IMG/VR virus record: IMGVR_UViG_3300038424_000251
Span: 1 to 64,000 of that record
Strand: one strand, 5' to 3'
Length of the DNA stretch: 64,000 nt
Part shown: positions 1 through 64,000 of the stretch, piece after piece
Position numbering within the stretch: the stretch's first letter is position 1
How the letters are laid out: the number at the start of each line of letters is the position of its first letter
Notes under the pieces: model-generated
Told to the model about the DNA's origin: nothing
Database searches by the model: none
The model's input: the letters and a program-made list of their open reading frames with translations, nothing else
Position numbers and translations under genes: made by a program

Positions 1-1
1 A

Positions 2-487
2 TATGTTTCTAAAATAATTACTCCACAAAATCAGGGACAATATGGTTATACTGCTCAATCTTCTGATGCTCGCTTTGCTCCTATCGGGGATAGTGCAAGA
101 AGTGCTTCGTGGGCATCAAGTTCATTGGGAGATGTTCCTGTTGGTTGTGTAGTGGCTTGGTTGCAAAATTTGAGTGGAACACCTGCTTTACCAAGTAATT
201 TTGTTCAATGTAATGGTCAAACAATTACCGACCCACAAAGTCCTTATAGTGGATCAACAATATCAAACTTAAATGGTTCTGGTGCTCAAACCCAAAGATT
301 TTTAAGAGGTTCAACAACTTCGGGTGGAACGGGTGGAAGTGATACCAATACACACTATCATAATATAACATTTAATCAGAATGCCGCAGGGTCAAGTCCT
401 TGCAGTGCAAACGGTTCAACAGATAATACAACCATAAGCATACTTCCATCTTATTATGAAGTTGTTTGGGTACTCCGCATAAAATAA
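2..487 (+). CDS. Tail fibre/collar-domain protein, 5'-truncated by window edge
   Basis: Frame is open from base 2 (YVSKIITPQ...SASWASSSLGDVPVG). C-terminal PVGxVVAW...VQCNGQ...NLNG...FLRG...HxH...LPSYYEVVWVLRIK resembles a phage tail-collar domain; paralog of 2013..2537. Confidence 0.7.
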   Translation, partial: YVSKIITPQNQGQYGYTAQSSDARFAPIGDSARSASWASSSLGDVPVGCVVAWLQNLSGTPALPSNFVQCNGQTITDPQSPYSGSTISNLNGSGAQTQRFLRGSTTSGGTGGSDTNTHYHNITFNQNAAGSSPCSANGSTDNTTISILPSYYEVVWVLRIK

Positions 488-490
488 GAT

Positions 491-1711
491 ATGAATGAAG
501 ATTTTATCAAAGAAGATTACTACAAAAATCGAAAAAAGTTACATTACTATCAACATGCTATTGATTTAGCCAATAGATACGGTGGTAAATCTGTCGTTGA
601 TATTGGACCTGCTAATGTGCCATTACTTGACAATCTTAAAAAATTCAAAAGAAAAGTAGCCATTGATATCAATCAATTACCTGAATTGAAAAAGAAAGCA
701 GATTGTATTAAGGATGATTTCTTGGCACATAAATTTGAAGAAAAATTTGATATGGGTATTTGCCTTCAAGTGTTAGAACATTTGGAAGACCCAAAAATTT
801 TTGTTAAAAAGATATTTGATTTATGCAATACCGTCATTATTTCAGTCCCGTATAAATGGCCGGAAGATAGCTGTGAACATCATATTCACGATGAAATTGA
901 TGAGAAAAAATTATTTGAATGGACAAGTAAAATACCGATTGAGGCGAATATAGTGGATAATAGACTTATTGTATTATATAAACAACCAAAAAAAGTTTTA
1001 ATAGTTGTAATCAGCGATACAGAAATTGGTAGTGAATGTATGGATGCTATTCTCAATCAGGATTATCCGAACTTCACGACATTGACTTCAATTGTCAAGC
1101 CTGACCCAAACAAGTTAAGGGAAGAAAACATCATTATCAATAGAAATATTGTAAGAAAAAAAGCATTAAAAACTGATGCTAATTATTTTTTCTTGGTAGA
1201 TTCAGATGTGATTTTACCAAAGAATGCTTTATCCAATCTGATGATACAACTTGAGCAGCCAATTTTGGATACAAGAAGATTTCAACACCTTGAAAAAATG
1301 TTCGGTAAGATTGAAAATAAAAAGAAACATATAATTGGTGGATGGTATAAACTCACCGAAGATACTTGGAGTCCTTCACGATGGGTTGCTGATAATACAT
1401 TAGTTTCATTAAAAGCAGTTGAACCAAGTGTAGTGGTTGTGGACAAAATAGCTTTGGGTTGTATAGTTATGTCAAAAGAAGTATTGAAGAAAATAAAATT
1501 CAGAACCGGACACGATTTAGTAATTAATGGTGACACTCACCCCTGTATGTGTGCAACTTTCGGAATTGATGCTCAAGATGCAGGATATACTTTGTATATG
1601 GATGGTTCAGTAATATGCCAACATCTAAAACAATTAAAAAATGATTATGTGGAATGCTTTCCAGATAATATTCAAAATTTAAATCCAGAAAAGATTGAAA
1701 TGTTTGTTTAA
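491..1711 (+). CDS. Class I SAM methyltransferase fused to GT2-like glycosyltransferase
   Basis: N-half has VVDIGP, DIN and FDMGICLQVLEHLEDP (Methyltransf_11/23-like). C-half has YFFLVDSDVIL (DxD), LGCIVMSKEVL and YMDGSVICQH (GT-A fold). Confidence 0.75.
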   Translation: MNEDFIKEDYYKNRKKLHYYQHAIDLANRYGGKSVVDIGPANVPLLDNLKKFKRKVAIDINQLPELKKKADCIKDDFLAHKFEEKFDMGICLQVLEHLEDPKIFVKKIFDLCNTVIISVPYKWPEDSCEHHIHDEIDEKKLFEWTSKIPIEANIVDNRLIVLYKQPKKVLIVVISDTEIGSECMDAILNQDYPNFTTLTSIVKPDPNKLREENIIINRNIVRKKALKTDANYFFLVDSDVILPKNALSNLMIQLEQPILDTRRFQHLEKMFGKIENKKKHIIGGWYKLTEDTWSPSRWVADNTLVSLKAVEPSVVVVDKIALGCIVMSKEVLKKIKFRTGHDLVINGDTHPCMCATFGIDAQDAGYTLYMDGSVICQHLKQLKNDYVECFPDNIQNLNPEKIEMFV

Positions 1712-1732
1712 TATATTTATTAATTTAAGGTT

Positions 1733-1996
1733 ATGATACGAAAGATAATAAAAAAAATAGATAATAAGAAGGTTATAATTAATATTCCTGTTATTGATAT
1801 CAATGATTATCAGGCTGTAGATAATAGTGGAGTTGGTAGTGGAATTGGCGGACTATATGGACCTACTACCACTAATTTTATAAATTTAATCGATGCTCCT
1901 AAACAAATAATATCAGAAGTTTTTATAATAACTGAAGATAATAATAATATTTTTAGAATTACAGAAGATGGACTACTATGTAGAGTATTGGAGTAA
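1733..1996 (+). CDS. Hypothetical protein, probably virion-associated
   Basis: ORF follows a TATTTAT motif; ITED repeated; lies in the fibre cluster. Confidence 0.5.
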   Translation: MIRKIIKKIDNKKVIINIPVIDINDYQAVDNSGVGSGIGGLYGPTTTNFINLIDAPKQIISEVFIITEDNNNIFRITEDGLLCRVLE

Positions 1997-2012
1997 ATGA
2001 TAAAAATTGGTT

Positions 2013-2537
2013 ATGGCACAGTCGGTTGTTAAAATTTCTCAATTACAAAGTATTTCTGGGTCTCTTGGTAATAATGATTTGGTTGAAGTTTCTCAAAATA
2101 TTGGGATAAATTTATATACAAGTTCAAAAGCTACAATGGCACAAGTAGCTGATTTCATTACAATTCCCGTTGGTGGTGTCATTGCTTGGATGTTATCGCT
2201 GGTAGGCACACCAGCATTGCCAAATAGATATGTACAGTGTAACGGACAAGTATTGACAGACCCTCAAAGTCCTTATAGTGGTTCGATAATTCCTAATCTT
2301 AACGGAACAAATAATAGAACTCAAAGATTTTTACGTGGTTCTACTACTTCAGGTGCTACAGGAGGAAGTGATACAAATATACATTCTCATAGTTCTACTT
2401 TAACTTCTGCATGTTTCTATGCAGGCAGTGGAACAATGTTTATAAATACTTGGGATTATAATGAACGTAGTGGTGATGAAACTATATCCGTTCTTCCGAG
2501 TTATTATGAGATTGTCTGGATAATGAGAATAAAATAA
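2013..2537 (+). CDS. Tail fibre/collar-domain protein (paralog of 2..487)
   Basis: N-terminal VKISQL...DLVEVSQ; C-terminal domain aligns with the first ORF (GTPALP, VQCNGQ, TDPQSPYSGS, TQRFLRGSTTSG, LPSYYE). ATG at 2013 preferred to TTG at 2007. Confidence 0.7.
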   Translation: MAQSVVKISQLQSISGSLGNNDLVEVSQNIGINLYTSSKATMAQVADFITIPVGGVIAWMLSLVGTPALPNRYVQCNGQVLTDPQSPYSGSIIPNLNGTNNRTQRFLRGSTTSGATGGSDTNIHSHSSTLTSACFYAGSGTMFINTWDYNERSGDETISVLPSYYEIVWIMRIK

Positions 2538-2540
2538 AAA

Positions 2541-3068
2541 TTATTTTCTTGGAGTAAAATTTACTGGGTCTAATAAAGGAGCTATTTCCTGTTCGCCACA
2601 GTCGGCCAAATATGATTTTACTTTTGGATTTTTTAATGCTTCACGGAATGATTGTTTCCATGTTATAGGAACGGGATTACCTGCTTCGTTGATATCTGGA
2701 TTATTATGAATTCTCTTTGCTTCTGACATCCAAGAACGAGTTACTTTATTAGTATGCTTGCGAATTCTCTCTCTATGTGATTCATTTGTATCATTAGGTT
2801 TTCGCAAACCGTTAGTTTTTATCTTAATCCAGATTTTATGTGGTTTTTCATCTTCATTGATATAAATAGAAGCACCTGAACGGTGTGTTTGCCAATCATT
2901 TCCTTCCATGTAACAGAACCAGTTTTTTCCTTCTACAATACCATCCCAATTTGGCGAACCGTCATTAAATCCTCCGGGCGTAGGGTATAGTTTAGGGTCA
3001 GGCGACCTATTAACGGCAGGAGCATGGCTAATCCATTCGATTATTTGAAGTAAAGTTTTTAGTTTCAT
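2541..3068 (-). CDS. Hypothetical protein with MKLKTLLQIIE leader
   Basis: Shared leader motif; TATTTATA 4 nt upstream of ATG on the minus strand. Confidence 0.6.
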   Translation of the reverse strand: MKLKTLLQIIEWISHAPAVNRSPDPKLYPTPGGFNDGSPNWDGIVEGKNWFCYMEGNDWQTHRSGASIYINEDEKPHKIWIKIKTNGLRKPNDTNESHRERIRKHTNKVTRSWMSEAKRIHNNPDINEAGNPVPITWKQSFREALKNPKVKSYLADCGEQEIAPLLDPVNFTPRK

Positions 3069-3087
3069 TGAATATAAATATGATGTA

Positions 3088-3981
3088 TTACTTGTAAGAT
3101 TCCCTTAATAAATTTAACTTTGAATCTCTTTGTGTGATTGTTATTCCCTGTTTCTTAAAAAAGTTTTCAACAGTATTCATATCATCTTCGGTAAGCATAC
3201 CTACATCCCAATATACCATACCTGTCTTTTTACCTTCTTCTGAAAAATGAAAACGAAAACGAACATTTGACCAATTGTGTGAAAATTCAGGTTCCCCACT
3301 ATGTTCTACACCATGATATCTTGATGATGGCAACCATTTATAGACAACTTCTCCATATTTACCTATCAAACCCAATCCCCATCGCCTTTCCTCTTTAGAT
3401 TCTTTTAAGTCATGATATTTAGCAATCCATTTTTTCCTTGTTTCAGACCTATCAGATGAGTACCGATTCATCATATCTTCTGCTTGTTTTCTACTAAATC
3501 CTAAATGACCGATGAGAAAATCTTTTAGTTCTGAGGTATAAGCTCTTATTTCTTCTGGGTCACCATAATATTTGTCACCCATCATTAGTGCATCATAAGT
3601 TATCTTATTGAATAGTTTTTTATGATAATTTATTGCATGAACTAATTCGTGATAAATAACACTGTCCACATATGCAGCATATTTACTTGAAGAATTATAG
3701 CGACCATGATAGACTCCCCCTATGGTTATAGTATCATCCTTAAAATTATATTCACCATATGGTAGAGTATCTTCTGAATAATATGTGTAACGAATTCTTA
3801 TGGATAGAATTTTATTTAGAAAGACATCAATTAAATCGTTCATAGAAAGACCAAACATTAAAAGTTGTTTAGAATCATATTCTTTTGGGAATGTTTTCTG
3901 CATATAAGTTCGCAAAGGTTCTCTAAATCTTTCCAAATCTCCAAAAAGATTTTCTAATAACAATATTTTTAATTTAATCAT
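3088..3981 (-). CDS. Leader + HExxH zincin-like domain + shared C-terminal domain
   Basis: MIKLKILLLE; YHELVHAINY with downstream YYGDPEEIRAY; the C-terminal module after DLKE resembles the ends of 5322..7064 and 27977..29086. Confidence 0.6.
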   Translation of the reverse strand: MIKLKILLLENLFGDLERFREPLRTYMQKTFPKEYDSKQLLMFGLSMNDLIDVFLNKILSIRIRYTYYSEDTLPYGEYNFKDDTITIGGVYHGRYNSSSKYAAYVDSVIYHELVHAINYHKKLFNKITYDALMMGDKYYGDPEEIRAYTSELKDFLIGHLGFSRKQAEDMMNRYSSDRSETRKKWIAKYHDLKESKEERRWGLGLIGKYGEVVYKWLPSSRYHGVEHSGEPEFSHNWSNVRFRFHFSEEGKKTGMVYWDVGMLTEDDMNTVENFFKKQGITITQRDSKLNLLRESYK

Positions 3982-4441
3982 TTATTTTAGGCTTCTGTGC
4001 ATTACAACAACCATACTCATTCACTTTTTCTTCAAGTTGAAATAGGTCTGGATTGGATTTATTCAGAGATTGAAATAACATACAAATTGATGTTTTTTGG
4101 TCAAAAGAACGACAATTTTCACATCTAACTTGACGATTTACCAACCCTGCTTCTTTTGGTGTATATGAGGCAACTTCCTTTCCTTTTAAATTTGGTGACG
4201 GTTTACCATAGACATAGAAATTACAACTCATTTCACAAGTTACTTTAATTTTTCCAAGAATGGAACATGTCAATCCATCTTCACCTGTCCACATTCTACA
4301 TGTAGCGCATTGAGCAAACTTTTCCTTTGGACCTTTTGGTTCTAAATATATAAAAACTTCTCTTGTAAGTTTGTTTTTTTGTTGTTTTACTTCGGAAAAT
4401 ACTTCCAATATCAACTTTTTTATATCATTTTTATTCATCAT
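3974..4441 (-). CDS. Cys-rich protein with two HiPIP-like CxxC...C...C units
   Basis: QCATCRMW..CSILG..SCNFY and RCENCRSF..CMLF..YGCCNA; leader IKKLILEVFSE. Confidence 0.45.
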   Translation of the reverse strand: MMNKNDIKKLILEVFSEVKQQKNKLTREVFIYLEPKGPKEKFAQCATCRMWTGEDGLTCSILGKIKVTCEMSCNFYVYGKPSPNLKGKEVASYTPKEAGLVNRQVRCENCRSFDQKTSICMLFQSLNKSNPDLFQLEEKVNEYGCCNAQKPKIND

Positions 4442-5310
4442 AATTGTACAAAGAAATAGTGAACATCTTCATCTAAATCATAGGCCCAAACTATAAAGTG
4501 TCTAGTATAAGGAGATATATTTCTAGCAAATTCAAATTGATGCCTATCTATTTTTTTTCTTAAAAAATCTGGAACATCGCATCTTGATAAAAATAAATGT
4601 TTATTAACTATTTGTTTTTGACTATTAGGAATATCTTTTGGATCACCAACAAGATGTTCCATTTCTGTGGCATCCGATGCTATATAGTTTCTAAATGATG
4701 GGTCATTAAGACCTGTTTTACAATTTCCTACATAACCATACCTTTTCCCACCTTCTGTTAATACAGTTTCATTATTTTCTAATCTAAAATAAGATTTACC
4801 GCCTTGTATTGGAGAGTAACAAATTTCTCTGATTGAAACTTTTAATTTCAATCCTTCTTTTATATGAGAAAATTTTCCTTTTTGGACATAAGCTAATGTT
4901 AAATGTGGGTTATATTCCGGGTAATCATTTTCATTCAGATAAATTCCTGAAAGTTCGTTTAATTTTTTTAAAACTGGACTGTTTACTTTAAACATTGCTA
5001 CATCATATTGGGGCGATGAAACAAATTTATCTAATCCTGTAAGTTCAACAACAAAAGGTTTTTGTCCTTTAAGAAGTTGACGAACTTCCAATTCATTTAA
5101 ATCCTTCAAAAATCCATAACGAATAGTGACATGACTTTCCGTTTCTCTGCCATATTCCCCGTTTTCTACATATAAATCATTGTTATTGATTAGTTGTTTA
5201 CTAAATTTTAAAATAGAATCAGATGATTCTTTTGGAATCATAGCCATCAAACAACCTTTTTTAGCCGTTGCGTCTCTATTTTCATTTACCATTTCTTTTA
5301 GATTTATCAT
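4438..5310 (-). CDS. 2H phosphoesterase (T4 gp57B/Acb1-like) plus C-terminal module
   Basis: Two HxT motifs, SHVTIRYG and YNPHLTLAYV; leader MINLKEMVNE; second module begins after VLTE. Confidence 0.75.
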   Translation of the reverse strand: MINLKEMVNENRDATAKKGCLMAMIPKESSDSILKFSKQLINNNDLYVENGEYGRETESHVTIRYGFLKDLNELEVRQLLKGQKPFVVELTGLDKFVSSPQYDVAMFKVNSPVLKKLNELSGIYLNENDYPEYNPHLTLAYVQKGKFSHIKEGLKLKVSIREICYSPIQGGKSYFRLENNETVLTEGGKRYGYVGNCKTGLNDPSFRNYIASDATEMEHLVGDPKDIPNSQKQIVNKHLFLSRCDVPDFLRKKIDRHQFEFARNISPYTRHFIVWAYDLDEDVHYFFVQL

Positions 5311-5321
5311 AATTTTTATTA

Positions 5322-7064
5322 TTATATATGTCTAACATACGTTTTATAATCATTAAGACCTATATGTTGAGGTTTATATATTCCTTTTTTTACTAACCAA
5401 TCTTCTGCTTTATGTCTATCTTCGTCAGTTGGTGGAAATTCATTCCACAAAATTGTATTTTTTGGGGTTTCTACAAAATATCTCCATCTTGTTCCTAATG
5501 ATGTGGAACCTATTCTCCCATGTGGTAATTCAGAATGATCTACTGCCATAACATCAGGAACCATTTCATCATAAGCTTCTATATTTCCATGATAAACTAC
5601 TCCTATGTAACCACGCCTTTTATTTATATCTTTTGCTTGTTCGTATGGACTCATTATTTCACTCATAGGCTTCTTAATATTACCAAAAATCAATTTATAT
5701 AATTCTTTAACATACTGAATAAATTTTGGTTTATCCAATTCGTAAATTCTTTTAAGTTTTTTTCGAGTATCGGAATGTGCCCAATATAACATAGCTACAC
5801 TATGAGGATGAATTGATTGATGGCCAGCAATATCATCTATCAAAGCTCTGAATCCTTCTTTTTTATTTGTAGGCCAAAATTTGCTAATTATAATTTCAAT
5901 ATTATTTTTATAATCATAAAGATTGGTTTTGAATTCTATATCTCTTAATTCATGTTCTATTCTATTAAATTTGTCTCCCGGTTCTTTAACAGTTCCAAAA
6001 ACATCTACACCTCTAATAGATGGATTTCTAAACCATCTTAATGATTTTTTGGATAATCCATATTTTTTAGGAAATTTTTTACGAAATTTTTTAAGAGTAT
6101 GTCCTAAAATATCTTGCAATAAATGTCTAACTTCATGTTTAACGTCGCGTAGTTTTCTTTCCATTGATGTGTTAAATTGTTCAATTAATTCTTCTACACA
6201 AAATGTTATATAAATAGCATTTTTTCCTGAGTCATAATAATCAGTACCTCCTAATGTTTTAGGGAGGGAATTATATTCTTCGTATGTTTCTACTGCTTTA
6301 AAATAAATCCAAAATGTTTTAAAATAACCTTCTCCTTCAATACTTGGTGTTCTGTAAAAGAACATATTTTGTTTAATTTTTATTGGAAATGCCATAATAA
6401 CCATCTCACCATTAGGAGATTTAAAAGGTTTAAGAGTTTCTCCTGATTTTATTTCTTGATATTTATTACCCACAATTTTATATGGATGGGCTAATGTTCC
6501 AAAAGACCTTGCCACATACGATTGAAGCATATCAGGAGATTTAGTTTGATACTTCTTTGATTTAAGGAAGGCTTCTATAATATAACCAGCAGCAGATTTG
6601 GTGATATCTATTACTTGTTTTTCAATTTCTAATGGAATCTCAAATGCTTCATTTAATTTTTTTATTTCAGGTCTTCTAAACATCGTAGGTCCAAAAAAAC
6701 TTGAAAGACTATAATCTTTTTTTCTTCCTCTATTATGTATGAATCCTAACGATTTATAAAATTTATCTAATTTCTTTTTGTACCGTTTTTCTGCTTCAGG
6801 AGAAAGAGTAATAATTAATCCGTGTTTATCAGCAAATGATTTAATGGCTTCTATAACTTTTCTTCCTATTCCTTGTTTACGAAACTCTTTCTTTATTTTT
6901 ATATCACGTAGATGAAATATATCTTGCCTGTAGCTTATATTAAAAAATAAACTTTCTAATTGAGGATACTGATGGATTAAGGACTGACGAAAATCTTCTG
7001 TCTCTTTATCAAGGTCAGTCTTATCTCCAAATCCTTCTATTATTAATGGTTTGAGTTTTATCAT
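5322..7064 (-). CDS. Multidomain: leader + GNAT + HExxH zincin-like + shared C-terminal domain
   Basis: MIKLKPLIIE; FRKQGIG...KFYKSLGF (GNAT motifs); KHEVRHLLQD; C-terminal VDHS..RWRY..NTILW. Confidence 0.65.
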   Translation of the reverse strand: MIKLKPLIIEGFGDKTDLDKETEDFRQSLIHQYPQLESLFFNISYRQDIFHLRDIKIKKEFRKQGIGRKVIEAIKSFADKHGLIITLSPEAEKRYKKKLDKFYKSLGFIHNRGRKKDYSLSSFFGPTMFRRPEIKKLNEAFEIPLEIEKQVIDITKSAAGYIIEAFLKSKKYQTKSPDMLQSYVARSFGTLAHPYKIVGNKYQEIKSGETLKPFKSPNGEMVIMAFPIKIKQNMFFYRTPSIEGEGYFKTFWIYFKAVETYEEYNSLPKTLGGTDYYDSGKNAIYITFCVEELIEQFNTSMERKLRDVKHEVRHLLQDILGHTLKKFRKKFPKKYGLSKKSLRWFRNPSIRGVDVFGTVKEPGDKFNRIEHELRDIEFKTNLYDYKNNIEIIISKFWPTNKKEGFRALIDDIAGHQSIHPHSVAMLYWAHSDTRKKLKRIYELDKPKFIQYVKELYKLIFGNIKKPMSEIMSPYEQAKDINKRRGYIGVVYHGNIEAYDEMVPDVMAVDHSELPHGRIGSTSLGTRWRYFVETPKNTILWNEFPPTDEDRHKAEDWLVKKGIYKPQHIGLNDYKTYVRHI

Positions 7065-7065
7065 A

Positions 7066-7668
7066 TTATTTTTGTTTCATTCTTTCAAACCAATCATCTC
7101 CATAAATCTTTGCTAGTTTATCATATATTTTTTTGGTAAGATGAATTCCTGCATCGGTCATCTGACCTAATTTGTCTTTTCCTTGCAAAATGCGTTGCCT
7201 TTGTTTTATATGAAAAACTCCTAAATCTGAACCTATTCCCAGTCTTTGATATGGTTTTTCTACCCATACACCCACTGCTCCAAATTCATTTGCAGCAAAC
7301 CCTACAGGTTTGTCTTCTATAAATGCTACTACCGTTTGATTCATAACAGGCAAATTTTCTTGTCTCATCTCATTATCCGACATATAAACAGGTTCATTAT
7401 TTTTATCACGTAATATGTCACCATTTTTATCAAATTTTACATATTTCACCTTTTCATTTCTTTGTCTATATTCTACAGTATAAGGACCATGTTGTTGACT
7501 AGCTATTAATTTAGGATATTCACTTTTATTGCCAAGCCAAGACAAACCACCTTCTGATTCATATCGGGTATATGCGTTAGAAGGAATGTGTCCTGTATAA
7601 TGATACTTAAGAAAATCTTCTTTATCAGACTCTATGATATTCTCAATAATGTCTCTTAATTTAATCAT
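7066..7668 (-). CDS. Leader + GNAT-like acetyltransferase
   Basis: MIKLRDIIENIIE; VWVEKPYQRLGIG and MTDAG. Confidence 0.6.
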   Translation of the reverse strand: MIKLRDIIENIIESDKEDFLKYHYTGHIPSNAYTRYESEGGLSWLGNKSEYPKLIASQQHGPYTVEYRQRNEKVKYVKFDKNGDILRDKNNEPVYMSDNEMRQENLPVMNQTVVAFIEDKPVGFAANEFGAVGVWVEKPYQRLGIGSDLGVFHIKQRQRILQGKDKLGQMTDAGIHLTKKIYDKLAKIYGDDWFERMKQK

Positions 7669-7994
7669 GGTTGTCGTAATGTTTTAATAAATGCTGCACC
7701 TTCTGGTGTAGTAATTCCCCATACAATTTTCCATCGAGGGTGTTCTCTATGTAAATCCCTAATCATTGCGGTTGCTATACCTTTTCTTCTTTCTGATTCA
7801 ACCGTTTCCATTCCGTCAATGTAAATTACATTTTCATATGTGGAATAATCAATTTTTCCAACTTTAATTCCCCTTTTGTCGTATGCAATAAGAGTGCAAT
7901 AATTCTGACCTTTATAATTATCTCTACAATCGTGTGTAAATTCTAAAGGCTCTCCTTTTACATATTCTGGTATAAGGTGTTTTAATTTTATCAT
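7665..7994 (-). CDS. Leader + GNAT acetyltransferase
   Basis: MIKLKHLIPE; ERRKGIATAMI and TPEGAAF. Confidence 0.7.
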   Translation of the reverse strand: MIKLKHLIPEYVKGEPLEFTHDCRDNYKGQNYCTLIAYDKRGIKVGKIDYSTYENVIYIDGMETVESERRKGIATAMIRDLHREHPRWKIVWGITTPEGAAFIKTLRQP

Positions 7995-9442
7995 ATTCCA
8001 GCCACTTTCTTAGCAATTGCTAATGCTTCATCTTTGGTCAATCCGGGATTACTATACCATGCATCAGCTACAGCATTTATAATTTCTTTGAATAATGGAC
8101 CCGGTTTCAAACCAAGGTCTTGTAAATCATATCCTGTTATAGGCATTTTTGGTTTAAGAGGGACGGTTTTTAATTTTTCCAATCTTTGTCTGATATTAGT
8201 AATTTGATTAGGCATTGACGATGCTTCAGAATGAGAAATATTATCTGCATGAATTAAATTTAATATATTTTCTAACTGTTCTCCTATTTCATTACGAAAT
8301 TTCAGTAGAGTTTTATCTTTGAATTTAACTCCAGCATCACCAGCTTGTTTTAATCTCATATGATTACGAACACCCAATTTAACTGCATCAATCAATTCTC
8401 TTGGATATTTTAATCTGTTCATTACATCTTCAACAATTTTTTCACCAGCTTCCTCATGTCCATAAAAATGAACACCTTTAGTCTCGGGGTCAACTGTTTT
8501 TGTGACAGTTTTTCCTATATCATGAAATAATGCCATTAACCGTTGAACTAGTATTGGTTCGGTTTTGCTTAATACATCAAGAGTATGTTGGAATACATCA
8601 TGTTTATGATGAATATTTTGAGCCATCTTTATTGCTGGTACTAATTCAGGAATTACAAATGGTAATAGTTCTGTAATTTTTAATAATTTAATTCCTTTGG
8701 ATGGAGAGCCAGTGATAAGAATTTTATTCAATTCGTCACGAATTCTTTCTTGGGAAATATTTTTAAGTTGAGAAGCATTTTTCTTTAAGCCTCTTATCAT
8801 AAATAAAGGAAGTGTCCAATCATATTTAACCGCAAAACGAACTGCTCTTAGCATACGGAGTGGGTCATCAGTAAAGATTTTATCGGGATTTAAAGGTGTT
8901 CTTATGATACCAGCTTTAATATCATCTTTGCCTTTACCTGTTAAATCAAGAATTTCTCCTGTGGATAAATCTTTTAATAAACTATTTACAGTAAAATCTC
9001 TTCTTTCAACATCATCTTTGAGTTCGCCGCCGGTAACTATTGGTTTTCTTGAACCCGGAATATATTTTTCTTTTCTTGGCATTACAGCTTCGATATCTAT
9101 ATCACTCAAATCTATACCATCATGAACAACACCACGAAGATTAAATTTAGCTGTTCCAAATCTTGGAAAAATTACAGGGTTTGAACTTGGGTCTTCTTCA
9201 GTTTCTCCACCTTTATAAGCTCCAACTTTTTTAGTAATCCATTTAGCAAATTCAATTCCACCATTTGGAGAATTAACAAGTAAATCCAAATCTTTCGGGT
9301 CTTTACCCATAAATTCATCGCGGACATATCCACCTGCTATGAATACTTTACCTTCCCATTCTGTTTCTTGGATGGTCTTTTTAATAAAGTCTTCTACAGC
9401 TTTTTCTTTTACACCTTCTAAAATAAGTTGTTTTATGCTCAT
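7991..9442 (-). CDS. cca: CCA-adding tRNA nucleotidyltransferase / poly(A) polymerase family with HD domain
   Basis: GGYVRD, DLD, RRDFTVN, DDPLRMLRAVRF, ERIRDEL, HDIGK. The start at 9442 gives the leader MSIKQLILE; the ORF track starts at 9478. Confidence 0.85.
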   Translation of the reverse strand: MSIKQLILEGVKEKAVEDFIKKTIQETEWEGKVFIAGGYVRDEFMGKDPKDLDLLVNSPNGGIEFAKWITKKVGAYKGGETEEDPSSNPVIFPRFGTAKFNLRGVVHDGIDLSDIDIEAVMPRKEKYIPGSRKPIVTGGELKDDVERRDFTVNSLLKDLSTGEILDLTGKGKDDIKAGIIRTPLNPDKIFTDDPLRMLRAVRFAVKYDWTLPLFMIRGLKKNASQLKNISQERIRDELNKILITGSPSKGIKLLKITELLPFVIPELVPAIKMAQNIHHKHDVFQHTLDVLSKTEPILVQRLMALFHDIGKTVTKTVDPETKGVHFYGHEEAGEKIVEDVMNRLKYPRELIDAVKLGVRNHMRLKQAGDAGVKFKDKTLLKFRNEIGEQLENILNLIHADNISHSEASSMPNQITNIRQRLEKLKTVPLKPKMPITGYDLQDLGLKPGPLFKEIINAVADAWYSNPGLTKDEALAIAKKVAGI

Positions 9443-9481
9443 TAAAATATAATTTTTTATTATACCATTATTTTTCATATT

Positions 9482-10033
9482 TTACAATAAAAATCTATTA
9501 AAGAACGCTTCATTTCTACCAGTCAATTTTTTTCCAGCAGAACTTCTAATATACTCTTTTTTTGCTGTATTCCAATTATTTCTCAATACTGCATCCGTAA
9601 ATTTTGGAAATTTTTCAAGACCGCCTAAACTGAAAGAAAAATCCATCAACATTTCCTCTTGTTTTTTGGATAACATAATATTTACATTATATGTTTTTTT
9701 GATATAATTGCGCATTCTTTGTTTTGCTATTTGTAAATCTTGAATAAGAATTTTTTCAGCAGTTTTTTGGTCTATACCATTTTTGAAATTGATAATTTCG
9801 TCATCTTCCAATTTATGACCATAAGCTATGTTCCATCCGGCTATATCTTTGTAAGGAAACCACAATTTTTTTTGCTTATCAAATCCAGCATATATTGAAT
9901 TTTCAACGGTTTTAATATATTTTATGAAATCGGGAGAAAATTCCTGATGCTGAATATGAATAGCAGGTGGTTGTGTTGCTGGTGACAAAGCTTCAATCAT
10001 AAATTCTTCAATAATTTCCCTTAGTTTAATCAT
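9482..10033 (-). CDS. Leader + phage lysozyme-like muramidase
   Basis: MIKLREIIEE; IKTVE...YKDIAGWNIAYGHKL...AEKILIQDL...LMDFSFSLG..L.KFPKF (GH24-like). Confidence 0.7.
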   Translation of the reverse strand: MIKLREIIEEFMIEALSPATQPPAIHIQHQEFSPDFIKYIKTVENSIYAGFDKQKKLWFPYKDIAGWNIAYGHKLEDDEIINFKNGIDQKTAEKILIQDLQIAKQRMRNYIKKTYNVNIMLSKKQEEMLMDFSFSLGGLEKFPKFTDAVLRNNWNTAKKEYIRSSAGKKLTGRNEAFFNRFLL

Positions 10034-10083
10034 ATCTATAAATAGGTGTGACTTTAGATGAAATATTCATATTTATAAGAGAT

Positions 10084-11295
10084 ATGAACGATGTACTACA
10101 ACCTTTAACGAATCCAACAACATTAGTTGACCAAGACCGAGTAAGATGGCCGGGAAGTGGCTCATCGGTTGTTGGAAGAACTCCATTTGGTTTTTACGAC
10201 AGTGATACTTCATTTCAAGTTGATGCACCATCAGCTGCTGTATGGGCAGCTTACCGTCTTGGTTATCCCATCGTTGATATTGAAATGCTTGATGTAAATT
10301 TTTATGCGGCTTTTGAAGAAGCTGTTAACGAATATTCTGCTCAGGTAAATCAATGGAATATACGCAACTATATGCAGGTATTTCAAGGACAAAAAGTTAC
10401 TGATTTGGGTAATCTTACAGGAAGAGCAGTTACAGGAACACCGTTACCTTACATAATTGAGCTTTCTAAAGAATATGGAAGAGAAGTTGGTGTTGGTGGT
10501 TATGCTGATTGGAAGAAGGGGTTTATTGTTACAAAACCTATGAAGCAGGTTTATGATTTACAAGAATTGTGGGGAGATAAAGTTGAAGATTGTAATAGAA
10601 TTGAAGTTATGAGAGTTTTTCATGATTTTCCACCGGCTTTTGCTCGTATTTATGACCCATTCTCTATGACGGGAATGAGTTATTCTAATGTATTAAATGA
10701 ATTGGGGTTTGGTGCATACTCTCCAGCAGTTCAGTTCTTGATGACTCCAATTTTTGAAGATTTACTTCGTGGTCAGGCTATTCAGTTTAATGATATGGTT
10801 CGTAAATCTGCTTTTTCTTTCGAGTTAACAAATAATAAACTGAGATTGTTTCCTATTCCAACATATGGATTTAAAGTATATTTTCATTATATGGTTCGCA
10901 ATGATAGATTAAAGGGAGAATTTGCTAACGCTCCAAATTATACAGGTAGTTATGTTGCAGATTATGCTAACATTCCTTATAATAATATAACATATAATAC
11001 AATTAATTCTGTTGGGAGACAGTGGGTTCGTAAGTATTTTCTGGCTCTTTGCAAGGAGCTACTTGGATGTATTCGTCAAAAATATCAAACACTTCCTATT
11101 CCGGGTGGTGATGTTACTTTGGATGGTGCAGAGTTGCGTAATGAAGCTCAACAAGAGAAAACAGACTTGATAACACAACTAAGAGAGTCTCTTGATGCAG
11201 CAAGTCAAAAATCACAAACTGAAAATCAAGCTTTGCAAGCTGAACAAATGCAAGAAACTCTAAAACGAGTTCCATTATTCATTTACATTGGATAA
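10084..11295 (+). CDS. Neck protein (T4 gp13-like)
   Basis: RLGYPIVDIE, EEAVNEYS, WVRKYFLALCKELLG..R.KY..PGGDVTLDG; true ATG placed after TATTTATA. Confidence 0.7.
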   Translation: MNDVLQPLTNPTTLVDQDRVRWPGSGSSVVGRTPFGFYDSDTSFQVDAPSAAVWAAYRLGYPIVDIEMLDVNFYAAFEEAVNEYSAQVNQWNIRNYMQVFQGQKVTDLGNLTGRAVTGTPLPYIIELSKEYGREVGVGGYADWKKGFIVTKPMKQVYDLQELWGDKVEDCNRIEVMRVFHDFPPAFARIYDPFSMTGMSYSNVLNELGFGAYSPAVQFLMTPIFEDLLRGQAIQFNDMVRKSAFSFELTNNKLRLFPIPTYGFKVYFHYMVRNDRLKGEFANAPNYTGSYVADYANIPYNNITYNTINSVGRQWVRKYFLALCKELLGCIRQKYQTLPIPGGDVTLDGAELRNEAQQEKTDLITQLRESLDAASQKSQTENQALQAEQMQETLKRVPLFIYIG

Positions 11296-11296
11296 T

Positions 11297-11734
11297 ATGA
11301 AAAAAGAACAATTAAAAATATTGGTAAGAGAAGTCTTGAAGGAAATGGTTTATAGTAGAAGAAGCAGCTCTTCGGACACTTACGAAGGATATGACATTGA
11401 ATTTGAATCGTTGATTATACCCGGCATTTCTACAGAAAATGATACAGTATCGGTATTGGTGAGTATTGAATATGATTTTGACCCCGGATATGAGCCAAAA
11501 GGTATGTTCGGTCCTCCAGAATGTTCAGACCCCGGAGAAGGAGCTTCTATAAATGTAACGGATTATTGGCCTACAAGCTTGAGAGTATCCAATGAAGCTG
11601 GCAAAGAAACCGAATATGAACCAGATAAATTAACTGTTGACCAGCAAGAAATTCTTAAAAAGGCTATAGAAGACCACATGTATCAAAATGAAAATAAAAT
11701 TGATGATATGATTTTAAATACTTTAGGATTTTAG
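11297..11734 (+). CDS. Acidic hypothetical protein with LKILVREVLKE leader
   Basis: Leader motif followed by an acidic domain. Confidence 0.55.
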   Translation: MKKEQLKILVREVLKEMVYSRRSSSSDTYEGYDIEFESLIIPGISTENDTVSVLVSIEYDFDPGYEPKGMFGPPECSDPGEGASINVTDYWPTSLRVSNEAGKETEYEPDKLTVDQQEILKKAIEDHMYQNENKIDDMILNTLGF

Positions 11735-11762
11735 TTATAAATCTGATTAATGAGTAAATAAT

Positions 11763-11984
11763 ATGAAAACAAGACTATTTGAGAATGTAAACGGCAATCA
11801 ATTCAAGCTGTCGGAAGACGGACACGGTGAAACTGATATGTCTAATCCAGCAGAAAAAAGAGAAGTTCAAATTGGTAAAGAAATATTTAAACTAACCAAA
11901 TTTCTTCAATATGAAAGTGATGCTCATATTGTACGAGAAATACAAAAATTAGCATTAGAACTTATGCAAATGCATGAAGGATAA
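11763..11984 (+). CDS. Small hypothetical protein
   Basis: ORF in operon; MKTRLFE start. Confidence 0.5.
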   Translation: MKTRLFENVNGNQFKLSEDGHGETDMSNPAEKREVQIGKEIFKLTKFLQYESDAHIVREIQKLALELMQMHEG

Positions 11985-11986
11985 TT

Positions 11987-12460
11987 ATGGGATTATTAGG
12001 AAGATTTTTTTCAGCTAGAGACTTGAAATTTATCAATTCGGTCAACGCACAGTTGCTCGGGGATATAATTCAAACTGAAGTCTTTATTTATAAAGTATGT
12101 GCCGACCAAACTACAACCAATATATACGGTGAATCGGACCCCCAATCTGGTAAAATGTTTTATCCGGGTGTTGAATGTACTTGTTTTATTGACCGTGCAG
12201 ATATTGATACAACCTATGACCAATTTGGTCCAGATAGAAATCAAGATGTCGTATTTAAATTTAGAGAAGATAATCTTAAGATTGTCAATTTATATCCAGA
12301 AATTGGTGATATAATTGAATTTAATAACCGTTATCATGAAATTGATAATGTAGTTCAGGAACAGTTTCTTGGTGGTGTACCAGATAAAAGTTTTAGTATA
12401 ATTGTCAATACTCATTATTCTCGCCTCAGTAAGTTGTCATTGGTTAAAAGACAGGTATAA
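11987..12460 (+). CDS. Head completion/neck protein (T4 gp14-like)
   Basis: TNIYGES, FKFREDNL, YPEIGDIIEFNNRYHEI; located next to the neck gene. Confidence 0.6.
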   Translation: MGLLGRFFSARDLKFINSVNAQLLGDIIQTEVFIYKVCADQTTTNIYGESDPQSGKMFYPGVECTCFIDRADIDTTYDQFGPDRNQDVVFKFREDNLKIVNLYPEIGDIIEFNNRYHEIDNVVQEQFLGGVPDKSFSIIVNTHYSRLSKLSLVKRQV

Positions 12461-12465
12461 ACAAA

Positions 12466-12804
12466 ATGATTAAGTTAAAACAATTAGTAAAAGAGATAAT
12501 AGACCGACTTGTATGGAAAATTCCAGAAAATGCGCCTGTGCCAGTAGTAGATGTATTACATAAACTTGTAAAAGTATCCTTTTCCAGACATAAATCTCAC
12601 ATTGAAAAGTATATTAGGTTAGACAACCCAAAAGGTGGTTCTGAATGGATTATTACTAATCCAAACAATCCAAAAGTCACTTTAGCTTATGATACAGATA
12701 CTAATAAGTGGTGGGCTATGGCTGACCATCCTTCTTTTGGACCAAGTATAGGAATAATAAAAGATATTCAACATTTATTTCAAATAATAGATAACTGGGT
12801 GTAA
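12466..12804 (+). CDS. Hypothetical protein with MIKLKQLVKE leader
   Basis: Shared leader motif. Confidence 0.6.
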   Translation: MIKLKQLVKEIIDRLVWKIPENAPVPVVDVLHKLVKVSFSRHKSHIEKYIRLDNPKGGSEWIITNPNNPKVTLAYDTDTNKWWAMADHPSFGPSIGIIKDIQHLFQIIDNWV

Positions 12805-12806
12805 TA

Positions 12807-13199
12807 ATGATTAAATTGAAACAACTACTTTATGAAGCAATTGATGAAAATGATCTTATTGTGGTTTCAACCCCAACTAATGTTTCTATATCATATCGTA
12901 TTAGTCTTATGAAAGGTGCTACAGCTAGTATAGATAGAATAGATAATAATGAATGGTGGGTATCAAGAGTATTGGTTAGTGATGAATCTTCAAGAAGACA
13001 AGGAATTGGTTCAATTCTATTGACAAGAGCTGTTCAGGAAGTGTTAAAGCATGAACCTAATGCTAAAATAATTGTTGCACCGGGTGGATATGAAAGTAAA
13101 ACAAGACAACAAACTAGATTTTATAAGAAAAATGGGTTTATTCCAGTAAAAGGGCAACTCGGAGTTTTAATGTATAACAATCCAAATATAAGTAAATAA
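12807..13199 (+). CDS. Leader + GNAT acetyltransferase
   Basis: MIKLKQLLYE; VSRVLV...RRQGIGSILL...RFYKKNGF. Confidence 0.75.
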   Translation: MIKLKQLLYEAIDENDLIVVSTPTNVSISYRISLMKGATASIDRIDNNEWWVSRVLVSDESSRRQGIGSILLTRAVQEVLKHEPNAKIIVAPGGYESKTRQQTRFYKKNGFIPVKGQLGVLMYNNPNISK

Positions 13200-13200
13200 T

Positions 13201-14364
13201 ATGGCATGGCAAGGTGATAAATCAAATCCTGTTCCGAATATTGGAAATGTAAAATCTGATATAAGCCAGAAAATTGCCCAAGACTCAGATGTATTGAGTG
13301 AAAAACTTCACGATGTTAATCGCGCTAAACAAGTTCGTCGTGACACCGATAAACAGAAAGATAATACAGTTAAACTGATTGATATTGACAATGCTATAAT
13401 GAGACAACTTGATAAATTCCAACTTACCGTTGCAGGTACAGGAAGACAAATTAAAGTTCCTGTTTATTATGCAACTCCAGAAAAATGGAAATCAATACAA
13501 TATGATGGTATAATTCGTGATTATAATGGAAAAATAATCTTGCCTGCTTTAGTATTTCAAAGAGTTACCTCTGCGAAAGATGATGCAATGATGATGTTTA
13601 ATCGTTATTTAAATTATCCGGTAATGAGAATATATTCTGAAAAAAATCGTTATACTCGATTTGCAGCCCTTGCTGGTCAAAATGTCCCTGTTCACGAAGT
13701 TTATGATATTATAATGCCTGACCATATGGTGTTTACTTATCATTTTATTATTTGGACGGAATATGTTGAACAAATGAATACCATTGTGGAGCGACTTAAT
13801 TTTGAAACCGAAGATTATTGGGGAGATTTAAGAGGATTGAGATTCAGAACAAGAATAGATTCTTTTTCTCATGCATTGGAACTTCAAGTTGACCAAGATA
13901 GAATGATAAAGACAGAATTTGATTTATTGGTAAATGGATATTTATTGCCTGATATTATTGATAGATTTCAAGGTGAAAGAGATACAACACAAAAATGGTT
14001 TACTCCAAAGAAAGTAATCATAACAGCAGAAGTTGTTGATACAGGATTTAAAATACATTCTATGAATAAAAATAAAGAAAAATGGAGAAATCAAAATTAT
14101 CCAAACTTGCCTGCAGATGTTGTTATAAATAAACCACCTATGGAGTGGAGTGGCGATATATCTATTGAGTTATTAAGCCATCTTAAGGCAGTTGTAAATG
14201 TTTCGGGTGGAACAACACCATCGGAAGCGAATGAAATTTATTGGCAAACACCACCTCCTTTCCAAAATAGTCCGGGAGTAGAAGGAAACATTGCTCGTGA
14301 CAAGAATTATCTTTATGTTTACACAAATGGAATTTGGAAGAGAATGCCCTTAGATTTATTTTAA
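13201..14364 (+). CDS. Tail terminator / sheath stabiliser (T4 gp15-like)
   Basis: IKVPVYYATPEKW, ILPALVFQR, WTEYVEQMNTIVE, LLVNGYLLP; position in the neck-tail block. Confidence 0.55.
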   Translation: MAWQGDKSNPVPNIGNVKSDISQKIAQDSDVLSEKLHDVNRAKQVRRDTDKQKDNTVKLIDIDNAIMRQLDKFQLTVAGTGRQIKVPVYYATPEKWKSIQYDGIIRDYNGKIILPALVFQRVTSAKDDAMMMFNRYLNYPVMRIYSEKNRYTRFAALAGQNVPVHEVYDIIMPDHMVFTYHFIIWTEYVEQMNTIVERLNFETEDYWGDLRGLRFRTRIDSFSHALELQVDQDRMIKTEFDLLVNGYLLPDIIDRFQGERDTTQKWFTPKKVIITAEVVDTGFKIHSMNKNKEKWRNQNYPNLPADVVINKPPMEWSGDISIELLSHLKAVVNVSGGTTPSEANEIYWQTPPPFQNSPGVEGNIARDKNYLYVYTNGIWKRMPLDLF

Positions 14365-14385
14365 TAATATTTAGAAAATCACAAT

Positions 14386-16989
14386 ATGCCTACAATTTAT
14401 CATCCTAATGATGTTTTAATTACACAGATGAATTCAGATAGTTCATCTTTTCAGGAGGAAGTTTTAACATCTTCGCCAAATTCGGTGGTATTATTTGATT
14501 CTACATCACATTTAATAGCTATTCCGACTCAGAGTTTTATCCCGTCTCAAGTTATTAGTTCATCATACTCCTTATCATCTTCGTATGCTGTTAGTGCTTC
14601 ATGGGCACCGGGTGGTGGTATATCTGTAAGTGCATCATGGGCATCTTCATCAATTAGTTCAAGTTATGCTATAAGTTCAAGTTGGGCACCCCTTCCTATT
14701 TCTGCTTCGTGGGCTTCATCATCAGTAAGTGCGTCTTGGGCAAATTTTTCTATTTCTGCTAGTTATTCTACAAGTGCATCTTGGGCACCTGACAATCCAA
14801 ATGCAGTATCCGCTAGTTGGGCAAGTTCGTCAATTTCAGCTAGTTATTCTATCAGCTCATCATGGGCACCTATGCCTACTGTAAGTAATTCATCTTCATG
14901 GGCAAGTTCAAGTATATCTTCGAGCTATGCACTAAGTTCATCTTATTCATTGAGTGGAAGTTATTCTTTAAGCTCAAGTTGGGCAAATACTGCAAGTTAT
15001 TCCATTACGAATTTTGTAACACAAAGTACCAATATTGTTTCTTCTTCATTTGCATCACAATCGTTAAGCTCCTCAACTACTACTTTTACACCAAATTTAC
15101 CTGTTGTGACCGTTTCTCCAAAAGGCATCAAAAATCATCTTTCAACCATTATAAATGACGGTAAAGATTTTGGACCGGATACAATAGGAACCTTAACTTG
15201 CGGATTACAGGAAGCTTTTAATTATTTTCCACAAAACAATTCAAGAACAGGTTCTTATGGCGGAACTGTTCAACTTGCACCGGGAGTTTATTATTGTTCA
15301 AGTTCTATTCAGGTTGTTTCTCAAGAAATCATGGAAATGAAAGTTATTGGTAATGGTTTAACTAATACTGCTATTGTTTTTTCATGTTCGCTTAATTCAC
15401 CTAGTCAAAGTTATTTAAGTTTTTATTCCAATAACTCTAGACAGGGAGATTATTGTTCTCTTATAACAAATGATGTGTCTTTGTTTTTACAAGATTTTAC
15501 TGTAGCAGCTTATTATGATACCACAAATTACTTAATAATGTGGGCTGCAGGATCAAGAGGTTATCTAAAAAATATTGGTTTTACATATTGGCCATCAGCA
15601 TTGAATAATAATGGATGGGGTCTTGTCACTGGTACAACAGGCCCCTCTGCTTCACCAACCGGTTTAAGTGGTTTGAATTTAGCTCCACAATACACAGATT
15701 TAGTTGTGTTAGAAAATTGCATGTTCTGGTATCTTTGTAATGGAATAAGTATTTGGCAAGACCACGTTTCAATGATGAATTGCAATTTTAATTTTATTGG
15801 AATGAGTGGTAACAGTTGGCCAACTTCACCTTGCCGACCAACTAACACCAATTGGCCTGAAATTTCTGCTGCTTCATCTTTGGGAGCATGTATTTTACAT
15901 CTTGGCGGTTTAGGTAATTTGTCAATATGGAATCCAATTTTTTACAAATGTAATCTCTGTATTGCATCATTGATTGGTTTTGGTGGTGGTCATTGTGTTA
16001 TTAAAGATGGAAGAATAGAATCTTGTAATGCTTGGTTTACGAATATGTCCCCAAATACTTTAACCGGCGGTTCAACTGTAAATGCAACTGAATGGTATGA
16101 ACCTTTTTCTCCTAGTAATATAGGTTTTATTGGTGTAAATTATGATTATGGTTCTGATACTTTATCAACAACAGGATTTACATCAAAACCTGATTATTTG
16201 CATTTTGTTGGCCATATGGGAAGTGATACTTTTCAAGTTGGTAAATTTTCATCAGATATTGGAAGGATAGTTACCGATGGAAGTGGTAGTTTATTAATAT
16301 CAAATGGTAACTTATTTATGACGGGTAGTTTGTCAATAGACAGTAATTACTTAACAATAAACGGTCCTATAAATTCTGCTAATATAACTGATTTAGGTAT
16401 AACAAGAATAACTGGCAGTGGTGATTTTAATGATATTAATGGTAATTCATTTGCTTTTTATGCATATGGTTATAAAACCATGTATGGTAAAACATACTAT
16501 TCACCACAATCAAATGTAGCAGGATATAATGAAGCAGGACCTAGTGATCAATACTATTTGCAAATGTCTTGGTCAGCAATTCCAAATGTTGATGGTTATA
16601 AAATCCAAATTTGGGAAGATGATTATAATCAGTATTTTAATGGAAATTGGTATTTGATTTCTTCTGTTCCTTCTTTAGAATATGGTAAAGGATTAGAACA
16701 TTCAGCTAGTTATCAAGACCCGTTAGTGGTAGGTCCTAATATTACCGTTACTAATCTTTATTTTGAATCTTCAAGTGGAGATATGGTATTAAATAGTAAT
16801 ATCACTTCATCTAATTTTTATGGAACAGCAAGTCAGGCTATTACTACAAATAAAATACTTTATTCCAGTTCACTTGTTTCCTTGATGCCGTTGGCACAAA
16901 CAGGTAGCGCTTATTTTCAGATTTCATCTTCAACAATGTTATTATTTGGTTATGATGGAACTAAATGGCGAAGTTGTTCACTTGCTTAA
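14386..16989 (+). CDS. Large virion fibre/spike protein with Ser-rich SASWA repeats
   Basis: Repeated SASWASSSISxSY; LQEAFN...GGTVQLAPGVY resembles the start of a pectate-lyase-like beta-helix. Confidence 0.55.
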   Translation: MPTIYHPNDVLITQMNSDSSSFQEEVLTSSPNSVVLFDSTSHLIAIPTQSFIPSQVISSSYSLSSSYAVSASWAPGGGISVSASWASSSISSSYAISSSWAPLPISASWASSSVSASWANFSISASYSTSASWAPDNPNAVSASWASSSISASYSISSSWAPMPTVSNSSSWASSSISSSYALSSSYSLSGSYSLSSSWANTASYSITNFVTQSTNIVSSSFASQSLSSSTTTFTPNLPVVTVSPKGIKNHLSTIINDGKDFGPDTIGTLTCGLQEAFNYFPQNNSRTGSYGGTVQLAPGVYYCSSSIQVVSQEIMEMKVIGNGLTNTAIVFSCSLNSPSQSYLSFYSNNSRQGDYCSLITNDVSLFLQDFTVAAYYDTTNYLIMWAAGSRGYLKNIGFTYWPSALNNNGWGLVTGTTGPSASPTGLSGLNLAPQYTDLVVLENCMFWYLCNGISIWQDHVSMMNCNFNFIGMSGNSWPTSPCRPTNTNWPEISAASSLGACILHLGGLGNLSIWNPIFYKCNLCIASLIGFGGGHCVIKDGRIESCNAWFTNMSPNTLTGGSTVNATEWYEPFSPSNIGFIGVNYDYGSDTLSTTGFTSKPDYLHFVGHMGSDTFQVGKFSSDIGRIVTDGSGSLLISNGNLFMTGSLSIDSNYLTINGPINSANITDLGITRITGSGDFNDINGNSFAFYAYGYKTMYGKTYYSPQSNVAGYNEAGPSDQYYLQMSWSAIPNVDGYKIQIWEDDYNQYFNGNWYLISSVPSLEYGKGLEHSASYQDPLVVGPNITVTNLYFESSSGDMVLNSNITSSNFYGTASQAITTNKILYSSSLVSLMPLAQTGSAYFQISSSTMLLFGYDGTKWRSCSLA

Positions 16990-17052
16990 TAAATTAAATC
17001 CGTCAGTCTCCGTAATCTAATTTAAATTTTCACATATTTATAAGGTAAACCG

Positions 17053-19287
17053 ATGCCTATAAGTAATACAAATCCACAACCAAATGATGTTGTTATTTTA
17101 CAACGTAATGCTGCTAACACGTATTATGGTGAAACACATATTTCTGGTTCCAGTTTAATTTTATATATTGACTCAACAGGTTCTCTTAATGCTGACAAGT
17201 CTGCATCGTTTTATTCAATTTTTATACCAACTTTTGCTTATAGCTCAAGCTATGTAAGTGGAAGTCATGGAGTAATAACTAATTTACTTACAAGCACTAT
17301 CAGTGGTAGTGATGTTATAATTTCATCCAGTATCGGAAAGACAGATTTAAACAGCAGTACGGTAAATATTTTTGGTAATGGACAAAATTTAGATTTTATT
17401 GAGACCAGTATTTATGGTAGTCTTACCACTCATTCAATAAATTTCTACACTTTCGGAACAAATATAGATTCTCAATGGCCATATACTAATCAAATGCCGT
17501 GTGGTACAATGAGATTTTTTGATAATGGCAATGCTACGGGTTTATATATGTTTAATGTGGGCCCCGGAGGTAATACTCTTTTTTCAACACAACAAGTAGG
17601 AGTTATGTCTGTTGGTTGTGTAAATGGAATAATCCCATGGCAACCCGGATTTAAACCAAATAAAGGGGTTGTAATTGGTATAGATTACACAACGGGTAGT
17701 TTTACCATACCTAACAATGGTTTAATAGTTCAAGGTAAAGTTGGTATAGGATTAATAAATACAACAAATTCTCTTGATGTTTCAGGTAATATTTCCTGTT
17801 CTGTCATAACCGCTTCATTATTTGGAACATCAAGTTATACAGTAAGTGCATCCTATTCATCTTACGCTAATTCCTCTTTAAGTGCTTCGTGGGCATCTTC
17901 ATCTCTTGTTTTGACCGCATCAGTTGCTTTGCAAGCAATTAGTTCAAGTTATGCTTTAAGTGCTTCTTGGGCTTCAAATGGAGGTGGTTCGTCTGTGAGT
18001 GCATCATGGGCATCTTCATCAATTAGTTCAAGTTATGCTATAACTGCTTCTTATTCTCTTTCATCTTCTATTGTAAATATTTCATTTATTAGTTCATCAT
18101 TATCTTCATCTTGGGCTAGTCAATCGTTGAGTGCATCTTGGGCGCCTGCTTTACCACCTGTATTCAATTATCAAACCGGGTCATACACATTACAAAATAA
18201 TGATATGAGTTATGAAATTGTAGTTAATTCACCAGTTTTTTCCATATTAACAATACCATCAGGATTATCTTCTTCATTTTATTGTAGTATTTATCAAAGC
18301 GGGTCAGGAAGAGTATTTTTTACAGGTTCATTGGGAGTAAATATTAGAAGTATAAATAATATATATTCATCCGCCGGGCAAGGTTCTCTTGTTAATATTT
18401 CTACGGGTCAAAGTGGAGAATATATCTTATCAGGAGAATTGGACTATTTTGATGCTCAATTGGTTGGTTGGGAAGATTTTTCAACATTTCCTGTTGGATA
18501 TTATGCAAATACAACATCCAGTGCAACATTATGGGCAAGTCCTCCTACAATTAGTGGGTCATTTTATATTGGTTCTATATTTCCAATTCGTTTTTCACAA
18601 TCTGCAAATTATTTACGGATGACGGCATCCAATTTTTACATGGGTAAAATGTATAATGGAAATAATTACAATGTTGTTAGAGTTGGTATGTTATGTTCTT
18701 TAACACCGAATGGGACAGGTAATATAGCTGGAGCTTTATACTGTGGAGTACAAACGGGTTCAATAAAAGGAGACTCGACAACAGGACAACTTCAAAATTC
18801 TTTCTATACATATATGTCAAATGCTGCACCCGATTTTGCATATGTTAATGCACCTGATGCATATTATACCGACGCACCCGGTGGTGGACACAATTATTCC
18901 ACGGGTAGTTATATAGCTGCAAGTAACAACATTGGTATGGGTTGGGGAACTTCCTTATCAGGTATACCTGCGTTTTTGTCATTTCCTTATCGTAGAGGAT
19001 TTCTTGGGATACAGTTTAATAAATCAGGAAGTTCGGTTTGGGCTTTATATGCTTATCAAGGATGTGGTGATATTGATTATACTTATAGTGATTTAAGAAA
19101 TTGGTTGGAAACAGGCAAAATGGGGAAACAATTTTCACGGTCAACTTCACCGCTTTATTGGACTACTACCATCACAGAATCTTATGGAGCTTTGGACAGC
19201 GCTATGTTCTTTTGGGATAGAACTAATTCAGCACCAGCTTCGCCATTTATTGTATATGCTGTTGGTGCTAGTAATTACATATATTAA
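17053..19287 (+). CDS. Virion fibre protein with SASWA repeats
   Basis: N-terminus resembles 14386 (PNDVxI); GKVGIG...SLDVSGNI fibre motif; SASWASSS repeats. Confidence 0.55.
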   Translation: MPISNTNPQPNDVVILQRNAANTYYGETHISGSSLILYIDSTGSLNADKSASFYSIFIPTFAYSSSYVSGSHGVITNLLTSTISGSDVIISSSIGKTDLNSSTVNIFGNGQNLDFIETSIYGSLTTHSINFYTFGTNIDSQWPYTNQMPCGTMRFFDNGNATGLYMFNVGPGGNTLFSTQQVGVMSVGCVNGIIPWQPGFKPNKGVVIGIDYTTGSFTIPNNGLIVQGKVGIGLINTTNSLDVSGNISCSVITASLFGTSSYTVSASYSSYANSSLSASWASSSLVLTASVALQAISSSYALSASWASNGGGSSVSASWASSSISSSYAITASYSLSSSIVNISFISSSLSSSWASQSLSASWAPALPPVFNYQTGSYTLQNNDMSYEIVVNSPVFSILTIPSGLSSSFYCSIYQSGSGRVFFTGSLGVNIRSINNIYSSAGQGSLVNISTGQSGEYILSGELDYFDAQLVGWEDFSTFPVGYYANTTSSATLWASPPTISGSFYIGSIFPIRFSQSANYLRMTASNFYMGKMYNGNNYNVVRVGMLCSLTPNGTGNIAGALYCGVQTGSIKGDSTTGQLQNSFYTYMSNAAPDFAYVNAPDAYYTDAPGGGHNYSTGSYIAASNNIGMGWGTSLSGIPAFLSFPYRRGFLGIQFNKSGSSVWALYAYQGCGDIDYTYSDLRNWLETGKMGKQFSRSTSPLYWTTTITESYGALDSAMFFWDRTNSAPASPFIVYAVGASNYIY

Positions 19288-19358
19288 AAATAAATACATA
19301 TTGCATATGTCATATATGTATTGTATTGAGAATAAAAATCTTTAACAGTAAAAAAGTT

Positions 19359-19652
19359 ATGAATGAAAAAATAAAAATGAGTGATAATGAACTTGCAGAA
19401 GTAAAAATGTTACAAGAAAAATTTCATCAAAAAGTTTTTCAATTAGGACAATGGTGTTTGCAAAAATGGGATACAGAAAATAGAACTAAATCTATCAGTG
19501 AGCAAGAAATAAAGTTGAAGGATGAATGGAATAGTTTACAAAAAATGGAAAACGAATTGATAGAAAAATTGTTAAATAAATATGGTGAAGGTTCATTAGA
19601 TTTGAGGGCAGGCACATTCACCACTGAAAAAGAACCTACACCAAAACCTTAA
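19359..19652 (+). CDS. Small coiled-coil protein (possible fibre chaperone)
   Basis: Helical sequence ending L..KYGEGSLDL..GTF; follows the fibre genes. Confidence 0.45.
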   Translation: MNEKIKMSDNELAEVKMLQEKFHQKVFQLGQWCLQKWDTENRTKSISEQEIKLKDEWNSLQKMENELIEKLLNKYGEGSLDLRAGTFTTEKEPTPKP

Positions 19653-19764
19653 AAAGACTTGTGTTTTCAAAAACACAAATAATATACGTTTCAAAAAATT
19701 GACAATATTTATATTTAGGTCATTTAAGATGACTATAACCTATAAAAAATAAGAGGAAATAGAT

Positions 19765-22700
19765 ATGCCAATTACAGAAGGTGGAACATTTAGTCCGGAC
19801 CGAAATATTGTGTCACCCGGAGTTTTCACAAGAGAAAATGACGTGTCAGGTGTAGCAGCAGGAGTTGCTAATATTGGTGGTGCCATTGTAGCCCCGTTTG
19901 CAAAAGGTCCAGCCTATTCGCCTGTAATTTTAACGGATGCAAATACGTTAGCTAATGAATTTGGAAACCCTGATGGAATTTATTATGGTCCATATACTGC
20001 TGCTCAATATTTACAAGAGCAAGGAATTGTAACCATTTGTAGAGTTGGTGGATTGACAGGATATCAGCAAAATTATCCATTTGCTATATGGGCTGTCAAA
20101 GGTCAATATACAAGAAGTAGTTCATTTGGTGCATTAAATAGTGGTAGTTCTTATGTTTATTTTTATGGTAGTGCATCAAATCAATACAGTGAAAGTATTA
20201 GTTGGGCATCACCTACAAGTAAATCCATGACAATTAATACTGCTAGTGTTACCATCACTTTTGTTGGTGGTGCTGCAGATGATATTACTCTTAGCCCAAC
20301 TGCAAATAGTGGTAGTTTGCTATATTATGGACAAACTATTACTTTGGGAACGGCCACTTTAATTAATGCTACGGCTAGTGTTTCACAATCACAATTTTCA
20401 TCGTCAATTGCTGCTGGAACATTTTCAGCATCAATCGTTGGTCCTGTTCCAATCAGTTTTCCAAATGCAAGTTATCAATTTCAAAGTTTAGCTTTGATTA
20501 GTGCTTCATTGAGTGTTAATTTGGGTACTTGTGGATTCCCATTAATTTTACTTAGTGGTGTGATTACTGGTGCTTTTGGTCAATATGTTGGTTTTACTTC
20601 TGCTGGTTCAGCATCGTTTAATCCATGTATCCTACCAAACGGTGCATGGACAAGTCAATCAAATGCTGATATGAGATTACTTGCTGTATTAGCAGATACG
20701 CAAGCAGGTGGTATTCAAAATCTTGTAGCGCCGGGATTCTTGGGTTCCTCATTAAGTTCGACTAACCCAATTACTCCAAGTAATCCTTCAACAACTATAC
20801 CATTGGATTTCAATCTTACTCTCATGAATAGTAACAGTACAACGCCTTACGGAGTGTACCAATTTTCATTGAATAGCGAAGACCCAAGTTATATTATTAA
20901 CGTTTTTGGTAATGACCCAACTGCTGGTAATCCGGTCAAGCAAGTTGCTGGTCAGAAAATTGAAGCGGCTTATTTGTATTCAATTTATGAGGATGTTATT
21001 GCCGATGTGGTAGCTTCAAGTAGTTATTGGGCTATATATGGTTCGGCTCTTCCATCAGGTTCACAAACGGGTCAATCACTTAATTTTACAGACCAATATT
21101 CTCGTAATTTGAATGAAGGTGATAGTGTATTTTCAATTCAAGAAGCAATCACTCCTTGGGTTCTTTCTCAAGCTATTGCTCCTTATCAGAGTGGCTCTGC
21201 TCCACATCGTTATGAATTGTTTAGAATTCATACTATAGCTGATGGAACTTATACCAATACTCAATTCAAAGTTCAAATAAGTAATATTAAGTTAGCAGGC
21301 ACCGTTGCTGGTAGTAATTGGGGTTCATTCACTCTTACACTTCGCAAATATAGTGATACTGATAAGCGTCCTATTATTGTTGAACAATACAACAATTTGA
21401 ATCTTAATCCTGATGATGCTAACTTTATTGCTCGTGTAATTGGTGACATGTATAGTTATATCAATTTTAACGGTAAAGTAATAGAATTTGGAACTTACTC
21501 AAATAATAGTAATAATATTAGGGTAGAAATGTCAACTAACAATTATCCAGTAAGTGCTATTCCTTATGGATTTGAAGCATATATTACACCAACAAATGGA
21601 GAAATGGGTTTCTGGACTCCTAGAATGAAATATACAAAAGCTTCTGTTTATGGATTAAGTCCGGGCAAATATCCATCAGGAATTACTTTCAATGATGCTC
21701 CTACAGGTGCGGATGCTGAATTATTCAATCTATATCCACAGCTTTCGTCAGGCGTCGGCGCTGCTGATGATAATTTACAATATTTTGCTCCGATTCCATC
21801 ATTTGCCTCAAGCGGTGGAAGTTATAGTAGTATTGGAAGAAATACTATATTTGCTTTAGACCTTGATTATGAGTTGTATGGAGTTAGTACAGGTTTTTTC
21901 CTTAGTGGAAGTAATATTGTTCCTACAGTTTATGACCCTGTAAATGAACCAACTTATATTAAAATGAGAAACTTTGTATTTGGGTTCCAAGGTGGATTTG
22001 ATGGTCAAAGCCCATCAATTCCAATTAACGTAGGTGGAGATATTATCGCAGGAAATACTCAAGGGTTGGACTGCACGAATGTAAATTCTGCTGGTTCAAT
22101 TGGCTATGCTCAAGCAATTGCAGCTCTTGGTAATGCTGACCAATATGATATTAATCTTATTGTGACACCGGGTATAGTATATGAAGAACACCCATACGTC
22201 ACTAATTTGGTTGTTGATATGTGTGAAGCTCGTGGTGATTGCTTCTATATTATGGACACGTATGTTGACAGTGGTAATCCATCAACAGGTCAAATTACTC
22301 AGGTTGTATCTTATGCTTCCGAATTTGATACAAACTATGCTGCTACTTATTATCCTTGGATTAAAATCCTTGACACGTATAATAATCTTATAGTCACCGT
22401 TCCACCATCTGTTATATTACCATCAGTTTATGCAGCCAGCGACAAAGTAGCCGCAGAATGGTTTGCACCTGCTGGATTAAATCGTGGTGGTATTTCAATC
22501 GCTACACAAGTAACGGATAGAACTACACACGAAGAACGTGATACCCTATATGAAGGTAAAGTCAATCCGATTGCATCATTTCCGGGTTCAGGTATTGTTG
22601 TATGGGGTCAAAAGACTTTGCAAAACGCGAATACAGCATTGAATAGAATTAATGTTCGCAGGTTATTAATTAATATCAAGAAATTCTTTGCTTCAACAGC

Positions 22701-22962
22701 TAAATATTTGGTATTTGAACAAAATGTAGCTTCTACACGCAACAAATTTTTGAGTATTGTTAATCCATATTTGGAATCAGTTCAACAAAGGTCAGGTCTA
22801 TATGCTTTCTTTGTGAAAATGGATGACGCTAATAATACACCTGATATTATTGATCGAAATATCCTTTATGGGCAAATTTATCTACAACCAACCAAGACGG
22901 CAGAATTTATTGTTCTTGATTTCAATATTTTGCCGACAGGTGCAAGTTTTCCTAACGCTTAA
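19765..22962 (+). CDS. Contractile tail sheath protein
   Basis: VSPGVFTREND, YYPWIKI, WFAPAGLNRG, RDTLYEGKVNPI, WGQKTLQ, RINVRRLL, QPTKTAEFIVLDF. Confidence 0.95.
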   Translation: MPITEGGTFSPDRNIVSPGVFTRENDVSGVAAGVANIGGAIVAPFAKGPAYSPVILTDANTLANEFGNPDGIYYGPYTAAQYLQEQGIVTICRVGGLTGYQQNYPFAIWAVKGQYTRSSSFGALNSGSSYVYFYGSASNQYSESISWASPTSKSMTINTASVTITFVGGAADDITLSPTANSGSLLYYGQTITLGTATLINATASVSQSQFSSSIAAGTFSASIVGPVPISFPNASYQFQSLALISASLSVNLGTCGFPLILLSGVITGAFGQYVGFTSAGSASFNPCILPNGAWTSQSNADMRLLAVLADTQAGGIQNLVAPGFLGSSLSSTNPITPSNPSTTIPLDFNLTLMNSNSTTPYGVYQFSLNSEDPSYIINVFGNDPTAGNPVKQVAGQKIEAAYLYSIYEDVIADVVASSSYWAIYGSALPSGSQTGQSLNFTDQYSRNLNEGDSVFSIQEAITPWVLSQAIAPYQSGSAPHRYELFRIHTIADGTYTNTQFKVQISNIKLAGTVAGSNWGSFTLTLRKYSDTDKRPIIVEQYNNLNLNPDDANFIARVIGDMYSYINFNGKVIEFGTYSNNSNNIRVEMSTNNYPVSAIPYGFEAYITPTNGEMGFWTPRMKYTKASVYGLSPGKYPSGITFNDAPTGADAELFNLYPQLSSGVGAADDNLQYFAPIPSFASSGGSYSSIGRNTIFALDLDYELYGVSTGFFLSGSNIVPTVYDPVNEPTYIKMRNFVFGFQGGFDGQSPSIPINVGGDIIAGNTQGLDCTNVNSAGSIGYAQAIAALGNADQYDINLIVTPGIVYEEHPYVTNLVVDMCEARGDCFYIMDTYVDSGNPSTGQITQVVSYASEFDTNYAATYYPWIKILDTYNNLIVTVPPSVILPSVYAASDKVAAEWFAPAGLNRGGISIATQVTDRTTHEERDTLYEGKVNPIASFPGSGIVVWGQKTLQNANTALNRINVRRLLINIKKFFASTAKYLVFEQNVASTRNKFLSIVNPYLESVQQRSGLYAFFVKMDDANNTPDIIDRNILYGQIYLQPTKTAEFIVLDFNILPTGASFPNA

Positions 22963-22989
22963 AACTAACATACACTGATTAATATACAG

Positions 22990-23022
22990 AAAGCCTCAAT
23001 CCGTAAGGTTTGGGGCTTTTTT
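22990..23022 (+). terminator. Rho-independent terminator after sheath gene
   Basis: AAAGCCTCAATCC-GTAA-GGTTTGGGGCTTT followed by T run. Confidence 0.75.
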
Positions 23023-23050
23023 ACTAAGTAAATGTCTATTTATTATTAAT

Positions 23051-23635
23051 ATGAATCCTGAAACAAATTTACCTAGTTCTAATATTCCAAAAGGGGTGGG
23101 AGGTTTAGATGTTAGAGGCCAAATTATTAGAATGAACGTGAGAGCTGCATCAGCTCTGGTAATGGCTAAAGATACAGGTCGATTATTGCTTGCTTTTCGT
23201 TCCACTTCTGCCCTTGGACATATTAAAGAACAAAAATGGAATCTATGGGGTGGAAAAGTAGATTTAGAGGAAAGTCCAGAAATGAGTGCGGTTAAATGGA
23301 CAAAAAGACAAACGAGTTATACTGGACATTTTACCGATTCAATACCATTATATACATTTTTTAGTACTACTACAAATTTTAGATATTATATTTTTTTATT
23401 AGTGGTAGAAAAAGAATTTACACCAACTATAGAAGAAGGCGGTTCAATATTGAATTATAAATGGGTAGAATATGGTGAATGGCCTGAACTTTTGCATCCT
23501 ATAGTTAAAGAATTATTTATTAAAGTAAGTTCTAAGTTAAAAGGAATAATAGAAAAAATCATTATCAAAGAAAGTTTAGCAAAAGAATATATTACAATTA
23601 AGCTTAAAGAATTAATAAAAGAATTGTGGCAATAG
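23051..23635 (+). CDS. Nudix-fold protein with degenerate Nudix box
   Basis: GRLLLAFRS...WNLWGGKVDLEESPEMSA, but KWTKRQ replaces REUxEE; the leader-like motif IKLKELIKE is at the C-terminus. Confidence 0.65.
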   Translation: MNPETNLPSSNIPKGVGGLDVRGQIIRMNVRAASALVMAKDTGRLLLAFRSTSALGHIKEQKWNLWGGKVDLEESPEMSAVKWTKRQTSYTGHFTDSIPLYTFFSTTTNFRYYIFLLVVEKEFTPTIEEGGSILNYKWVEYGEWPELLHPIVKELFIKVSSKLKGIIEKIIIKESLAKEYITIKLKELIKELWQ

Positions 23636-23639
23636 TGGT

Positions 23640-23972
23640 ATGATTAAGTTAAAAGACATGATACCTAAAAAGTATTTTTATCATATTACACCAAGGAAAA
23701 ATATTCCAAATATGAAAATACATGGTATAGTTCCCAAACCAGATAATCCTGCTCCTTTTTGTGATAAAGTAGTTTGTTTATTTGATAATAGGACATCAAT
23801 AGAAACTGCATTTACGAGTTGGTTGTTAGGTAAATTTAATAAAAATGAGCCAATGGTTCTTTTAACTATAGACCCTACGGGGTTAGACATACATTCATCT
23901 GAAATAGCATATGAATTTAGAGTTTTTAAACCCATACCTTGGAAAAATGTTGTAAAAGTTGAAAATATATGA
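23640..23972 (+). CDS. Leader + ADP-ribosyltransferase-like fold
   Basis: MIKLKDMIP; FYHITPRKNI.NM..HGI.P, VCLF, LLTID, YEFRV..PIP pattern of small ART/Tpt1-like domains. Confidence 0.55.
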   Translation: MIKLKDMIPKKYFYHITPRKNIPNMKIHGIVPKPDNPAPFCDKVVCLFDNRTSIETAFTSWLLGKFNKNEPMVLLTIDPTGLDIHSSEIAYEFRVFKPIPWKNVVKVENI

Positions 23973-24880
23973 TTAAACTAAAAAACATTTTAACTGAAGT
24001 AGCTGCAGATAGGTCATGGAATTCTCAATTATGGAACTCTGATTTATGGCAATCAAATTTATGGAACTCTGATATATGGAAATCTCATATATGGAACACA
24101 GATTTGTGGAAATCTGATTTATGGAAGTCTGATATATGGAATCCTAGTTCAACTACTACTGCTGCTACATCAAAAGAACTGACTGAAATTGAACAACATA
24201 AACCTAATGAAGTAGAAGCTTTGCCGGGTATTTTTGTGGACCCTTCAATTATAAAACATATTCAAATATTAAATAAACTTGGATTTCACACAGTTTTTTC
24301 TTGTTCTGGAATTTCATATGACCATCCCAATTTGAAGGCTGGTTCTCGTAGTGGTTATGTAATGTTTAGACATGGTTTAACTCCTAATCAAATAACGAGA
24401 ATATACAAAGCTACACTTGGTATAAAGGGGGTAAATTATGATCCGATTCATCTTAGGTCAGTTCCTTATGTTAGTTTTAGGGGTAGTGATTCTGAAAGAT
24501 TGAATGGTTGGAACCAATTTGTGAAGAATTTAATGAAGCGTAGAGTATATTATAAAAAATTAGGTAAAATCAAGGAATCAGAAGAAAAACATTCACGTAA
24601 AGGGAAATGTTATGAGCTTACCGGTAGATATGTTTCTACTCACCCCGATTCCATTCTTGTTCATGGTAAATTAGTAAATCCGTTTGTGAAAGGATTACCA
24701 GAAATAGAGCATGCATGGGTGGAAATTGGTGATAAAATTTTTGACCCCATAATGGATATAACTTGGCCAAAACAAGCATATGAGTCTTTATTTCATGCTA
24801 AACCATATAAAAAATATACTCAGGAGGAAGTTCTTAAAATTACTCTTAGAACAGAGCATTGGGGGCCTTGGGATGTATGA
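23969..24880 (+). CDS. Multidomain: leader + W-pentapeptide repeat + SCSG domain + Cys-His-Asp (transglutaminase-like) domain
   Basis: MIKLKNILTE; (LWxSD) repeats; VDPSI..IQILNKLGFHTVFSCSG; GKCYE...HAWVE...IFDP. Confidence 0.55.
   Translation: MIKLKNILTEVAADRSWNSQLWNSDLWQSNLWNSDIWKSHIWNTDLWKSDLWKSDIWNPSSTTTAATSKELTEIEQHKPNEVEALPGIFVDPSIIKHIQILNKLGFHTVFSCSGISYDHPNLKAGSRSGYVMFRHGLTPNQITRIYKATLGIKGVNYDPIHLRSVPYVSFRGSDSERLNGWNQFVKNLMKRRVYYKKLGKIKESEEKHSRKGKCYELTGRYVSTHPDSILVHGKLVNPFVKGLPEIEHAWVEIGDKIFDPIMDITWPKQAYESLFHAKPYKKYTQEEVLKITLRTEHWGPWDV
24014..24142 (+). repeat. In-frame 15-bp tandem repeat (~9 units, consensus ttatggaa(c/a)tctgat)
   Basis: Directly visible; encodes SWNSQ-LWNSD-LWQSN-LWNSD-IWKSH-IWNTD-LWKSD-LWKSD-IWN. 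Confidence 0.9.
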
Positions 24881-25497
24881 GAAAATTTGTAAAAGAAGTC
24901 ACAAATGTATCAGGTCAAACGCTTATAAATGTTGATATTCAACCAGAATATAAATCATCATTTTCTTTTTCTCTTGAAAAATGGATTGATTTTTTAAATA
25001 AAAATTATGATAATGTAAATAATATAGTTTTTCTTTATAATGGAAAAGAAACGTTAGGAATGATTGGTGAGACGGATTACAAAATGTGGTTATTTGAAAA
25101 CGGATTAAATGATGATGTTTTAGATGGTTCTACATTTTATGATAAAGGATATGCTTTTTTTAGATACTGCATGGATAACTATATTGATGAAGATGATATT
25201 GTTGATTTTGTTAAATTCATGGTTAGAAATAACATTAATGATAGTCGTGATATGACAAAAGAATTGTGGAAGGAATATGCAAAAGGACAACATCATCCGT
25301 GGACGAAAGAAGAATTAATCGCTTTATTGAATGGAGCAGATGATATGATTAATATTCCTGATTTAATGGATTTTCTGAAACATTATAATGGAATTGTTCT
25401 TACCGGTGGAAGTATCAATGAGTGTTTAAAAGAAGTAGAAATTTCCCTAAAAGCATTGGAAAAAAATTATACTGTATTGTCTGAATTTACTTATTAA
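24877..25497 (+). CDS. Isochorismatase/cysteine-hydrolase-like protein
   Basis: TLINVDIQPEY, IVLTGG..NECL; ATGA overlap with upstream stop; MRKFVKE start. Confidence 0.5.
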   Translation: MRKFVKEVTNVSGQTLINVDIQPEYKSSFSFSLEKWIDFLNKNYDNVNNIVFLYNGKETLGMIGETDYKMWLFENGLNDDVLDGSTFYDKGYAFFRYCMDNYIDEDDIVDFVKFMVRNNINDSRDMTKELWKEYAKGQHHPWTKEELIALLNGADDMINIPDLMDFLKHYNGIVLTGGSINECLKEVEISLKALEKNYTVLSEFTY

Positions 25498-25626
25498 GTC
25501 TCCTTATAAATTTATTTCAAAACATCCTTTTCAAAGTATTATTATTGCCTAATTTTTGGATCTCTTGTACACTATTATAGTTATTTATAGTACATTTTTA
25601 AATTGTACTTTAATAAAAGCAGTACA

Positions 25627-25655
25627 AGTATGTGCTTAATATAATGACTTGTCAA
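25627..25655 (-). promoter_or_regulatory. Sigma70-type promoter pointing antisense
   Basis: Minus strand TTGACA (25655-25650), 17 nt, CATACT (25632-25627). Confidence 0.45.
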
Positions 25656-25682
25656 GTTATTTTAATTTATATTTATATTAAT

Positions 25683-26189
25683 ATGGAAGATACGAATTAT
25701 AGAAGAACTGTATATTGTGATATGGATGGAGTATTATCTGACTTTGGGGGTGGTTTTTACAAGCTCACGAATATTCGCCCAGAAAATGTTTCAGACCCAG
25801 AAATGTGGGCCAGAATAGATGCTTATGGAAAAGCTAGATTCTTTTCAGAGTTGGAATGGATGGCTGGTGGTAAAGAGTTATGGAACTTCATCACAAATAA
25901 TTTTCTTAAAGCAAAAATTCTAAGTGCATTAGGAAAATCAGATAAAATAGATAAACAAACTACACAAGGAAAATTGATGTGGATTCGCCACAATATTCCA
26001 TCATTACAATTGGATGATATAATTTTGGTTGATAATAAGCATAAAAAACGCCACTATTCCAAATCGGGCGACATAATTATAGATGATACATTAATAGTGA
26101 TACAGGAATGGATTAAGAAAGATGGTATTGGCATTCTTCATAAAACCGCTTCTGATACTATTTCTCAATTAAAACAATATTTATTATGA
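25683..26189 (+). CDS. HAD-family 5'(3')-deoxyribonucleotidase-like protein
   Basis: YCDMDGVLSDF, KILSA, K..W, IIIDD motifs. Confidence 0.8.
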   Translation: MEDTNYRRTVYCDMDGVLSDFGGGFYKLTNIRPENVSDPEMWARIDAYGKARFFSELEWMAGGKELWNFITNNFLKAKILSALGKSDKIDKQTTQGKLMWIRHNIPSLQLDDIILVDNKHKKRHYSKSGDIIIDDTLIVIQEWIKKDGIGILHKTASDTISQLKQYLL

Positions 26190-26833
26190 GCATGAAATTA
26201 GAACAGCAAAGAGAACCACTAGAGAAAAGGTGGAGAAACTACTTTGTTAATGTAGAAAAAGAAAAACAGTCTAGGCAGCCCAGTCAATCTAGACAAGTTG
26301 GAACTAAAATTGTTCAACCATCTCCCGAAATAGCAAAAAAGATTATTAAACAAATATGGCAAGCTATATTCCAAAAAAGTAGAGAACGTGGTGGTGAGGA
26401 AGACCCAGACCAATTAAAATTGCCTTTGACAATGCTTGAACCAAAGCGTGGTGAGTTAAAGAAAATACAGCCATATGTATCGGGATTGACATCTAAACAG
26501 CGACGTAAAAAATATCTTGCAGATTTTGGAAGAAAACCGTTTTACATAGATATAAGAAAATGGTTAGATGATAATTTTACAGGAGATGTTTATACTGGTC
26601 CTGATTTAGTTAAATGGGGGTTTTGCTTAGCAGACCAAAGTAATCTTCCTATCCAAAGAATAAAACCTTGGGAACGAGTCAAATATCCTTGGATATTTCA
26701 AGATACTTTGGAGAGCACTATGAGGTCATGGAATTATTCTATGGCAAGAAAACTTGGTCTGGTAGACCCTACAATGACAAATAAAGAGATAGCAAAAGCT
26801 GAAAAAGAGCGGCAGCAAAGACCCGTATATTAA
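26186..26833 (+). CDS. Hypothetical protein
   Basis: ORF overlapping the upstream stop; no family recognised. Confidence 0.55.
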   Translation: MSMKLEQQREPLEKRWRNYFVNVEKEKQSRQPSQSRQVGTKIVQPSPEIAKKIIKQIWQAIFQKSRERGGEEDPDQLKLPLTMLEPKRGELKKIQPYVSGLTSKQRRKKYLADFGRKPFYIDIRKWLDDNFTGDVYTGPDLVKWGFCLADQSNLPIQRIKPWERVKYPWIFQDTLESTMRSWNYSMARKLGLVDPTMTNKEIAKAEKERQQRPVY

Positions 26834-26857
26834 ACCCATCATTAGCTAGCATAATTT

Positions 26858-27976
26858 ATGAAAATATCCAAAATTAAAGAAATAATTGATGAAGTTATAT
26901 CTGAAGAAATGGGGGAGGGATTTGGTTATGTCTATGCGAAAGACAGAGCTAAAGACCCAAAATCCATTCCCGGAGAACACTGGCGAATTAAATTTCAAAG
27001 CGCTCACGATTTAAAGAAACATGGTAATACGGAAAAATCAAAAGTGTCAGAAATTATCTATGAAATTCCTCGAAAGATTGGAATAAATGCAATGGGTGAC
27101 GAAATAGGTAGAACTTCCACTGACGAAGGAGAACTCAGGAATATGATTGGTAATATGAAACCCGGCCAATCTATTCTTTTTCATGGTAAAGAAGGTATAA
27201 AAGGACCTTTAATTTATATTGTTAAACGTGAGGGTATTGGATATGAAGTTGAGAATCATAGAAAACAAAAGCAAGAAATCACCAATGCTGACCAACTCGA
27301 TTTAATTATCAGTGGTATTGCAAAACAAGCAAACATTTTATTTAGATTTTGGAAACAAAATAAACCATCCACATATTCAGCTCCGAAATTACCAGTTGTA
27401 TCTAAAGAACAAATTAGGGAAATAATTAAAGAATTGATTGATGAAATGTGGATTGCATGGGAAGAAGATAAAAATGACAACAAAGATATAACAGAAAGTA
27501 AATATATGAATAATAAAAAAGAATTCTTAAGAGATATAATTCGTGAAGCTATTCAAGAAGTAGAATTTGAAGATGCTCCTGATGAAAAATATCAAGAAGA
27601 ACAAGAAATACTGTCTATGAAGAGAATACAATCATATGCTCATTGGATAAAAGAAAATCTTAAAGATGCTGCTAGTGAAATTGGTGGAGTAATTCAGAAA
27701 ATAGTAACCGAAATTGATGGTCTTGTTTCGGCTCATGAAAAAGGGAAGGAAATTTCACCAGTCAATGTTCACGAAGTAGCTCCTCCGGGGTGGGAAGGAA
27801 CAGTAAAAGCTATGAAGAAACATTCTGTTGGTGGGGCTAAAAGGTGGGCTCCAAAAAAGAAAAAAGAAGAAACCGTGGATGTGGAAGAAGCCAAAAAGAA
27901 GAAAAAGATTACTAATCCATATAAATTAGCATGGTGGATGAAAGGTAAAGGTTATAAATCACATAAACAAGATTAA
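26858..27976 (+). CDS. Modular protein with three KEIIxE-type motifs (putative internal head polyprotein)
   Basis: MKISKIKEIIDEVISE, IREIIKELIDE, LRDIIREAIQE; C-terminal VAPPGWEGTVKAMKKH...NPYKLAWWMK. Confidence 0.55.
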   Translation: MKISKIKEIIDEVISEEMGEGFGYVYAKDRAKDPKSIPGEHWRIKFQSAHDLKKHGNTEKSKVSEIIYEIPRKIGINAMGDEIGRTSTDEGELRNMIGNMKPGQSILFHGKEGIKGPLIYIVKREGIGYEVENHRKQKQEITNADQLDLIISGIAKQANILFRFWKQNKPSTYSAPKLPVVSKEQIREIIKELIDEMWIAWEEDKNDNKDITESKYMNNKKEFLRDIIREAIQEVEFEDAPDEKYQEEQEILSMKRIQSYAHWIKENLKDAASEIGGVIQKIVTEIDGLVSAHEKGKEISPVNVHEVAPPGWEGTVKAMKKHSVGGAKRWAPKKKKEETVDVEEAKKKKKITNPYKLAWWMKGKGYKSHKQD

Positions 27977-29086
27977 GTGAAATTTCGTGTTTACAATAAA
28001 ATATTGGACCCGAACTTATGGAAAGGCAAAAAGCTTAAACCTGAAGTTAGAGAATCACTGTTGAAAGTTGCCGAAGATTTTTATAACTCCACAGATTTAA
28101 AAGGTGAAATTCATAACATATTGTTATTAGGTTCATCAGCTAATTATAATTGGACCCCCGTAAGTGATATAGATGTGCACGTTGTCATAGATATTGCTGA
28201 AGAAAAAATCAACGAAGAATATGCTCGGAAATTCATGGATGGATTAGCATTCAAGTGGAATACCGAACATGATATTGAAGTAAAAGGTCATCCTGTTGAA
28301 ATGTATATTCAGGACATAAGAGAACCAAACAGTTCTCCACAACAAGCAAGACCGGGAGCTTCAATTTATTCATTATATGATGGTAAATGGTTGTTAGAGC
28401 CAAATCCACAAAATATCAAATTGGATTCTGATAAAATTCGTAAGAAATTTCAACTTATAAATAAGAAAATTGAAACTCTAATTCAAACTGAAAATATTGA
28501 ACAATTAAAATCGTTGATGAAATCTATAAGAAATTATCGTAATGCTGGATTAGCAAAAAGTGGAGAATTCAGTGTTGAAAATATTGTATTTAAAGCTCTA
28601 CGACATAGTGGCGACCTTAAAAAAATGAAGGATACCATCAATACTATATATGATAGAAAAACAAGTTTACCTGAAATGGGCAATATTATCCCCAACAAGA
28701 AAACACCATCAAACAATTTAAACGAACAAAAAATAGATAAACCATTTATTGTTGTTGGTGTAGCTTTTGGGGATTTAAGTGTGAAAAGTGATATAAGTTA
28801 TGAGGTTGGGTCTGTATCTCACCCTGATATAGATGATGAACGGGGTGATATCAAATGGAGATATAAATCAAATACTAACACAATATATTGGTCAACTTAT
28901 AGATTAGAACCGACAAGGGACCAAAGAGCAGAAGTTATAGCTCATCTTCGTAATAAATACAATGTGATTAATCCAAAGGAAACAATTGACCCCGACAAGT
29001 ATTTTTTTGATGCTCATACTATAGATGAATGGATTGATTCTTTTTCGTTTGATTCTTTTCTGTTAAAAAAGTGTGAAAAATCATAA
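27977..29086 (+). CDS. Pol-beta-superfamily nucleotidyltransferase + shared C-terminal domain
   Basis: LLGSSANYNWTPVSDIDVHVV, VEMYIQD, GEFSVENIVFKALR; appended module after NLNE. Confidence 0.7.
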   Translation: MKFRVYNKILDPNLWKGKKLKPEVRESLLKVAEDFYNSTDLKGEIHNILLLGSSANYNWTPVSDIDVHVVIDIAEEKINEEYARKFMDGLAFKWNTEHDIEVKGHPVEMYIQDIREPNSSPQQARPGASIYSLYDGKWLLEPNPQNIKLDSDKIRKKFQLINKKIETLIQTENIEQLKSLMKSIRNYRNAGLAKSGEFSVENIVFKALRHSGDLKKMKDTINTIYDRKTSLPEMGNIIPNKKTPSNNLNEQKIDKPFIVVGVAFGDLSVKSDISYEVGSVSHPDIDDERGDIKWRYKSNTNTIYWSTYRLEPTRDQRAEVIAHLRNKYNVINPKETIDPDKYFFDAHTIDEWIDSFSFDSFLLKKCEKS

Positions 29087-29132
29087 TTTGATACTATTTA
29101 TATTCAACATCACAACATAAGGATGATTTTTT

Positions 29133-29624
29133 ATGGCAGACTTACTAAATTCAAATGAGATTTTTTGGACAGCTTATGAACCAAAAACTCAGAATCGTTT
29201 TATTTTGTATATTGATGGTATTCCATCTTTTTTACTAAGAAAGACAGATAGACCACACATCGTACAAGAACGCAAAGCATTAGACCACATCAACCTTCAG
29301 AGATATTACAAGGGTAAATCTATTTGGCAGGAAGTTACGATGGAATTGTATGATGCAATCGTTCCTTCTGGTGCACAAGCAGTTATGGAATGGATTCGTT
29401 TGTCTCACGAATCTGTAACAGGTCGTGATGGTTATCAAGATTTCTATAAGAAAAATATTACCGTAAACGTCCTTGGTCCTGTAGGTGACAAGGTGGAAGA
29501 ATGGACGATGGTTGGTGCTTGGGTTTCTGATGGCAATTTTCAAGCAGTTGATTGGACTAATACGGGTGACCCATTATCAATTACTATTACAGTTAGTTAC
29601 GATTACGCTATTTTACAGTATTAA
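29133..29624 (+). CDS. Tail tube protein (T4 gp19-like)
   Basis: EPKTQNRF, W.EVTMELYD, AQAVMEW, YKKNI, GPVGDKVEEW...GAW, YDYA. Confidence 0.85.
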   Translation: MADLLNSNEIFWTAYEPKTQNRFILYIDGIPSFLLRKTDRPHIVQERKALDHINLQRYYKGKSIWQEVTMELYDAIVPSGAQAVMEWIRLSHESVTGRDGYQDFYKKNITVNVLGPVGDKVEEWTMVGAWVSDGNFQAVDWTNTGDPLSITITVSYDYAILQY

Positions 29625-29666
29625 TTATACTTACCGAATTAAAACAAATTACTTTCATTTAATTTT

Positions 29667-29695
29667 AAACCCCAGTCATGAGGCTGGGGTTTTTT
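29667..29695 (+). terminator. Rho-independent terminator after tail tube gene
   Basis: AAACCCCAGTC-ATGA-GGCTGGGGTTT followed by T run. Confidence 0.8.
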
Positions 29696-29729
29696 GTTTG
29701 TTATAAAGAATTTATCAATATTTATGTTT

Positions 29730-30191
29730 ATGAGAACATCACAATTAAAAGGACTTATAAAAGAGATTATAAGAGAATATTTTAATGAAGGACGATATGG
29801 GAAGTATGAAAAAATAAAGGGTATCGGAGGAGTAAGAGGAGTTCGTTCAGCTCAGAGAGGATTATTAAAGCATGTACCTCTTAATATTGACCCAAGTTCT
29901 CCAAAAATGGGAACTCGTATTAAAGTCCCCTCTACTATGATTAAAAGAAAGTATTATTCAGATAAAGTAATCAGAATAAAAATTCCTGCTGGTACTGAAG
30001 GATTTGTGAAAGAACTTGTTGTAGGATTTAATGTTGGTGCTATAAGTCCAAAGAATTTTAGAATTGTTGGTCCAACGGGTAAAAAAAATGTACCTCAACC
30101 ATTAACATCTCATCAATTAAGATATATCGTAAATCTTGGTAAATACGGTTATGTGTCTTTAACAAGAGATGAATTTGAAGTAATTAAGTAA
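29730..30191 (+). CDS. Basic hypothetical protein with LKGLIKEIIRE leader
   Basis: Start refined to ATG 29730 after TATTTATG. Confidence 0.55.
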   Translation: MRTSQLKGLIKEIIREYFNEGRYGKYEKIKGIGGVRGVRSAQRGLLKHVPLNIDPSSPKMGTRIKVPSTMIKRKYYSDKVIRIKIPAGTEGFVKELVVGFNVGAISPKNFRIVGPTGKKNVPQPLTSHQLRYIVNLGKYGYVSLTRDEFEVIK

Positions 30192-30952
30192 TGATGAAAA
30201 AATCAATTCTAAAACGTCTTATTAAAGAAATAATAACTACATCTAGGTGGGATACTCCTAAAGGAACTCCTGATACAGTTATCAATGTAATGCATATTAT
30301 AATTGCATCATTGCAAAAAAGAAATATAGAAAACCCTACTGATTATGTTAAAATTGGAAAACTTAAAATGTCTAAACCTTCAGATTTAGGATGGAGTATA
30401 TTTTCGTCAAAAGGAAATGAACGTAATTATATTTATTATGTTAATACAAATAATACGTGGTATATAAGTACTGTATCAAAAAATAAAATAGGTTTTAAAA
30501 TAAGAAATGCTAAAAATTTGGGAGATGTTTTTTTACATTCAATAATGGAAGATTGGGTAAATTTTACAGAAAGGGGAATTGATAATTTAATTAGTGAAGA
30601 TTTCACATTAGGATATAGTCATGGTATTGTTATTGATGACCCGACATTTTTAGTTCGTGACCCATTAAATGACCCTGAATTGACAGGTAAAATGAATGAA
30701 CAATATAGATTTCATGATTTTGATTGGTTGTCAGATATGAGTGGTTTTGGTAAACCTACAGATGTTTATTATGGTTCTATACTGTTGGGTGTAATTGAAT
30801 CAAAGCCTGATGGATATATAATAAGAATAGTAATGGGACCAAAACGAGCTGAACTTATCAGGTCCTCACCAAAAAATAAATTTAAAACTAAGGAAGTAGC
30901 AGCCAAAGTTCTTCATGCAACATGGAAACAATTTAGAAATATAAATATATGA
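30191..30952 (+). CDS. Hypothetical protein with LKRLIKEII leader
   Basis: Leader motif; internal LISE and KMNE junctions. Confidence 0.55.
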   Translation: MMKKSILKRLIKEIITTSRWDTPKGTPDTVINVMHIIIASLQKRNIENPTDYVKIGKLKMSKPSDLGWSIFSSKGNERNYIYYVNTNNTWYISTVSKNKIGFKIRNAKNLGDVFLHSIMEDWVNFTERGIDNLISEDFTLGYSHGIVIDDPTFLVRDPLNDPELTGKMNEQYRFHDFDWLSDMSGFGKPTDVYYGSILLGVIESKPDGYIIRIVMGPKRAELIRSSPKNKFKTKEVAAKVLHATWKQFRNINI

Positions 30953-32235
30953 AAAAAATAGGTATTTATCCGGGAAATTTTCAACCAGCTACTAGAGCTC
31001 ACTTGGAAGTTTATAAAAGATTAAAATCGTTGGTAGGGCCTGATAGTTTTATAGCTACTACAGATAGAGAGCCTACGCCTGATGCGCCATTGAATTTTGG
31101 AGATAAACAGCAGATTTGGGTAAGACATGGAGTTTCGGCAGGTCAAGTAGTTAAGATTTCTATGTTACCATCTGATAATATAGAAAGAGCTATGGAGTGG
31201 AGGCCAGTAGAAATTTTCAATAATTTTTCAGCAGAACATATAGCAGCTATCTGTGTTTTTAATGAGAAAGAAGTTGCATTGTTTTCCAAGAGGAAGGGAA
31301 AAATAGGTCCAAGTGTTGATGGTATGGTTGCTGGAACAACAGGAAAAATTCAAAGGGTGGTGGAAGCTTTATTAAAAAAGAAAAAAAAGGCAAAAAAGGA
31401 ACGTTCTCCGATGATTTATAAACCGACAGGTTTTAATGTAATAAGTAAAAGTACTGTTGATATTAAAAAACAAACAGAACCACGAGAAACAGAAAGTAGA
31501 GAAACATGGTTAAAACCAGATGGTTCTCTTCAATATTTTCAACCATATAAAGGAAATGAAAATATTTTGAAACCATTTAGAGAACACGCCTATATTATAG
31601 TGTTAGATGATTCAAGAATTCAAGGAAATCCTGTATCTACGGCTAATATTCGTAGTGTTTTGGGTTCTACGAAATATACTGATGACCAGAAGAAAAAATT
31701 CTTTAGATGGATATTTGGCTGGTTTGATATAGGGTTATATCAATTAATAACATTAAAATTTAAAATGGCACATCAAGTTATGTCACCAGAAGAGGAACCA
31801 TCACAACCAGCTATGACGGATGTAGGCGCAGAAACTCAAATATATCCATCAAAATCTTTTTCTTCTTCTGAAATTTATAATTCAAGAAGAAAACTAAAAG
31901 AGATGGTTTATGAAATTCTTGAAGAAATAATGGATGAAGATTATTCTACTACTATCAATGAGCCTGATTCTTCTACTACTGATAAGGGAACGTCTGGTAC
32001 TTCGAATGGGGAAAAAAGTTCATCACAACAAAGAGCAGATGCAACTAAACAGAAGCAGGATTTGGTTGCACAAAAACGACAGGCTGAAAGAAGTTTAAAG
32101 GGCATGACAGCAGATTTGGCATGGAAAAAGGCAGATGTTGATAGAAAAAGAAAAGACGAGCTTCCGGGTAAAAGAAAAGAAATAGATGATTTGAATAGAC
32201 AAATTGCTGCATCTTCGGGTGCTATTAATGTATAA
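30949..32235 (+). CDS. Cytidylyltransferase-like (HIGH-superfamily) protein with extensions
   Basis: IGIYPGNFQPATRAH, PLNFGDKQQIW, VSTANIRS; internal LKEMVYEILEE motif followed by coiled coil. Confidence 0.55.
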   Translation: MKKIGIYPGNFQPATRAHLEVYKRLKSLVGPDSFIATTDREPTPDAPLNFGDKQQIWVRHGVSAGQVVKISMLPSDNIERAMEWRPVEIFNNFSAEHIAAICVFNEKEVALFSKRKGKIGPSVDGMVAGTTGKIQRVVEALLKKKKKAKKERSPMIYKPTGFNVISKSTVDIKKQTEPRETESRETWLKPDGSLQYFQPYKGNENILKPFREHAYIIVLDDSRIQGNPVSTANIRSVLGSTKYTDDQKKKFFRWIFGWFDIGLYQLITLKFKMAHQVMSPEEEPSQPAMTDVGAETQIYPSKSFSSSEIYNSRRKLKEMVYEILEEIMDEDYSTTINEPDSSTTDKGTSGTSNGEKSSSQQRADATKQKQDLVAQKRQAERSLKGMTADLAWKKADVDRKRKDELPGKRKEIDDLNRQIAASSGAINV

Positions 32236-32546
32236 TGATACTATTTCTTTTAATTATAGCTGGTATTTTATTGGAATTAATAGTTCTTGCAGCTATTGTA
32301 TATCTTATTCTAAAATACTTTTTCAAATCAAAACGTTTATCATTTTCCAGTAAAAATACAATGCCAGAAATAATGGTAATACATAATAATATAAAAGAAA
32401 AACTACATGAGAAGAATATAGAATCTCCAAGTTGTGTGTATAGTACGTTACAACAGGATGAACTTGTCAAATCTGATGGTGATTTAATTCCTTATAACCT
32501 TACAGAAAAAGAAAAGGATACATTAAAAATGTTTTACAATAGATAA
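32235..32546 (+). CDS. Small membrane protein
   Basis: N-terminal hydrophobic stretch of about 26 aa. Confidence 0.55.
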   Translation: MILFLLIIAGILLELIVLAAIVYLILKYFFKSKRLSFSSKNTMPEIMVIHNNIKEKLHEKNIESPSCVYSTLQQDELVKSDGDLIPYNLTEKEKDTLKMFYNR

Positions 32547-32607
32547 TAATAAAATTCTAAAAATTTAGTTGTTTGTCTATATATCTTTATGAAAGGCAAA
32601 GATAGTT

Positions 32608-33468
32608 ATGGCAGATAATAATCAAACAATTCCAATTAGGCGTCAAGTAATTAATGTTCCAGACTTTGTTACTAAAGCAGTTACCGATATTCCACAATCA
32701 AGGGATATAATAAAATATCCAACTGAAATAATTCCACTTCCAACAAAAGGGTGGTTTTATCCAGAAGGTCATATATTGTCGTCAGGTGAAATAGAAATTA
32801 AACAAATGACAGCAAAAGAAGAAGATCTTCTTGCTAATCAAGAACTCATCAGAAAAGGTAAAGTACTGGATAAATTGTTGGAATCTGTTATAGTAAATAA
32901 AGCAATTAAGCTTGATGAAATCTTGATTCCTGACACAAATGCTATTTTTATTGCTATGCGAAGACTTGCATACGGAGATGAATATGACGTTTTAATTGAA
33001 TGCCCTAGATGCTCAGCACAAAATAAAGTAAAAATAGACCTTTCAAAACTTTCATACAAACCTTTTAATTTTGACGAATATCCGAAGGGCCAAAATAATT
33101 TTACGTTTAAATTACCGAGTTCGGGTGTCACTATAACATATAAACTAATGAGTAAAATTGATGAACAATCAATAGATGCTGAATTAGCTCAAATTAAAAA
33201 AATTTCTAAAGAGAATACTGGAGAACTTACAACTCGATTGAAATATTTATTTACTTCTATAGACGGTAACATGGATAGAGTTGGTATTAGAAGGTTTATA
33301 GAGGAAAAAATGGTTGCTAAAGACAGTTTAGCACTTAGAAAGCACATGAGGGAATATAATCCAGATGTAGATATGACATTTGATTTTAAATGTTCTGAAT
33401 GTGATCTTGAAAGGAGATTGGATATGCCTTTAGGCTCATCCTTTCTATTCCCTGACGCTAACTCCTGA
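32608..33468 (+). CDS. Baseplate hub assembly / tail assembly chaperone
   Basis: IPLPTKGWFYP, MTAKEEDLL, RRLAYGDEY, CPRC and CSEC pairs; directly upstream of tape measure. Confidence 0.7.
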   Translation: MADNNQTIPIRRQVINVPDFVTKAVTDIPQSRDIIKYPTEIIPLPTKGWFYPEGHILSSGEIEIKQMTAKEEDLLANQELIRKGKVLDKLLESVIVNKAIKLDEILIPDTNAIFIAMRRLAYGDEYDVLIECPRCSAQNKVKIDLSKLSYKPFNFDEYPKGQNNFTFKLPSSGVTITYKLMSKIDEQSIDAELAQIKKISKENTGELTTRLKYLFTSIDGNMDRVGIRRFIEEKMVAKDSLALRKHMREYNPDVDMTFDFKCSECDLERRLDMPLGSSFLFPDANS

Positions 33469-33694
33469 AGATAAAGTAAGGATTCATCAAGAAATTTTTT
33501 ATTTGATTTATCACAGTAATGGTGGCTTTACACACGATGAAGTTTATACTATGCCTGTGTTTCTTAGATATTTTTATTTAAGAATGCTATTTGACCAAAA
33601 AGAAAAAGAATCTAATGAAATGAAAAATCAAGATTCTGATATGACTCCAAAATCTAAATTTGTTTCCCATCCCAATATAAGGAAACCTGCATAA
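33434..33694 (+). CDS. Chaperone C-terminal extension in the +1 frame (probable frameshift product)
   Basis: +1 frame is open from 33434, overlapping the end of the upstream ORF; only a weak TTG start at 33503; LIYHSNGGFTHDEVYTMPVFLRYFY. Confidence 0.55.
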   Translation, partial: AHPFYSLTLTPEDKVRIHQEIFYLIYHSNGGFTHDEVYTMPVFLRYFYLRMLFDQKEKESNEMKNQDSDMTPKSKFVSHPNIRKPA

Positions 33695-33745
33695 TTCTTT
33701 TGGTTTTTCACTATTTATAGTTTATAACACCAGAAGTGTATCCAT

Positions 33746-36232
33746 ATGGCAGAACAACCAAAAAGGTCAAAACAAGAATTAAAAGAAGAAGCTCAGCTTG
33801 TTGAAAGTATTAATGAGAAACTTAGATATCTTTTGGAACTTAAAAAAGAGGGTATAAGGTTAGAAAAACATCTTCTAAAACTAGAAGAGGACCGGTTACA
33901 AGAAAGTCTGGATAGAGGGGAAATAAGTGAGAAGGAATACGAGACTAAGACAAATCTTGTTAAGGCTGAAGAAAAAATATTGTATTCTATAGGAAGAGGA
34001 AGAGTTCCAAATGCTGAAAAAATTAAAGGATTAATATCTGCTAATAAAGAATTAAATACACAAACAAAACTTCAAGAAAAAGCTGTAACATTAGAAAAAG
34101 TATTGGATAAACTAGGATTTAGTTCGTCAGCTAGGATGATAGAAATGATGAAAGGAATGACAACTAAAACAGCATTAGGTTATGTTACGCTTATATCTAT
34201 GGGAATTTATGCAATAAAATTGTTTAAAGATTTTCAACAAATAGATAAAGCTGCTGCAGAATTCAGAAAAACTATGGGATTGGTAAGAATGGATTCTGAA
34301 AGGTTAGAAAAAGTAGCAAGAATTATAACATATGATTATGCTCATATCGGTATAATGGCTGAAGATGTTTATAAATCAATGTTAGCTATAACTGCCACTA
34401 TAGGAACTTCTCAAATTATTACAAGGGAGATGGTCGAAGATATGACTTTCCTATCAGTTCAACTTGGTGTTGCAGAAACAACATCTGCTGAATTTTTAAG
34501 AGTTATGGGGCAGGTATCACAAGCTACTATGAACTCTCAAACGAGTATAGCCTTGTTTACTGCCAAATTGTCTGCTGCCGCAGGTACAAATTTGAATGAA
34601 GTAATGGGTGATGTTGCAACAGCTACAAAATCGAGTTACCAATTTTTAACGAGAGATTCATTAGCCCTTGCTAAAGCAGCAGTGGAAGCAAGAAGAATGG
34701 GTACAAGTTTAGACTCAGCAGTTAGAACTTCAAGTTTTTTGTTGGATTTCACAAGAAGCGTAAATGCTGAAATGAATATGAGTGTTTTGGTTGGAAAAGC
34801 TATAAATCTTCAGAAAGCTCGTGAATTAGCATATCATAGGGATATTGCTGGATTAAACAAAGAAATCTTAAATATATTAAGACAAACTAATTTTGAAAAT
34901 CTTGACCCATTCCAGCAGAATGCTGTAGCAGAAGCGTTGGGTAAATCTGCTGACGAGTTGGCAAAAATGGCACAATCAGATAGGGAAATGAGGTTACTTA
35001 GGGGTGATGACACACTTAGAAAGCAAGTAGCAGAGTATGATAAATTAAGAGCAGCTAATAAAGCAATGGCAGATGATGCAGCAAAAAGTTATAAAACAAA
35101 ATTGGAAGAATTATCAAATGCAGAATCATTAAAAACTATAACATTAGCTATACATGCTGTTGTGCAAAAAATGCTTTATTTTCTTCTACCGCCTATAGTT
35201 TGGATTTTAACAGGTGCAGCATGGGTTTTAAATCAAATAAATATGGGTATGGCTAGATGGGCATTTATATTAGGATTGGTTATTGATTATCTTGATGATG
35301 TTGCTTTATGGTTTTTTGGTATTAAAAAACCAAGTATTATAATGAATTTAGCAAAAGGATTATATACAGCAATCACTTATCCTTTTAAATATGCTAGGGA
35401 TTTATTTTTAAAAACTAATACGGTATTACAAATGATAGGTAAAAGCGTTGAAACTTTGGGGTTGAGATTTAAATATATCAATGTTTTTTTCCGTTCTTTC
35501 GGTTCTTTTTTTAAAACAATTGGAAAGGTATTTGGTGAAATTCTTCTTCCGTTAATGTTTATTTATCATTTAAGTGTAAATTTATGGAAACTTTGGCACG
35601 ATCCCAAAGCAGCAACAGGTTGGATGTCGGTTGCTCGCGCTTTTGGATTGGTTTTTAAATCACTATTACAAGCACTTAATGATTTAACTTTTGGATTAGC
35701 AGGAAAAATCCTTAGTTTTCTGGATTGGCTTGCTACTAAAATATTTGGGTCATTACTTGACCCCTTTAAAAGGGCTTGGCATATAATTAAAAAGTTTTGG
35801 GTTGGGGAATCTCCATCCCAATTGGGACTATTAATTCTTGAAGGAATAGTTGCAGTTGAAGGTTTGATACTTAGAGCTTTGATTTCACCATTTAAAAAAG
35901 CTTGGGAATTTATTAAAAAGCTTCCTATTATATCAAAACTAATGGGAAGCACCAGCATAGGTGGTAACATTTCCCCTGAGGCTAAAACCGCAATGACTGT
36001 AGAAAGAGGTAAGCCATCTGTGGATATTAAAAAATCATCGGATGCTTTAACTACCACAGTTGGTGGTATGAGTGATGAACTTGTGAAGAGATTATCATCA
36101 ATTGTAGATGCTATTAACGATTTAAGAACTGATTTTAAAAATGGTAGTTTAACCGCCAATGTTTACATCGATTCCCAGAAGCTAGATGCTTTGATGGGAA
36201 GAAGATTAGCTTATACAGGTCAATTGGTGTAA
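33746..36232 (+). CDS. Tape measure protein
   Basis: Long Ala/Leu-rich helical protein with hydrophobic W/F-spaced segment; located after the chaperone and before the baseplate genes. Confidence 0.75.
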   Translation: MAEQPKRSKQELKEEAQLVESINEKLRYLLELKKEGIRLEKHLLKLEEDRLQESLDRGEISEKEYETKTNLVKAEEKILYSIGRGRVPNAEKIKGLISANKELNTQTKLQEKAVTLEKVLDKLGFSSSARMIEMMKGMTTKTALGYVTLISMGIYAIKLFKDFQQIDKAAAEFRKTMGLVRMDSERLEKVARIITYDYAHIGIMAEDVYKSMLAITATIGTSQIITREMVEDMTFLSVQLGVAETTSAEFLRVMGQVSQATMNSQTSIALFTAKLSAAAGTNLNEVMGDVATATKSSYQFLTRDSLALAKAAVEARRMGTSLDSAVRTSSFLLDFTRSVNAEMNMSVLVGKAINLQKARELAYHRDIAGLNKEILNILRQTNFENLDPFQQNAVAEALGKSADELAKMAQSDREMRLLRGDDTLRKQVAEYDKLRAANKAMADDAAKSYKTKLEELSNAESLKTITLAIHAVVQKMLYFLLPPIVWILTGAAWVLNQINMGMARWAFILGLVIDYLDDVALWFFGIKKPSIIMNLAKGLYTAITYPFKYARDLFLKTNTVLQMIGKSVETLGLRFKYINVFFRSFGSFFKTIGKVFGEILLPLMFIYHLSVNLWKLWHDPKAATGWMSVARAFGLVFKSLLQALNDLTFGLAGKILSFLDWLATKIFGSLLDPFKRAWHIIKKFWVGESPSQLGLLILEGIVAVEGLILRALISPFKKAWEFIKKLPIISKLMGSTSIGGNISPEAKTAMTVERGKPSVDIKKSSDALTTTVGGMSDELVKRLSSIVDAINDLRTDFKNGSLTANVYIDSQKLDALMGRRLAYTGQLV

Positions 36233-36247
36233 TATACTTATTAATAT

Positions 36248-38608
36248 ATGCCTAACAGAACAACAACAGTAATTAAGCTTTCAGATTTTCCACCAACACT
36301 TCCTGTAGTTCCGCCGAATTATCCTTCTGGTCCAGCACCCGGCAAAATACAGCTTTTGTTGGATTATAATAGTAGCTATCTTTATCATAAATTTAGTCCT
36401 TATACTAATTATCATGATAGTGTTTTGGCTAGTGTTCTTTCTAATAGACAACCATTTATTTACACATTTATAGATGATGCTCAAAATTCTGTTTTTGCTA
36501 AATTACCACAATCCGTTCAATCATTAACTGATTTGGTAAATATCAATCAAGATTCTATAAATGATGTAGTTAGAGTTTCCAATTTTCTTATATCATCATG
36601 GGGAGTTCAATTTCTAGTTTCTCAAACTGCTATTCAAAGGTTGGCATCATTTGATGAAACTAGAGTTTACAATCCTTTATCACCTATTCTCTCCACTATT
36701 GCTCCTTTGACTTTGGGAATAGGAAATATGCCAACAAGACATATTGAAGGTGGTTTGCTTGGTCTTGCTAATTCAGTAACATCGGTGGTAGGTATAAATT
36801 TGGAAAGTGGATTTCAAACACCCAAAAGCACAGTGGGTAATGATGCTTTACCAACAGGCAATACAGGTCAGGGAAAAGGATTGATTCGTGGTTCTGATGC
36901 AGCAAAAGGAATATCATCATTTCAATCTAAATGGGCACCATCTACTACACAAAATAGTTCTCTGTTAGGTTCAGCATTGAATAATTTTGCAACATCTATT
37001 AAAAATTCATTTACTGCATTTTTTGGTGGTGCTCCTCAATCACCGGGTATTTTTAGAGCAGATGAAGAAGGCTATAAAGTTATGGCTTTAGGTTCTATGA
37101 ATTTGTCTCAACCGTGGTTTGCTTCTGCTATAGGTCAAATTAGTCAACCTGTTACTCAAAATAAATCTGTATTCGGAATTATAGGTTCTGCTGCAGTAAC
37201 AGGTAATGCTCAGACAGTTTTCATAAAACAAAAGCTTATATCACTTCCTGACAGATTTACATATGTCACAACAACCAATGGATTGACGGGGTATAATATA
37301 AATGAGTCTGATGGAGTTAAATCGACGGGTTATTCTGCAGGAAATAAATATACTGATGTAATAGGTCAGCAACCTTTATCTAGTGATACTGATAGAACTA
37401 ATTCTGATATGCTGATTCAATATAGTTATTACACTCAGGAAGCTAATAATTATCCATCCAAATTTTCTGATAATTCTTCAACTGGAGTAGCTGAAATTGA
37501 GAAAGAATTGCAAAAAGTTATTGATAATATAAATATAAGAGCAAAAGCTACCTATAATATTTTTAAAAATAATGCATCATATTTGTTACCTTATGGTTCT
37601 GATGTTAATTATATTGAATATGATAGTTGGTCTAAAAAGAAGGGAAAAGTTGCTTTTAGAGCTGGTGCTGCTGGAGAGTATATTAGTGGACCTTCTAGTA
37701 ATACAGACACAACTCAACCAAGAACAATTGATGCTTCGGTTTCACTAGGTCATAGTTTAAGAATGGCTACAACTTTTCTATCTGATGGTATAAATATGTT
37801 GGGTGTTCTTCCAAATGATAGAAGTATCACGGGTAATTCCGTTTATACTGGTTGGACTGTATGGGAACCATATGATGATGATTTAATTGCGTTCTTTTTT
37901 TATGACGTGGTAAATGACAAATATATTCCATTTCGTGCTACGGTAAAAGCTATATCAGAAGGTAATACAGCATTTTGGGATGAACTTCGTTTTATAGGAA
38001 GAGCAGACCAATTGTATTCATATAATGGATTTAGTAGAACTCTTTCATTCACATTTAATGTTGTAATTAATAGTGTTAATGAATTATTACCATCGTGGAA
38101 GAAAATCAATTATATTGCAAGTGCAGTAAAACCATCAAATTATACGACAGGTCAAGTTATAAATAATGTTTATAATCGATTTATTGTTCCCCCTATGATG
38201 ATGTTAACAATTGGTGATTTGTATAAATTTCAACCTATAGTTATTACATCATTAAATGTTAATATTCCTGATGATGCTTCTTGGGAAACATTAAATGAAA
38301 ATAATTCAAAATTAGGTTGGAGTTATTTAAATGGTTTAATCACCGCTCCAAATTTAGGTAAAAATTATGGACAACTTCCTAGAGAAGCTGAAATAGCCGT
38401 TACTTGTAATATACTTGAAAAAGAAAGAGCTATTATGGGCGGCTCTCATTTTGGTCATGAACCAAGAATTGATAATTGGGAAAACAAAGTTATTGCTGAA
38501 AGATTTTTGACTGGAAGTGTTCCATATTTGCCTGTTCCTACTGTTTTACATCAGAACTTTGTAGAATGGAATGACCCCGGACAACCTGACCCACATCAAA
38601 CAGCTTAA
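36248..38608 (+). CDS. Baseplate / tail-tube initiator-like protein
   Basis: C-terminal IPFRATV, W...FIGRADQLYSYNGFSRTLSFTF, PPMMMLTIGDLY. Confidence 0.55.
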   Translation: MPNRTTTVIKLSDFPPTLPVVPPNYPSGPAPGKIQLLLDYNSSYLYHKFSPYTNYHDSVLASVLSNRQPFIYTFIDDAQNSVFAKLPQSVQSLTDLVNINQDSINDVVRVSNFLISSWGVQFLVSQTAIQRLASFDETRVYNPLSPILSTIAPLTLGIGNMPTRHIEGGLLGLANSVTSVVGINLESGFQTPKSTVGNDALPTGNTGQGKGLIRGSDAAKGISSFQSKWAPSTTQNSSLLGSALNNFATSIKNSFTAFFGGAPQSPGIFRADEEGYKVMALGSMNLSQPWFASAIGQISQPVTQNKSVFGIIGSAAVTGNAQTVFIKQKLISLPDRFTYVTTTNGLTGYNINESDGVKSTGYSAGNKYTDVIGQQPLSSDTDRTNSDMLIQYSYYTQEANNYPSKFSDNSSTGVAEIEKELQKVIDNINIRAKATYNIFKNNASYLLPYGSDVNYIEYDSWSKKKGKVAFRAGAAGEYISGPSSNTDTTQPRTIDASVSLGHSLRMATTFLSDGINMLGVLPNDRSITGNSVYTGWTVWEPYDDDLIAFFFYDVVNDKYIPFRATVKAISEGNTAFWDELRFIGRADQLYSYNGFSRTLSFTFNVVINSVNELLPSWKKINYIASAVKPSNYTTGQVINNVYNRFIVPPMMMLTIGDLYKFQPIVITSLNVNIPDDASWETLNENNSKLGWSYLNGLITAPNLGKNYGQLPREAEIAVTCNILEKERAIMGGSHFGHEPRIDNWENKVIAERFLTGSVPYLPVPTVLHQNFVEWNDPGQPDPHQTA

Positions 38609-38615
38609 TATATTT

Positions 38616-38921
38616 ATGAAAAGATATGATTCAACATCAATGATGCAAAGGTGGGATGGTAAAAGGGTTTATGTTACAACTCAATACCCAATTATACAAC
38701 CTCAAGATAGTGATGCTATTGTTATATCTAATGAAGCAGATTATTTAGATAACCTTGCTTACAAGTATTATAATGACCCCACATTATGGTGGATTATAGC
38801 ATTGGTCAATAATATTGGTAAAGGGAGAATGAGTGTTCCACCGGGTATGCAACTTAGAATACCAACTAATATTAATGATATTCTAGTACAATTTAATACG
38901 TTAAATTATAATTCACAATAA
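38616..38921 (+). CDS. LysM-like baseplate wedge protein (gp53/tail X-like)
   Basis: DYLDNLAYKYYNDPTLWWIIALVNN...PGMQLRIP. Confidence 0.8.
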   Translation: MKRYDSTSMMQRWDGKRVYVTTQYPIIQPQDSDAIVISNEADYLDNLAYKYYNDPTLWWIIALVNNIGKGRMSVPPGMQLRIPTNINDILVQFNTLNYNSQ

Positions 38922-38924
38922 GTT

Positions 38925-41630
38925 ATGCCAGCACCAATTATTCCATGGCAGCCAAGCAATATACCCGGCGAAATTCAAGCAGAATTGAATCGAAGGAAGA
39001 TTAATCGAAGTTTCAGATATATCCAAAATGCGCAAGCAAATTGGAATAGTAATGATGGAGATTGGAATACTTACAGAGGACCAATGGTTTCTTGGATTCG
39101 TATGTGTTCCAATAGTGCTGGCCATCCTCTTGTAACCGGGTCTTATGGAACCAATAAAGAGAGATTTGTATTATATAGTGGCAAAGGATTTTATCAAAGT
39201 TATGGATTTCAGCTACCATCAGCACCCGGTTCAAATTATCAAATTATTGGATATACTCCCGGAGATTATGAAAATGCCAATTTTGGTGAACCGCACATTA
39301 TTGAAAATTCTTTAATACAACCGTCTGATGAACCTATAAATTATCCGATTCATGTTCCACCACCTGAAATTTCAAGAGCAGAGATTACTGTTCAAAAGGA
39401 ACTTTATAGACGTATTCAAATTGAATGGGTTTGTTTTTCTTGGAAACAATTGGTATATATGACACCATATTTTCTTGTTCCGGGTATAACTTGTATGGTG
39501 GAATGGGGATGGAATCATTACAATATCCAATCATTAGTGAATCTTGGTGACAAGTTCCAAATGAGACGATTATGGGATAACGCTTATCCTCTTTATATTA
39601 ACAATATTCTTTTATCTCATGGCAACTATGATGTGGTATATGGTATTATTACAAATTTTAATTGGAGTATTGAAGGTAATAAGATAATTTGCATGACAGA
39701 AATAACTTCTAAAGATAGACTATATTCAGGTATAGCTAAAGATTATGGATTGTCAGTTGATAGTAAAACAGATGAAACCAAGAATGGTTTATTCCAATCT
39801 CTCAAAAGTTTTATAGACAATAAAGATACAATAAAGAATTTAAGAGCTCTTGTAACATTGTCACCTGTCGTGAATACAGGTCTTTTATCAAGAAATAATC
39901 AAGACCCAAATAATGGAATGTGGTATGATATTCTGAATCCTTTACTAACAGAAGGAACACCTGAACAGCAGGCTATGAGGTCGCCATGGATATTTGGTGT
40001 TTTTTCAGGAAGACAATCTGACTCTTATACCAATAATGAAGCATTTGGAACTCCTAAACAGGGGGACTTTGATTTTGGTGTCAAAGATACTGATAGTGCT
40101 GATAAATTTTGGATAAATATGGGATTGGTTGTTTCAATTTTAAATTATTTTTCTGCCTTAGATAGTGGCGCTAAAAACGGTGAAAATATGTTTGAAGTTG
40201 ATATTCAAAATTCTGTAATAGGTGGTCATGTGAATTTAATTTCTTGTGACCCAAGAGTATTAATACCAAATTATAAAGCACCAAAATTTTTATATGGTTT
40301 AGTTGGTAAACAAGCTAATGTTGAAGGAGATACACCCAATCCTAAATATCCATATTCATATCAAGTAGTGAATCCAAAACCATATGCGAATTCTATCCAA
40401 GATAAGAGATTAAACCAAATATGCCTTCAACCCGGTAAAGACTGTTATCGTGATAATTTGGACCCTATCATAAATTATAATAGATATAGATGGGCTAAAA
40501 TAGCTAATAACATATTCCAAAAATCACCTTTAGTTTCTTATAGTTTTCCATCACACGGGCTTGATAATGTGGTTCTACCTGTAAGTCCAAGGGGGCTTGC
40601 AGGCAACCAACTGGAGACGGATGTTTCTGGATTGCTTTCAAATATTTACATTTCTTTTAGTTTATTAAAAGAAGCTGTAGATGATGAAGCCAATGTTTCT
40701 TACACAGATATATACAAGCATATTCTGCAAGTTTTAATGAGTGCTTCTGATGGATTTTGGGATTTAGTTTTGGTTGATGTCGATGGAATTATTACTATAA
40801 CAGACAAAAAATTTATAGGAAAATATGCTCTAAATAATACTATAGATTCACGGGGTAATATGCAAGGACCTGAAACTGTATATTCATTTGATTATTATGA
40901 TACAGACAGTATTATTAAAGCTATAAAATTCAGACCTGTTTTATCAGATGCACAAGCTACAAGAACTATATATGGGGAAGTTAATAATGCAAATTCAAAG
41001 TATAAATACTTGGATAAAAATGACGTTCTTGATTACAGGTTTAAGGATGCGGTAATAGGAATAGAACAAGACAAAATACAAGGAGATGCACAAGGGGATT
41101 TGAATAGACGCCAAACGGCTAGGGGACAACTTATGGATTTATTGAGTAATGTTCAAGTTATTAATTCTCAAAATGATAACGGTACACTGCAAATGTCATT
41201 AAATCCATTCAGACATACAGCCAGTCCGCCAACTCCACCAGCAAATATATCACCGGGCACAGATAGGGTTGAAGTTGTTAAATTAGCATGTCTTGACCCA
41301 CAGATTCTTAGATTGTTATTGAATGATGGAGATTTTGATAATAATCCAAGATATTGTGCTGTTCAGCCGGGAATAATTCTTGAATTGACATTACAAGGTA
41401 TAGGTGGTCTAAGAACTTTTCAATATTTTACAATAAAAAATCTTCCTGAACCGTATAGTGATAGAAATATTATTTTCCGCACAACGGATGTTATTCAAAC
41501 TCTTGAAGCTGGAAATTGGGAAACTACTATTCGTGCACAACCATTGCCTCTCCGTGCATATATTAAAACCAGACTTAGAGGCCCATATACTAATACTACT
41601 ACCGGATGGCTTCCTGACCCACCAATGTAA
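38925..41630 (+). CDS. Large baseplate hub-like protein
   Basis: YFLVPGITCMVEWGW, GIITNFNWS, LTLQGIGG, WETTIRA; follows the LysM gene. Confidence 0.5.
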   Translation: MPAPIIPWQPSNIPGEIQAELNRRKINRSFRYIQNAQANWNSNDGDWNTYRGPMVSWIRMCSNSAGHPLVTGSYGTNKERFVLYSGKGFYQSYGFQLPSAPGSNYQIIGYTPGDYENANFGEPHIIENSLIQPSDEPINYPIHVPPPEISRAEITVQKELYRRIQIEWVCFSWKQLVYMTPYFLVPGITCMVEWGWNHYNIQSLVNLGDKFQMRRLWDNAYPLYINNILLSHGNYDVVYGIITNFNWSIEGNKIICMTEITSKDRLYSGIAKDYGLSVDSKTDETKNGLFQSLKSFIDNKDTIKNLRALVTLSPVVNTGLLSRNNQDPNNGMWYDILNPLLTEGTPEQQAMRSPWIFGVFSGRQSDSYTNNEAFGTPKQGDFDFGVKDTDSADKFWINMGLVVSILNYFSALDSGAKNGENMFEVDIQNSVIGGHVNLISCDPRVLIPNYKAPKFLYGLVGKQANVEGDTPNPKYPYSYQVVNPKPYANSIQDKRLNQICLQPGKDCYRDNLDPIINYNRYRWAKIANNIFQKSPLVSYSFPSHGLDNVVLPVSPRGLAGNQLETDVSGLLSNIYISFSLLKEAVDDEANVSYTDIYKHILQVLMSASDGFWDLVLVDVDGIITITDKKFIGKYALNNTIDSRGNMQGPETVYSFDYYDTDSIIKAIKFRPVLSDAQATRTIYGEVNNANSKYKYLDKNDVLDYRFKDAVIGIEQDKIQGDAQGDLNRRQTARGQLMDLLSNVQVINSQNDNGTLQMSLNPFRHTASPPTPPANISPGTDRVEVVKLACLDPQILRLLLNDGDFDNNPRYCAVQPGIILELTLQGIGGLRTFQYFTIKNLPEPYSDRNIIFRTTDVIQTLEAGNWETTIRAQPLPLRAYIKTRLRGPYTNTTTGWLPDPPM

Positions 41631-41642
41631 AAATTAAGCGGA

Positions 41643-41671
41643 TTGACATTTTGGCATAAAACTCTTATTAT
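41643..41671 (+). promoter_or_regulatory. Sigma70-type promoter for polA-like gene (leaderless spacing)
   Basis: TTGACA-17-TATTAT; ATG 7 nt after the -10 box. Confidence 0.65.
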
Positions 41672-41678
41672 GTTTAAG

Positions 41679-43025
41679 ATGCTAACAATTGAAGGTTATA
41701 AAAAATTGATAAATCATTTAAAGTCTTCACCTATTATTTTATGGGCGATTCCTTCTGATGAATTTCTTCATCCATGCGCTACTGATATTTCCATTGTGTT
41801 TATAAAAGATATAAATGATAAAAACATATATTGTTTATCATTTAATCATTCTGATGCATCTTTAACTATAGACAAAAAAACATTTGTTGATGACTTAAAT
41901 AATTTGGATGGAATAAAATGGGTGTTTGATAAAAAGTCATTTATTCAACTTCTACCTTTTACTAAGGATTTGTTGGATATTAATTTATTTAATCATCTTC
42001 AAAAAGGGAAATTGATTGATAAACAATATTTTGAAACTCAAGCACATAAATTTATTTATCAAACTAAAAAGAATTGTGGAGATTTGAATAAAGTAGTTCC
42101 TTTGTTAAAGCATAAGGAAATGTTTGAGAAAATGTGTGATAAGTCCATTTTACTGGATATAAATTTGATTGATGAAGGTTATAGAAAGGAGAATGAAATT
42201 GTAATTGAAACGTTATCTGAATTGGAATCAAATGGTATTTATGTGAACGCTAATTGTTTTGGAAAACATTTTAATGCAAAAATACAACCTAACGGATTGG
42301 TATATAGTCAATATAACGTTTATACGAGCACGGGCAGACCTAGTAATCATTTTGATGGAGTCAATTATGCAGCATTAAGTAAAGATAGTGGTGTAAGAAA
42401 ATGTTTTATATCCCGTTACGGAAATGATGGAATGATGATACTAATTGATTATTCTGCTTTTCATCCAAGAATTATTTGTAACATAGTTAATTTTCCTATG
42501 GGAGCTAATGAAGATATTTACAAATATTTAGGAGAAATATATTTTAATAGAAAAATTACAGAGTATGATTTGGAAGAAATCAAACGAATAACAATGCGGC
42601 AATTATATGGTGGTGTGGAAGAAAAATATGAACATATTAAATATTTTAGAAGCTTGAAGGAATTTATTGATGATAATTGGAAATGTTTTAGAGAAAATGG
42701 ATATGTGACAACTCCTATATTTAGGCGAATGATTACCACTGACCATTTGAAAGATGCAAATCCTGCTAAGCTATTCAATTATATTCTTCAAGCTACGGAA
42801 ACTGAAATTGCTTTGACAGCAATAAATTGTGTGAACAAATATCTTAGAGATAAGAAAACAAAGGCAATATTATATACATATGATTCGTTGTTATTTGATT
42901 TTTATAAAGCTGATGGCACGGTTGTTCTAAATGATATTATAAATATCATGATGATGTGTAATCGATTTCCAATTAAAGTGTACAAGGGTGAATCTTATGA
43001 TTCGGTTATTCAAATCTATCCTTGA
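41679..43025 (+). CDS. polA: Short family A DNA polymerase
   Basis: STGRPSN, motif A DYSAFHPRI, motif B KRITMRQLYGG, NYILQATE, motif C YTYDSLLFD. Confidence 0.8.
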   Translation: MLTIEGYKKLINHLKSSPIILWAIPSDEFLHPCATDISIVFIKDINDKNIYCLSFNHSDASLTIDKKTFVDDLNNLDGIKWVFDKKSFIQLLPFTKDLLDINLFNHLQKGKLIDKQYFETQAHKFIYQTKKNCGDLNKVVPLLKHKEMFEKMCDKSILLDINLIDEGYRKENEIVIETLSELESNGIYVNANCFGKHFNAKIQPNGLVYSQYNVYTSTGRPSNHFDGVNYAALSKDSGVRKCFISRYGNDGMMILIDYSAFHPRIICNIVNFPMGANEDIYKYLGEIYFNRKITEYDLEEIKRITMRQLYGGVEEKYEHIKYFRSLKEFIDDNWKCFRENGYVTTPIFRRMITTDHLKDANPAKLFNYILQATETEIALTAINCVNKYLRDKKTKAILYTYDSLLFDFYKADGTVVLNDIINIMMMCNRFPIKVYKGESYDSVIQIYP

Positions 43026-43066
43026 TTTTCAGAATTTATAGGAATATTTATACTTACGGTGATTAT

Positions 43067-43756
43067 ATGAATAAAAAATTGCTTGAAAAAATTCTAAATG
43101 AAGTTTCGTTGGATAAAAGGGTAAAGGATGGTATGTTTAATATTGAGGAAAACGACCATATGGGAGCTTTGCGTGATTATCTTATGAAAAAAGGTATCGA
43201 CGAAGAATCTGTTAACTCATTCTCCAACAAAGTATTGGAAGGAAAATATCCTGAACGACAAGCTTATAATACCAAAGGTATTTTAGTTACATTCCCTACA
43301 CCTGAATATAAACAAGCAGCCATTAAACGTGGAACTCATTTTGAGAAAGACCCCACAAAGAAAGCTGCGAATATTTTTGGAACACAACCACCAACTGCAC
43401 CAGCAGAAAAGCCCACTGCAGAACCAGAAAAATCAAAAACCGAGCCAAAGACCAATCTCCCTGTTTCTCAAGCTGCACCACCCACATCAGATGATACTAC
43501 TGAAACTGAACCCGTTCAAGCTAAGACTACTGCAGCTCCACAACAAACACCTGTTTCTACACCAACGGCTGAACCAACAAAAGAACCAACCGATTTACCT
43601 TTACCACCACCAAAAACCCCAGCGGAAAAGGAAGCTGATAAAGCAGCCATTAAAACTATGTTGAAAGGTGACGATTATATGTTGGATGAAGTTATTCAAT
43701 ATATAATGTTCAATGCACCACATATAATGAATGAAATCAAGAAGAAATTATTATGA
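43067..43756 (+). CDS. Hypothetical protein with LLEKILNE leader and Pro/Thr-rich linker
   Basis: TATTTATA upstream; LVTFPTPEYKQAAIKRGTH. Confidence 0.55.
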   Translation: MNKKLLEKILNEVSLDKRVKDGMFNIEENDHMGALRDYLMKKGIDEESVNSFSNKVLEGKYPERQAYNTKGILVTFPTPEYKQAAIKRGTHFEKDPTKKAANIFGTQPPTAPAEKPTAEPEKSKTEPKTNLPVSQAAPPTSDDTTETEPVQAKTTAAPQQTPVSTPTAEPTKEPTDLPLPPPKTPAEKEADKAAIKTMLKGDDYMLDEVIQYIMFNAPHIMNEIKKKLL

Positions 43757-44163
43757 ACGACAAGAGACAATTATTGTGTACGTTCTCTTCGGTAATATCT
43801 TTCAAAACAACAATAGAAGAAATAAAAAAATTTTATACTGTTTATAACAATCGTTTTTTTGTTTTCTCTAACGTTAATGTTCCTAAAGAAGTGTTCGTCA
43901 CTTATAATATATTAAGTGAGGGAAAAGAATTTCCAAAATTTCCTAACACAATTTCCATTCATAGAAAAAAGCAAACAAATACTCTTTATACATTGAATGC
44001 TATGAATCAAATTATTAAAGATGAAAACGGTGGTGTTTTTGATAGGGATTTTTCCGTAGATTGGAGTCTTTATACTAATTCTTTAATTATTGTTGATACA
44101 TCTTTAGCTGATACAACTTCTATTAAAATAATTCCAATTAAACTTCTGGAAATAGTAAATTAA
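43753..44163 (+). CDS. Hypothetical phage protein
   Basis: QLLCTF, TISIHRKKQTNTLYTLNAMN; no function assignable. Confidence 0.55.
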   Translation: MNDKRQLLCTFSSVISFKTTIEEIKKFYTVYNNRFFVFSNVNVPKEVFVTYNILSEGKEFPKFPNTISIHRKKQTNTLYTLNAMNQIIKDENGGVFDRDFSVDWSLYTNSLIIVDTSLADTTSIKIIPIKLLEIVN

Positions 44164-44320
44164 AATTCACTAAAATAAAATAATTTTTTCGCTTTTTATA
44201 GGTTGATTTTTGAACGATTTCAGTGTATCTTTCATATTTATTAGTAACAAGACAAGACTTAACAAATTGTAGTTAACGATTGACTTATAAACTAATTAAA
44301 CTAATTAAAAAAATAATTAT

Positions 44321-45313
44321 ATGTTAAACATGGATAAAGTCCGCAATAAACTAGCGTCGTTCGACAAGACGAAAAAAGGCGGCAGAAAACTTACCGAAGA
44401 ACAACAAGCAAAAGTCGAAAAAATCAAAAAATACATTTGGAAGCCCGAACCAGGCAAACAAGTAGTTAGAATTGTTCCTTATCAATATCAACCCGATTTT
44501 CCATTCATTGAATTGAAATGGCATTATGACTTTAATGGAGATAAGGTGAGTTATTTAAGCCCATCAAGTGTTAATCAACCAGACCCTATTGTGGAATTGG
44601 CAAATAGACTTGAAAAGGTAAAAGAAACTTGGGGTAAGGGTAGAAAAATGCAACCAAAACTAAGAACCTACGTTCCTATCATAGTTCGTGGTAAGGAAGA
44701 AGAAGGTGTAAAGTTTTGGGGATTTGGCGCACGTGTCTGTGAGCAATTGATGTCAGCTATCAATGAACCAGATTACGGCGACATTACAGATTTGAATAAC
44801 GGATATGATATCACGGTTGACTTCAAGACTGCTGAAGAATTGAAAGCAGATTTCCCTGATACCAAGATTCTTATCAAACCAAAACCACGTCCAGTAATTG
44901 ACCCTGACCATCCAAAGGCCAAGGAAATTATGGAACTTATTACTAAGAAACAAATAAATATCTATGATATTTATAAGACTTCTTCTTATGAGGAATTAGT
45001 GACGGCGCTTGAAATTAAGTTGGAAAGTGAACGTAGAGGAATAGTCTCTGCTTCAGCTCTACGTGGAGCAGAAAGAACTGCAAAAACTCCAGTTGTTACT
45101 TCCACTCCTGAACCAGTAGAACCTGAAGATGATACTGTTGAAATTCCAACCGAAGAGGAAATTGCTGCAGCTACAGGTCCTGCTACAATAGCGGAAGTGA
45201 TTGCTGTTCCAGCAACTCCTGCCGTTTCTCCTTCTGCTCAAAAATCAAAGAAGATAAGTGTGCAGGATTTTGATGCAGCATTCAAAAATATCTTCCCTGA
45301 CAATAAGAAGTAA
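44321..45313 (+). CDS. Single-stranded DNA-binding protein (T4 gp32-like)
   Basis: WKPEPGKQVVRIVP, PFIELKWHY, GVKFWGFG, YGDITD...GYDI; acidic tail. Confidence 0.75.
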   Translation: MLNMDKVRNKLASFDKTKKGGRKLTEEQQAKVEKIKKYIWKPEPGKQVVRIVPYQYQPDFPFIELKWHYDFNGDKVSYLSPSSVNQPDPIVELANRLEKVKETWGKGRKMQPKLRTYVPIIVRGKEEEGVKFWGFGARVCEQLMSAINEPDYGDITDLNNGYDITVDFKTAEELKADFPDTKILIKPKPRPVIDPDHPKAKEIMELITKKQINIYDIYKTSSYEELVTALEIKLESERRGIVSASALRGAERTAKTPVVTSTPEPVEPEDDTVEIPTEEEIAAATGPATIAEVIAVPATPAVSPSAQKSKKISVQDFDAAFKNIFPDNKK

Positions 45314-45337
45314 TTTTGAAATTAAAAATAAAATAAC

Positions 45338-45371
45338 TTGGAATGCTGCATCGAAAGGTGTAGCATTTCAA
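45338..45371 (+). promoter_or_regulatory. 15-bp stem-loop with GAAA tetraloop after SSB gene
   Basis: TTGGAATGCTGCATC-GAAA-GGTGTAGCATTTCAA (with G-U pairs), ending 2 nt before the next ATG. Confidence 0.6.
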
Positions 45372-45373
45372 TT

Positions 45374-45604
45374 ATGAATATATTCAAAAACTGGTGGTTT
45401 TCGGAAGAAAAAGAAGTTGATAAAAGATTAATGGTATATTCCCCTAAAGAAGATATCACATCATATGAAGTTGCAAAATGTTTAGAAATATCTATATTTT
45501 GTCATCAATGCCGTTATTTTTTAACATTTGATAGTTTAAAATCGAAAATAGAATCTTATCCATCGAATGTTCGAAGACATTTTAAAATAGAAAAAATAAA
45601 ATAA
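45374..45604 (+). CDS. Small hypothetical protein
   Basis: ATG 45374; YSPKEDITSYEVA. Confidence 0.5.
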   Translation: MNIFKNWWFSEEKEVDKRLMVYSPKEDITSYEVAKCLEISIFCHQCRYFLTFDSLKSKIESYPSNVRRHFKIEKIK

Positions 45605-45608
45605 ATTT

Positions 45609-46760
45609 ATGTCAAAAGGAAAGTCTGTTCACGTAGAAGGTGAAGTTGACAAAGTTCAAAAAGTTGAAAGAAGTGAACTTGCCGAACTTATTGTAAAAAC
45701 AATGAATAAGTCACAAACGGATGGTAGTAAAGTGGCTTATTTTTTGGATGAACAGGAAGACCCATCAATGGTGTCTGATTGGATTTCTACAGGTTCAACT
45801 CTTCTTGACTTGGCTATTTCGAACAGAAAAAATGGTGGTTTACCTGTTGGAAGAATTGTTGAATTACATGGATTAGAAAGTACAGGTAAATCTCTTATCT
45901 GTGCGCATATCGTTGCTAATACTCAGAAAAAAGGTGGTAAAGCTGTGTTTATTGACACTGAAAACGCTGCTGCCCCTGAATTTTGGAAAGCAGTTGGTGT
46001 AGATATAAAGGAAATGGGTTATGCTACTTTGTTTACTGTGGAAGAAATTTTTTCCAAAATCGAAGAAATTGTTGGTGTGGTTAGAAAAACAAATGGTGAT
46101 GTGTTATTAACTATTGTGGTTGACTCCTTATCTCAAGCTTCATGTGAAACTGAAATGGAATCTGCGCATGGTAAAGATGGTTATAATACTTCAAAAGCTA
46201 TCATCATAAGCAAAGCCTGTCGAAAAATCATAGGTCTTATTGGAAGACAGAGGGTTCTTATTGTATTCACCAACCAACTTCGTATGAACTTAAATGCTGT
46301 AAAATTTGGAGATAAATGGGTGGTTCCGGGTGGTAAAGCAATGGGATTTGCAGCGTCCGTTCGTGTTCGATTGGGTAATACGGGCGCCTTAAAGAAAGGT
46401 AATAAAATTATTGGTAATAACTGTAAAGCGGTTGTAACCAAAAATCGCATTGGACCACCGAAACGAAGTGCTTTGTTTGAAATTCATTTTGATTCAGGTA
46501 TTCAAGATTTGAAAAGTTGGTTGGATTTTTTGAAAGAAAATGGGTTTGCTAAAAAAGTTGATGACAAATATAACATAAAACTTTCATTAGATACAGTAAA
46601 ATTAACTGTGCCTGAATTTGTTGAAAAAATAAATACCGACCAGAAATTCAAGGATGAAGTTTATGATGTTATTGCCAGTGAATATGTTATGAAATACAGA
46701 GATCCTAATAGTGTAATTTCAGAAGATATTGAAGTTGATGAAAATGCAGAAGAGGATTAA
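45609..46760 (+). CDS. recA: RecA/UvsX recombinase
   Basis: ISTGS..LD, GGLPVGRIVELHGLESTGKS, FIDTENA, IVVDSL, TNQLR, PGGKAM.F.ASVR, KNRIGPP. Confidence 0.95.
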   Translation: MSKGKSVHVEGEVDKVQKVERSELAELIVKTMNKSQTDGSKVAYFLDEQEDPSMVSDWISTGSTLLDLAISNRKNGGLPVGRIVELHGLESTGKSLICAHIVANTQKKGGKAVFIDTENAAAPEFWKAVGVDIKEMGYATLFTVEEIFSKIEEIVGVVRKTNGDVLLTIVVDSLSQASCETEMESAHGKDGYNTSKAIIISKACRKIIGLIGRQRVLIVFTNQLRMNLNAVKFGDKWVVPGGKAMGFAASVRVRLGNTGALKKGNKIIGNNCKAVVTKNRIGPPKRSALFEIHFDSGIQDLKSWLDFLKENGFAKKVDDKYNIKLSLDTVKLTVPEFVEKINTDQKFKDEVYDVIASEYVMKYRDPNSVISEDIEVDENAEED

Positions 46761-46762
46761 TT

Positions 46763-46972
46763 ATGAAAAATAAATATTTGAATAATCATAAAGTAGAAAT
46801 TTGTAGTAATATTGATACTGATGCTATCAGATACGCACTACAAAATGATTTGAATACAAAAGAATTGGTAAATTTTTCTCTAAGTTTAGCAAATAATTTA
46901 ACCGAAGAAGATGTTTTTTGGAAATTGCTTTTTAAGGAAGTTGAGTCACTTAAAAAGTATTTTAAAGATTAA
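46763..46972 (+). CDS. Small hypothetical protein
   Basis: ORF in operon. Confidence 0.45.
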   Translation: MKNKYLNNHKVEICSNIDTDAIRYALQNDLNTKELVNFSLSLANNLTEEDVFWKLLFKEVESLKKYFKD

Positions 46973-46979
46973 TTATGTT

Positions 46980-48038
46980 ATGACAAATAAACCTGATATT
47001 TTTTCAATTTGGGAAAATATAAAAGAGGAAAAGAAAAAAGCCCAAGAACTAGGACTGTCGAGTATTACTAAAAGAGAAGTTTTAATAGTAGATGGATATA
47101 ATACTTTCTGCCGAGCCTTTATGGCTATCCCGACTCTTAATGAAGACGGACTACATACAGGTGGAATGACTGGCTTTCTAAAAAGTGTTGGTTATGTTCT
47201 TAAACAATTTCAACCAGATAGGTGTGTTATTGTTTTTGATGGTGTCGGCGGCTCAATGAAACGCAGAGCCATATACTCTGAATATAAGGAACATAGAAAG
47301 ACCAAAGTTCGCTTGAACAGAATTTATGAAAATACTTCTCTTAACGATGAAGAAATTTCTATGAAAAAACAACTCCAAAGATTGGTTATTTATTTAGGTA
47401 GTCTTCCTGTAAATGTAATTTCTTTGGATAATGTTGAAGCCGATGATACAATAGCTTATTTGGCCTTGGATTCTTTCAAAGATTGGAATTCAATTATTAT
47501 GTCATCAGACAAAGATTTCTTACAGATTGTAAATGACCATATTAGAGTCTGGAGTCCAACAAAAAAAAGGCTATATGGGCCTCAAGATGTATTGAATGAA
47601 TATGGGATTAGTTCACAGAATTTTGTTTATTTCCGAGCATTGTGTGGGGATGACTCCGATAACATCCCCGGTGTGCGTGGGTGCGGCCTAAAGACAGTTG
47701 TAAAGGCGTTTCCTATGTTGAGTGGGGCCAGTATGGATGTTGGTGATTTATACGTTACTTCGGTAGCAAATAGTGGTAAATTGAAGGTCTATGATACAAT
47801 TGTCCAAAATTGGCAGGATGTAGAAAGAAATTATGCTCTTATGCAGTTAACGGATACTGCGTTAACAACTATGGCCCAATTACATGTAAAGGAAATCCTT
47901 GATAATCCCATTCCAAAACTTAATAGATTTGAGTTAGCCAAGTTGATTGGTGAGGATAAAGTTACGAATAATATACCTAATTTCCCAAATTGGGTCAATG
48001 AGTGCTTCAGCAAATTGAATAACTTTATAAAAGATTAA
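46980..48038 (+). CDS. 5'-3' exonuclease / flap endonuclease (T4 RNase H-like)
   Basis: LIVDGYN, VFDG, YKEHR, EADDTIA, SSDKDFLQ, GDDSDNIPGVRGCGLKT. Confidence 0.9.
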   Translation: MTNKPDIFSIWENIKEEKKKAQELGLSSITKREVLIVDGYNTFCRAFMAIPTLNEDGLHTGGMTGFLKSVGYVLKQFQPDRCVIVFDGVGGSMKRRAIYSEYKEHRKTKVRLNRIYENTSLNDEEISMKKQLQRLVIYLGSLPVNVISLDNVEADDTIAYLALDSFKDWNSIIMSSDKDFLQIVNDHIRVWSPTKKRLYGPQDVLNEYGISSQNFVYFRALCGDDSDNIPGVRGCGLKTVVKAFPMLSGASMDVGDLYVTSVANSGKLKVYDTIVQNWQDVERNYALMQLTDTALTTMAQLHVKEILDNPIPKLNRFELAKLIGEDKVTNNIPNFPNWVNECFSKLNNFIKD

Positions 48039-48039
48039 A

Positions 48040-48771
48040 ATGGAAAATATTTTTTGTGGTGATTGTTTTGATTATATGGTAAAATTAGATGCTAATTCTA
48101 TCGATATGATTTTGTGTGACCTTCCATTTTCCATTACCGATTGTAAGTGGGACCAAGAAATTGACTTAAATAGATTGTGGGTAGAATACAAAAGAATTCT
48201 AAAACTTCGTGGAGTAGTAGCATTACATTCTGTTCAACCTTTTACTACTGATTTAATTAACAGTAATAGAAAGTGGTTTAAATATAGTTATATTTGGATA
48301 AAATCTCAAGCAGCAAATTTTCAGTTGGCAAAGAAAATGCCTCTTAAAAAACATGAAGATGTTTGTATTTTTTATGAAGGTCGGCCTACTTACAACCCCC
48401 AAATGTGGAAAGGAAAATTGAAAGGAAAGAGAATAGGTAAAACAGTATATCAAAATAGAAAATCTGATATGTATTTATCTTCCAAACCTGCCAATTTATC
48501 TATTGTTAAAAATGACATTTACTATCCTACAACTATATTGAACTATCCTAATGTGTCCAGAAATAAATCAATCCATCCTACTCAAAAACCTGTTGAGTTA
48601 GAAGAATTTTTAATAAAGACATATACAAACGAAGGTGATACGGTTTTAGATAATTGTGCAGGAAGTGGAACTACAGGTATAGCAGCTAGAAATTGTAATA
48701 GAAAATTTATCTTAATTGAGAAGGAAGAAAAGTACTACGATAAAATAATAGGAAGATTAAATCAAAAATAA
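48040..48771 (+). CDS. N4-cytosine/N6-adenine DNA methyltransferase (beta class)
   Basis: DMILCDLPF, HPTQKPV, VLDNCAGSGTTG. Confidence 0.9.
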   Translation: MENIFCGDCFDYMVKLDANSIDMILCDLPFSITDCKWDQEIDLNRLWVEYKRILKLRGVVALHSVQPFTTDLINSNRKWFKYSYIWIKSQAANFQLAKKMPLKKHEDVCIFYEGRPTYNPQMWKGKLKGKRIGKTVYQNRKSDMYLSSKPANLSIVKNDIYYPTTILNYPNVSRNKSIHPTQKPVELEEFLIKTYTNEGDTVLDNCAGSGTTGIAARNCNRKFILIEKEEKYYDKIIGRLNQK

Positions 48772-48800
48772 AAGCGCTAGATTTTGCTCTAGCGCTTTTT
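48770..48800. terminator. Bidirectional terminator between convergent genes
   Basis: AAAAGCGCTAGA-TTTTGC-TCTAGCGCTTTT. Confidence 0.8.
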
Positions 48801-48816
48801 GTAATAAATTTTCTAT

Positions 48817-49743
48817 TTAACCATTCCAATTTTTAGGTGGTTGGGCATATCCACCGGGGAAACTTTGTGGTAAATTCACAGATAATCCTTTATTAAGAGG
48901 AATACCCATATTGAGTAAAGCTTCTCTAGAAGCATAATAGATGTCAAATGCTTGAGCTAAATATCCTCTTTCAAATGAAACACTATGAACTTTACTATAT
49001 TCTTTTCTCCCCCATTCGGTTCCCATATCGAATTTCTGTTTTGGTTGTTCTACTTCAATGTTTCCATGATAAGCAAATAAATCTTGTTCATTACCTGCTG
49101 AACAACAATAATTAGCAGAAACATTGGATAACGATGGTATATTACCGGCTAATAATCCTGTTCCACTACCATTATTACAAGTGTAAGTGGCGTTATTCAA
49201 AGCAGCACCCGTAACGGAATAGTTTGTATTAATATTACCTGCTGATAATCCTGTTCCACTATATCCTTGATACCACCAAGTAGGCCATGTATAATATGGC
49301 CACCACGGATAGACAGCTACAGGCGGATAGGTATTAATGGTATAAGTTATAGATGGTTCTAGTTCCTTTTCATAAAAAAGTTTTATACCAATTATACCAC
49401 AATTCTTCTCAGAACCATCTTCCTTGGATTGAGCATAAGTGTTTCCGTAAAATTTGTAACCAAATTTAAATATTGCCCACTCACTATCTGAAAACCTAAA
49501 TCCCTTGATTTTTTCAGAAGAGTAAGGCCCAATAATATAACCTGTATCTGTCTCTGATGCAGTTTTGCCTGTTAAAACATTTAATCCGTCCACAGAACAT
49601 ACTGCAAGAACTCTCTTGTAATGATTATTTTTAATTTCTATGACATATTCACTGCCATTTTTGGCTTCAATGTATGTTTTTCCTTCATGTTGATGTTGTT
49701 TACAGCGGTTGCCGTTAACTAAAATATTGAGGTCGAAACTCAT
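48817..49743 (-). CDS. Hypothetical protein
   Basis: EYVIEIKNN..KRVLAVCSVDGLNVLTG, IKGFR, GIIG..LFYE, MGTEWG; low-complexity middle. Confidence 0.6.
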   Translation of the reverse strand: MSFDLNILVNGNRCKQHQHEGKTYIEAKNGSEYVIEIKNNHYKRVLAVCSVDGLNVLTGKTASETDTGYIIGPYSSEKIKGFRFSDSEWAIFKFGYKFYGNTYAQSKEDGSEKNCGIIGIKLFYEKELEPSITYTINTYPPVAVYPWWPYYTWPTWWYQGYSGTGLSAGNINTNYSVTGAALNNATYTCNNGSGTGLLAGNIPSLSNVSANYCCSAGNEQDLFAYHGNIEVEQPKQKFDMGTEWGRKEYSKVHSVSFERGYLAQAFDIYYASREALLNMGIPLNKGLSVNLPQSFPGGYAQPPKNWNG

Positions 49744-49848
49744 ATTATATCCTTATCTTTTAATTGTTGTAGTTTTACTTAAAAGCGCCTCATACAGGCG
49801 ATTTCATATAATACATATTATGATTACCAAAAAAAATAATATTTTATT

Positions 49849-51195
49849 TTAGAATCCATGAAGAGCTTCTTTTTCACGTTTCTGTTCAATTTTTCTTTCA
49901 ACTTCTATTTCAATTTCTTTCGTTAATTTTGCTAAATCAGCTAATGCCTTTAGTCTATATGTTAAACTACCACCATGTCTTTCTATATTACCCAATCTAC
50001 GTCTTTGACGTTCTCTAGAAGCAATGGCATGTTTTAAGCAGTATTCTCTGATGGTAGCAGGTTGTCCACAATCTATACAACGCTTTGCTTTTTTCATTCT
50101 TAATCGCCATTTATGTTGATTTGAAATGGGTAAATCAGAAAATTCGTCTTTAATTGGAGGACGACCTATTTCATTAATTATTTCAATTACATAATCATTA
50201 AAAGAAGGTTGTTGCTGTTGTTTTTTACGCTCTTTTTGGATTGCATCGTCAACTGCTTTATCAAATGCTAATTGCAATTTATATGTTTTGCTACCAAATC
50301 TTCTTGTTTTATAACCTAATGCACGTCTTTGAGCTTCTCTATAAATAATAGCATGTTTTAAGCAATATCTTGCTACAACAGCAGGTTCTCCACATATTAT
50401 ACATTTATTTTCTTTTTCTCTTCTTAGTTGATATTTTCTTTGTCTTGAGATAGGTAAATCAGAAAATTCATCATGGTATGGTTTTCCAGTTACTTCATCA
50501 ATTACTTCTTTAATAAGTTGTTTGAAATCATTTTTTGTGATAAATGTTTGTTCTTCTAACTCATAACCAATTTTTGCGCCTCTCATCATATCTCGCCTAT
50601 ATTTTTCTCTAGCTCTCATTGCGGGTTTAAGAATATTTTTGAATCTATCGGTTTCTCTTCGCAGTTCTTCTTTGTCTTTTTTAAGTTTTGCACAATCTCT
50701 GCAAACCTGCATTTGATTTCCTTTGTCGTCTTTTTCTGCTTTTTTCTTAAAACACTTAATACAAATACCTTGTTTCAATGCTTGAAGTCGTCTAGCTTTA
50801 AGTTCATCTTCACATTTTTGACAAAGTTTTTTACCCGGCAGGGGTGGATTTGGACATCTCGCACAAGAACCACGTTTCTTTATTAATTTTTCTCTAGCTG
50901 CTCTAAATTGTTTAAGACAATCTTCACAATATATTCCTCTTTTTCCATTTGGTTTTATAATTGCTGGATTTTTACCACATTGAATACACAATCCTTTATT
51001 TCTTCTGGCTTGTTTAAGTTTCATTGAGGCAAATTTTTGTCTTTGTTTTGTAGTCATGCCTTTCAAGGCAAATTGTTCTTCCGGTGTTAATTCATACTCG
51101 GTGCTTGTACGAAAATCAGGACCATATTGCCTGTTATAAATTCTAACCTCTTTTATAACTTCCCAAATTAATTTATGGAATTCCATTGGTGTCAT
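49849..51195 (-). CDS. Basic multi-zinc-finger protein with repeated modules and KLIxEVIxE motifs
   Basis: Three CxxC...CxxC units, then two copies of DEFSDLPIS..(Q/H)K..LR...CxxCGxPA...YCLKHAI..RE.QRR.LG. Confidence 0.65.
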   Translation of the reverse strand: MTPMEFHKLIWEVIKEVRIYNRQYGPDFRTSTEYELTPEEQFALKGMTTKQRQKFASMKLKQARRNKGLCIQCGKNPAIIKPNGKRGIYCEDCLKQFRAAREKLIKKRGSCARCPNPPLPGKKLCQKCEDELKARRLQALKQGICIKCFKKKAEKDDKGNQMQVCRDCAKLKKDKEELRRETDRFKNILKPAMRAREKYRRDMMRGAKIGYELEEQTFITKNDFKQLIKEVIDEVTGKPYHDEFSDLPISRQRKYQLRREKENKCIICGEPAVVARYCLKHAIIYREAQRRALGYKTRRFGSKTYKLQLAFDKAVDDAIQKERKKQQQQPSFNDYVIEIINEIGRPPIKDEFSDLPISNQHKWRLRMKKAKRCIDCGQPATIREYCLKHAIASRERQRRRLGNIERHGGSLTYRLKALADLAKLTKEIEIEVERKIEQKREKEALHGF

Positions 51196-51306
51196 ATTTT
51201 ATAAATATAATCAGTATTTTAGTAGATGAATTAAAAAAGGATTGAAATGGTATAAAAAGTTTACTATTTAGGTTTATGGTGTAAAGTACACTAACAAATA
51301 AAATAT

Positions 51307-52701
51307 ATGGAAAATATAGACAATCTTAAAAAATATGGAAGTGAATTTCAATCAAAGTGTATAGCATCATTAGTAACAGACAAATTATTTATAGAACGGA
51401 TTCTTGATATTCTTACTCCTGATTACTTCGAGTCAGATGCAAATAAATGGATAGTTCAACAAATAATGGATTATTTTCTAAAATATAAATCATGCCCAAC
51501 TCTTCAAGTATTTGGAATTGAGTCAGAAAAAATTAGAAGTGATGTGTTAAAAGCTGCTGTAGTTGAACAACTAAAGAACGTTTATACTCACCATATAGAT
51601 TCACCAGATTTAAAATTTATTATGGAACAATTTTTGGAGTTCTGTAAAAATCAAAAAATGAAAAACGCTATTGTATCATCCACAGATTTTCTAAAATTAG
51701 GTCAATATGACCAGATTAGACGGGTGGTTGATGAAGCTCTAAAAGCCGGTATGGAAAGAAATCTTGGTCATGAATATCTTGTGGATATTGAAAAACGTAT
51801 GTCAGAACTGTGTCGTGATACTGTTAAGACCAATTGGGAAGAAATTGATAAGCTATTGGATGGTGGTTTAGCAAAAGGCGAACTGGGATTTGTTGTAGCT
51901 CCAGCAGGTTCCGGTAAATCTTGGTTATTGACTAGATTGGGTTCAGAAGCTATGAAAGATGGAAAAAATGTTGTTCATATTACTTTGGAATTAAACGAAA
52001 ATTATGTTGGTTTAAGATATGATAGTTGTTTTACGGGCATTAATTTTCAGGACATTAGAAAAAATGTTGATATAGTTAAGAATAAAATTGATTCAATTAA
52101 AGGTAAATTATTTATCAAATATTTTCCAATCAAGACCATTGCTTCGCATACGATTAAAACACATGTGGAACGTATTCAAATGTTAACGGGGAATAAAATC
52201 GATTTAATTATAGTAGATTATGCTGACCTTTTAAGGCCTGCCACGGCAGATAAAAATGCAAATTCTTATAGTGAAGCTGGTTCGGTTTATGAAGAATTAA
52301 GGTCAGTTGCGGGTGAACTTCAAATTCCCATTTGGTCTGCTTCACAAGCCCACAGAGGAGCGCATGAAGAAGAAGTTATTCAGGCTCAGAATGTTGCAGA
52401 CTCTTATAGAAAAATTATGACTGGAGATTTTGTTATTAGTCTTTCAAGAAAAATGGAAGATAAAGCATTAGGCACAGCCAGAATACACGTTATTAAAAAT
52501 CGTTTTGGAGCTGACGGTATGACTTTTCCAGCATATTTTGATGCAAGTAATGGAAATGTCAAAGTTCTTGACCCAAATACTGCTGCGGGAAGAGAATGTA
52601 TGGAAAAGATGAAAGACAATGAAGATAAACTCCAAAATTTAGTTAGAGATAATTGGAATCAAATTAAGAAAAACCGACAACAAATTACAGATGATGATTA
52701 A
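51307..52701 (+). CDS. Replicative DNA helicase (DnaB / T4 gp41-like)
   Basis: GGLAKGELG, APAGSGKS, HITLEL, IIVDYADLL, WSASQ, IKNRFGADG. Confidence 0.9.
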   Translation: MENIDNLKKYGSEFQSKCIASLVTDKLFIERILDILTPDYFESDANKWIVQQIMDYFLKYKSCPTLQVFGIESEKIRSDVLKAAVVEQLKNVYTHHIDSPDLKFIMEQFLEFCKNQKMKNAIVSSTDFLKLGQYDQIRRVVDEALKAGMERNLGHEYLVDIEKRMSELCRDTVKTNWEEIDKLLDGGLAKGELGFVVAPAGSGKSWLLTRLGSEAMKDGKNVVHITLELNENYVGLRYDSCFTGINFQDIRKNVDIVKNKIDSIKGKLFIKYFPIKTIASHTIKTHVERIQMLTGNKIDLIIVDYADLLRPATADKNANSYSEAGSVYEELRSVAGELQIPIWSASQAHRGAHEEEVIQAQNVADSYRKIMTGDFVISLSRKMEDKALGTARIHVIKNRFGADGMTFPAYFDASNGNVKVLDPNTAAGRECMEKMKDNEDKLQNLVRDNWNQIKKNRQQITDDD

Positions 52702-52833
52702 TTAGATAGCGCTATTTTCTCGTACCTGAAAAAAATCCAAACGCGAAAAAACATCAAAAAATAATTTCGTTCTAATCTCTGTTTTGGAAAAAGGAAATGC
52801 TAATTATTCTTCACGTAAAGACTTTTAGGATAT

Positions 52834-53295
52834 ATGAATAATGGTTTATTAAAAGTGGTTGAAATTCAATCGCACAATTCTGATTTTGTATTTGACACAA
52901 TAAAACGAAGATGGGAAGTTTCCGAAGAAGAGTCATTAAGTTTCGTAGAAAGATATCTCACAAAAAGAAATAACGCAAATTGCTTTGTCTCAATTTATGA
53001 TGATGTGCCTATGGGTATGGAAGCATTTAACATAAATAATGACATAGGAGTAGATTTACATCCTTGGTGCGTAGGATTGTGGGTTCATCCAAAATACAGA
53101 GGTCGTGGAGTTGGAAATAAACTTACATTACATATATTCAATTGGGCTAAAAAGCTAGGTTATGAAAAAATTTACTTGGACACTGTTGGTGCTGAATTAT
53201 ATCATTTGAAATTTGGATGGAAAAAAACAGGAATAATTGGCATGTACAGAAATGAGCCAACTGTGGTGATGGAGCACGATTTGATGAATATATGA
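52834..53295 (+). CDS. GNAT acetyltransferase
   Basis: PWCVGLWVHPKYRGRGVG...LYHLKFGW. Confidence 0.85.
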   Translation: MNNGLLKVVEIQSHNSDFVFDTIKRRWEVSEEESLSFVERYLTKRNNANCFVSIYDDVPMGMEAFNINNDIGVDLHPWCVGLWVHPKYRGRGVGNKLTLHIFNWAKKLGYEKIYLDTVGAELYHLKFGWKKTGIIGMYRNEPTVVMEHDLMNI

Positions 53296-55952
53296 AAATA
53301 GAAGAAAAAGAACAGAAGGATTTTCTGACAACAATTACAACTAAATATCAAGATGTTAAAAAATTGACTACTGAAGAGTATTTCAATAATAATCAGTTTT
53401 CCATAGATGCTTTCAGAAAAAAATATGCTATAGATGATACTGAATCATATGTGGATGCTTTAAAACGAGTTTGTGATTATGTTGCATCGGTAGAAAAAAC
53501 AGAAGAACTTAAAAAGTTTTGGAGCGAGCGATGGTTTGATGAAATTTACAATGATTGGTGGCATCCAGCAGGCTCCATTATGCAGGGTGCTGGAACAGGA
53601 AGAAAAATTTCTCTTGCTAATTGCACAACTATTTCTCTTGGTGCTCTTCGTGATGATGAAGAATGGGATAGTCTTGAATCGATTATGAAAAATGCTGCTT
53701 ATACTGTTGCAAAATGTGCAGCATATCGTCAAGGGCTAGGTGTAGATTTTAGCCGACTTCGCCCTAATGGGTCAAAACTTCTAAATAGTGCTAATAAATC
53801 TACTGGCGCTGTTCATTGGATGAAACATATAGATACAATTGGTTATTCAGTTGGCCAAAAAGGTCGTATTCCTGCTATGTTATTTTCTTTAAATATTAGT
53901 CATCCTGATATAGAAGAGTTTATTACGGTCAAAAGCGATTACACAAAAATTCAGAATGCAAATATTTCAGTCCAACTTACGGAAAAATTTTATAAAGCTG
54001 TAGAAGATGATAAAGATTGGGAATTATCATTTGAAGTTCCTTCTGTTAAGAAAGGTGATAAAGTTTATATTGATGTTCATAGTGCGGATATGGATACAAA
54101 TCAGGAAAAAGATGGAAGATTTTATAAGATTGCTACTCACGATAAGAAAAAGGAAATTATTTCCAAAGTAGTTAAAGCCCGTAAATTAATGGAATTGATT
54201 GCAAAAAACATGTATCAAAATGCTGAACCGGGCATCCAAAATATTGATATTGCTAGAAAATATTCCAATTCAGATTACATGTATGACCCAAAAGATGAAT
54301 ATGACAGTCGTATCATTGGAACAAATGCTTGTTCTGAACAATATCTTAGTCGGGAATCTCTTTGCGTTTTAGCTTCACTCAACGTTGGTAAATTTTCAAC
54401 TCTCCCAGAAGTTTATGTTAGACAACTTGAAAGAATTGGGATATCGATAAATCGATTTTTAGATAATGTTAATGAATGTGAATTAGTATATGAAACTTAT
54501 GCAACACCGCACCAAAGATTGGCTATTCAAAAACTTAGAAGAACAGGTGCTGGAGTAACTAATATAGTAGGTTGGTTATTCAAAAAAAATCTTGTTTATG
54601 CTACCAAAGAAGCTAATGATGCATTTGAAGAATTCATGAAACTGTTTAATTATTGGTTATATTACAGTTCTGAAATAAATGGGAAAGAAAAAGGTGATTT
54701 TGGTTTGTTTGATAAAGAAAAATGGAAATCTTCCCTTTTTGTAAAAAGAGTTCTTGAAGAATCAATAAAACTTAATGAAAAATATAATGTTCCAACCCTT
54801 AATGGAAATTATGCTAGAAATGTAACCAACAGTTCTATTGCTCCAACTGGTACGTTAAGTTTGATGTTTAGAGATTTGGTTATGAGTTATGGTATTGAAT
54901 CTGCCTTCTTTCTTTATTTTTGGAAACGAACAAGAATGGAAGGTTCATATAGATATTATTTCAATGTTCCAAAAGTTGTTAGAGATACGTTTGAAGAAGC
55001 TGGATTTCCAATTTCAATGAAATCGGATACTATTCGCGATGAATGGGATGGACGTAATGGAAAATCTATAGCTGAATTTATAGAAAAAAATCTTAATAAA
55101 GTGGGTATTAAATTTAAATCTTCAACAGAAATTGACCCAATGGAAAAACTTGAATTTATGTCACAAGTTATGAAATGGGTAGATTCTTCTATTTCAACCA
55201 CTTATCTTCTTCCAATAGAATCGGACTGGAAATCTGTTTATAAGTTTATTTTAGCTTCACATGATAAAGAAGTGAAATCTATAGCAGCTTTCCCAGATAA
55301 AAAAATGTATGGCATTGTATCCAATATTGCTTTCAAAGATTTAGCATTTAAATTAAAATCAGAAAATATAGAAATGCACCATCAGAATTTTTCTGATGAT
55401 GAACTAAAAGAACTTAATTTGTCCCGTCAGAAAATTAACACAGATTGTATAGATGCTCCTAAAAGACTACCGACATTAGATGCTGATATTTATGTTGTTA
55501 ATGTAAAAGGAGAAAAATTTTGTATTGCTGTTGGCCTTCAAAATGGACAACCGTATGAAATTTTTGGTGGTCAATTAAACGGTCTTGGTTTGAAATCTAA
55601 CTTCAAGAAAGGTAAAATATCCAAGGTAAAACATCGCCAGTATGCTTTGGAAATTGATGATATTCTGATTGAAGATTTTAGTAAACAATTTACTCCAACG
55701 GAACAAATAATGTTCAGGCTTGCATCCACAAGTTTGCGTCATGGCGTTCCTATTCAGTTTATTGTTGACCAACTTCAAAAAGCGACAGAAGATATTACTT
55801 CAATGGGTGCAGCTGCAGCTAGAGTATTGAAAAAATATATCAAGAATGGTGAAGTAGCGAAGGGTCAAGTATGTCCAGAGTGTGGTAATGGATTGGTTTA
55901 TCTTGAAGGATGTGTATCATGCACAACGTGTGGATGGTCTAAATGTTCTTAA
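53292..55952 (+). CDS. nrdJ: Ribonucleotide reductase, class II (B12-dependent) likely
   Basis: SLANC, NANISV, AEPG, TNACSEQ, CVLASLN, SIAPTGTLS; C-terminal CPECG...EGCVSCTTCGWSKC; no beta-subunit gene adjacent. Confidence 0.85.
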   Translation: MKIEEKEQKDFLTTITTKYQDVKKLTTEEYFNNNQFSIDAFRKKYAIDDTESYVDALKRVCDYVASVEKTEELKKFWSERWFDEIYNDWWHPAGSIMQGAGTGRKISLANCTTISLGALRDDEEWDSLESIMKNAAYTVAKCAAYRQGLGVDFSRLRPNGSKLLNSANKSTGAVHWMKHIDTIGYSVGQKGRIPAMLFSLNISHPDIEEFITVKSDYTKIQNANISVQLTEKFYKAVEDDKDWELSFEVPSVKKGDKVYIDVHSADMDTNQEKDGRFYKIATHDKKKEIISKVVKARKLMELIAKNMYQNAEPGIQNIDIARKYSNSDYMYDPKDEYDSRIIGTNACSEQYLSRESLCVLASLNVGKFSTLPEVYVRQLERIGISINRFLDNVNECELVYETYATPHQRLAIQKLRRTGAGVTNIVGWLFKKNLVYATKEANDAFEEFMKLFNYWLYYSSEINGKEKGDFGLFDKEKWKSSLFVKRVLEESIKLNEKYNVPTLNGNYARNVTNSSIAPTGTLSLMFRDLVMSYGIESAFFLYFWKRTRMEGSYRYYFNVPKVVRDTFEEAGFPISMKSDTIRDEWDGRNGKSIAEFIEKNLNKVGIKFKSSTEIDPMEKLEFMSQVMKWVDSSISTTYLLPIESDWKSVYKFILASHDKEVKSIAAFPDKKMYGIVSNIAFKDLAFKLKSENIEMHHQNFSDDELKELNLSRQKINTDCIDAPKRLPTLDADIYVVNVKGEKFCIAVGLQNGQPYEIFGGQLNGLGLKSNFKKGKISKVKHRQYALEIDDILIEDFSKQFTPTEQIMFRLASTSLRHGVPIQFIVDQLQKATEDITSMGAAAARVLKKYIKNGEVAKGQVCPECGNGLVYLEGCVSCTTCGWSKCS

Positions 55953-56060
55953 TTTTTGTTTTAGGTAAATATTTTTATATTTATAAATGAGATATTATTA
56001 TAGAAACAAGTAAATTTAAATAAATTTGCTTTTTAGATTGGAGTTATACATAATAGAAAT

Positions 56061-56378
56061 ATGAAGAATATTAAATGGGCTCATTTAGGAATTGCAGCCG
56101 GCGTTATTGCCGTGTTACCAATTTGTTGGCAAGTCATAACAACTGCGGTTGCCATCCAGCAAACACCACAAACAATAATTGCACTTCATCAAGATATGAC
56201 CAATAGCTTTTCTGAACTTTCAACCCAAATTAAAAATGTAGATGATGCATCTATTCGAAGAGATAATCAAATTGTAAATGAATTCCACAAAGAAATTGCA
56301 GATAATCGAAATGTCGCCAAAACTAATTTTGATAAAATTCTGAAACGCATCGATGGTGATATTAAAATTGACCCCTAA
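56061..56378 (+). CDS. Single-TM coiled-coil protein (possible lysis accessory)
   Basis: N-terminal hydrophobic helix, then coiled coil; late motif at 55978. Confidence 0.4.
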   Translation: MKNIKWAHLGIAAGVIAVLPICWQVITTAVAIQQTPQTIIALHQDMTNSFSELSTQIKNVDDASIRRDNQIVNEFHKEIADNRNVAKTNFDKILKRIDGDIKIDP

Positions 56379-56385
56379 ATTAAAG

Positions 56386-56414
56386 TTGACACAAATATTA
56401 TATTAGGTTATAAT
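56386..56414 (+). promoter_or_regulatory. Perfect consensus sigma70 promoter
   Basis: TTGACA (56386-91), 17 nt, TATAAT (56409-14); ATG 8 nt later. Confidence 0.85.
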
Positions 56415-56422
56415 CTATCCAT

Positions 56423-57199
56423 ATGCTGGAAGAAAAATATTTTGATGCTAAAAGAGTTATCATCAAGAAAATAGATAAGGCTGTAGCTGAAGAAATAATT
56501 ATAAAATATCATTATTCACATAAATGGTCTTTATGTCAGATTGCGTATGGAATTTTTTATATTACCGACAAGCAATGTCAATTTTTTAATGCTGTAGAGG
56601 AAACTCTTATTGGTTGTATTGTATATGGTCAGCCCGTTGGTCGTTCTGCTGCCGAATCTATTTCAAAGTTAGTTGGTGTTTACGAAGTATTTGAACTTAC
56701 TAGATTATTCATTCATGATGGATACGGTAAAAATATAGAAAGTTATTCAATATCAAAATCTCTAGAACTTGTTAAAAGAGATTTCCCACATATTAAAGCA
56801 ATAATTTCTTATGCAGATGGTGAGCAGGGACATAAAGGAACTATTTATCAGGCTTGTAATTTTCATTATCAAGGTAATTCTTCTTTAGCTTTGATGCCCA
56901 ATTACTCTGTTTCTTTAGTTGGACCTCCTTATAAATGGATTCACTCAAGAACTATTTCATCAACATATGGTTCGCATAACGTTGAATATTTGAAAAAAAA
57001 GATAGGTCATACATTCTGGAGAAAAAAAGAATCTTCAAAACACAGATATGTTTACTTACTTGGAAATAAAAAAGAAAAAAGAAAAATACTGTTAAATCTT
57101 AAACATCCATTTCAATCTTACCCAAAGAGTACAAATCATACCGATGAAATTGAACAAATCATAGTAAATCCTCTTACAGAAAATCAATTCTTTGGATGA
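56423..57199 (+). CDS. Mom-like DNA modification protein (GNAT fold)
   Basis: IIKYHYSH, GCIVYG, ELTRL, ESYSISKSL, IISYAD..QGHKGTIYQACNF.YQG, KHRYVY. Confidence 0.75.
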   Translation: MLEEKYFDAKRVIIKKIDKAVAEEIIIKYHYSHKWSLCQIAYGIFYITDKQCQFFNAVEETLIGCIVYGQPVGRSAAESISKLVGVYEVFELTRLFIHDGYGKNIESYSISKSLELVKRDFPHIKAIISYADGEQGHKGTIYQACNFHYQGNSSLALMPNYSVSLVGPPYKWIHSRTISSTYGSHNVEYLKKKIGHTFWRKKESSKHRYVYLLGNKKEKRKILLNLKHPFQSYPKSTNHTDEIEQIIVNPLTENQFFG

Positions 57200-57221
57200 A
57201 ATATTGATATTTATAAGAGAT

Positions 57222-58817
57222 ATGATAATGTCTTTTATTACAGATATGGGTGAGAAACTCAAATTGGTTGACCAAAAAACTGGTAATATTATTGAATTGC
57301 CTCAACATGCTTATTGGGATGATTTAGGTAAAGGTAAACCAGAAGTTAAGGAAACAGGTGACAATTTAGAACATCTTAAAAAAAAATATAATGTACCGGA
57401 CAATCGCATAATTAGAGCAAAGGAACTTACACAAAGTATGAAAGAAGCTGTATCTAGTGAAAATATCAATATTATTGTTGACAGAGAATCGGAACTTGGT
57501 TATAGAGTTGTAAATGCTGTTTATATTAGAGGCGGATTTGAAAAAGGAATTGAAAAAATAAAGAAATTATCCAGTTATAAAGGAGTAGTTCAGTTTGTAA
57601 ATCCAGAAACAGGAGAAACGGTAAAAGGGCCTAAATATGATACAGCAACACAAATTATGAAGGGAAGAAAAATTAGTGATGTATTACCCCGTGGAATAAA
57701 ACAACAACCACCAACTGAACCAACACAATATGAACCAAGAGATAGAGTTGATGAATTAGAATGGGGAAAAAAACCACAACAATATAAAAGTCAAATTATA
57801 GTTAGCAAAAAATGGTTAGGAAAATATAAAGTTACTGCTTATGATGAAAATGGTAATATAGCAGGAAATGGAACAGAACAATATGAATTTGCGTCACCTG
57901 ACCATGTTGTAGTAACAGTCAGATATTTACAGAAAAAACATCCTGAATGGTCCGTTATAGATTTAACTAAAGAAATATTTATGAATGAAATCACTAAATT
58001 TAGAAACATAATCAGAGAGTGTATCTCTGAAATAAAAAAAGAGAACGACCCAAGAACACTTCTTAAAGAGTCACTTCGTAATGTAGTTAAAGAAGTTTTA
58101 AAAGAAATAGCGACTGTTTCTAAACCAGAACCAACCGAAGAGGAAAAAACAGACACTTCCAAGGGATATTTCAAAAAATTGAATCAACGTGTGGATAAAA
58201 CTAATGATAAATTACAGGCTGAACTTGAAACGATTGTTCATGGTATTGACCCTACTTGGGAAGTCTATTGGGATGACCACAATCAGTTGATTGTTCGTGC
58301 TCATAATCTTTTATATGTTAGAATTGTGCCAAAATTTGAAAATAATTATGATATTGATGCTATGGTGAAATTGGTTGATAGAGTCCGTGCTATAGCTCAA
58401 ACATGGGACCAAGTTAAGGCATTTGTCAAAGCTAACTTTAATGATTTGAAAAATCAGACTATTCCTGATAAATTACATAAAAAATCTGTTGATAACTATG
58501 AAGATAGAGAAGTAATTAAAAAGGATGCTGGCCCGGAGAAAGCTAAAGTTAATTTTAGATATCAAGACCCAAAACATAGTAGTGTTAAAGATACTAAGAA
58601 AGATGATAAAAATTATAATGAACCTCAAACCAAGAGGGCAGAAGATATGCCTGACCAACCAATGAAGCAGGTGACAGAGCCCGGTAAAGACCCGGAATCT
58701 AAAAATAAAAACATTACAAAAACTCCTCAGGTTAAACCACCAAAACACAAACTTGACAAAAAATTGAGAGTGAAAGACAAGAAAACTTCCAAATTTACTT
58801 TTAAGAAGACAACCTAA
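57222..58817 (+). CDS. Modular protein with internal IIRECISE / VVKEVLKE motifs
   Basis: Late motif upstream; several x-x-E junctions; Lys/Pro-rich tail. Confidence 0.55.
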   Translation: MIMSFITDMGEKLKLVDQKTGNIIELPQHAYWDDLGKGKPEVKETGDNLEHLKKKYNVPDNRIIRAKELTQSMKEAVSSENINIIVDRESELGYRVVNAVYIRGGFEKGIEKIKKLSSYKGVVQFVNPETGETVKGPKYDTATQIMKGRKISDVLPRGIKQQPPTEPTQYEPRDRVDELEWGKKPQQYKSQIIVSKKWLGKYKVTAYDENGNIAGNGTEQYEFASPDHVVVTVRYLQKKHPEWSVIDLTKEIFMNEITKFRNIIRECISEIKKENDPRTLLKESLRNVVKEVLKEIATVSKPEPTEEEKTDTSKGYFKKLNQRVDKTNDKLQAELETIVHGIDPTWEVYWDDHNQLIVRAHNLLYVRIVPKFENNYDIDAMVKLVDRVRAIAQTWDQVKAFVKANFNDLKNQTIPDKLHKKSVDNYEDREVIKKDAGPEKAKVNFRYQDPKHSSVKDTKKDDKNYNEPQTKRAEDMPDQPMKQVTEPGKDPESKNKNITKTPQVKPPKHKLDKKLRVKDKKTSKFTFKKTT

Positions 58818-58840
58818 TAAAACTGCTTAATTATCGCTAT

Positions 58841-58872
58841 AATAAAAACCGTGTAAAAGCACGGTTTTTATT
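58841..58872 (+). terminator. Rho-independent terminator
   Basis: AATAAAAACCGTG-TAAAAG-CACGGTTTTTATT. Confidence 0.8.
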
Positions 58873-58877
58873 TGCGC

Positions 58878-58906
58878 TTGACTTTTTATATGGTTGATGG
58901 TAAACT
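58878..58906 (+). promoter_or_regulatory. Sigma70-type promoter with extended -10
   Basis: TTGACT-17-TAAACT with TG preceding the -10 box. Confidence 0.6.
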
Positions 58907-58917
58907 GTTGTATATAA

Positions 58918-59889
58918 ATGGAAAATATATTTTCTATGACAAACGATGAAGTAACCAATTACCTGTTGGAATGTGTAAACTTAAAACCTAATGATTTGAT
59001 TATTGATGACATTCAATGGAAATACTTGGTTTGGGCAGTCATACGGGGGAAAAATATTCTTTTTGTCGGACCAACAAGGTCTGGTAAAACCAAAGCTGCA
59101 AAATCGGTTGCAAAAATTTATGCAGATACCAGACAATTTTTTTACTTTAATCTTGGTTCAACTCAAGATGCAAGAGCTACTCTTATTGGTAATACAACAT
59201 TTAAGAAAGATGAAGGAACAATTTTCTACCCTTCAGAATTTGTCAAAGCAATTAGCACTCCCAATGCAATAATTCTTTTGGATGAATTATCAAGAGGTCA
59301 TCATGATGCATGGAATATTTTAATGCCTGTTTTGGATAGTACTCAAAAATATCTCAGATTGGATGAAACCGAAAATTCTGCCATAGTGCCTGTTGCGGAG
59401 GGCGTATCATTCATTGCAACAGCAAATATAGGCAATGAATATACAGCAACAAGAGTTATGGATAAAGCTCTGACTTCACGTTTCCCTGTCATTGTTGAAA
59501 TGAAAATTCTTAATGCAAAACAGGAAGAACATCTTTTGGAAGTTCTTTTCCCCACAACTACAGAAAAACAAAAAGAAAATTTTCATTTAATCACAAAAAT
59601 ATCAGAAGAAACAAAATTAGCCTGTAAAACAGAAAATCCAAAAATCAATACTTTTATTACAACGGATTCAGTAATTGAAATGGCAAATTTGGTATTGGAT
59701 GGATTTTCATTAAATGAAATTGCTGAAATGACAATTTATCCTCTTTATAGTGAAGATGGTGGTCAAGATTGTGAACGATTATTTGTAAAACAACTTACTC
59801 AAAAATACATTGATGTAAGTGCTTCAAAAACAACTACGCCAATAAATGACCCAAGACGAGGGGGTAAAATAAGAATTCCTTTTAAATGA
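58918..59889 (+). CDS. MoxR/CbbQ/CobS-like AAA+ ATPase
   Basis: GPTRSGKT, ILLDELSR, NILMPVLD, FIATANIG..Y, MDKALTSRF. Confidence 0.85.
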   Translation: MENIFSMTNDEVTNYLLECVNLKPNDLIIDDIQWKYLVWAVIRGKNILFVGPTRSGKTKAAKSVAKIYADTRQFFYFNLGSTQDARATLIGNTTFKKDEGTIFYPSEFVKAISTPNAIILLDELSRGHHDAWNILMPVLDSTQKYLRLDETENSAIVPVAEGVSFIATANIGNEYTATRVMDKALTSRFPVIVEMKILNAKQEEHLLEVLFPTTTEKQKENFHLITKISEETKLACKTENPKINTFITTDSVIEMANLVLDGFSLNEIAEMTIYPLYSEDGGQDCERLFVKQLTQKYIDVSASKTTTPINDPRRGGKIRIPFK

Positions 59890-62153
59890 GTGAAAATATC
59901 ATAAAATCGCAAGAAAAATCATATTCCGATTTCTGGTTAAATAAGGAATTATTGTATCAGTATATTCCAAATGGGGGTGATAAATTCTCAATGGATTTGA
60001 TACAACTTGCAGCTTATCGTAGAATTGTGTCTAATTTTGTATTTATTTTAACTCACTTGGATATTCCTGTTCAATTTTGTTCTAAAGAAAAATCTACACT
60101 TAATTTTACAGATGGGAATGTAGTATATTTATCAGCATCTATCCGAAGAAAATCGGATTTTGATTGGTCTGTTGGTGTTGCTTTGCATGAAGCATCACAT
60201 ATTTTATTGACAGATTTCGATGTCGCTAAATCTATATTTGCTAGAATTCCTATTCCCATCTCCCTTTCTTTAAAGAAAAAAGCTAAAGACAAAAACTTAT
60301 CAGAAGAATATATAGCAAATTTATGTAAATGGGTATGGAATTATGTGGAAGATAGATACATAGATAGTTATATTTTTAAAGAAGCACCGGGATATAGAGG
60401 ATATTATAAAGCAATGTATGAAAAATTTTGGAACAACGAACCAAATTCAAAGGCTCTAAAATCAGAAGCATTCAGAATTCCAAATCTTTTATCCTATGAA
60501 TTTCGTGTAATAAATTTAACTAATTTTGATACTGATTTGGATGCATTGCCGGGTTTAAGAGAAATTGCTGAATTAATTGATATTCAGAATATTTTTAGAT
60601 TAAAAACAACCGTTCAAAGAATTGACCTAAGTTATAAAATAGTTGAAATTATAATTGATAATTTGGAAAAACAAAAAGATGAAGCTAATCCTCATTCTGA
60701 TAATGCTACTGTTCAAAAAATTCACGACAAACTTTCAACAAAAAATGGTAATAATAGTCATAAAAAATGTAATGAAGAAAAAATCGAACAGTCAAAGAAT
60801 GAATTAAATACTGTAGAGAAAAACGAAACTTCTGAACAAAATAATAAAAACATTAAAAAAGATTTTAGTGAAAAAGAATTGGAAGGTTATATTAAACGAA
60901 TTAAAAATGGAGACATACAAATAGAATATTCTCCAGAAGATGCCGGTAATGTAAAAGATTTTTCTCAGGAAGAATTAGAAGAATTTAACAAAAATTTTAA
61001 TCAACAACGTGATATTCTTAATCACAATTATGATGGTATTAAGGAAAAAGTAACCAGACAACAAGAAGCTATTTTGGATGCTATTGAGAAAGCTGGTATT
61101 ATTTTAGTACCTGTTGGATTTGGTTTGAATGGTGATTATACTCAAGCTGCGGTGGATTGTATCGTTGTTAAAAAGTTAACAAAACAATTGATTGATTCAG
61201 GTCCATCTACTTTTCCATTAGCAGCAAAAGATAGTTCTGCGGCTGGGAGTACAAATGCTCCCCCCAAACTTTATGATAATGCGGTTGCTAAGGGATTTGT
61301 GTTAGGAAAACTTCTTGGGAAGAAACTTCAAATAAGGAATGAAGAAATTTTGACAAAATATATTAGAAAACGTTCTGGTAAAATTGAAAGAAGACTACTT
61401 TCAGATATAGGTGTTGGTTTTGAAAACATTTTTAACAAGATACAAAATGAAAAGTATAATAAAGCTAAACTTCATATTTCTGTTGATTCCAGTGGTTCAA
61501 TGCAATCTGAAAGTAAATGGTGCCCAACCATCACATGTGTTGTTGCTATTTGTGTTGCTACCTCAATGGTTGAAAATTTGGAAGTATCTGTGTCATTTAG
61601 AAGTACCATGAACACTTCAAATAATGTAGAAGTACCTTACGTTGTTTTGGCTTATGATTCAAAAACTGATAAAATTTCTAAAATAAGACGATTATTTCCA
61701 TACCTTTATGCTAGAGGTTCGACACCAGAAGGATTAGCTTTTGAATCAATTGCGGAAGAATTTATAATCGGTAAAAAAACAACTGAGAAAGACCATTATT
61801 TTCTTAATATTTCTGATGGTGAACCGTGTTATATGATTAGTCCACGAACTAACAAATATGGTGTGGGATTTAATTATACAGGCGAAACCGGTGCTCTTCA
61901 TACTAAGGCGCAAGTAGATAAACTTCGTTCTCATGGTGTAAAAATTCTTAGTTATTTTATTCAGGAAGATAATATACCAACGATTTTAACAGGACTAAAT
62001 TTCAACACCATTACAACCGATAAGAAAAGACAGTTGACGTTAAGAGAACTATTTTATATAATGTATGGAAAAGATGCACAATTTATTGATGTTGAGAATG
62101 TTATGGAGATTGCTAGAACCATCAATAAACTTTTTTTATTGAGAGAAGTATAA
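59886..62153 (+). CDS. VWA-domain partner (CobT-like) with N-terminal HExxH
   Basis: FTDG, ALHEASH, NYVEDRYID, SGKIERR, ISVDSSGSM (MIDAS), STPEG, ISDGEP. Confidence 0.8.
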   Translation: MSENIIKSQEKSYSDFWLNKELLYQYIPNGGDKFSMDLIQLAAYRRIVSNFVFILTHLDIPVQFCSKEKSTLNFTDGNVVYLSASIRRKSDFDWSVGVALHEASHILLTDFDVAKSIFARIPIPISLSLKKKAKDKNLSEEYIANLCKWVWNYVEDRYIDSYIFKEAPGYRGYYKAMYEKFWNNEPNSKALKSEAFRIPNLLSYEFRVINLTNFDTDLDALPGLREIAELIDIQNIFRLKTTVQRIDLSYKIVEIIIDNLEKQKDEANPHSDNATVQKIHDKLSTKNGNNSHKKCNEEKIEQSKNELNTVEKNETSEQNNKNIKKDFSEKELEGYIKRIKNGDIQIEYSPEDAGNVKDFSQEELEEFNKNFNQQRDILNHNYDGIKEKVTRQQEAILDAIEKAGIILVPVGFGLNGDYTQAAVDCIVVKKLTKQLIDSGPSTFPLAAKDSSAAGSTNAPPKLYDNAVAKGFVLGKLLGKKLQIRNEEILTKYIRKRSGKIERRLLSDIGVGFENIFNKIQNEKYNKAKLHISVDSSGSMQSESKWCPTITCVVAICVATSMVENLEVSVSFRSTMNTSNNVEVPYVVLAYDSKTDKISKIRRLFPYLYARGSTPEGLAFESIAEEFIIGKKTTEKDHYFLNISDGEPCYMISPRTNKYGVGFNYTGETGALHTKAQVDKLRSHGVKILSYFIQEDNIPTILTGLNFNTITTDKKRQLTLRELFYIMYGKDAQFIDVENVMEIARTINKLFLLREV

Positions 62154-62160
62154 ATAGATG

Positions 62161-62189
62161 TTGACAAAACAAAGAATTTATGATATAGT
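62161..62189 (+). promoter_or_regulatory. Sigma70-type promoter with extended -10
   Basis: TTGACA-17-TATAGT with TG at 62181-82. Confidence 0.7.
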
Positions 62190-62240
62190 GATTATAATAT
62201 AAGTTCTATATTTAATAGAGCACAACAAGAAGGTATAGTT

Positions 62241-62642
62241 ATGAGTATTAGAAAAACACAACGTAAAAATAAAACAAAGCAAGTTATTTCTTGGCCACCA
62301 CACGATTCATATTTTACTATTGATAGTTTGGTAGAAATAAATCCTCATATGCTTACATCATCAGGTTCAGATATCACTCTGAGAGTTCGATTGAACAAAG
62401 CAACAGATGAAGAAGGATTGGTAGCAGTAATAGGCCAAAAAAATTGTGGTAAAGGAAGACCGCAAAAAGTTTGGGCTATGCGACCTGTTAAACAATCTGC
62501 TATTGACAAAGCAAAAGCTGATGGCATTTCTTTAGATATACCAAAAATTATGACCGTTATGGAAATTTCCACACAAACAGCTACTCCTGCCGTAACACCC
62601 GTTACAAATATAGCGTCAACCGCCAAGACAGTAAATGCTTAA
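62241..62642 (+). CDS. Putative winged-helix DNA-binding protein
   Basis: FTIDSL...ITLRVRLNK...GKGRPQKVW (wing-like GRP motif). Confidence 0.45.
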   Translation: MSIRKTQRKNKTKQVISWPPHDSYFTIDSLVEINPHMLTSSGSDITLRVRLNKATDEEGLVAVIGQKNCGKGRPQKVWAMRPVKQSAIDKAKADGISLDIPKIMTVMEISTQTATPAVTPVTNIASTAKTVNA

Positions 62643-62665
62643 TCATATTAAAAAATATCATACAT

Positions 62666-62860
62666 ATGAAAAGAAAAAAGATTGCGAAAAAGAAATCGCA
62701 TTTGATTGACTTACATATGTATGGTATTTTTGATGTCAAGAGAAATACAATAATCAAAATTAGCCTTGACCCAACAGAAATACAAATGGAAATAGCCCTT
62801 TCAGGTGGGTTAAATGAAAATCTTACAGAATGTGAATTTAACGTTAAACTAGCTATTTAA
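62666..62860 (+). CDS. Small hypothetical protein
   Basis: ORF with ATG start. Confidence 0.45.
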   Translation: MKRKKIAKKKSHLIDLHMYGIFDVKRNTIIKISLDPTEIQMEIALSGGLNENLTECEFNVKLAI

Positions 62861-63369
62861 CTTTTTCCTTTGTAAGTCATAAAAAGTTTGAAGGAATTTT
62901 TAACTGCAATGTCTTCTTTATAGTAAAAAATAGTTGATGTTTTACTAATTTTATTTATTACTGCTTGAATTCTTTGATTAGACCCATAGGCCAAAGGCAT
63001 ACCAAATTCATCGTCAAATATCACCGATAAAACAGGACTGATTTTGAAATGATGATAGAAGAATTTATTAGGGTCCAGATAATGATATCTTAATGGTGGT
63101 TTTTGATGTAAGCCTTCTCCTTTGATTTCTATATATTTATTTGGTCCTTTTTCAAAAAACATTTGAGAATTCAATTCATAGTAAAACACAAAAGAATTTG
63201 GAGGAAGTTTGGTAGATTTTATAATAGCTATTGAACCTATCACAATAGGCATATCCATTTTAGCATCAAACAAAGCATCATTAGTCTCACTAAGTTTAAA
63301 ACAATGATAATATTTTGGTTTCGGTTGTTTTTTTATAACTTCTTTATCATTGACTTTATTTGTTGGCAT
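62857..63369 (-). CDS. Hypothetical protein with internal duplication
   Basis: YHCFKLS...FDAKMDMPIVIGS...VFYYE versus YHHFKIS...FDDEFGMPLAYGS...IFYYKE. Confidence 0.55.
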   Translation of the reverse strand: MPTNKVNDKEVIKKQPKPKYYHCFKLSETNDALFDAKMDMPIVIGSIAIIKSTKLPPNSFVFYYELNSQMFFEKGPNKYIEIKGEGLHQKPPLRYHYLDPNKFFYHHFKISPVLSVIFDDEFGMPLAYGSNQRIQAVINKISKTSTIFYYKEDIAVKNSFKLFMTYKGKS

Positions 63370-63383
63370 AATACAATATAAGT

Positions 63384-64000
63384 ATGAGTGAAGAATCTTT
63401 TTTCAATTTTGAACCACGGTCTGATGATATCAAGAAGAAAATATCAGAAGAAAGAAAAAAGATGAATGAGCCATTGGGGAAATATGCAAACAATGACATC
63501 GTTAAATCTACAACGGGAGAAGATATTTTTAATTTTGAAAAAAATAAGCAGAAACTTATAGATGATTTGAATTGGTTAAAATCTCTCAAAGTTGAAGAAT
63601 TTACATTTCGTAAAAAATTTGAAGAAATTCAATTGGTAAATGATTTTATTAAAAAATATGATACTAGAGCAAAAGCTAGAATATGGGAACCGACAAATAT
63701 CAATGATGAAGAACTTACCATTAAGGAAATCAACATTCTTCAACCGAAAGTAATTGTTGTTGTTGATGAATTTCAAGAACGGCTTTGGACTACTTTGAGA
63801 ATTTATTGCAGCACAGCAGAATATAACCAAGCACCCGGACGATTCATAAAATTCCTAATGATAGATAATATATCAAATCAAGTGTTGGGTATAGCTTCTA
63901 TTGCTAGTGATGTTATTTCTATATCTGCCAGAGATAAATTTATTGGTTGGACATCAGAAGATAAATTACAACACAAAATGTTGAAATATTCTGCTATAGG
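63384..64000 (+). CDS. DUF4338 / Druantia DruA-like protein, 3'-truncated (absent from ORF track)
   Basis: Hand translation is open to the window end: MSEESFFNFE...NQAPGRFIKFLMID...LGIASIASDVISISARDKFIGW. Confidence 0.6.
   Translation, partial: MSEESFFNFEPRSDDIKKKISEERKKMNEPLGKYANNDIVKSTTGEDIFNFEKNKQKLIDDLNWLKSLKVEEFTFRKKFEEIQLVNDFIKKYDTRAKARIWEPTNINDEELTIKEINILQPKVIVVVDEFQERLWTTLRIYCSTAEYNQAPGRFIKFLMIDNISNQVLGIASIASDVISISARDKFIGWTSEDKLQHKMLKYSAI

What the first reader, a model, noticed from the sequence alone, without database searches (positions are those of the whole stretch)
1714..57215. Sense-strand TATTTATA motif heads late operons; it is the reverse complement of the T4 late promoter
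TATTTAT(A/T/G) lies just upstream of genes on their own strand at 1714, 10070, 17035, 19706, 23037, 25670, 29095, 29719, 33712, 43045, 44235, 55978 and 57208 (+), and at 3073-80, 10037-44 and 51200-07 (-). This includes neck, sheath, tube and tape measure genes. T4 late promoters read TATAAATA on the sense strand, so this is the inverted word. Several copies are only 3-6 nt from ATG with no Shine-Dalgarno, implying leaderless mRNAs. The raw count is unremarkable in AT-rich DNA; the signal is the concentration in short intergenic gaps and the orientation.
Basis: partly seen in the sequence, partly recalled or inferred. Interest (0 to 1): 0.6.

Follow-up and report, generated by a model that had tools for sequence, protein, structure and literature searches.

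The report
Phage late promoter TATTTATA, often leaderless
A 365-kb T4-related phage from peat places the 8-base word TATTTATA just upstream of many virion genes, always pointing at the gene. It is most likely the promoter read by the phage's own sigma factor, a two-base variant of the classic T4 late promoter that often sits so close to the start codon that the mRNA can have almost no leader.

Summary
All 16 listed sites exist. Twelve of the 31 TATTTATA copies in the window lie in the 3.8% of it that is non-coding (p 6e-10), and all 12 point at the next gene. Across the whole 365-kb genome, copies ending 1-10 nt before a start codon number 20 in sense against 3 antisense. (A)TATTTATA ranks with the sigma70-like early-promoter words as the strongest oriented upstream 8-mers.

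The word is conserved upstream of orthologous genes in dozens of IMG/VR relatives and two cultured phages, while the flanking sequence diverges. There is no -35 element.

The genome encodes a conserved sigma-like protein (genome 304639-305568). Its predicted fold best matches T4 gp55.

The late-promoter reading is therefore supported by comparison, but no transcript data exist. The "reverse complement of T4" framing is literally true but misleading. Read in the same orientation, the word matches TATAAATA at 6 of 8 positions (AA to TT in the centre).

Leaderless mRNAs are plausible from the 2-7 nt spacing. The "no Shine-Dalgarno" argument fails, because the genome hardly uses Shine-Dalgarno sequences at all.

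Verdict: a new variant of a known kind, of moderate interest.

The parts
1714..1721 (+). TATTTATT variant box, 11 nt before ATG 1733 (87-aa ORF 1733-1996)
   Evidence: lies directly after the stop of the preceding gene (491-1711)
3073..3080 (-). TATTTATA box, 4 nt before ATG at 3068 (ORF 2541-3068, 175 aa); short-spacing class
   Evidence: fills a 19-nt gap between two minus-strand genes
10037..10044 (-). TATTTATA box, 3 nt before ATG at 10033 (lysozyme-like ORF 9482-10033); one of a back-to-back pair
   Evidence: the 50-nt divergent gap holds two opposed boxes, each pointing at its own gene
10070..10077 (+). TATTTATA box, 6 nt before ATG 10084 (head-tail adaptor/neck gene 10084-11295)
   Evidence: box conserved upstream of the orthologue in most IMG/VR relatives at 43-85% protein identity
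17035..17042 (+). TATTTATA box, 10 nt before ATG 17053 (744-aa ORF 17053-19287)
19706..19713 (+). TATTTATA box, 51 nt before the tail sheath gene (19765-22962); the leader carries an AAGAGGAAA Shine-Dalgarno-like run
   Evidence: phrog_23 tail sheath, E 8e-72
23037..23044 (+). TATTTATT variant box, 6 nt before ATG 23051 (NUDIX hydrolase 23051-23635); follows a terminator-like hairpin
   Evidence: hairpin dG -14.4 kcal/mol plus a T run
25582..25589 (+).
25670..25677 (+). TATTTATA box, 5 nt before ATG 25683 (5'-3' deoxyribonucleotidase 25683-26189)
29095..29102 (+). TATTTATA box, 30 nt before the tail tube gene (29133-29624); the leader has an AAGGA run
   Evidence: phrog_4542 tail tube, E 5e-20
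29719..29726 (+). TATTTATG variant box, 3 nt before ATG 29730 (153-aa ORF); follows a G+C hairpin with a T run
33712..33719 (+). TATTTATA box, 26 nt before ATG 33746 (828-aa tape-measure-like ORF)
   Evidence: (weak phrog_167, E 1e-4)
43045..43052 (+). TATTTATA box, 14 nt before ATG 43067 (229-aa ORF)
44235..44242 (+). TATTTATT variant, 78 nt before the SSB-like gene (44321-45313); the weakest candidate
   Evidence: long distance, variant word, replication-type gene
51200..51207 (-). TATTTATA box, 4 nt before ATG at 51195 (448-aa ORF 49849-51195)
55978..55985 (+). TATTTATA box, 75 nt before ATG 56061 (105-aa ORF)
57208..57215 (+). TATTTATA box, 6 nt before ATG 57222 (531-aa ORF); embedded in a 31-nt near-repeat of the 10070 site

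Best explanation
(A/C)TATTTAT(A/T) is most likely the -10-type, single-element promoter of this phage's late (virion-gene) transcription class.

Proposed mechanism:
- Host core RNA polymerase is redirected to the box by a phage-encoded sigma factor (genome 304639-305568, outside the window).
- That protein has a sigma region-2 domain closest in predicted structure to T4 gp55.
- No -35 element is involved, as in T4 late promoters.
- The word is a same-orientation variant of the T4 box, TAT-TT-ATA against TAT-AA-ATA.

At about half of the sites in this genome the box ends 2-7 nt before the ATG. Transcription must then start at or within a few bases of the start codon, giving leaderless or nearly leaderless mRNAs. 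At the other sites (sheath, tube, tape-measure-like) a leader of 26-75 nt follows.

Shown: sequence statistics, orientation, conservation across relatives, absence of a -35 element, presence and predicted fold of the sigma-like protein.

Inferred: that this protein reads this word, that expression is late, and where transcripts start.

Promoter architecture:
- There is no information outside the box in 49 aligned sites, apart from A/C at -1.
- A divergent 50-nt gap (10034-10083) holds two opposed boxes, each 3-6 nt from its ATG.

Conservation:
- TATTTAT lies upstream of the neck-gene orthologue in about 45 of 54 IMG/VR loci at 43-85% protein identity, with unrelated flanks.
- It heads the portal, tube and other virion-gene groups in Flavobacterium phage immuto and Microcystis phage Mel-JY01.
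- In the complete 171.7-kb relative G001, 43 sense copies end in -30..-1 against 17 antisense.
- In about 690 kb of related contigs, 49 of 138 and 97 of 192 distinct copies precede an ORF start within 40 nt. For the reverse-complement word the figures are 11 of 139 and 14 of 192.

Class segregation:
- Box sites are dense in the structural-gene parts of the genome (0-60 kb and 260-360 kb; portal at 336586, major capsid at 354066).
- The TTGAC-N17-TAnAAT early-type sites are dense at 120-260 kb (Spearman -0.45, p 0.06).

Sigma factor:
- The ORF gives a weak Pfam Sigma70_r2 match (E 0.03).
- Its immuto orthologue weakly matches the gp55 profile phrog_234 (E 0.008).
- The two proteins are homologous (E 1e-42).
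- The AlphaFold2 model has mean pLDDT 72.2 overall; residues 81-180 average 84-93 per 10-residue block.
- Its best structural match is T4 gp55 in 7d7c (Z 10.8, 118 residues aligned, rmsd 5.5 A).
- It is followed by sigma-2 domains at Z 8.5-9.5, rmsd 2.4-3.2 A over 85-94 residues.
- The nearest ESM Atlas clusters are named putative RNA polymerase sigma factor.
- Orthologues are present in all five relatives' genomes searched and are 33-88% identical across 26 IMG/VR loci.
- No phage RNA polymerase was detected.

Leaderless class:
- Spacing is 2-7 nt at 27 sites.
- In G001, 7 of 10 short sites have exactly 3 nt. This puts the A of ATG on the +4 position, which is A in 32 of 35 long-leader sites.

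T4 reference:
- The T4 box is 8 bp, starts at -13 and has no -35 element (PMC2988020).
Against: - There are no transcript data. The only runs holding this DNA are peat and wetland DNA assemblies.
- Timing is inferred from gene content, and some motif-headed genes are nucleotide-metabolism genes (NUDIX hydrolase, deoxyribonucleotidase).
- The link between the sigma-like protein and the word is by co-occurrence only.
- Sequence evidence for gp55 membership is weak. phrog_234 gives no hit in this genome. hhalign of the family alignment against T4 gp55 gives E 0.17. A profile search of PDB sequences found no sigma factor. Foldseek E-values are all above 0.06.
- Z values around 10 are not decisive for helical proteins, by the tool's own note.
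- No gp45-type clamp was found with phrog_223.
- If T4 geometry held strictly (start 6 nt after the box), sites with 3-4 nt spacing would start inside or after the ATG.
- Spacing in this genome is spread over 2-7 nt rather than fixed.
Confidence: 0.7

Rival explanations
1. The word is a post-transcriptional signal rather than a promoter. It could be an AU-rich endonuclease processing site or a translation-initiation enhancer placed next to start codons in a genome that does not rely on Shine-Dalgarno pairing.
For: - The sharpest peak is tied to the start codon (20 copies ending at -10..-1).
- The genome is Shine-Dalgarno-poor (17% against 14% in the control), so some other start signal must exist.
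- Some copies sit in tiny gaps between co-directional genes (for example 3073-3080 in a 19-nt gap), where an internal promoter is not required.
Against: - In relatives the same word sits 10-40 nt from the ATG, with a broad spread. In this genome it also sits 26-75 nt upstream of the sheath, tube and tape-measure-like genes.
- Most genes, including those inside operons, lack it. Only 33 of 480 genes have it within 10 nt.
- Two opposed copies fill a divergent 50-nt gap where each gene needs its own promoter.
- It sometimes follows terminator hairpins.
Confidence: 0.12
2. The word is a promoter, but it is read by a phage-encoded RNA polymerase (single-subunit, or a divergent multisubunit enzyme as in phiKZ and AR9), not by host polymerase with a phage sigma.
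For: - This is a jumbo phage (365 kb), and some jumbo phages carry their own polymerases.
- Very short box-to-ATG distances (3 nt) fit compact promoters of non-canonical polymerases. AR9 is known to recognise the template strand, which would give meaning to the reverse-complement relation.
Against: - No match to T7-type RNAP (PF00940) or to the catalytic Rpb1 domain (PF00623) in the genome at E <= 1. The PF00623 control rang in 14 of 14 genomes. The PF00940 control rang nowhere, so that search is uninformative.
- The virion module is T4-like.
- A conserved sigma-like protein is present.
- Strong sigma70-type early promoters show that host polymerase is used.
Confidence: 0.08
3. The word is a weak or variant -10 element used by the host's own primary or alternative sigma factor, possibly with a phage activator. 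There would then be no dedicated phage sigma.
For: - The box is A/T-rich and begins with TAT, like a Pribnow box.
- The sequence-level identification of the phage sigma is weak.
Against: - The same genome has a separate, near-consensus TTGAC-N17-TGnTAnAAT class. The box lacks the conserved final T of TATAAT and any -35 or TG extension.
- The word is conserved in phages of very different reported hosts, Flavobacterium and Microcystis. This points to a phage-borne reader.
Confidence: 0.07
4. Chance or compositional artefact: an A/T-only word that accumulates in A/T-rich intergenic DNA.
For: - The genome is 33% G+C.
- A control word of the same composition (ATAAATAT) is as enriched in intergenic DNA overall (46 of 141 against 40 of 117).
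Against: - The orientation bias, the positional peak, the rank among all 65,536 8-mers and the replication in independent relatives are not explained by composition.
Confidence: 0.02

Closest known systems
Bacteriophage T4 late promoters (TATAAATA at -13..-6) read by gp55 with gp33 and the gp45 clamp
   Same: - Single 8-bp A/T box with no -35 element.
- Heads virion genes on either strand.
- Six of eight positions are identical in the same orientation.
- The phage belongs to the wider T4-like group by sheath, tube, portal and capsid.
- It encodes a sigma-like protein whose best structural match is gp55.
   Different: - The central two bases are TT, not AA.
- The sigma-like protein is 309 aa. 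It has a lysine-rich N-terminal tail and an extra C-terminal four-helix domain that gp55 lacks.
- It is not recognised by the gp55 profile.
- No gp45-type clamp was found, and gp33 was not tested.
- Many boxes abut the start codon, which is not a described feature of T4 late genes.
Variant late boxes of distant T4-like phages (cyanophage S-PM2, KVP40 and 44RR similar; Aeh1 with a/gC at -13/-12), as reviewed in PMC2988020
   Same: The same principle: the gp55-type box drifts by one or two positions in distant lineages.
   Different: - Described variants change the first positions of the box; here the central AA is changed.
- I found no paper reporting TATTTATA as a phage late promoter in the library searched. 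That library is incomplete.
Leaderless genes of bacteria (lambda cI from PRM; many genes in Actinobacteria and Deinococcus), where a -10-like signal lies about 10 nt before the AUG
   Same: - A -10-type element centred about 6-11 nt upstream of an ATG.
- No room for a ribosome-binding leader.
- ATG (23), never GTG (0), at the short-spacing sites.
   Different: - Here the signal is a phage-specific box used for a whole temporal class.
- 5' ends are unmapped.
AR9/phiKZ non-virion RNA polymerase promoters (template-strand recognition)
   Same: Jumbo phage, with a short conserved late motif close to the start of transcription.
   Different: No phage RNA polymerase genes were detected. A sigma-like protein and sigma70-type early promoters are present.

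Membership tests
T4-type late promoter / gp55 system | Single 8-bp A/T-rich box with no conserved -35 element | tested here: met
   49 aligned sites carry information only in the box and at position -1 (A/C); nothing at -45..-2.
T4-type late promoter / gp55 system | Box sequence TATAAATA on the non-template strand | tested here: not met
   The sense word is TATTTATA (6 of 8 identical). TATAAATA in sense shows no upstream peak.
T4-type late promoter / gp55 system | Box about one helical turn upstream of the transcription start (-13..-6) | not testable with these tools
   No RNA runs hold this DNA. Indirectly, the conserved A at +4 in relative G001 suggests a somewhat shorter distance.
T4-type late promoter / gp55 system | gp55-family sigma factor encoded by the phage | tested here: inconclusive
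   - phrog_234 gives no hit in this genome.
- The immuto orthologue scores E 0.008.
- hhalign against T4 gp55 gives E 0.17.
- The predicted structure's top match is gp55 in 7d7c, Z 10.8.
T4-type late promoter / gp55 system | gp45-type sliding clamp as activator | tested here: inconclusive
   phrog_223 and a T4 gp45 query found nothing. A divergent clamp cannot be excluded.
T4-type late promoter / gp55 system | gp33 co-activator | not tested
   It is a small, fast-evolving protein; no query was run.
Sigma70-family sigma factor | Region-2 (sigma-2) domain that binds core polymerase and the -10 element | tested here: met
   - Structure: sigma-2 domains of sigE, SigW, SigC and SigA match at Z 8.5-9.5, rmsd 2.4-3.2 A over 85-94 residues.
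- About 35 of the top 50 Foldseek rows are sigma factors.
- Pfam Sigma70_r2 scores only 13 bits against a cut-off of 24.
- Atlas neighbours are named sigma factor.
Sigma70-family sigma factor | Region-4 (-35 binding / flap-binding) domain | tested here: inconclusive
   The C-terminal domain folded alone (pLDDT 82.7) matches several sigma-4 domains at Z 5.1-5.5. Unrelated helical proteins score the same.
Leaderless mRNA genes | -10-type element centred about 10 nt upstream of an AUG, with no leader for a ribosome-binding site | tested here: met
   27 sites have 2-7 nt between the box and an ATG that opens an ORF.
Leaderless mRNA genes | Transcript 5' end at the A of the AUG | not testable with these tools
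   No RNA data. Indirect support comes from G001, where the ATG A coincides with the conserved +4 A.
phiKZ/AR9-type phage RNA polymerase promoters | Phage-encoded multisubunit or single-subunit RNA polymerase | tested here: not met
   PF00623 and PF00940 give no match at E <= 1. Very divergent enzymes could escape, and the PF00940 control rang nowhere.

The most novel reading that the evidence does not exclude
A large, mostly uncultured clade of T4-related phages uses a previously undescribed late-transcription pair. The clade runs from 160-kb Flavobacterium phages to 250-480-kb jumbo phages of peat and freshwater. The pair is a two-domain (sigma-2 plus sigma-4-like) relative of gp55 and a TATTTATA box. 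In the jumbo branch, about half of the late transcription units are truly leaderless, which would be the first phage temporal class built largely on leaderless mRNAs.
Probability: 0.3. Interest if true: 0.7.

Novelty: new variant of a known kind. Interest (0 to 1): 0.5.

Why it matters
- It gives a concrete, testable promoter-sigma pair for a widespread group of environmental T4-related phages. Two cultured members (Flavobacterium phage immuto, Microcystis phage Mel-JY01) could be used at the bench.
- It shows how the gp55-type box can change at its centre while keeping the outer TAT and ATA.
- It offers a marker for annotating late operons and true start codons in hundreds of metagenomic phage contigs.
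- If the short-spacing class is really leaderless, it would show a phage committing much of its late programme to Shine-Dalgarno-independent, 5'-AUG-dependent initiation. That bears on how phages cope with hosts that do not use Shine-Dalgarno pairing.

Tried and rejected
- **Near-identical DNA in cultured phages:** none found.
- **Direct T4 gp55 and gp45 protein queries, and the gp55/gp45 PHROG profiles, on this genome:** no hits. The sigma candidate emerged only by joining a weak Pfam hit to a weak PHROG hit in a relative.
- **PHROG and Pfam scans of the sigma candidate itself:** nothing usable.
- **Profile search against PDB sequences:** only a chance hit.
- **RNA evidence:** all 24 runs holding the DNA are peat or wetland assemblies guessed as DNA. 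Laying four of them on 17001-23000 gave only short, low-depth DNA contigs with no information on starts.
- **Terminator association:** weak in this genome (5 of 49 sites against 21 of 480 controls), so it is not used as an argument here. It is visible in distant relatives.
- **Shine-Dalgarno absence as an argument for leaderless mRNAs:** rejected, because the genome is Shine-Dalgarno-poor overall.
- **ATG exclusivity:** uninformative, since ATG dominates everywhere in my ATG-biased gene model.
- **Sigma-4 identity of the C-terminal domain:** left open.
- **Literature:** searches for the word as a phage promoter found nothing relevant.
- **Gene model caveat:** gene coordinates outside the window come from my own crude ORF and codon-bias model. 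Individual start codons may be off.
- **Not used:** the large protein database searches and the complex predictor.

Full report
**What the window is**

The window is the first 64 kb of a 365,299-bp IMG/VR virus record (33% G+C, estimated complete). It carries T4-like virion genes:
- head-tail adaptor/neck (10084-11295)
- tail sheath (19765-22962)
- tail tube (29133-29624)
- a tape-measure-like protein (33746-36232)
- a lysozyme-like protein (9482-10033, minus strand)

The portal (336586) and major capsid (354066) genes lie at the other end of the record, so the structural module wraps around the record ends.

The nearest cultured relatives are Microcystis phage Mel-JY01, Flavobacterium phage vB_FspM_immuto and, distantly, Rhodothermus phage RM378. 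A 484-kb uncultured phage is also related. The DNA is found in peat and wetland metagenomes.

Every listed copy is present. In the window:
- TATTTATD occurs 63 times against 43.6 +/- 7.0 in shuffles.
- The 8-mer TATTTATA, counted on both strands, occurs 31 times against 13.9 +/- 3.5.
- Twelve of the 31 TATTTATA copies lie in the 3.8% of the window that my gene model leaves non-coding (p 6e-10). All twelve point at the downstream gene.

Genome-wide:
- Copies ending 1-10 nt before a start codon number 20 in sense and 3 in antisense.
- Over -60..-1 the counts are 32 and 11.
- Inside genes there is no strand bias.
- TATTTATA followed within 2-10 nt by ATG occurs 43 times against 15.6 +/- 2.6 in order-3 Markov simulations.
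- 26% of copies are followed within 10 nt by an ATG opening an ORF of at least 50 codons. For most control A/T words tested the figure is 2-16%.
- Ranked over all 65,536 8-mers by sense-minus-antisense count upstream of genes, ATATTTAT and TATTTATA stand beside the words of a second motif, CGCTTGAC(T/A)TTT.

**Two promoter classes**

The second motif is the -35 part of a near-consensus TTGAC-N17-(TG)nTAnAAT promoter, with 57 matches. It is concentrated at 120-260 kb.

The TATTTATA sites are concentrated at 0-60 kb and 260-360 kb, where the virion genes are. Per-20-kb counts are negatively correlated (Spearman -0.45, p 0.06). This looks like the early/late split of T4-like phages, but it is inferred from gene content only.

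**Anatomy of the box**

Aligning 49 sense sites gives (A/C)TATTTAT(A/T) and no other conserved position from -45 to +32. There is no -35 element.

Position 8 prefers A, then T, then G.

The 50-nt divergent gap at 10034-10083 consists of little more than two opposed boxes, one 3 nt from the minus-strand ATG and one 6 nt from the plus-strand ATG. That arrangement is hard to explain by anything other than two promoters.

**Conservation**

- The box lies upstream of the neck-gene orthologue in about 45 of 54 distinct IMG/VR loci whose protein is 43-85% identical. The surrounding non-coding sequence is unrelated, and in distant relatives a terminator hairpin often precedes the box.
- In immuto and Mel-JY01 the box heads the portal, tube and other virion-gene groups.
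- In a complete 171.7-kb relative (G001), TATTTAT ends in -30..-1 43 times in sense and 17 times in antisense.
- In about 690 kb of related contigs, 49 of 138 and 97 of 192 distinct copies precede an ORF start within 40 nt. The reverse-complement word does so in 11 of 139 and 14 of 192.

A word kept across phages with reported hosts as different as Flavobacterium and Microcystis points to a phage-borne reader.

**The likely reader**

A 309-aa ORF (genome 304639-305568; locus L002:1090-2019) gave a weak Pfam Sigma70_r2 match (E 0.03). Independently, the gp55 profile phrog_234 weakly hit immuto gp118 (E 0.008). The two proteins are clear homologues (E 1e-42).

The family is well conserved. The 26 IMG/VR orthologues aligned are 33-88% identical to this protein. 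After a variable lysine-rich tail they share a core with a stretch that reads like sigma regions 2.2-2.3.

Structural evidence:
- The AlphaFold2 model has mean pLDDT 72.2; residues 81-180 average 84-93 per 10-residue block.
- Its best match among Foldseek candidates re-aligned by VIA-align is T4 gp55 in the gp55-dependent open complex 7d7c (Z 10.8, 118 residues, rmsd 5.5 A).
- Next come sigma-2 domains of sigE, SigW, SigC and SigA at Z 8.5-9.5 and rmsd 2.4-3.2 A.
- About 35 of the top 50 Foldseek rows are sigma factors, although none reaches E 0.001.
- The nearest ESM Atlas clusters are viral "putative RNA polymerase sigma factor".
- Orthologues occur in all five relatives' genomes searched.
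- The C-terminal four-helix domain, which gp55 lacks, resembles sigma-4 domains at Z about 5, but so do unrelated helical proteins.
- No phage RNA polymerase was detected.

Sequence-level membership in the gp55 family is not established, and no gp45-type clamp was found.

**The reverse-complement idea**

TATTTATA is the exact reverse complement of TATAAATA. That follows from the near-palindromic nature of the T4 box.

In the same orientation the words differ only at positions 4 and 5: TAT-TT-ATA against TAT-AA-ATA. The T4 box starts at -13 and has no -35 partner (PMC2988020), and known relatives already vary it by one or two positions.

A same-strand variant read by a diverged gp55-like sigma is therefore the economical reading. 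Nothing here calls for template-strand recognition.

Some relatives carry the palindrome TATTTATAAATA, which contains both words.

**Leaderless transcripts**

In this genome 27 sites have 2-7 nt between the box and the ATG: two at 2 nt, five at 3 nt, seven at 4 nt, three at 5 nt, seven at 6 nt and three at 7 nt. If the box is a -10-type element, transcription must begin at or within a few bases of the AUG.

The neck-gene ATG at 10084 is the true start, because M-(N/S)-D is conserved in orthologues that have longer leaders.

In G001 the case is cleaner:
- Long-leader sites carry a conserved A at +4 after the box (32 of 35) and at +5 (26 of 35).
- Seven of ten short sites have exactly 3 nt of spacing, which places the A of ATG on that +4 position.
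- Closer relatives of this phage show a bimodal spacing, 4-5 nt or about 20-30 nt.

Shine-Dalgarno-like words occur upstream of only 17% of the other genes, against 14% in a control window, so their absence at these sites means little. ATG dominates everywhere.

The leaderless claim thus rests on geometry and is unproven.

**Limits**

- No RNA data could be obtained.
- Timing, start sites and the sigma-box pairing are inferences.
- Gene coordinates outside the window come from my own ORF and codon-bias model.
Several motif-headed genes are not structural.

**Verdict**

This is a real, oriented, conserved promoter-type signal. It is best read as a central-position variant of the T4 late box, served by a diverged gp55-like sigma factor, with a plausible leaderless subclass. 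It is a new variant of a known kind, of moderate interest.

Noticed in passing
genome-wide; in the window e.g. 56386, 62034, 63350 (+) and 53775 (-): A second strong oriented upstream motif, CGCTTGAC(T/A)TTT-N-(TG)nTAnAAT. It is a near-consensus sigma70-type promoter with 57 matches, concentrated at 120-260 kb of the genome, where TATTTATA sites are rare. It is probably the early class.
   Followed up: partly
window 10056-10086 and 57194-57224: The boxes at 10070 and 57208 sit in a 31-nt near-repeat (30 of 31 identical) that includes the last codons of the gene ending at 57199. In relatives L015 and L028 the neck gene is preceded by the 57208-type context. The copy at 10056 therefore looks like the remnant of a rearrangement that carried the promoter with it.
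   Followed up: partly
whole genome: Shine-Dalgarno-like words are barely enriched upstream of genes (17% against 14% in the control), and leaders are A-rich (AAAAATAA and similar). This hints at a host with Shine-Dalgarno-independent initiation. The sheath and tube genes do carry purine-rich leaders. The sigma70-type early promoters argue against a typical Bacteroidota promoter type, so the host remains unclear.
   Followed up: partly
L083 (immuto) 828 and 11527; L057, L058 and L062 upstream of the neck gene: Some relatives carry the 12-nt perfect palindrome TATTTATAAATA, which contains both the TATTTATA word and the T4 word TATAAATA.
   Followed up: no
L084 (Mel-JY01) 5231-5458: The related Microcystis phage is annotated as encoding ribosomal protein S21 inside its head-gene module.
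   Followed up: no
window 20401-20600 and 22201-22400: In two peat or wetland runs (X21, X20) these two short stretches of the sheath gene have 20-47x contig depth against about 3x elsewhere, with loose ends at 20521 and 22308. Another, more abundant genome in those samples seems to share these segments.
   Followed up: no
genome about 260780-260823 (outside the window): The box at 260824 is directly preceded by what looks like the 3' end of a tRNA gene (T-arm and acceptor stem ending in CCA).
   Followed up: no
window 19765-22962: The sheath protein is 1065 aa, but only residues about 750-1062 match sheath families. The N-terminal two thirds are shared only with Mel-JY01 and an uncultured 484-kb phage.
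   Followed up: no
genome 304639-304870 (outside the window): The sigma-like protein and its orthologues begin with a variable, very lysine/arginine-rich tail of about 60-80 residues. The tail is predicted to be disordered and is absent from gp55 and cellular sigma factors.
   Followed up: partly

Follow-up and report, generated by a model that had tools for sequence, protein, structure and literature searches.

In bacteriophage T4, the capsid-targeting sequence (CTS) is 10-19 aa long, of which the first 10 aa are enough in IPIII; targeting requires residues 4 and 7, processing requires residues 8 and 10, and the motif recognized by gp21 is L/I-X-E, with Alt and gp21 itself also processed C-terminally (PMC9026906). 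In the giant phages phiKZ, 201phi2-1, and SPN3US, propeptides of ejection and inner-body proteins have been inferred to be targeting sequences; these are mostly longer than 100 residues, share little common sequence, and end in an (S/A/G)-x-E motif, with a gp21-related protease cutting after Glu (PMC5694885).

The 64-kb window examined here is the beginning of a 365-kb IMG/VR contig from a T4-like environmental phage, about 100 kb of whose genome was covered by the analysis. Its class A leader, also present in relatives, is the 10-residue N-terminal peptide M-I-K-L-K-x-(L/I)-(L/I/V)-x-E. A strict pattern, M-I-[KN]-[LQ]-[KR]-x-[ILM]-[ILV], searched in the six-frame translation of the window, occurs ten times, always at the first residue of a long ORF (Table 1). 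A PSSM trained solely on 82 N-termini from other phages yielded 11 window matches of at least 15 bits, compared with 0.49 matches of at least 10 bits in shuffled proteomes; ten lie at residue 2 of unrelated ORFs and one at residues 183-191 of a 194-aa NUDIX ORF. The recurrence of the leader in the window is far above chance expectation. A sequence-only reading of this DNA had described near-identical N-termini on unrelated ORFs and suggested a profile scan; the strict pattern and the PSSM built from relatives both recover that leader, and the looser N-termini MSIKQLILE and MKLKTLLQIIE were found as listed, at minus-strand starts 9442 and 3068. Conservation drops off sharply after Glu10, which is missing in one member (23640) owing to a short deletion relative to its orthologs, as their alignment indicates, and two members carry Val instead of Leu/Ile at P3.

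Table 1. Leader-bearing ORFs, other motif carriers, and associated features of the 64-kb window.
Feature	Position (nt)	Strand	Leader or motif	Evidence
175-aa orphan	2541..3068	-	MKLKTLLQIIE (variant)	PSSM just 4.2 bits
297-aa candidate zincin	3088..3981	-	MIKLKILLLE	HExxH (HELVH) at residue 111; PSSM 18.1 bits
Cys-rich 155-aa protein, inside operon	3974..4441	-	helical, weakly supported	class B PSSM 3.8 bits
Acb1-like 2H phosphoesterase	4438..5310	-	MINLKEMVNE	PSSM 16.6 bits; HxTx at residues 60 and 136
580-aa protein, N-terminal GNAT, HExxH downstream	5322..7064	-	MIKLKPLIIE	Acetyltransf_7 4e-7; HExxH at residue 310; PSSM 15.4 bits
200-aa protein	7066..7668	-	MIKLRDIIE	weak GNAT match (Pfam); PSSM 17.7 bits
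Small GNAT acetyltransferase	7665..7994	-	MIKLKHLIPE	Pfam Acetyltransf_1 3e-4; PSSM 23.2 bits
CCA-adding/poly(A) polymerase-type nucleotidyltransferase + HD	7991..9442	-	MSIKQLILE, then G	Pfam PolyA_pol 3e-18, RNA-binding domain, HD
Phage lysozyme	9482..10033	-	MIKLREIIEE (class A)	PF00959 2e-7, domain residues 60-171; PSSM 20.4 bits, residue 2
145-aa orphan	11297..11734	+	MKKEQLKILVREVLKE (class B)	class B PSSM 17.8 bits, residue 5
112-aa orphan	12466..12804	+	MIKLKQLVKEIIDR (hybrid A/B)	class A 22.6 bits; class B 24.9 bits
130-aa GNAT	12807..13199	+	MIKLKQLLYE	Pfam Acetyltransf_7 3e-7; PSSM 22.3 bits
NUDIX hydrolase	23051..23635	+	C-terminal tag	Pfam NUDIX 3e-9; PSSM 22.1 bits, residue 183
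C-terminal tag of NUDIX ORF	23597-23623		IKLKELIKE	
110-aa ART-fold protein	23640..23972	+	MIKLKDMIP	PSSM 16.6 bits; AF2 model; Foldseek
303-aa orphan	23969..24880	+	MIKLKNILTE, then Trp-rich tandem repeats	PSSM 23.2 bits
Highly charged 372-aa protein	26858..27976	+	class B, N-terminal and two internal	17.2 (residue 5), 15.8 (185), 18.7 bits (223)
Tail tube gene	29133-29624			phrog_4542
153-aa orphan, immediately after tail tube gene	29730..30191	+	MRTSQLKGLIKEIIRE (class B)	class B PSSM 20.8 bits
253-aa orphan	30191..30952	+	MMKKSILKRLIKEII (class B)	class B PSSM 14.0 bits
448-aa protein, repeated zinc-ribbon modules	49849..51195	-	class B, internal	14.9 bits (residue 223); N-terminus 1.8 bits
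541-aa orphan, new to the list	57192..58817	+	class B, two internal	15.7 bits (residue 269), 17.1 bits (residue 294)
Strict-pattern starts	3981, 5310, 7064, 7668, 7994, 10033	-	class A	six-frame search
Strict-pattern starts	12466, 12807, 23640, 23969	+	class A	six-frame search
Motif 3 nt upstream of lysozyme ORF	10037..10044	-	TATTTATA	k-mer enrichment upstream of genes
Motif ahead of ORFs counted as tagged	3073-3080	-	TATTTATA	
	43045-43052	+	TATTTATA	
	51200-51207	-	TATTTATA	
Motif ahead of ORF 17053	17035-17042	+	TATTTATA	
Motif ahead of sheath	19706-19713	+	TATTTATA	
Motif ahead of tube	29095-29102	+	TATTTATA	
Motif ahead of tape measure	33712-33719	+	TATTTATA	

The products behind the leader are unrelated and include a lysozyme, GNATs, a 2H/Acb1-like phosphoesterase, an HExxH protein, and an ART-fold protein. 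The lysozyme ORF heads a minus-strand run of nine leader-bearing genes. The enzyme assignments of the sequence-only reading hold for the lysozyme, the CCA enzyme with its HD domain, the GNATs, and the 2H protein with both HxTx motifs, while the ART call holds solely as a Tpt1/KptA-like fold and the zincin call solely as an HExxH motif. The phosphoesterase matches Pfam 2_5_RNA_ligase2 (7e-6) and Acb1 (1.4e-5), both slightly below curated cut-offs, and the candidate zincin gave no sequence match in Pfam, PHROG, or PDB. The AF2 model of the ART-fold protein (pLDDT 69.6, residues 1-7 disordered) has Tpt1/KptA as its best Foldseek matches (E 1e-3, TM 0.55). The 253-aa orphan is weakly similar to the 112-aa orphan. 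The looser leader of the CCA enzyme is backed by orthologs with canonical leaders; in each of the 100 orthologs that share the anchor motif, hydrophobic-x-E stands immediately ahead of the mature Gly, at the N-terminus in 68 and internally in 32. Where an upstream module is fused to the enzyme, the motif is kept at the junction, sometimes Met-less, and E always precedes the mature Gly; CCA-GNAT and CCA-lysozyme fusions are both present in relatives.

The NUDIX ORF lies directly downstream of the sheath gene, and its tag follows an invariant candidate cleavage site, I-K-E-S-L. Tag and upstream Glu are invariant in four homologs (48-58% identity), and across the family the site ahead of the C-terminal tag is an invariant I/L-x-K/R-E-S/G, mirroring the N-terminal arrangement. 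This conserved C-terminal tag was absent from the list of the sequence-only reading.

Across 4.5 Mb of related loci, 138 unique tagged proteins fall into 53 BLASTP clusters, and by this sequence clustering the leader heads at least 53 unrelated protein families. Pfam matches among them include GNAT, NUDIX, lysozyme, 2H/Acb1, zeta-like kinase, sigma-70 region 4, and ART domains of polyvalent proteins. The cultured relative immuto carries four strong tags among 226 ORFs; a literature search found no virion proteome or N-terminal sequencing for any relative. At the locus downstream of the sheath gene the same leader precedes different cargo genes in different relatives. The motif could instead be a feature of the nucleic acid itself, either an A/U-rich 5' coding region boosting initiation in a host that does without Shine-Dalgarno sequences or a conserved DNA stretch for recombinational cassette exchange, and the leader codons are indeed very A/T-rich, with no Shine-Dalgarno sequence visible upstream. 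This explanation is highly improbable, as synonymous variation is free: Leu at position 4 is encoded in four different ways, and both Ile and Lys codons are in use. The upstream DNA lacks conservation, what is conserved is the hydrophobic residues and Glu and not nucleotides, the motif is retained C-terminally as well as at internal junctions without a Met, and sheath, tube, and capsid, the genes expressed most highly, are without it. The synonymous codon variation therefore points to selection on the peptide, and together with the unrelated folds it agrees with the earlier description of a portable tag acting at the protein level.

A longer helical version, class B, spans about 16-22 residues, roughly K-L-K-x-L-I-K-E-I-I-x-E, and repeats the hydrophobic-x-E ending. 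Its PSSM gave 13 matches scoring 12 bits or more, compared with 0.09 per shuffle. Seven N-termini had been proposed to carry it, of which those of 11297, 26858, 29730, and 30191 are backed and those of 3974, 43067, and 49849 lack statistical support: 3974 and the N-terminus of 49849 score below 4, and 43067 is not among the listed matches. Class A/B hybrids occur at 12466, 12807, and 9482. Internal copies in 26858-27976, 49849-51195, and 57192-58817, detected with the class B PSSM, rule out the helical motif as a strictly N-terminal element, and the helical variant, found also within proteins, may be a generic amphipathic helix.

Extended to the leader as a whole, such a helix would serve a non-capsid role in membrane or assembly-site localization, oligomerization, chaperone docking, or neck or tail attachment. 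This is quite unlikely, even though class B motifs are also internal and the tagged genes of the window lie among neck, sheath, and tube genes, as earlier noted, and not among head genes. A membrane anchor or a Sec/Tat signal would have to be longer and less charged than the leader, the leader's conservation stops exactly at the Glu matching the protease motif, it resembles the capsid and T4 gp24 propeptides, tagged genes of relatives cluster with protease and capsid genes, and the identified tail proteins lack it. In the window it is absent from sheath, tube, hub, tape measure, wedge, DNA polymerase, SSB, UvsX, exonuclease, DnaB, RNR, methyltransferases, and one GNAT; with no replication, sheath, tube, or baseplate protein bearing it, the earlier statement that core replication and tail proteins are untagged stands in the window. 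The promoter-like motif TATTTATA, located 4 nt upstream of both the 175-aa orphan and the zinc-ribbon protein, precedes some tagged operons as well as sheath, tube, and tape measure, in line with the upstream motif reported as common to tagged and structural genes. Late expression of the tagged genes is presumed from TATTTATA upstream of some operons.

Elsewhere in the 365-kb genome lies an S77 prohead protease (Peptidase_S77, T4 gp21-type), 34% identical to T4 gp21 (E 5e-23), with catalytic His and Ser aligned to T4 H85/S140, along with genes for a scaffold protein and for a capsid protein of the gp23 type. On both sides of these genes lie tagged genes, and the protease and capsid genes of many relatives are flanked likewise. 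In relatives, tagged ORFs directly adjoin the protease or capsid gene, and the most populous tagged cluster (28 members) is formed by the gene immediately upstream of the protease. The capsid-protein N-termini of the clade read M-x-D-I-K-S-L-L-T-E followed by L-M-x-E, a partial in-register match to the leader, and 22% of them score at least 6 bits, although the capsid sequences are not independent.

The explanation we favor, with reasonable though not high confidence, is that the leader is a T4-type capsid-targeting propeptide removed by the prohead protease, from which packaging and injection would follow. The likeness to the T4 tag put forward by the sequence-only reading is upheld in length and residue layout, in the terminal gp21 motif L/I-x-E, and in the presence of a gp21-family protease in the same genome; because the leader has the layout of the T4 capsid-loading tag, the tagged enzymes probably enter the virion. 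As the prohead assembles, the leader would dock cargo onto the scaffolding core, partly mimicking the capsid protein N-terminus; the prohead protease would then cut after Glu, leaving the mature enzyme free inside the head, to be ejected with the DNA and act ahead of phage gene expression. Possible roles include cell-wall lysis, tRNA 3'-end repair, nucleotide-signal breakdown, and acetylation or ADP-ribosylation of host targets, and the leader module may also work at the C-terminus, as in the NUDIX family, and at junctions within fused polyproteins. The same link between tag, protease, and head module would equally fit a protease substrate or assembly tag whose cargos are not delivered effectors, being transient core or scaffold parts degraded or expelled at maturation, or enzymes inactive until late cleavage. 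Several of the tagged orphans, being small, charged, and repetitive, look more like core proteins than enzymes (26858-27976), but many other cargos are folded enzymes whose catalytic motifs are intact (2H HxTx twice, NUDIX, GNAT, CCA+HD, lysozyme) and which have no obvious head-assembly role, and tagged relatives include ART domains typical of delivered polyvalent proteins, so that this alternative appears unlikely.

Compared with known systems, capsid targeting by the leader recalls the Dar antirestriction proteins of phage P1, counter-defense proteins that reportedly are packed into the head via N-terminal determinants, as inferred for the leader here; P1, however, has an unrelated head-assembly system and no short leader common to many cargos. 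The polyvalent proteins of phages and conjugative elements, reportedly described by Iyer, Burroughs, Anand, de Souza and Aravind in 2017 and thought to be delivered with DNA, resemble the tagged set in their enzymes (ART, zincin, lysozyme-type, and others), and one tagged relative matches Pfam ART-PolyVal; each is one giant multidomain protein, whereas here most domains are encoded by individual genes that each carry a tag. The giant phages phiKZ, 201phi2-1, and SPN3US are alike in their many head-loaded proteins, gp21-related protease, and cut at Glu, but the tag here is only 10 residues long, nearly identical between copies, and T4-like in its hydrophobic-x-E end, and the phage has a T4-type capsid and scaffold module. 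Closest are the T4 CTS (IPI-III, Alt) and the 10-residue gp24 propeptide, similarly N-terminal peptides of about 10 aa common to unrelated proteins; comparison of T4 N-termini shows the same hydrophobic positions 4, 7, and 8 with Glu 10, giving L/I-x-E. Both systems have a gp21-family protease, an ART-fold protein and likely counter-defense enzymes are among the cargos, C-terminal processing of Alt and gp21 is a precedent for the NUDIX tag, and the exchange of cargo behind one leader at the post-sheath locus recalls exchange at T-even internal-protein loci. There is no sequence similarity between the T4 CTS and the leader (PSSM scores are negative), and packaging and cleavage, proposed for the leader here, are proven in T4. 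The scale is also much greater: T4 has four, whereas the leader marks at least 12 genes within 64 kb and no fewer than 53 cargo families across the clade. Many cargos here are recognizable enzymes, with longer helical, conserved C-terminal, and internal polyprotein versions of the tag.

A ten-residue N-terminal peptide of the form MIKLKxLLxE (the leader, class A) recurs on unrelated ORFs, and the near-identical N-termini described in the sequence-only reading are borne out by both pattern and profile. The six-frame translation of the window contains ten copies of the pattern M-I-[KN]-[LQ]-[KR]-x-[ILM]-[ILV], each at residue 1 of a long ORF. To avoid circularity, only other phages contributed the 82 distinct N-termini used to train a class A PSSM; it gives 11 matches of at least 15 bits in the window, against 0.49 matches of at least 10 bits per shuffled proteome. 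Positional specificity is pronounced, with ten of the 11 matches at residue 2 and one at residues 183-191 of a 194-residue ORF. The consensus of the 82 N-termini is M1 I2 K/R3 L4 K/T5 x6 L/I7 L/I/V8 x9 E10, with Leu at position 4 in 80 of 82, Leu, Ile or Met at position 7 in all 82, and no conservation beyond position 10. An (L/I/V)-x-E ending falls at residues 8-10 or 7-9 in nine of the ten strict leaders, the leader of ORF 23640 being without the Glu.

A longer, helical form, roughly K-L-K-x-L-I-K-E-I-I-x-E (class B), was scored with a PSSM trained on 55 N-termini of relatives, yielding 13 matches of at least 12 bits in the window versus 0.09 per shuffle. Among the ORFs earlier assigned this helical variant, the N-termini at 11297, 26858, 29730 and 30191 are supported and those at 3974, 43067 and 49849 are not. 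Hybrid N-termini occur at 12466, 12807 and 9482, internal class B copies lie in ORFs 26858-27976, 49849-51195 and 57192-58817, and the two classes are linked by intermediate forms, such as MIKLNNILNEVIQE. The shuffles rule out a chance origin for both classes. ORF 49849-51195 also contains repeated CxxC zinc-ribbon modules and two long internal repeats, each opening with a leader-like helix followed by DEFSDLPIS.

Codon usage within the leader varies synonymously: position 4 alone uses four different Leu codons, Ile and Lys codons vary as well, and the DNA upstream of leader genes is not conserved, so it is the peptide that is under selection. A feature acting at the nucleic-acid level is very improbable, given that the codons vary in this way and that the tag also occurs internally and at C-termini. 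A translation-initiation artefact is ruled out as the main cause by the synonymous variation together with the internal and C-terminal copies, the latter two being a strong argument against it. The 10-mer carries Lys3, Lys5 and Glu10, with no hydrophobic core and no Cys, and the features of Sec, Tat or lipoprotein signals (a hydrophobic core of about 10 or more residues, a twin-Arg motif, a lipobox Cys) were not found in it. Common ancestry of the tagged proteins is likewise ruled out, since they belong to different Pfam folds and all-against-all BLASTP of the window returned only two paralog pairs, just one of them with tagged proteins. The ORFs at 125-487 and 2007-2537 form a paralog pair with 60% identity over 124 residues.

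Coordinates of tagged proteins with a domain or motif assignment in the window, and of the ribosomal protein S21-like gene in loci of related phages
Feature	Sequence	Coordinates	Strand	Basis	Leader
Phage lysozyme	window	9482-10033	-	Pfam	tagged
CCA-adding-type nucleotidyltransferase + HD domain	window	7991-9442	-	Pfam	tagged
GNAT	window	7665-7994	-	Pfam	tagged
GNAT	window	5322-7064	-	Pfam	tagged
GNAT	window	12807-13199	+	Pfam	tagged
2H/Acb1-like phosphoesterase	window	4438-5310	-	Pfam; both HxTx motifs present	tagged
HExxH protein, no family match	window	3088-3981	-	motif	tagged
S21-like gene	L001	10201-10428			
S21-like gene	L086	2589-2846			
S21-like gene	L089	8686-8913			
S21-like gene	L162	17801-18040			

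The portability of the tag is evident from the proteins that carry it. Earlier calls of lysozyme, CCA enzyme, GNATs and 2H phosphoesterase are upheld by Pfam and the HxTx motifs, the proposed zincin stands as an HExxH motif only, and the proposed ART as a fold only. The AlphaFold model of this last protein, ORF 23640-23972, is moderately confident (pLDDT 69.6), with residues 1-7 of the leader disordered, and its best structural matches are to the NAD-binding lobe of Tpt1/KptA (E ~1e-3, TM 0.55), so the predicted assignment is an ART fold and nothing more specific. PDB sequence searches with four tagged proteins gave nothing significant, with weak leads to Tpt1/KptA and Acb1 only, and 12 leader-bearing ORFs have no match in PHROGs. 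ORF 23969-24880 continues after its leader with about eight tandem Trp-rich repeats, (D/S)(L/I)W(K/N/Q)S, without a family match in Pfam, PHROGs or PDB. Nine consecutive minus-strand genes, from 10033 down to 2541, each start with the leader or a variant; because several overlap by ATGA, the run looks like one operon. The window contains no tRNA genes, so its CCA enzyme is not accounted for by neighbouring phage tRNAs.

As had been claimed, the leader is absent from core replication and tail proteins. Untagged structural proteins in the window include the sheath, tube, hub, tape measure, wedge and neck adaptor, and the other untagged proteins include DNA polymerase, SSB, UvsX, exonuclease, DnaB, RNR, methyltransferases and an AAA ATPase. 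A leaderless GNAT at 52834-53295, between the DnaB and RNR genes, is an internal control demonstrating that the tag is not a GNAT-family feature. The tag is therefore neither tied to one enzyme family nor placed on replication or tail proteins. Ahead of the sheath gene (19765-22962) lie two large ORFs, 14386-16989 and 17053-19287, which start M-P-(T/I) as the sheath itself does; BLASTP at 1e-4 detected no paralogy of either with the sheath. A Mom-like DNA modification protein (56423-57199) and a DNA methyltransferase (48040-48771) are also encoded, and their presence suggests that the virion DNA is modified.

The tag also occurs away from the N-terminus. The NUDIX hydrolase of ORF 23051-23635 (plus strand), directly 3' of the sheath gene, has the C-terminal end I-K-L-K-E-L-I-K-E-L-W-Q, and in four homologs at 48-58% identity I-K-L-K-x-x-I-K is invariant at the C-terminus. 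About 10 residues upstream of this tag, all of these proteins have a Glu that never varies, within an (I/L)-x-(K/R)-E-(S/G)-L site; the layout mirrors the N-terminal one, with the candidate cleavage site first and the tag after it. A NUDIX protein of another relative has the tag at its N-terminus instead. Orthologs of the CCA enzyme with at least 60% identity number over 100, on contigs of up to 364 kb; among the 100 with the anchor motif, the leader is N-terminal in 68 and internal in 32, and its final Glu directly precedes the mature Gly in every one. Internal leaders follow a GNAT or other upstream module, some without a nearby Met, and a CCA-lysozyme fusion has I-N-E-S at its junction.

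Five CCA+HD orthologs (P0002, P0003, P0019, P0071 and P0092) are fused to a GNAT module or a C-terminal lysozyme; three of these fusions (P0002, P0003, P0019) were read, and in each the GNAT module is N-terminal. In the window, the CCA+HD protein (7991-9442), GNAT and lysozyme are encoded by neighbouring individual genes, every one of which has a leader. Long ORFs adjoining the protease in two related loci (L086 75-1793, with an internal MIKLKDLMNE, and L089 6273-8423) have repeated E-S-(V/T/I)-N-E-(G/A/D) sites and resemble polyproteins that hold numerous protease sites.

Upstream of window genes, the 8-mer TATTTATA is more enriched than any other word and is a candidate late promoter. Copies are found 3-60 nt ahead of the starts of ORF 17053 and of the genes for sheath, tube and tape measure. 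The motif also precedes tagged ORFs or operons at 10033, 3068, 43067 and 51195, as well as several genes downstream of the capsid gene in the head module. For the capsid and scaffold genes themselves, no copy of TATTTATA was found in the 70 nt upstream. Two TATTTATA motifs face opposite ways at 10037-10077, and the region resembles a divergent promoter. At 10034-10090 and 57200-57235 there is a near-identical stretch of 30 nt, GAAATATT(C/G)ATATTTATAAGAGATATGA. It falls within the automatically assigned starts of ORFs 10048-11295 and 57192-58817, whose true starts are probably the ATGs just downstream of it.

The window has a G+C content of ~32% and, judged by its sheath gene, belongs with distant T4-like myoviruses. 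Among cultured phages, Microcystis phage Mel-JY01 (sheath identity 45%) and Flavobacterium phage immuto are nearest, and the 484-kb uncultured phage LR756508 ranks with them; at the DNA level no cultured phage is close, a megablast search of cultured phages with 12 kb of the window having given no match. An IMG/VR scan with the sheath protein identified the window as bases 1-64000 of the 365,299-bp contig IMGVR_UViG_3300038424_000251 and returned about 80 related loci with sheath identities of 52-100%. About 100 kb of the 365-kb genome is covered by the analysis.

Scans with the Mel-JY01 capsid protein and with the protease alignment missed this contig, and its head module was retrieved with the portal protein of a sibling sample, which led to the contig at 326.6-348.7 kb with 100% identity; a neighbouring-gene look-up extended the region, with an identical 7.2-kb overlap. 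The module, at 326-356 kb (Pfam PF03420, PF07068), encodes a large terminase, portal, Peptidase_S77 protease, 530-residue acidic scaffold (locus L321, 8181-9773) and 615-residue Gp23-family capsid protein. On a circular or permuted contig, the capsid gene at ~354-356 kb would be only some 9 kb away from the window, on the side where the window starts. The S77 protease (locus L321, 18783-19412, minus strand) is 34% identical to T4 prohead protease gp21 (E 5e-23), and the T4 residues H85 and S140, named in PMC12991175, are aligned with its His and Ser. Leader-bearing ORFs of 683 and 376 aa lie just before the protease and one of 421 aa just after, and past the capsid gene follow class B and class A ORFs, one starting MIKLKSLLTE. 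A ribosomal protein S21-like gene, annotated RpsU in Mel-JY01, sits inside the head module between protease and scaffold in several relatives.

A total of 4.47 Mb of fetched loci yielded 138 distinct tagged proteins, 133 of them tagged at ORF starts, in 53 BLASTP clusters. The largest cluster (28 members) is a conserved gene just upstream of the protease, and cluster representatives match GNAT, NUDIX, zeta-toxin-like kinase, lysozyme, sigma-70 region 4, 2H/Acb1, ART-PolyVal and Tox-ART-HYD1 in Pfam. Across the whole clade the leader starts different ORFs, and in many relatives it directly adjoins the prohead protease or capsid gene: in L088/L089 a tagged 73-aa ORF comes right before the protease, in L110 the capsid gene is followed by a run of tagged ORFs, and dozens of ORFs in the LR756508 head region carry a class A or class B tag. 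This clustering with head genes counts against a helix with a role outside the capsid, a reading that is improbable. Of the 226 ORFs in the whole immuto genome (NC_055915), only four have a strong tag (24569-24994, 81525-81944, 102880-103359 and 113188-113946), and no annotated replication gene is among them; a 73-aa ORF of its head module at 123355-123576 is a further candidate virion protein. The expansion is therefore a trait of phages with large genomes that the relatives do not all share.

Taken with its sequence features, the leader is probably a T4-type capsid-targeting propeptide. It would dock cargo onto the scaffolding core, the S77 protease would cut after the leader Glu, and the mature enzymes would be retained in the head. 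Their ejection into the host along with the DNA is suggested by the T4 analogy and the enzyme repertoire, and delivery of the tagged proteins as effectors is less certain than targeting; that they are processed as core components or zymogens and never delivered is unlikely. On the propeptide reading, a ten-residue motif that loads capsids would predict virion-delivered proteins from metagenomes of a large uncultured phage clade, and would provide a second, sequence-distinct targeting peptide for putting foreign proteins into phage heads.

A broader reading, possible and held tentatively, is that a clade-wide modular cargo code, partly copied from the N-terminal propeptide of the capsid protein and usable at N-termini, C-termini or polyprotein junctions, pre-loads capsids with dozens of interchangeable enzymes as a counter-defence and takeover kit delivered at injection into hosts that are apparently Bacteroidota-like. 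The kit would comprise CCA/HD tRNA-end repair, Acb1-like 2H phosphodiesterase, NUDIX, GNATs, ART-fold, HExxH proteases, lysozyme, kinase and a sigma-like protein, covering the counter-defence-linked activities of cyclic nucleotide degradation, NUDIX, tRNA 3'-end repair and acetyl- and ADP-ribosyl-transfer. If true, the T4 internal-protein strategy would be expanded to dozens of enzymes, an arsenal far larger and richer in enzymes than any other known, with members predictable from sequence alone. Capsid-protein N-termini in the clade read M-x-D-I-K-S-L-L-T-(E/N), then K-L-M-x-E-T-R-G-L, and the start of this genome's capsid protein, MENIKSLLTN, matches its neighbour's leader MIKLKSLLTE at 6 of 10 positions; across the clade the resemblance is partial and the compared sequences are not independent. 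This match offers a clue to the origin of such tags and to their docking site on the scaffold.

The principle is already known from T4. The tag sequence, the number and enzyme types of the proteins marked, the use of the tag at C-termini and in polyproteins, and the partial capsid N-terminus match appear undescribed. A full-text literature search for the leader core MIKLK returned only unrelated papers (vaccine design and others), and no virion proteome or N-terminal sequencing was found in the literature for any relative. T4 internal proteins carry propeptides of 10-19 residues by which they are directed to the prohead core, and for IPIII the first 10 residues are sufficient; residues 4 and 7 of this capsid targeting sequence (CTS) are the main targeting determinants, residues 8 and 10 serve processing, and Asp at position 10 blocks processing and not targeting (PMC9026906).

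The T4-type character earlier proposed for the leader holds for its length of about 10 residues, its hydrophobic-x-E ending and the encoded gp21-family protease, and does not extend to sequence similarity with the T4 CTS. The T4 N-termini, taken from NC_000866 (IPII and IPIII, M-K-T-Y-Q-E-F-I-A-E; gp24, M-A-K-I-N-E-L-L-R-E), share with the leader the same length, hydrophobic residues 4, 7 and 8, and Glu 10. On the leader PSSM the N-termini of IPI-III, Alt, gp22, gp24, gp67 and gp68 score -8 to -33 bits, so the layout is common to both and the sequence is not. Like the T4 CTS, the leader is a short N-terminal peptide on different Pfam folds whose conservation stops at residue 10, and most leaders end in (L/I/V)-x-E, a motif match to gp21, which cleaves after L/I-X-E (PMC9026906). 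This genome also resembles the gp21 system in encoding an S77 protease with catalytic His and Ser, together with a gp23-type capsid protein and a scaffold. In T4, C-terminal processing is known for Alt and gp21 (PMC9026906); cleavage at the Glu site upstream of the NUDIX C-terminal tag would be comparable. In contrast, the propeptides of phiKZ and SPN3US mostly exceed 100 aa and are cut at (S/A/G)-x-E (PMC5694885), whereas the leader spans 10-22 aa with an aliphatic P3.

What the first reader, a model, noticed from the sequence alone, without database searches (positions are those of the whole stretch)
3088..29000. Unnamed ~85-aa domain appended to three different cargo proteins
The C-termini of 3088..3981 (approx. 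3088-3400), 5322..7064 (approx. 5322-5660) and 27977..29086 (approx. 28727-29000) align by eye. Shared pattern: G-hydrophobic strand; VEHS / VDHS / VSHP; RFRF / RWRY / KWRY; GMVYW / NTILW / NTIYW; LTEDD / PTDED / PTRDQ; VENFFKKQGI / AEDWLVKKGI / VIAHLRNKY. Each starts just after an x-x-E junction. An invariant His, Arg and Trp suggest a ligand-binding or catalytic site. I do not recognise the family.
Basis: seen in the sequence. Interest (0 to 1): 0.72.

Follow-up and report, generated by a model that had tools for sequence, protein, structure and literature searches.

The report
New shared domain in phage head cargo
Three unrelated enzymes of a 365-kb T4-like jumbo phage end in the same small protein domain, which matches no family or fold library searched; it is bracketed by sites of the kind the phage's head protease cuts, so it is probably released as a separate small protein and delivered into the host with the DNA.

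Summary
The three C-terminal segments are copies of one 85-100-residue alpha/beta domain. A profile built only from foreign sequences hits exactly four of 1,851 ORFs in this genome: the three named and a fourth at genome 159838-161307. A profile of the four finds 114 protein clusters among 1.84 billion. Gly, His, Arg and Trp are near-invariant, and the AlphaFold model has pLDDT 90.8.

The domain matches nothing significant in Pfam, PHROGs, NCBIfam, PDB, AFDB clusters, BFVD or 50,697 GenBank phages. Elsewhere it stands alone, sits at either end or between enzymes, or forms tandem arrays of up to six. Its partners are those of 'polyvalent' injected phage proteins: nucleotidyltransferase, GNAT, ART-PolyVal, CCA enzyme, Nudix and lysozyme.

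The genome has T4-type portal, capsid and gp21-type prohead protease genes. Two carriers start with a 10-residue MIKLKxLLxE peptide in the register of T4's capsid-targeting sequence. The domain is flanked by [LIVM]-x-E, the gp21 cleavage motif; this held at a fixed register in all 20 members of one subfamily that were inspected.

Best reading (inferred): these genes are polyproteins, and the domain is itself a head-packaged, protease-released binding module. Its ligand and function remain unknown.

The parts
3091..3399 (-). Domain copy A (residues 195-297 of the 297-aa protein 3088..3981).
   Evidence: Foreign-only HMM E 3e-9, envelope 196-290. Alignments. Coordinates.
3400..3408 (-). L-K-E junction directly before copy A. 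Candidate prohead-protease site.
   Evidence: Read from the sequence. Motif class [LIVM]-x-E is enriched at domain flanks. Cleavage is inferred.
3952..3981 (-). N-terminal decapeptide MIKLKILLLE, resembling a T4 capsid-targeting sequence.
   Evidence: The T4 register (targeting residues 4 and 7, processing residues 8 and 10) is from PMC9026906.
3409..3951 (-). N-terminal part of protein A, with an HExxH motif (HELVH at 3637-3651). Possible zincin-like peptidase, not confirmed.
   Evidence: Pfam gives only a weak match, Peptidase_M91 at E 0.096. No PDB sequence match.
5325..5657 (-). Domain copy B with its conserved I-x-S-P-Y lead-in (residues 470-580 of the 580-aa protein 5322..7064).
   Evidence: Foreign-only HMM E 2e-20. 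AlphaFold model pLDDT 90.8, pTM 0.85. Lead-in shown.
5658..5666 (-). M-S-E junction before copy B. It is in the same register as the end of the N-terminal targeting peptide in stand-alone homologues.
   Evidence: All 20 subfamily members inspected carry [LIVM]-x-E at this position (two shifted by 1-2 residues).
7035..7064 (-). N-terminal decapeptide MIKLKPLIIE, resembling a capsid-targeting sequence.
6735..6935 (-). GNAT acetyltransferase domain of protein B (residues 44-110). A second HExxH motif (HEVRH) lies at 6123-6137.
   Evidence: Pfam Acetyltransf_7 E 3.7e-7. Motif coordinates.
27977..28675 (+). Pol-beta-type nucleotidyltransferase with a helical bundle (residues 1-233 of the 369-aa protein). 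It ends in S-L-P-E, whose Glu is in a near-invariant column of the family alignment.
   Evidence: phrog_36119 E 2e-43. 20-sequence alignment with Glu233 listed as nearly invariant. Model pLDDT 89.3, with residues 235-248 at pLDDT <50. Nearest folds are ANT(9) and CD-NTases at E 4e-4 but TM only 0.28.
28718..28726 (+). L-N-E junction directly before copy C. A first candidate site, L-P-E, lies at 28667-28675.
28727..29029 (+). Domain copy C (residues 251-351), ending in A-H-T-I-D-E. This is the post-domain H-x-[LIVM]-x-E motif (usually Ala or Gly before the His).
   Evidence: Foreign-only HMM E 2.5e-17. H-x-[LIVM]-x-E occurs in 19/129 downstream windows against 1.4% background.
29030..29083 (+). 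18-residue C-terminal tail after the putative last site.
   Evidence: Read from the sequence. No function assigned.

Best explanation
The three segments are copies of one real protein domain of about 85-100 residues that matches no family in the libraries searched. A fourth copy lies at genome 159838-161307. The predicted fold runs: beta-hairpin, loop with the invariant His, second hairpin carrying R-W-R-Y and the invariant Trp, helix, strand, helix.

It is a mobile module of phage proteins that are packed into the head and delivered into the host, that is, 'polyvalent' or internal-protein-type effectors.

This phage has a T4-type head machinery. Two of the carriers start with a 10-residue MIKLKxLLxE peptide that has the register of T4's capsid-targeting sequence. 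The domain is bracketed by [L/I/V/M]-x-E, the motif cut by T4 gp21-type prohead proteases, and the genome encodes such a protease.

The carrier genes are therefore most likely polyproteins. After prohead assembly the protease would separate the enzyme part from the domain, and tandem copies from each other. The mature ~100-residue domain would then be a cargo in its own right. I take it to be a small non-catalytic binding protein built around the His/Arg/Trp site. It would act in the newly infected cell, most likely against a host defence component or on a nucleotide-type ligand.

Shown: homology, a confident fold, the architectures, the motif positions and enrichments, and the protease, portal and capsid genes.

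Inferred: packaging, cleavage, and binding rather than catalysis.
For: **The domain is real and conserved.** The fold model is confident at pLDDT 90.8.

**It behaves as an independent module.**
- It occurs as stand-alone proteins of 83-136 aa, at the N-terminus, at the C-terminus, between enzymes, and in tandem arrays of 2-6 copies.
- In a close relative (L007, neck protein 63% identical) it is a 125-aa stand-alone gene. It also occurs twice there between a 2H phosphoesterase and a CCA/HD enzyme in one 886-aa protein.

**Its partners are those of injected polyvalent proteins.** They include ART-PolyVal, GNAT, nucleotidyltransferase, PolyA_pol+HD, Hydrolase_2, Nudix, InPase and LPD1. PMC5512222 describes this class.

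**The head machinery is T4-like.** Peptidase_S77 at E 1.7e-27, Gp23 and Portal_T4.

**The N-terminal peptide is strongly enriched.** Hydrophobic residues at positions 4, 7 and 8 with Glu at 10 occur in 9 of 559 ORFs against 0.65 expected. Eight of the nine are in this window. The same pattern occurs in 22 of 114 database homologues. T4's rules are from PMC9026906.

**The junctions are conserved.**
- All 20 B-subfamily members inspected have [LIVM]-x-E before I-x-S-P-[Y/H], at a fixed register in 18 and shifted by 1-2 residues in two. This holds whether that Glu ends the N-terminal peptide or lies inside a fusion protein.
- The Glu ending the nucleotidyltransferase core is nearly invariant in 20 sequences. 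In the model of the window's own protein the residues just after it (235-248) have pLDDT <50.
- H-x-[LIVM]-x-E after the domain is about 11-fold enriched. [LIVM]-x-E occurs in 61-70% of flanks against 34% background.

**Binding is more likely than catalysis.**
- Only His and Arg are invariant polar residues.
- Copies occur in diverged tandem arrays.
- Net charge is near zero, median pI 6.6.
Against: - There is no virion proteomics; the phage is known only from peat and wetland metagenomes. Packaging and cleavage are therefore inferences.
- [LIVM]-x-E is common in this Glu/Leu/Ile-rich proteome (34% of 30-residue windows).
- The nucleotidyltransferase carrier and the fourth copy lack the N-terminal peptide.
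- The fourth copy lies among NAD-metabolism genes, not virion genes.
- No ligand, target or structural relative was found.
- An invariant His-Arg pair could also be catalytic.
- Conservation of the junction motif among homologues could reflect some other constraint.
Confidence: 0.5

Rival explanations
1. The domain stays attached and acts as a targeting or substrate-recognition module for the fused enzymes. It might bind an RNA end, a nucleotide or a common host protein, bringing nucleotidyltransferase, GNAT, CCA-type and ART domains to their substrate.
For: - By far the commonest partner is one nucleotidyltransferase family, at about 20 of the 114 hits, followed by 1-5 copies.
- Several partners act on RNA or nucleotides: PolyA_pol+HD, Nudix and 2H phosphoesterase.
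- Invariant His/Arg with aromatic residues would suit a phosphate or base ligand.
Against: - Stand-alone forms carrying only a targeting peptide exist.
- The partners are too diverse for one shared substrate.
- The same nucleotidyltransferase occurs in cyanophages, Lak phages and huge phages, where the matches stop at the NTase core; the domain was not seen there.
- The domain is not basic.
- Conserved protease-type sites separate it from its partners.
Confidence: 0.2
2. It is an assembly adaptor. The domain binds the scaffolding core or the capsid interior, or other copies of itself, so that proteins lacking an N-terminal targeting peptide are loaded into proheads. The protease then removes it. 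It has no role in the host.
For: - The nucleotidyltransferase family lacks the MIKLK peptide yet lies between the sheath and tube genes here and in L005.
- T4 Alt and gp21 also have C-terminal propeptides (PMC9026906).
- Protease-type sites flank the domain.
Against: - Proteins A and B already carry an N-terminal targeting peptide, as do the stand-alone forms, which makes a second targeting device redundant.
- A 100-residue folded domain with an invariant His/Arg/Trp site in up to six diverged copies is excessive for a propeptide.
- The fourth copy heads a protein in a metabolic gene cluster.
Confidence: 0.15
3. It is a very small enzyme, such as a phosphoesterase or transferase that uses the invariant His and Arg.
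For: - His and Arg are near-invariant.
- The B subfamily has further conserved polar residues around the His, in a D-H-S-E motif.
- Iyer et al. regard several uncharacterised polyvalent-protein domains as possibly enzymatic.
Against: - Tandem arrays of up to six diverged copies are unusual for enzymes.
- Outside one subfamily only two polar positions are conserved.
- No fold match to any enzyme family reaches significance.
Confidence: 0.08
4. The similarity is due to chance or composition, and there is no shared domain.
For: Pairwise phmmer E-values are only 0.1-1.
Against: - The foreign-only profile hits exactly the four ORFs at E 3e-9 to 2e-20.
- 38 clusters score E<=1e-10 in 1.84 billion proteins.
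- The AlphaFold model is confident.
Confidence: 0.01

Closest known systems
Uncharacterised 'large polyvalent-protein-associated domains' (LPD1-40) of phage and conjugative-element polyvalent proteins (Iyer, Burroughs, Anand, de Souza, Aravind 2017, PMC5512222)
   Same: - It is a small mobile domain of unknown function.
- It is fused in many combinations to ART-PolyVal, GNAT, nucleotidyltransferase, peptidoglycan hydrolase, Nudix, InPase and LPD1.
- It also occurs as a solo gene next to virion genes.
   Different: - It matches none of the LPD models held in Pfam, nor any other Pfam model.
- It often forms tandem arrays.
- Here the predicted processing enzyme is the T4-type prohead protease acting at [LIVM]-x-E. 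The 2017 paper proposed zincin metallopeptidases instead.
- Identity with an LPD that never entered Pfam could not be excluded, because the supplement is not held.
T4 internal head proteins IPI/IPII/IPIII and Alt, with their capsid-targeting sequence (PMC9026906)
   Same: - There is a 10-residue N-terminal peptide with hydrophobic residues at positions 4 and 7 and L/I-x-E at positions 8-10.
- A gp21-type protease gene is present.
- The products would be small and would travel with the DNA.
- Alt is trimmed at both ends.
   Different: - There is no sequence or fold similarity to T4 proteins, and no PDB match.
- The peptide is MIKLKxLLxE, not T4's.
- Here several modules appear to be strung into polyproteins, and the set of enzymes is much larger.
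Processed ejection / inner-body proteins of giant phages (phiKZ, 201phi2-1, SPN3US)
   Same: - Many head-internal proteins are cut after Glu by a gp21-related protease (PMC9026906).
   Different: - Those phages use S/A-x-E sites and belong to a different lineage.
- No homology to this domain was detected in 50,697 GenBank phage records.
Gelsolin / ADF-H fold
   Same: It is the best, though weak, structural resemblance: a five-stranded sheet packed against a helix. VIA Z is 4.8 and Foldseek TM about 0.4.
   Different: - The scores are below the tool's own noise level (Z under 8).
- Sequence identity is 5-14%.
- No shared motifs.
- I do not regard it as a relative.

Membership tests
Polyvalent-protein accessory domain (LPD-type, Iyer et al. 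2017) | Occurs in phage or mobile-element proteins that combine several unrelated enzymatic domains. | tested here: met
   Pfam scans of 63 and 21 full-length carriers found ART-PolyVal (3+5), GNAT, NTase, PolyA_pol+HD, Hydrolase_2, Nudix, InPase, LPD1 and DUF7178.
Polyvalent-protein accessory domain (LPD-type, Iyer et al. 2017) | Also found solo, next to phage structural genes. | tested here: met
   Stand-alone proteins of 83-136 aa exist. In L007 the 125-aa gene lies in an enzyme island beside the neck-protein gene of a T4-like phage.
Polyvalent-protein accessory domain (LPD-type, Iyer et al. 2017) | Matches one of the published LPD1-40 profiles. | tested here: inconclusive
   No member matches any Pfam model, including the LPD models held there, at a meaningful E-value. 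The LPDs that never entered Pfam could not be checked.
T4-type capsid-targeted internal protein | N-terminal peptide of about 10 residues ending in L/I-x-E. | tested here: met
   Met for proteins 3088..3981 and 5322..7064 and for 22 of 114 homologues. Not met for 27977..29086 or for the fourth copy.
T4-type capsid-targeted internal protein | The genome encodes a gp21-type prohead protease and a T4-type head. | tested here: met
   PF03420 E 1.7e-27, PF07068 E 1.3e-59, PF07230 E 3.5e-69.
T4-type capsid-targeted internal protein | Protein is present in mature heads and cut at the predicted Glu. | not testable with these tools
   Needs virion mass spectrometry. The phage is uncultured and known from peat/wetland metagenomes.
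T4-type capsid-targeted internal protein | Homology to T4 IPI/IPII/IPIII or Alt. | tested here: not met
   No PDB sequence or fold match and no Pfam match.
   Nothing significant in PDB by sequence profile, Foldseek or VIA-align. No sponge appears in the listed top matches.
   The ligand job was not folded and gives no evidence either way.
Gelsolin/ADF-H fold | Significant structural superposition over the whole domain. | tested here: not met
   Best Z 4.8, TM 0.33-0.42, Foldseek E >= 0.12.

The most novel reading that the evidence does not exclude
The domain is a new-fold, head-packaged 'internal protein' that the prohead protease cuts out of polyproteins. It acts in the first moments of infection as an injected binder, either an inhibitor or a sponge, against host immunity. 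The diverged tandem copies would form a multi-specific cassette. The MIKLKxLLxE peptide would be a general address label that lets a whole clade of peat, wetland and other environmental T4-like jumbo phages load dozens of enzymes into the capsid.
Probability: 0.25. Interest if true: 0.75.

Novelty: new member of a known kind. Interest (0 to 1): 0.55.

Why it matters
What phages inject along with their DNA is poorly known outside T4, P1, N4 and the phiKZ group. This work adds three things.

- **A widespread domain family with a confident model.** It has no structural neighbour in the libraries searched and four near-invariant residues, which makes it a well-defined target for structure and ligand work.
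- **Sequence-level evidence that uncultured T4-like jumbo phages use a conserved 10-residue address peptide and prohead-protease sites.** With these they would package a large, shuffled set of enzymes as polyproteins. The set includes an Acb1-like 2H phosphoesterase, GNATs, a CCA/HD enzyme, nucleotidyltransferases and a lysozyme.
- **Testable rules.** The peptide and the [LIVM]-x-E junctions could be used to predict the injected proteome of such phages from sequence alone.

If the domain turns out to be an anti-defence binder, it would be a new class of injected counter-defence.

Tried and rejected
- **Pairwise phmmer of the three segments.** Too weak to prove homology; profiles were needed.
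- **Family libraries.** Pfam, PHROGs and NCBIfam scans of 92 domain copies gave no family. The seven weak Pro-kuma_activ hits (best E 0.021) are noise-level.
- **Sequence and fold searches.** Nothing significant came from:
  - the PDB sequence profile;
  - Foldseek against PDB;
  - VIA-align wide;
  - AFDB clusters;
  - ESM Atlas by shape;
  - BFVD.
  I do not accept the gelsolin, RNase-PH or cap-binding-domain resemblances (Z <= 4.8).
- **ESM Atlas by features.** Scores were <= 0.87 with low recognition. The scattered ADP-ribosyltransferase labels are leads only. The fold is too small for an ART, and none appears in the listed top matches of the fold searches.
- **Complex prediction with a cyclic dinucleotide.** Not folded; no evidence either way.
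- **The search for homologous proteins.** Found nothing named.
- **tblastn of two domain copies against GenBank phages.** No match.
- **Generic nucleic-acid binder.** Disfavoured by the near-neutral charge.
- **P0006** (a 3,764-aa Vibrio Ig-like protein with 15 short partial matches). Treated as a repeat-driven false positive, because it gave no domain in the local re-search.
- **Nucleotidyltransferase partner.** Its fold only loosely resembles ANT and CD-NTase enzymes (TM 0.28), so it says little about substrate.


Full report
**Setting.** The window is the first 64 kb of a single 365,299-bp virus record with 33% G+C and a CheckV completeness of 100%. The same sequence is held by at least 24 peat and wetland metagenome runs from 2017-2021. 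The genome has:
- a T4-type portal at 336.8-338.0 kb;
- a gp21-type prohead protease at 342.8-343.4 kb (PF03420, E 1.7e-27);
- a Gp23-type major capsid protein at 354.1-355.9 kb.

The window carries the tail sheath (19765-22962), tail tube, tape measure and fibre genes. There is no close relative among 50,697 GenBank phage records.

The three proteins are:
- 3088..3981(-), 297 aa, with an HExxH motif;
- 5322..7064(-), 580 aa, with a GNAT domain and a second HExxH motif;
- 27977..29086(+), 369 aa, a Pol-beta-type nucleotidyltransferase (phrog_36119).

The N-terminal parts of the first two are unrelated to each other by BLASTP. The third carries a distinct nucleotidyltransferase.

Taken pairwise, the C-terminal segments are only weakly similar, with E 0.1-1. 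The profile evidence settles it:
- An HMM of the three finds a held-out fourth copy at the N-terminus of genome ORF 159838-161307, with E 1.5e-7.
- The four-copy profile finds 114 clusters at E<=1e-3, 38 of them at <=1e-10, among 1.84 billion representative proteins.
- An HMM built only from 71 foreign copies, each under 40% identical to any copy here, hits exactly these four ORFs of 1,851. The E-values run from 2e-20 to 3e-9, and nothing else scores E<10.

Across 92 aligned copies, Gly12, His34, Arg52 and Trp64 are 97-99% conserved (numbering of window:5322-5636:-). Trp/Phe51, Tyr/Phe53, Val77 and Leu81 are strongly conserved.

AlphaFold2 on that alignment gives pLDDT 90.8 and pTM 0.85. The order of elements is strand-strand, loop with the His, strand-strand, helix, strand, helix.

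Each copy begins right after a Glu.

**Is the family known?** Not in any library I could search.
- Family libraries: no match in Pfam, PHROGs or NCBIfam.
- Sequence searches: no PDB profile match and no tblastn match in GenBank phages.
- Fold searches gave nothing above noise:
  - Foldseek against PDB: best E 0.12.
  - VIA-align wide: best Z 4.8, to gelsolin.
  - AFDB clusters: best E 0.08, with TM at most 0.50.
  - ESM Atlas: best TM 0.56, to an unnamed cluster.
  - BFVD: nothing.
- Of the ten clusters looked up, nine come only from metagenome assemblies and have no meaningful name. The tenth is the Vibrio protein I treat as a false positive.

**Architectures.** The domain behaves as a free-standing module. 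It occurs:
- as stand-alone proteins of 83-136 aa;
- at the N-terminus or the C-terminus of larger proteins;
- in the middle of proteins of 2,000-3,400 aa;
- in tandem arrays of two to six copies, with copies in one protein only about 20-30% identical.

Its partners, from Pfam scans of 84 carriers, are one nucleotidyltransferase family (the commonest, about 20 proteins), GNATs, ART-PolyVal (8), PolyA_pol+HD (4), Hydrolase_2, Nudix, InPase, LPD1, DUF7178 and others. This is the domain vocabulary of the 'polyvalent proteins' of Iyer et al. 2017. Those authors argued that such proteins are packaged and injected with the DNA. They also listed 40 uncharacterised accessory domains, some of them solo genes next to virion genes (PMC5512222).

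A close relative (locus L007, neck protein 63% identical) shows the shuffling directly. Beside the neck gene it has:
- one 699-aa protein combining Nudix, ART-PolyVal and lysozyme;
- one 886-aa protein with a 2H phosphoesterase, two copies of the domain and a CCA/HD enzyme;
- a 125-aa stand-alone copy;
- a GNAT.

In the window, the corresponding island (2541-10033, minus strand, beside the homologous neck gene at 10048-11295) has the same enzymes as separate genes.

In another relative (L005), the nucleotidyltransferase gene keeps its place between the sheath and tube genes but carries three copies instead of one.

**The N-terminal peptide.** Proteins 3088..3981 and 5322..7064 begin MIKLKILLLE and MIKLKPLIIE. 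The strict pattern is hydrophobic at positions 4, 7 and 8 with Glu at 10. It occurs at the N-terminus of 9 of 559 ORFs of at least 80 aa, against 0.65 expected from internal positions. Eight of the nine are in the window. A looser pattern gives 35 against 8. The same peptide starts 22 of the 114 database homologues.

T4's capsid-targeting sequence is also 10 residues long. Targeting depends mainly on residues 4 and 7 and processing on residues 8 and 10, and gp21 cuts after L/I-x-E (PMC9026906). The fit is close, but it is an inference. I found no literature on this peptide.

In the subfamily of copy B, all 20 members inspected carry [LIVM]-x-E before a conserved I-x-S-P-[Y/H]...RG[Y/F]IG lead-in, at a fixed register in 18 and shifted by 1-2 residues in two. 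In the stand-alone proteins that Glu is residue 10 of the N-terminal peptide. In fusion proteins it lies inside the chain, for example P-M-S-E in the window. Cleavage at that Glu would give the same mature product in both cases.

In the nucleotidyltransferase family:
- The core ends in S-[LIV]-x-E, with the Glu nearly invariant in 20 sequences.
- In the model of the window's own protein the residues just after it (235-248) have pLDDT <50.
- Repeats are often followed by H-x-[LIVM]-x-E, usually with Ala or Gly before the His. This occurs in 19 of 129 downstream windows against 1.4% background. The window has A-H-T-I-D-E at 29012-29029.

Overall, [LIVM]-x-E is present in 61-70% of flanks against 34% of control windows.

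**Interpretation.** I think the carriers are polyproteins. They would be addressed to the prohead, at least those with the peptide. The prohead protease would then cut them at the junctions, so that enzyme and domain end up as separate polypeptides in the head and are ejected with the DNA.

On this reading the domain is itself a cargo. Several features point to a binding module rather than an enzyme or a generic nucleic-acid binder:
- It has only two invariant polar residues.
- It forms diverged tandem arrays.
- Its charge is near neutral, with median pI 6.6.

I cannot name the ligand or target.

Three facts sit less well with this picture:
- The nucleotidyltransferase carrier lacks the peptide.
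- The fourth copy also lacks the peptide.
- The fourth copy heads a 489-aa protein of otherwise unknown content. It lies among genes for NAD synthase, an NMN-adenylyltransferase-like protein, Nudix, Hsp20 and dCMP deaminase. That gene order is kept in another contig.

**Rivals.**
- A substrate-targeting module that stays attached to its enzyme.
- A packaging adaptor that the protease removes.
- A tiny enzyme.

They are weighed in the structured fields.

**What failed.** The ligand-docking job was not folded. Word-indexed homologue searches gave nothing named.

**Verdict.** The domain matches no family or fold in the libraries searched and is widespread in metagenomes. It belongs to the known class of phage head-packaged or polyvalent effector modules. 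The function is inferred, not shown.

Noticed in passing
window 2541-13199, 23640-24880, 26858-30952; genome 351120-351422, 357613-358002, 359345-359626: Many ORFs start with MIKLKxLLxE or a variant (MKKSQLKxLIKE, MKISKIKEIIDE). The strict pattern occurs in 9/559 ORFs against 0.65 expected, and the loose pattern in 35 against 8. It looks like a T4-type capsid-targeting peptide shared by a whole set of putative head cargo proteins, and it also starts 22/114 database homologues.
   Followed up: partly
window 2541-10033 (minus strand): An island of peptide-bearing enzymes lies beside the neck-protein gene (10048-11295). It holds:
- an HExxH protein;
- a Cys-rich protein;
- a 2H phosphoesterase with an Acb1 (anti-CBASS) match just under cut-off (4438-5310, E 1.4e-5);
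- GNAT proteins (5322-7064, 7066-7668, 7665-7994);
- a CCA/poly(A) polymerase with an HD domain (7991-9478);
- a phage lysozyme (9482-10033).

The same modules are fused differently in relative L007.
   Followed up: partly
window 23051-23635: The protein encoded at 23051-23635 ends in I-K-L-K-E-L-I-K-E-L-W-Q. This is a copy of the N-terminal address motif placed at its C-terminus, just before the next gene (23640), which starts MIKLKDMIPK. It is unexplained and may be a remnant of a gene fusion or split.
   Followed up: no
window 23969-24880: After its MIKLK peptide, this 303-aa protein has about eight pentapeptide repeats of the form [DNQ]-[LI]-W-[NKQ]-S (Trp every fifth residue). It has no Pfam match.
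   Followed up: no
window 27974-27979: The nucleotidyltransferase gene starts with GTG immediately after the stop codon of the upstream 372-aa peptide-bearing gene (26858-27976). In relative L005 the two genes overlap by one base. Translational coupling is likely.
   Followed up: no
window 125-487 and 2007-2537; 14386-16989: Two paralogous small proteins share a C-terminal half, with near-identical ends (...LPSYYE-[VI]-VW-[VI]-[LM]-RIK). The 867-aa fibre-like protein has many Ser-rich S-S-S-Y-x-x-S-S-S-W-A-P repeats.
   Followed up: no
genome 153655-166250 (locus L001): An NAD-related gene cluster surrounds the fourth domain copy:
- glutamine-dependent NAD synthase;
- cytidylyltransferase-like (NMNAT-like) protein;
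- Nudix;
- a weak isochorismatase match;
- Hsp20, dCMP deaminase, an HNH endonuclease and a VWA protein.

The order NAD synthase - NMNAT-like - domain protein - Hsp20 recurs in contig L008, which also carries a Gad2-family gene.
   Followed up: partly
genome 140315-140536: There is a short sub-threshold match to the N-terminus of Gp23 (E 1.8e-5) interrupted by three stop codons. It may be a decayed capsid-gene fragment.
   Followed up: no
P0006 (database hit, Vibrio ponticus WP_123783193.1): This 3,764-aa Ig-like/RTX-type protein scored E 3e-21 through 15 short partial matches to profile positions 37-71 only. It gave no domain in the local re-search and is probably a repeat-driven false positive of the profile.
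   Followed up: partly
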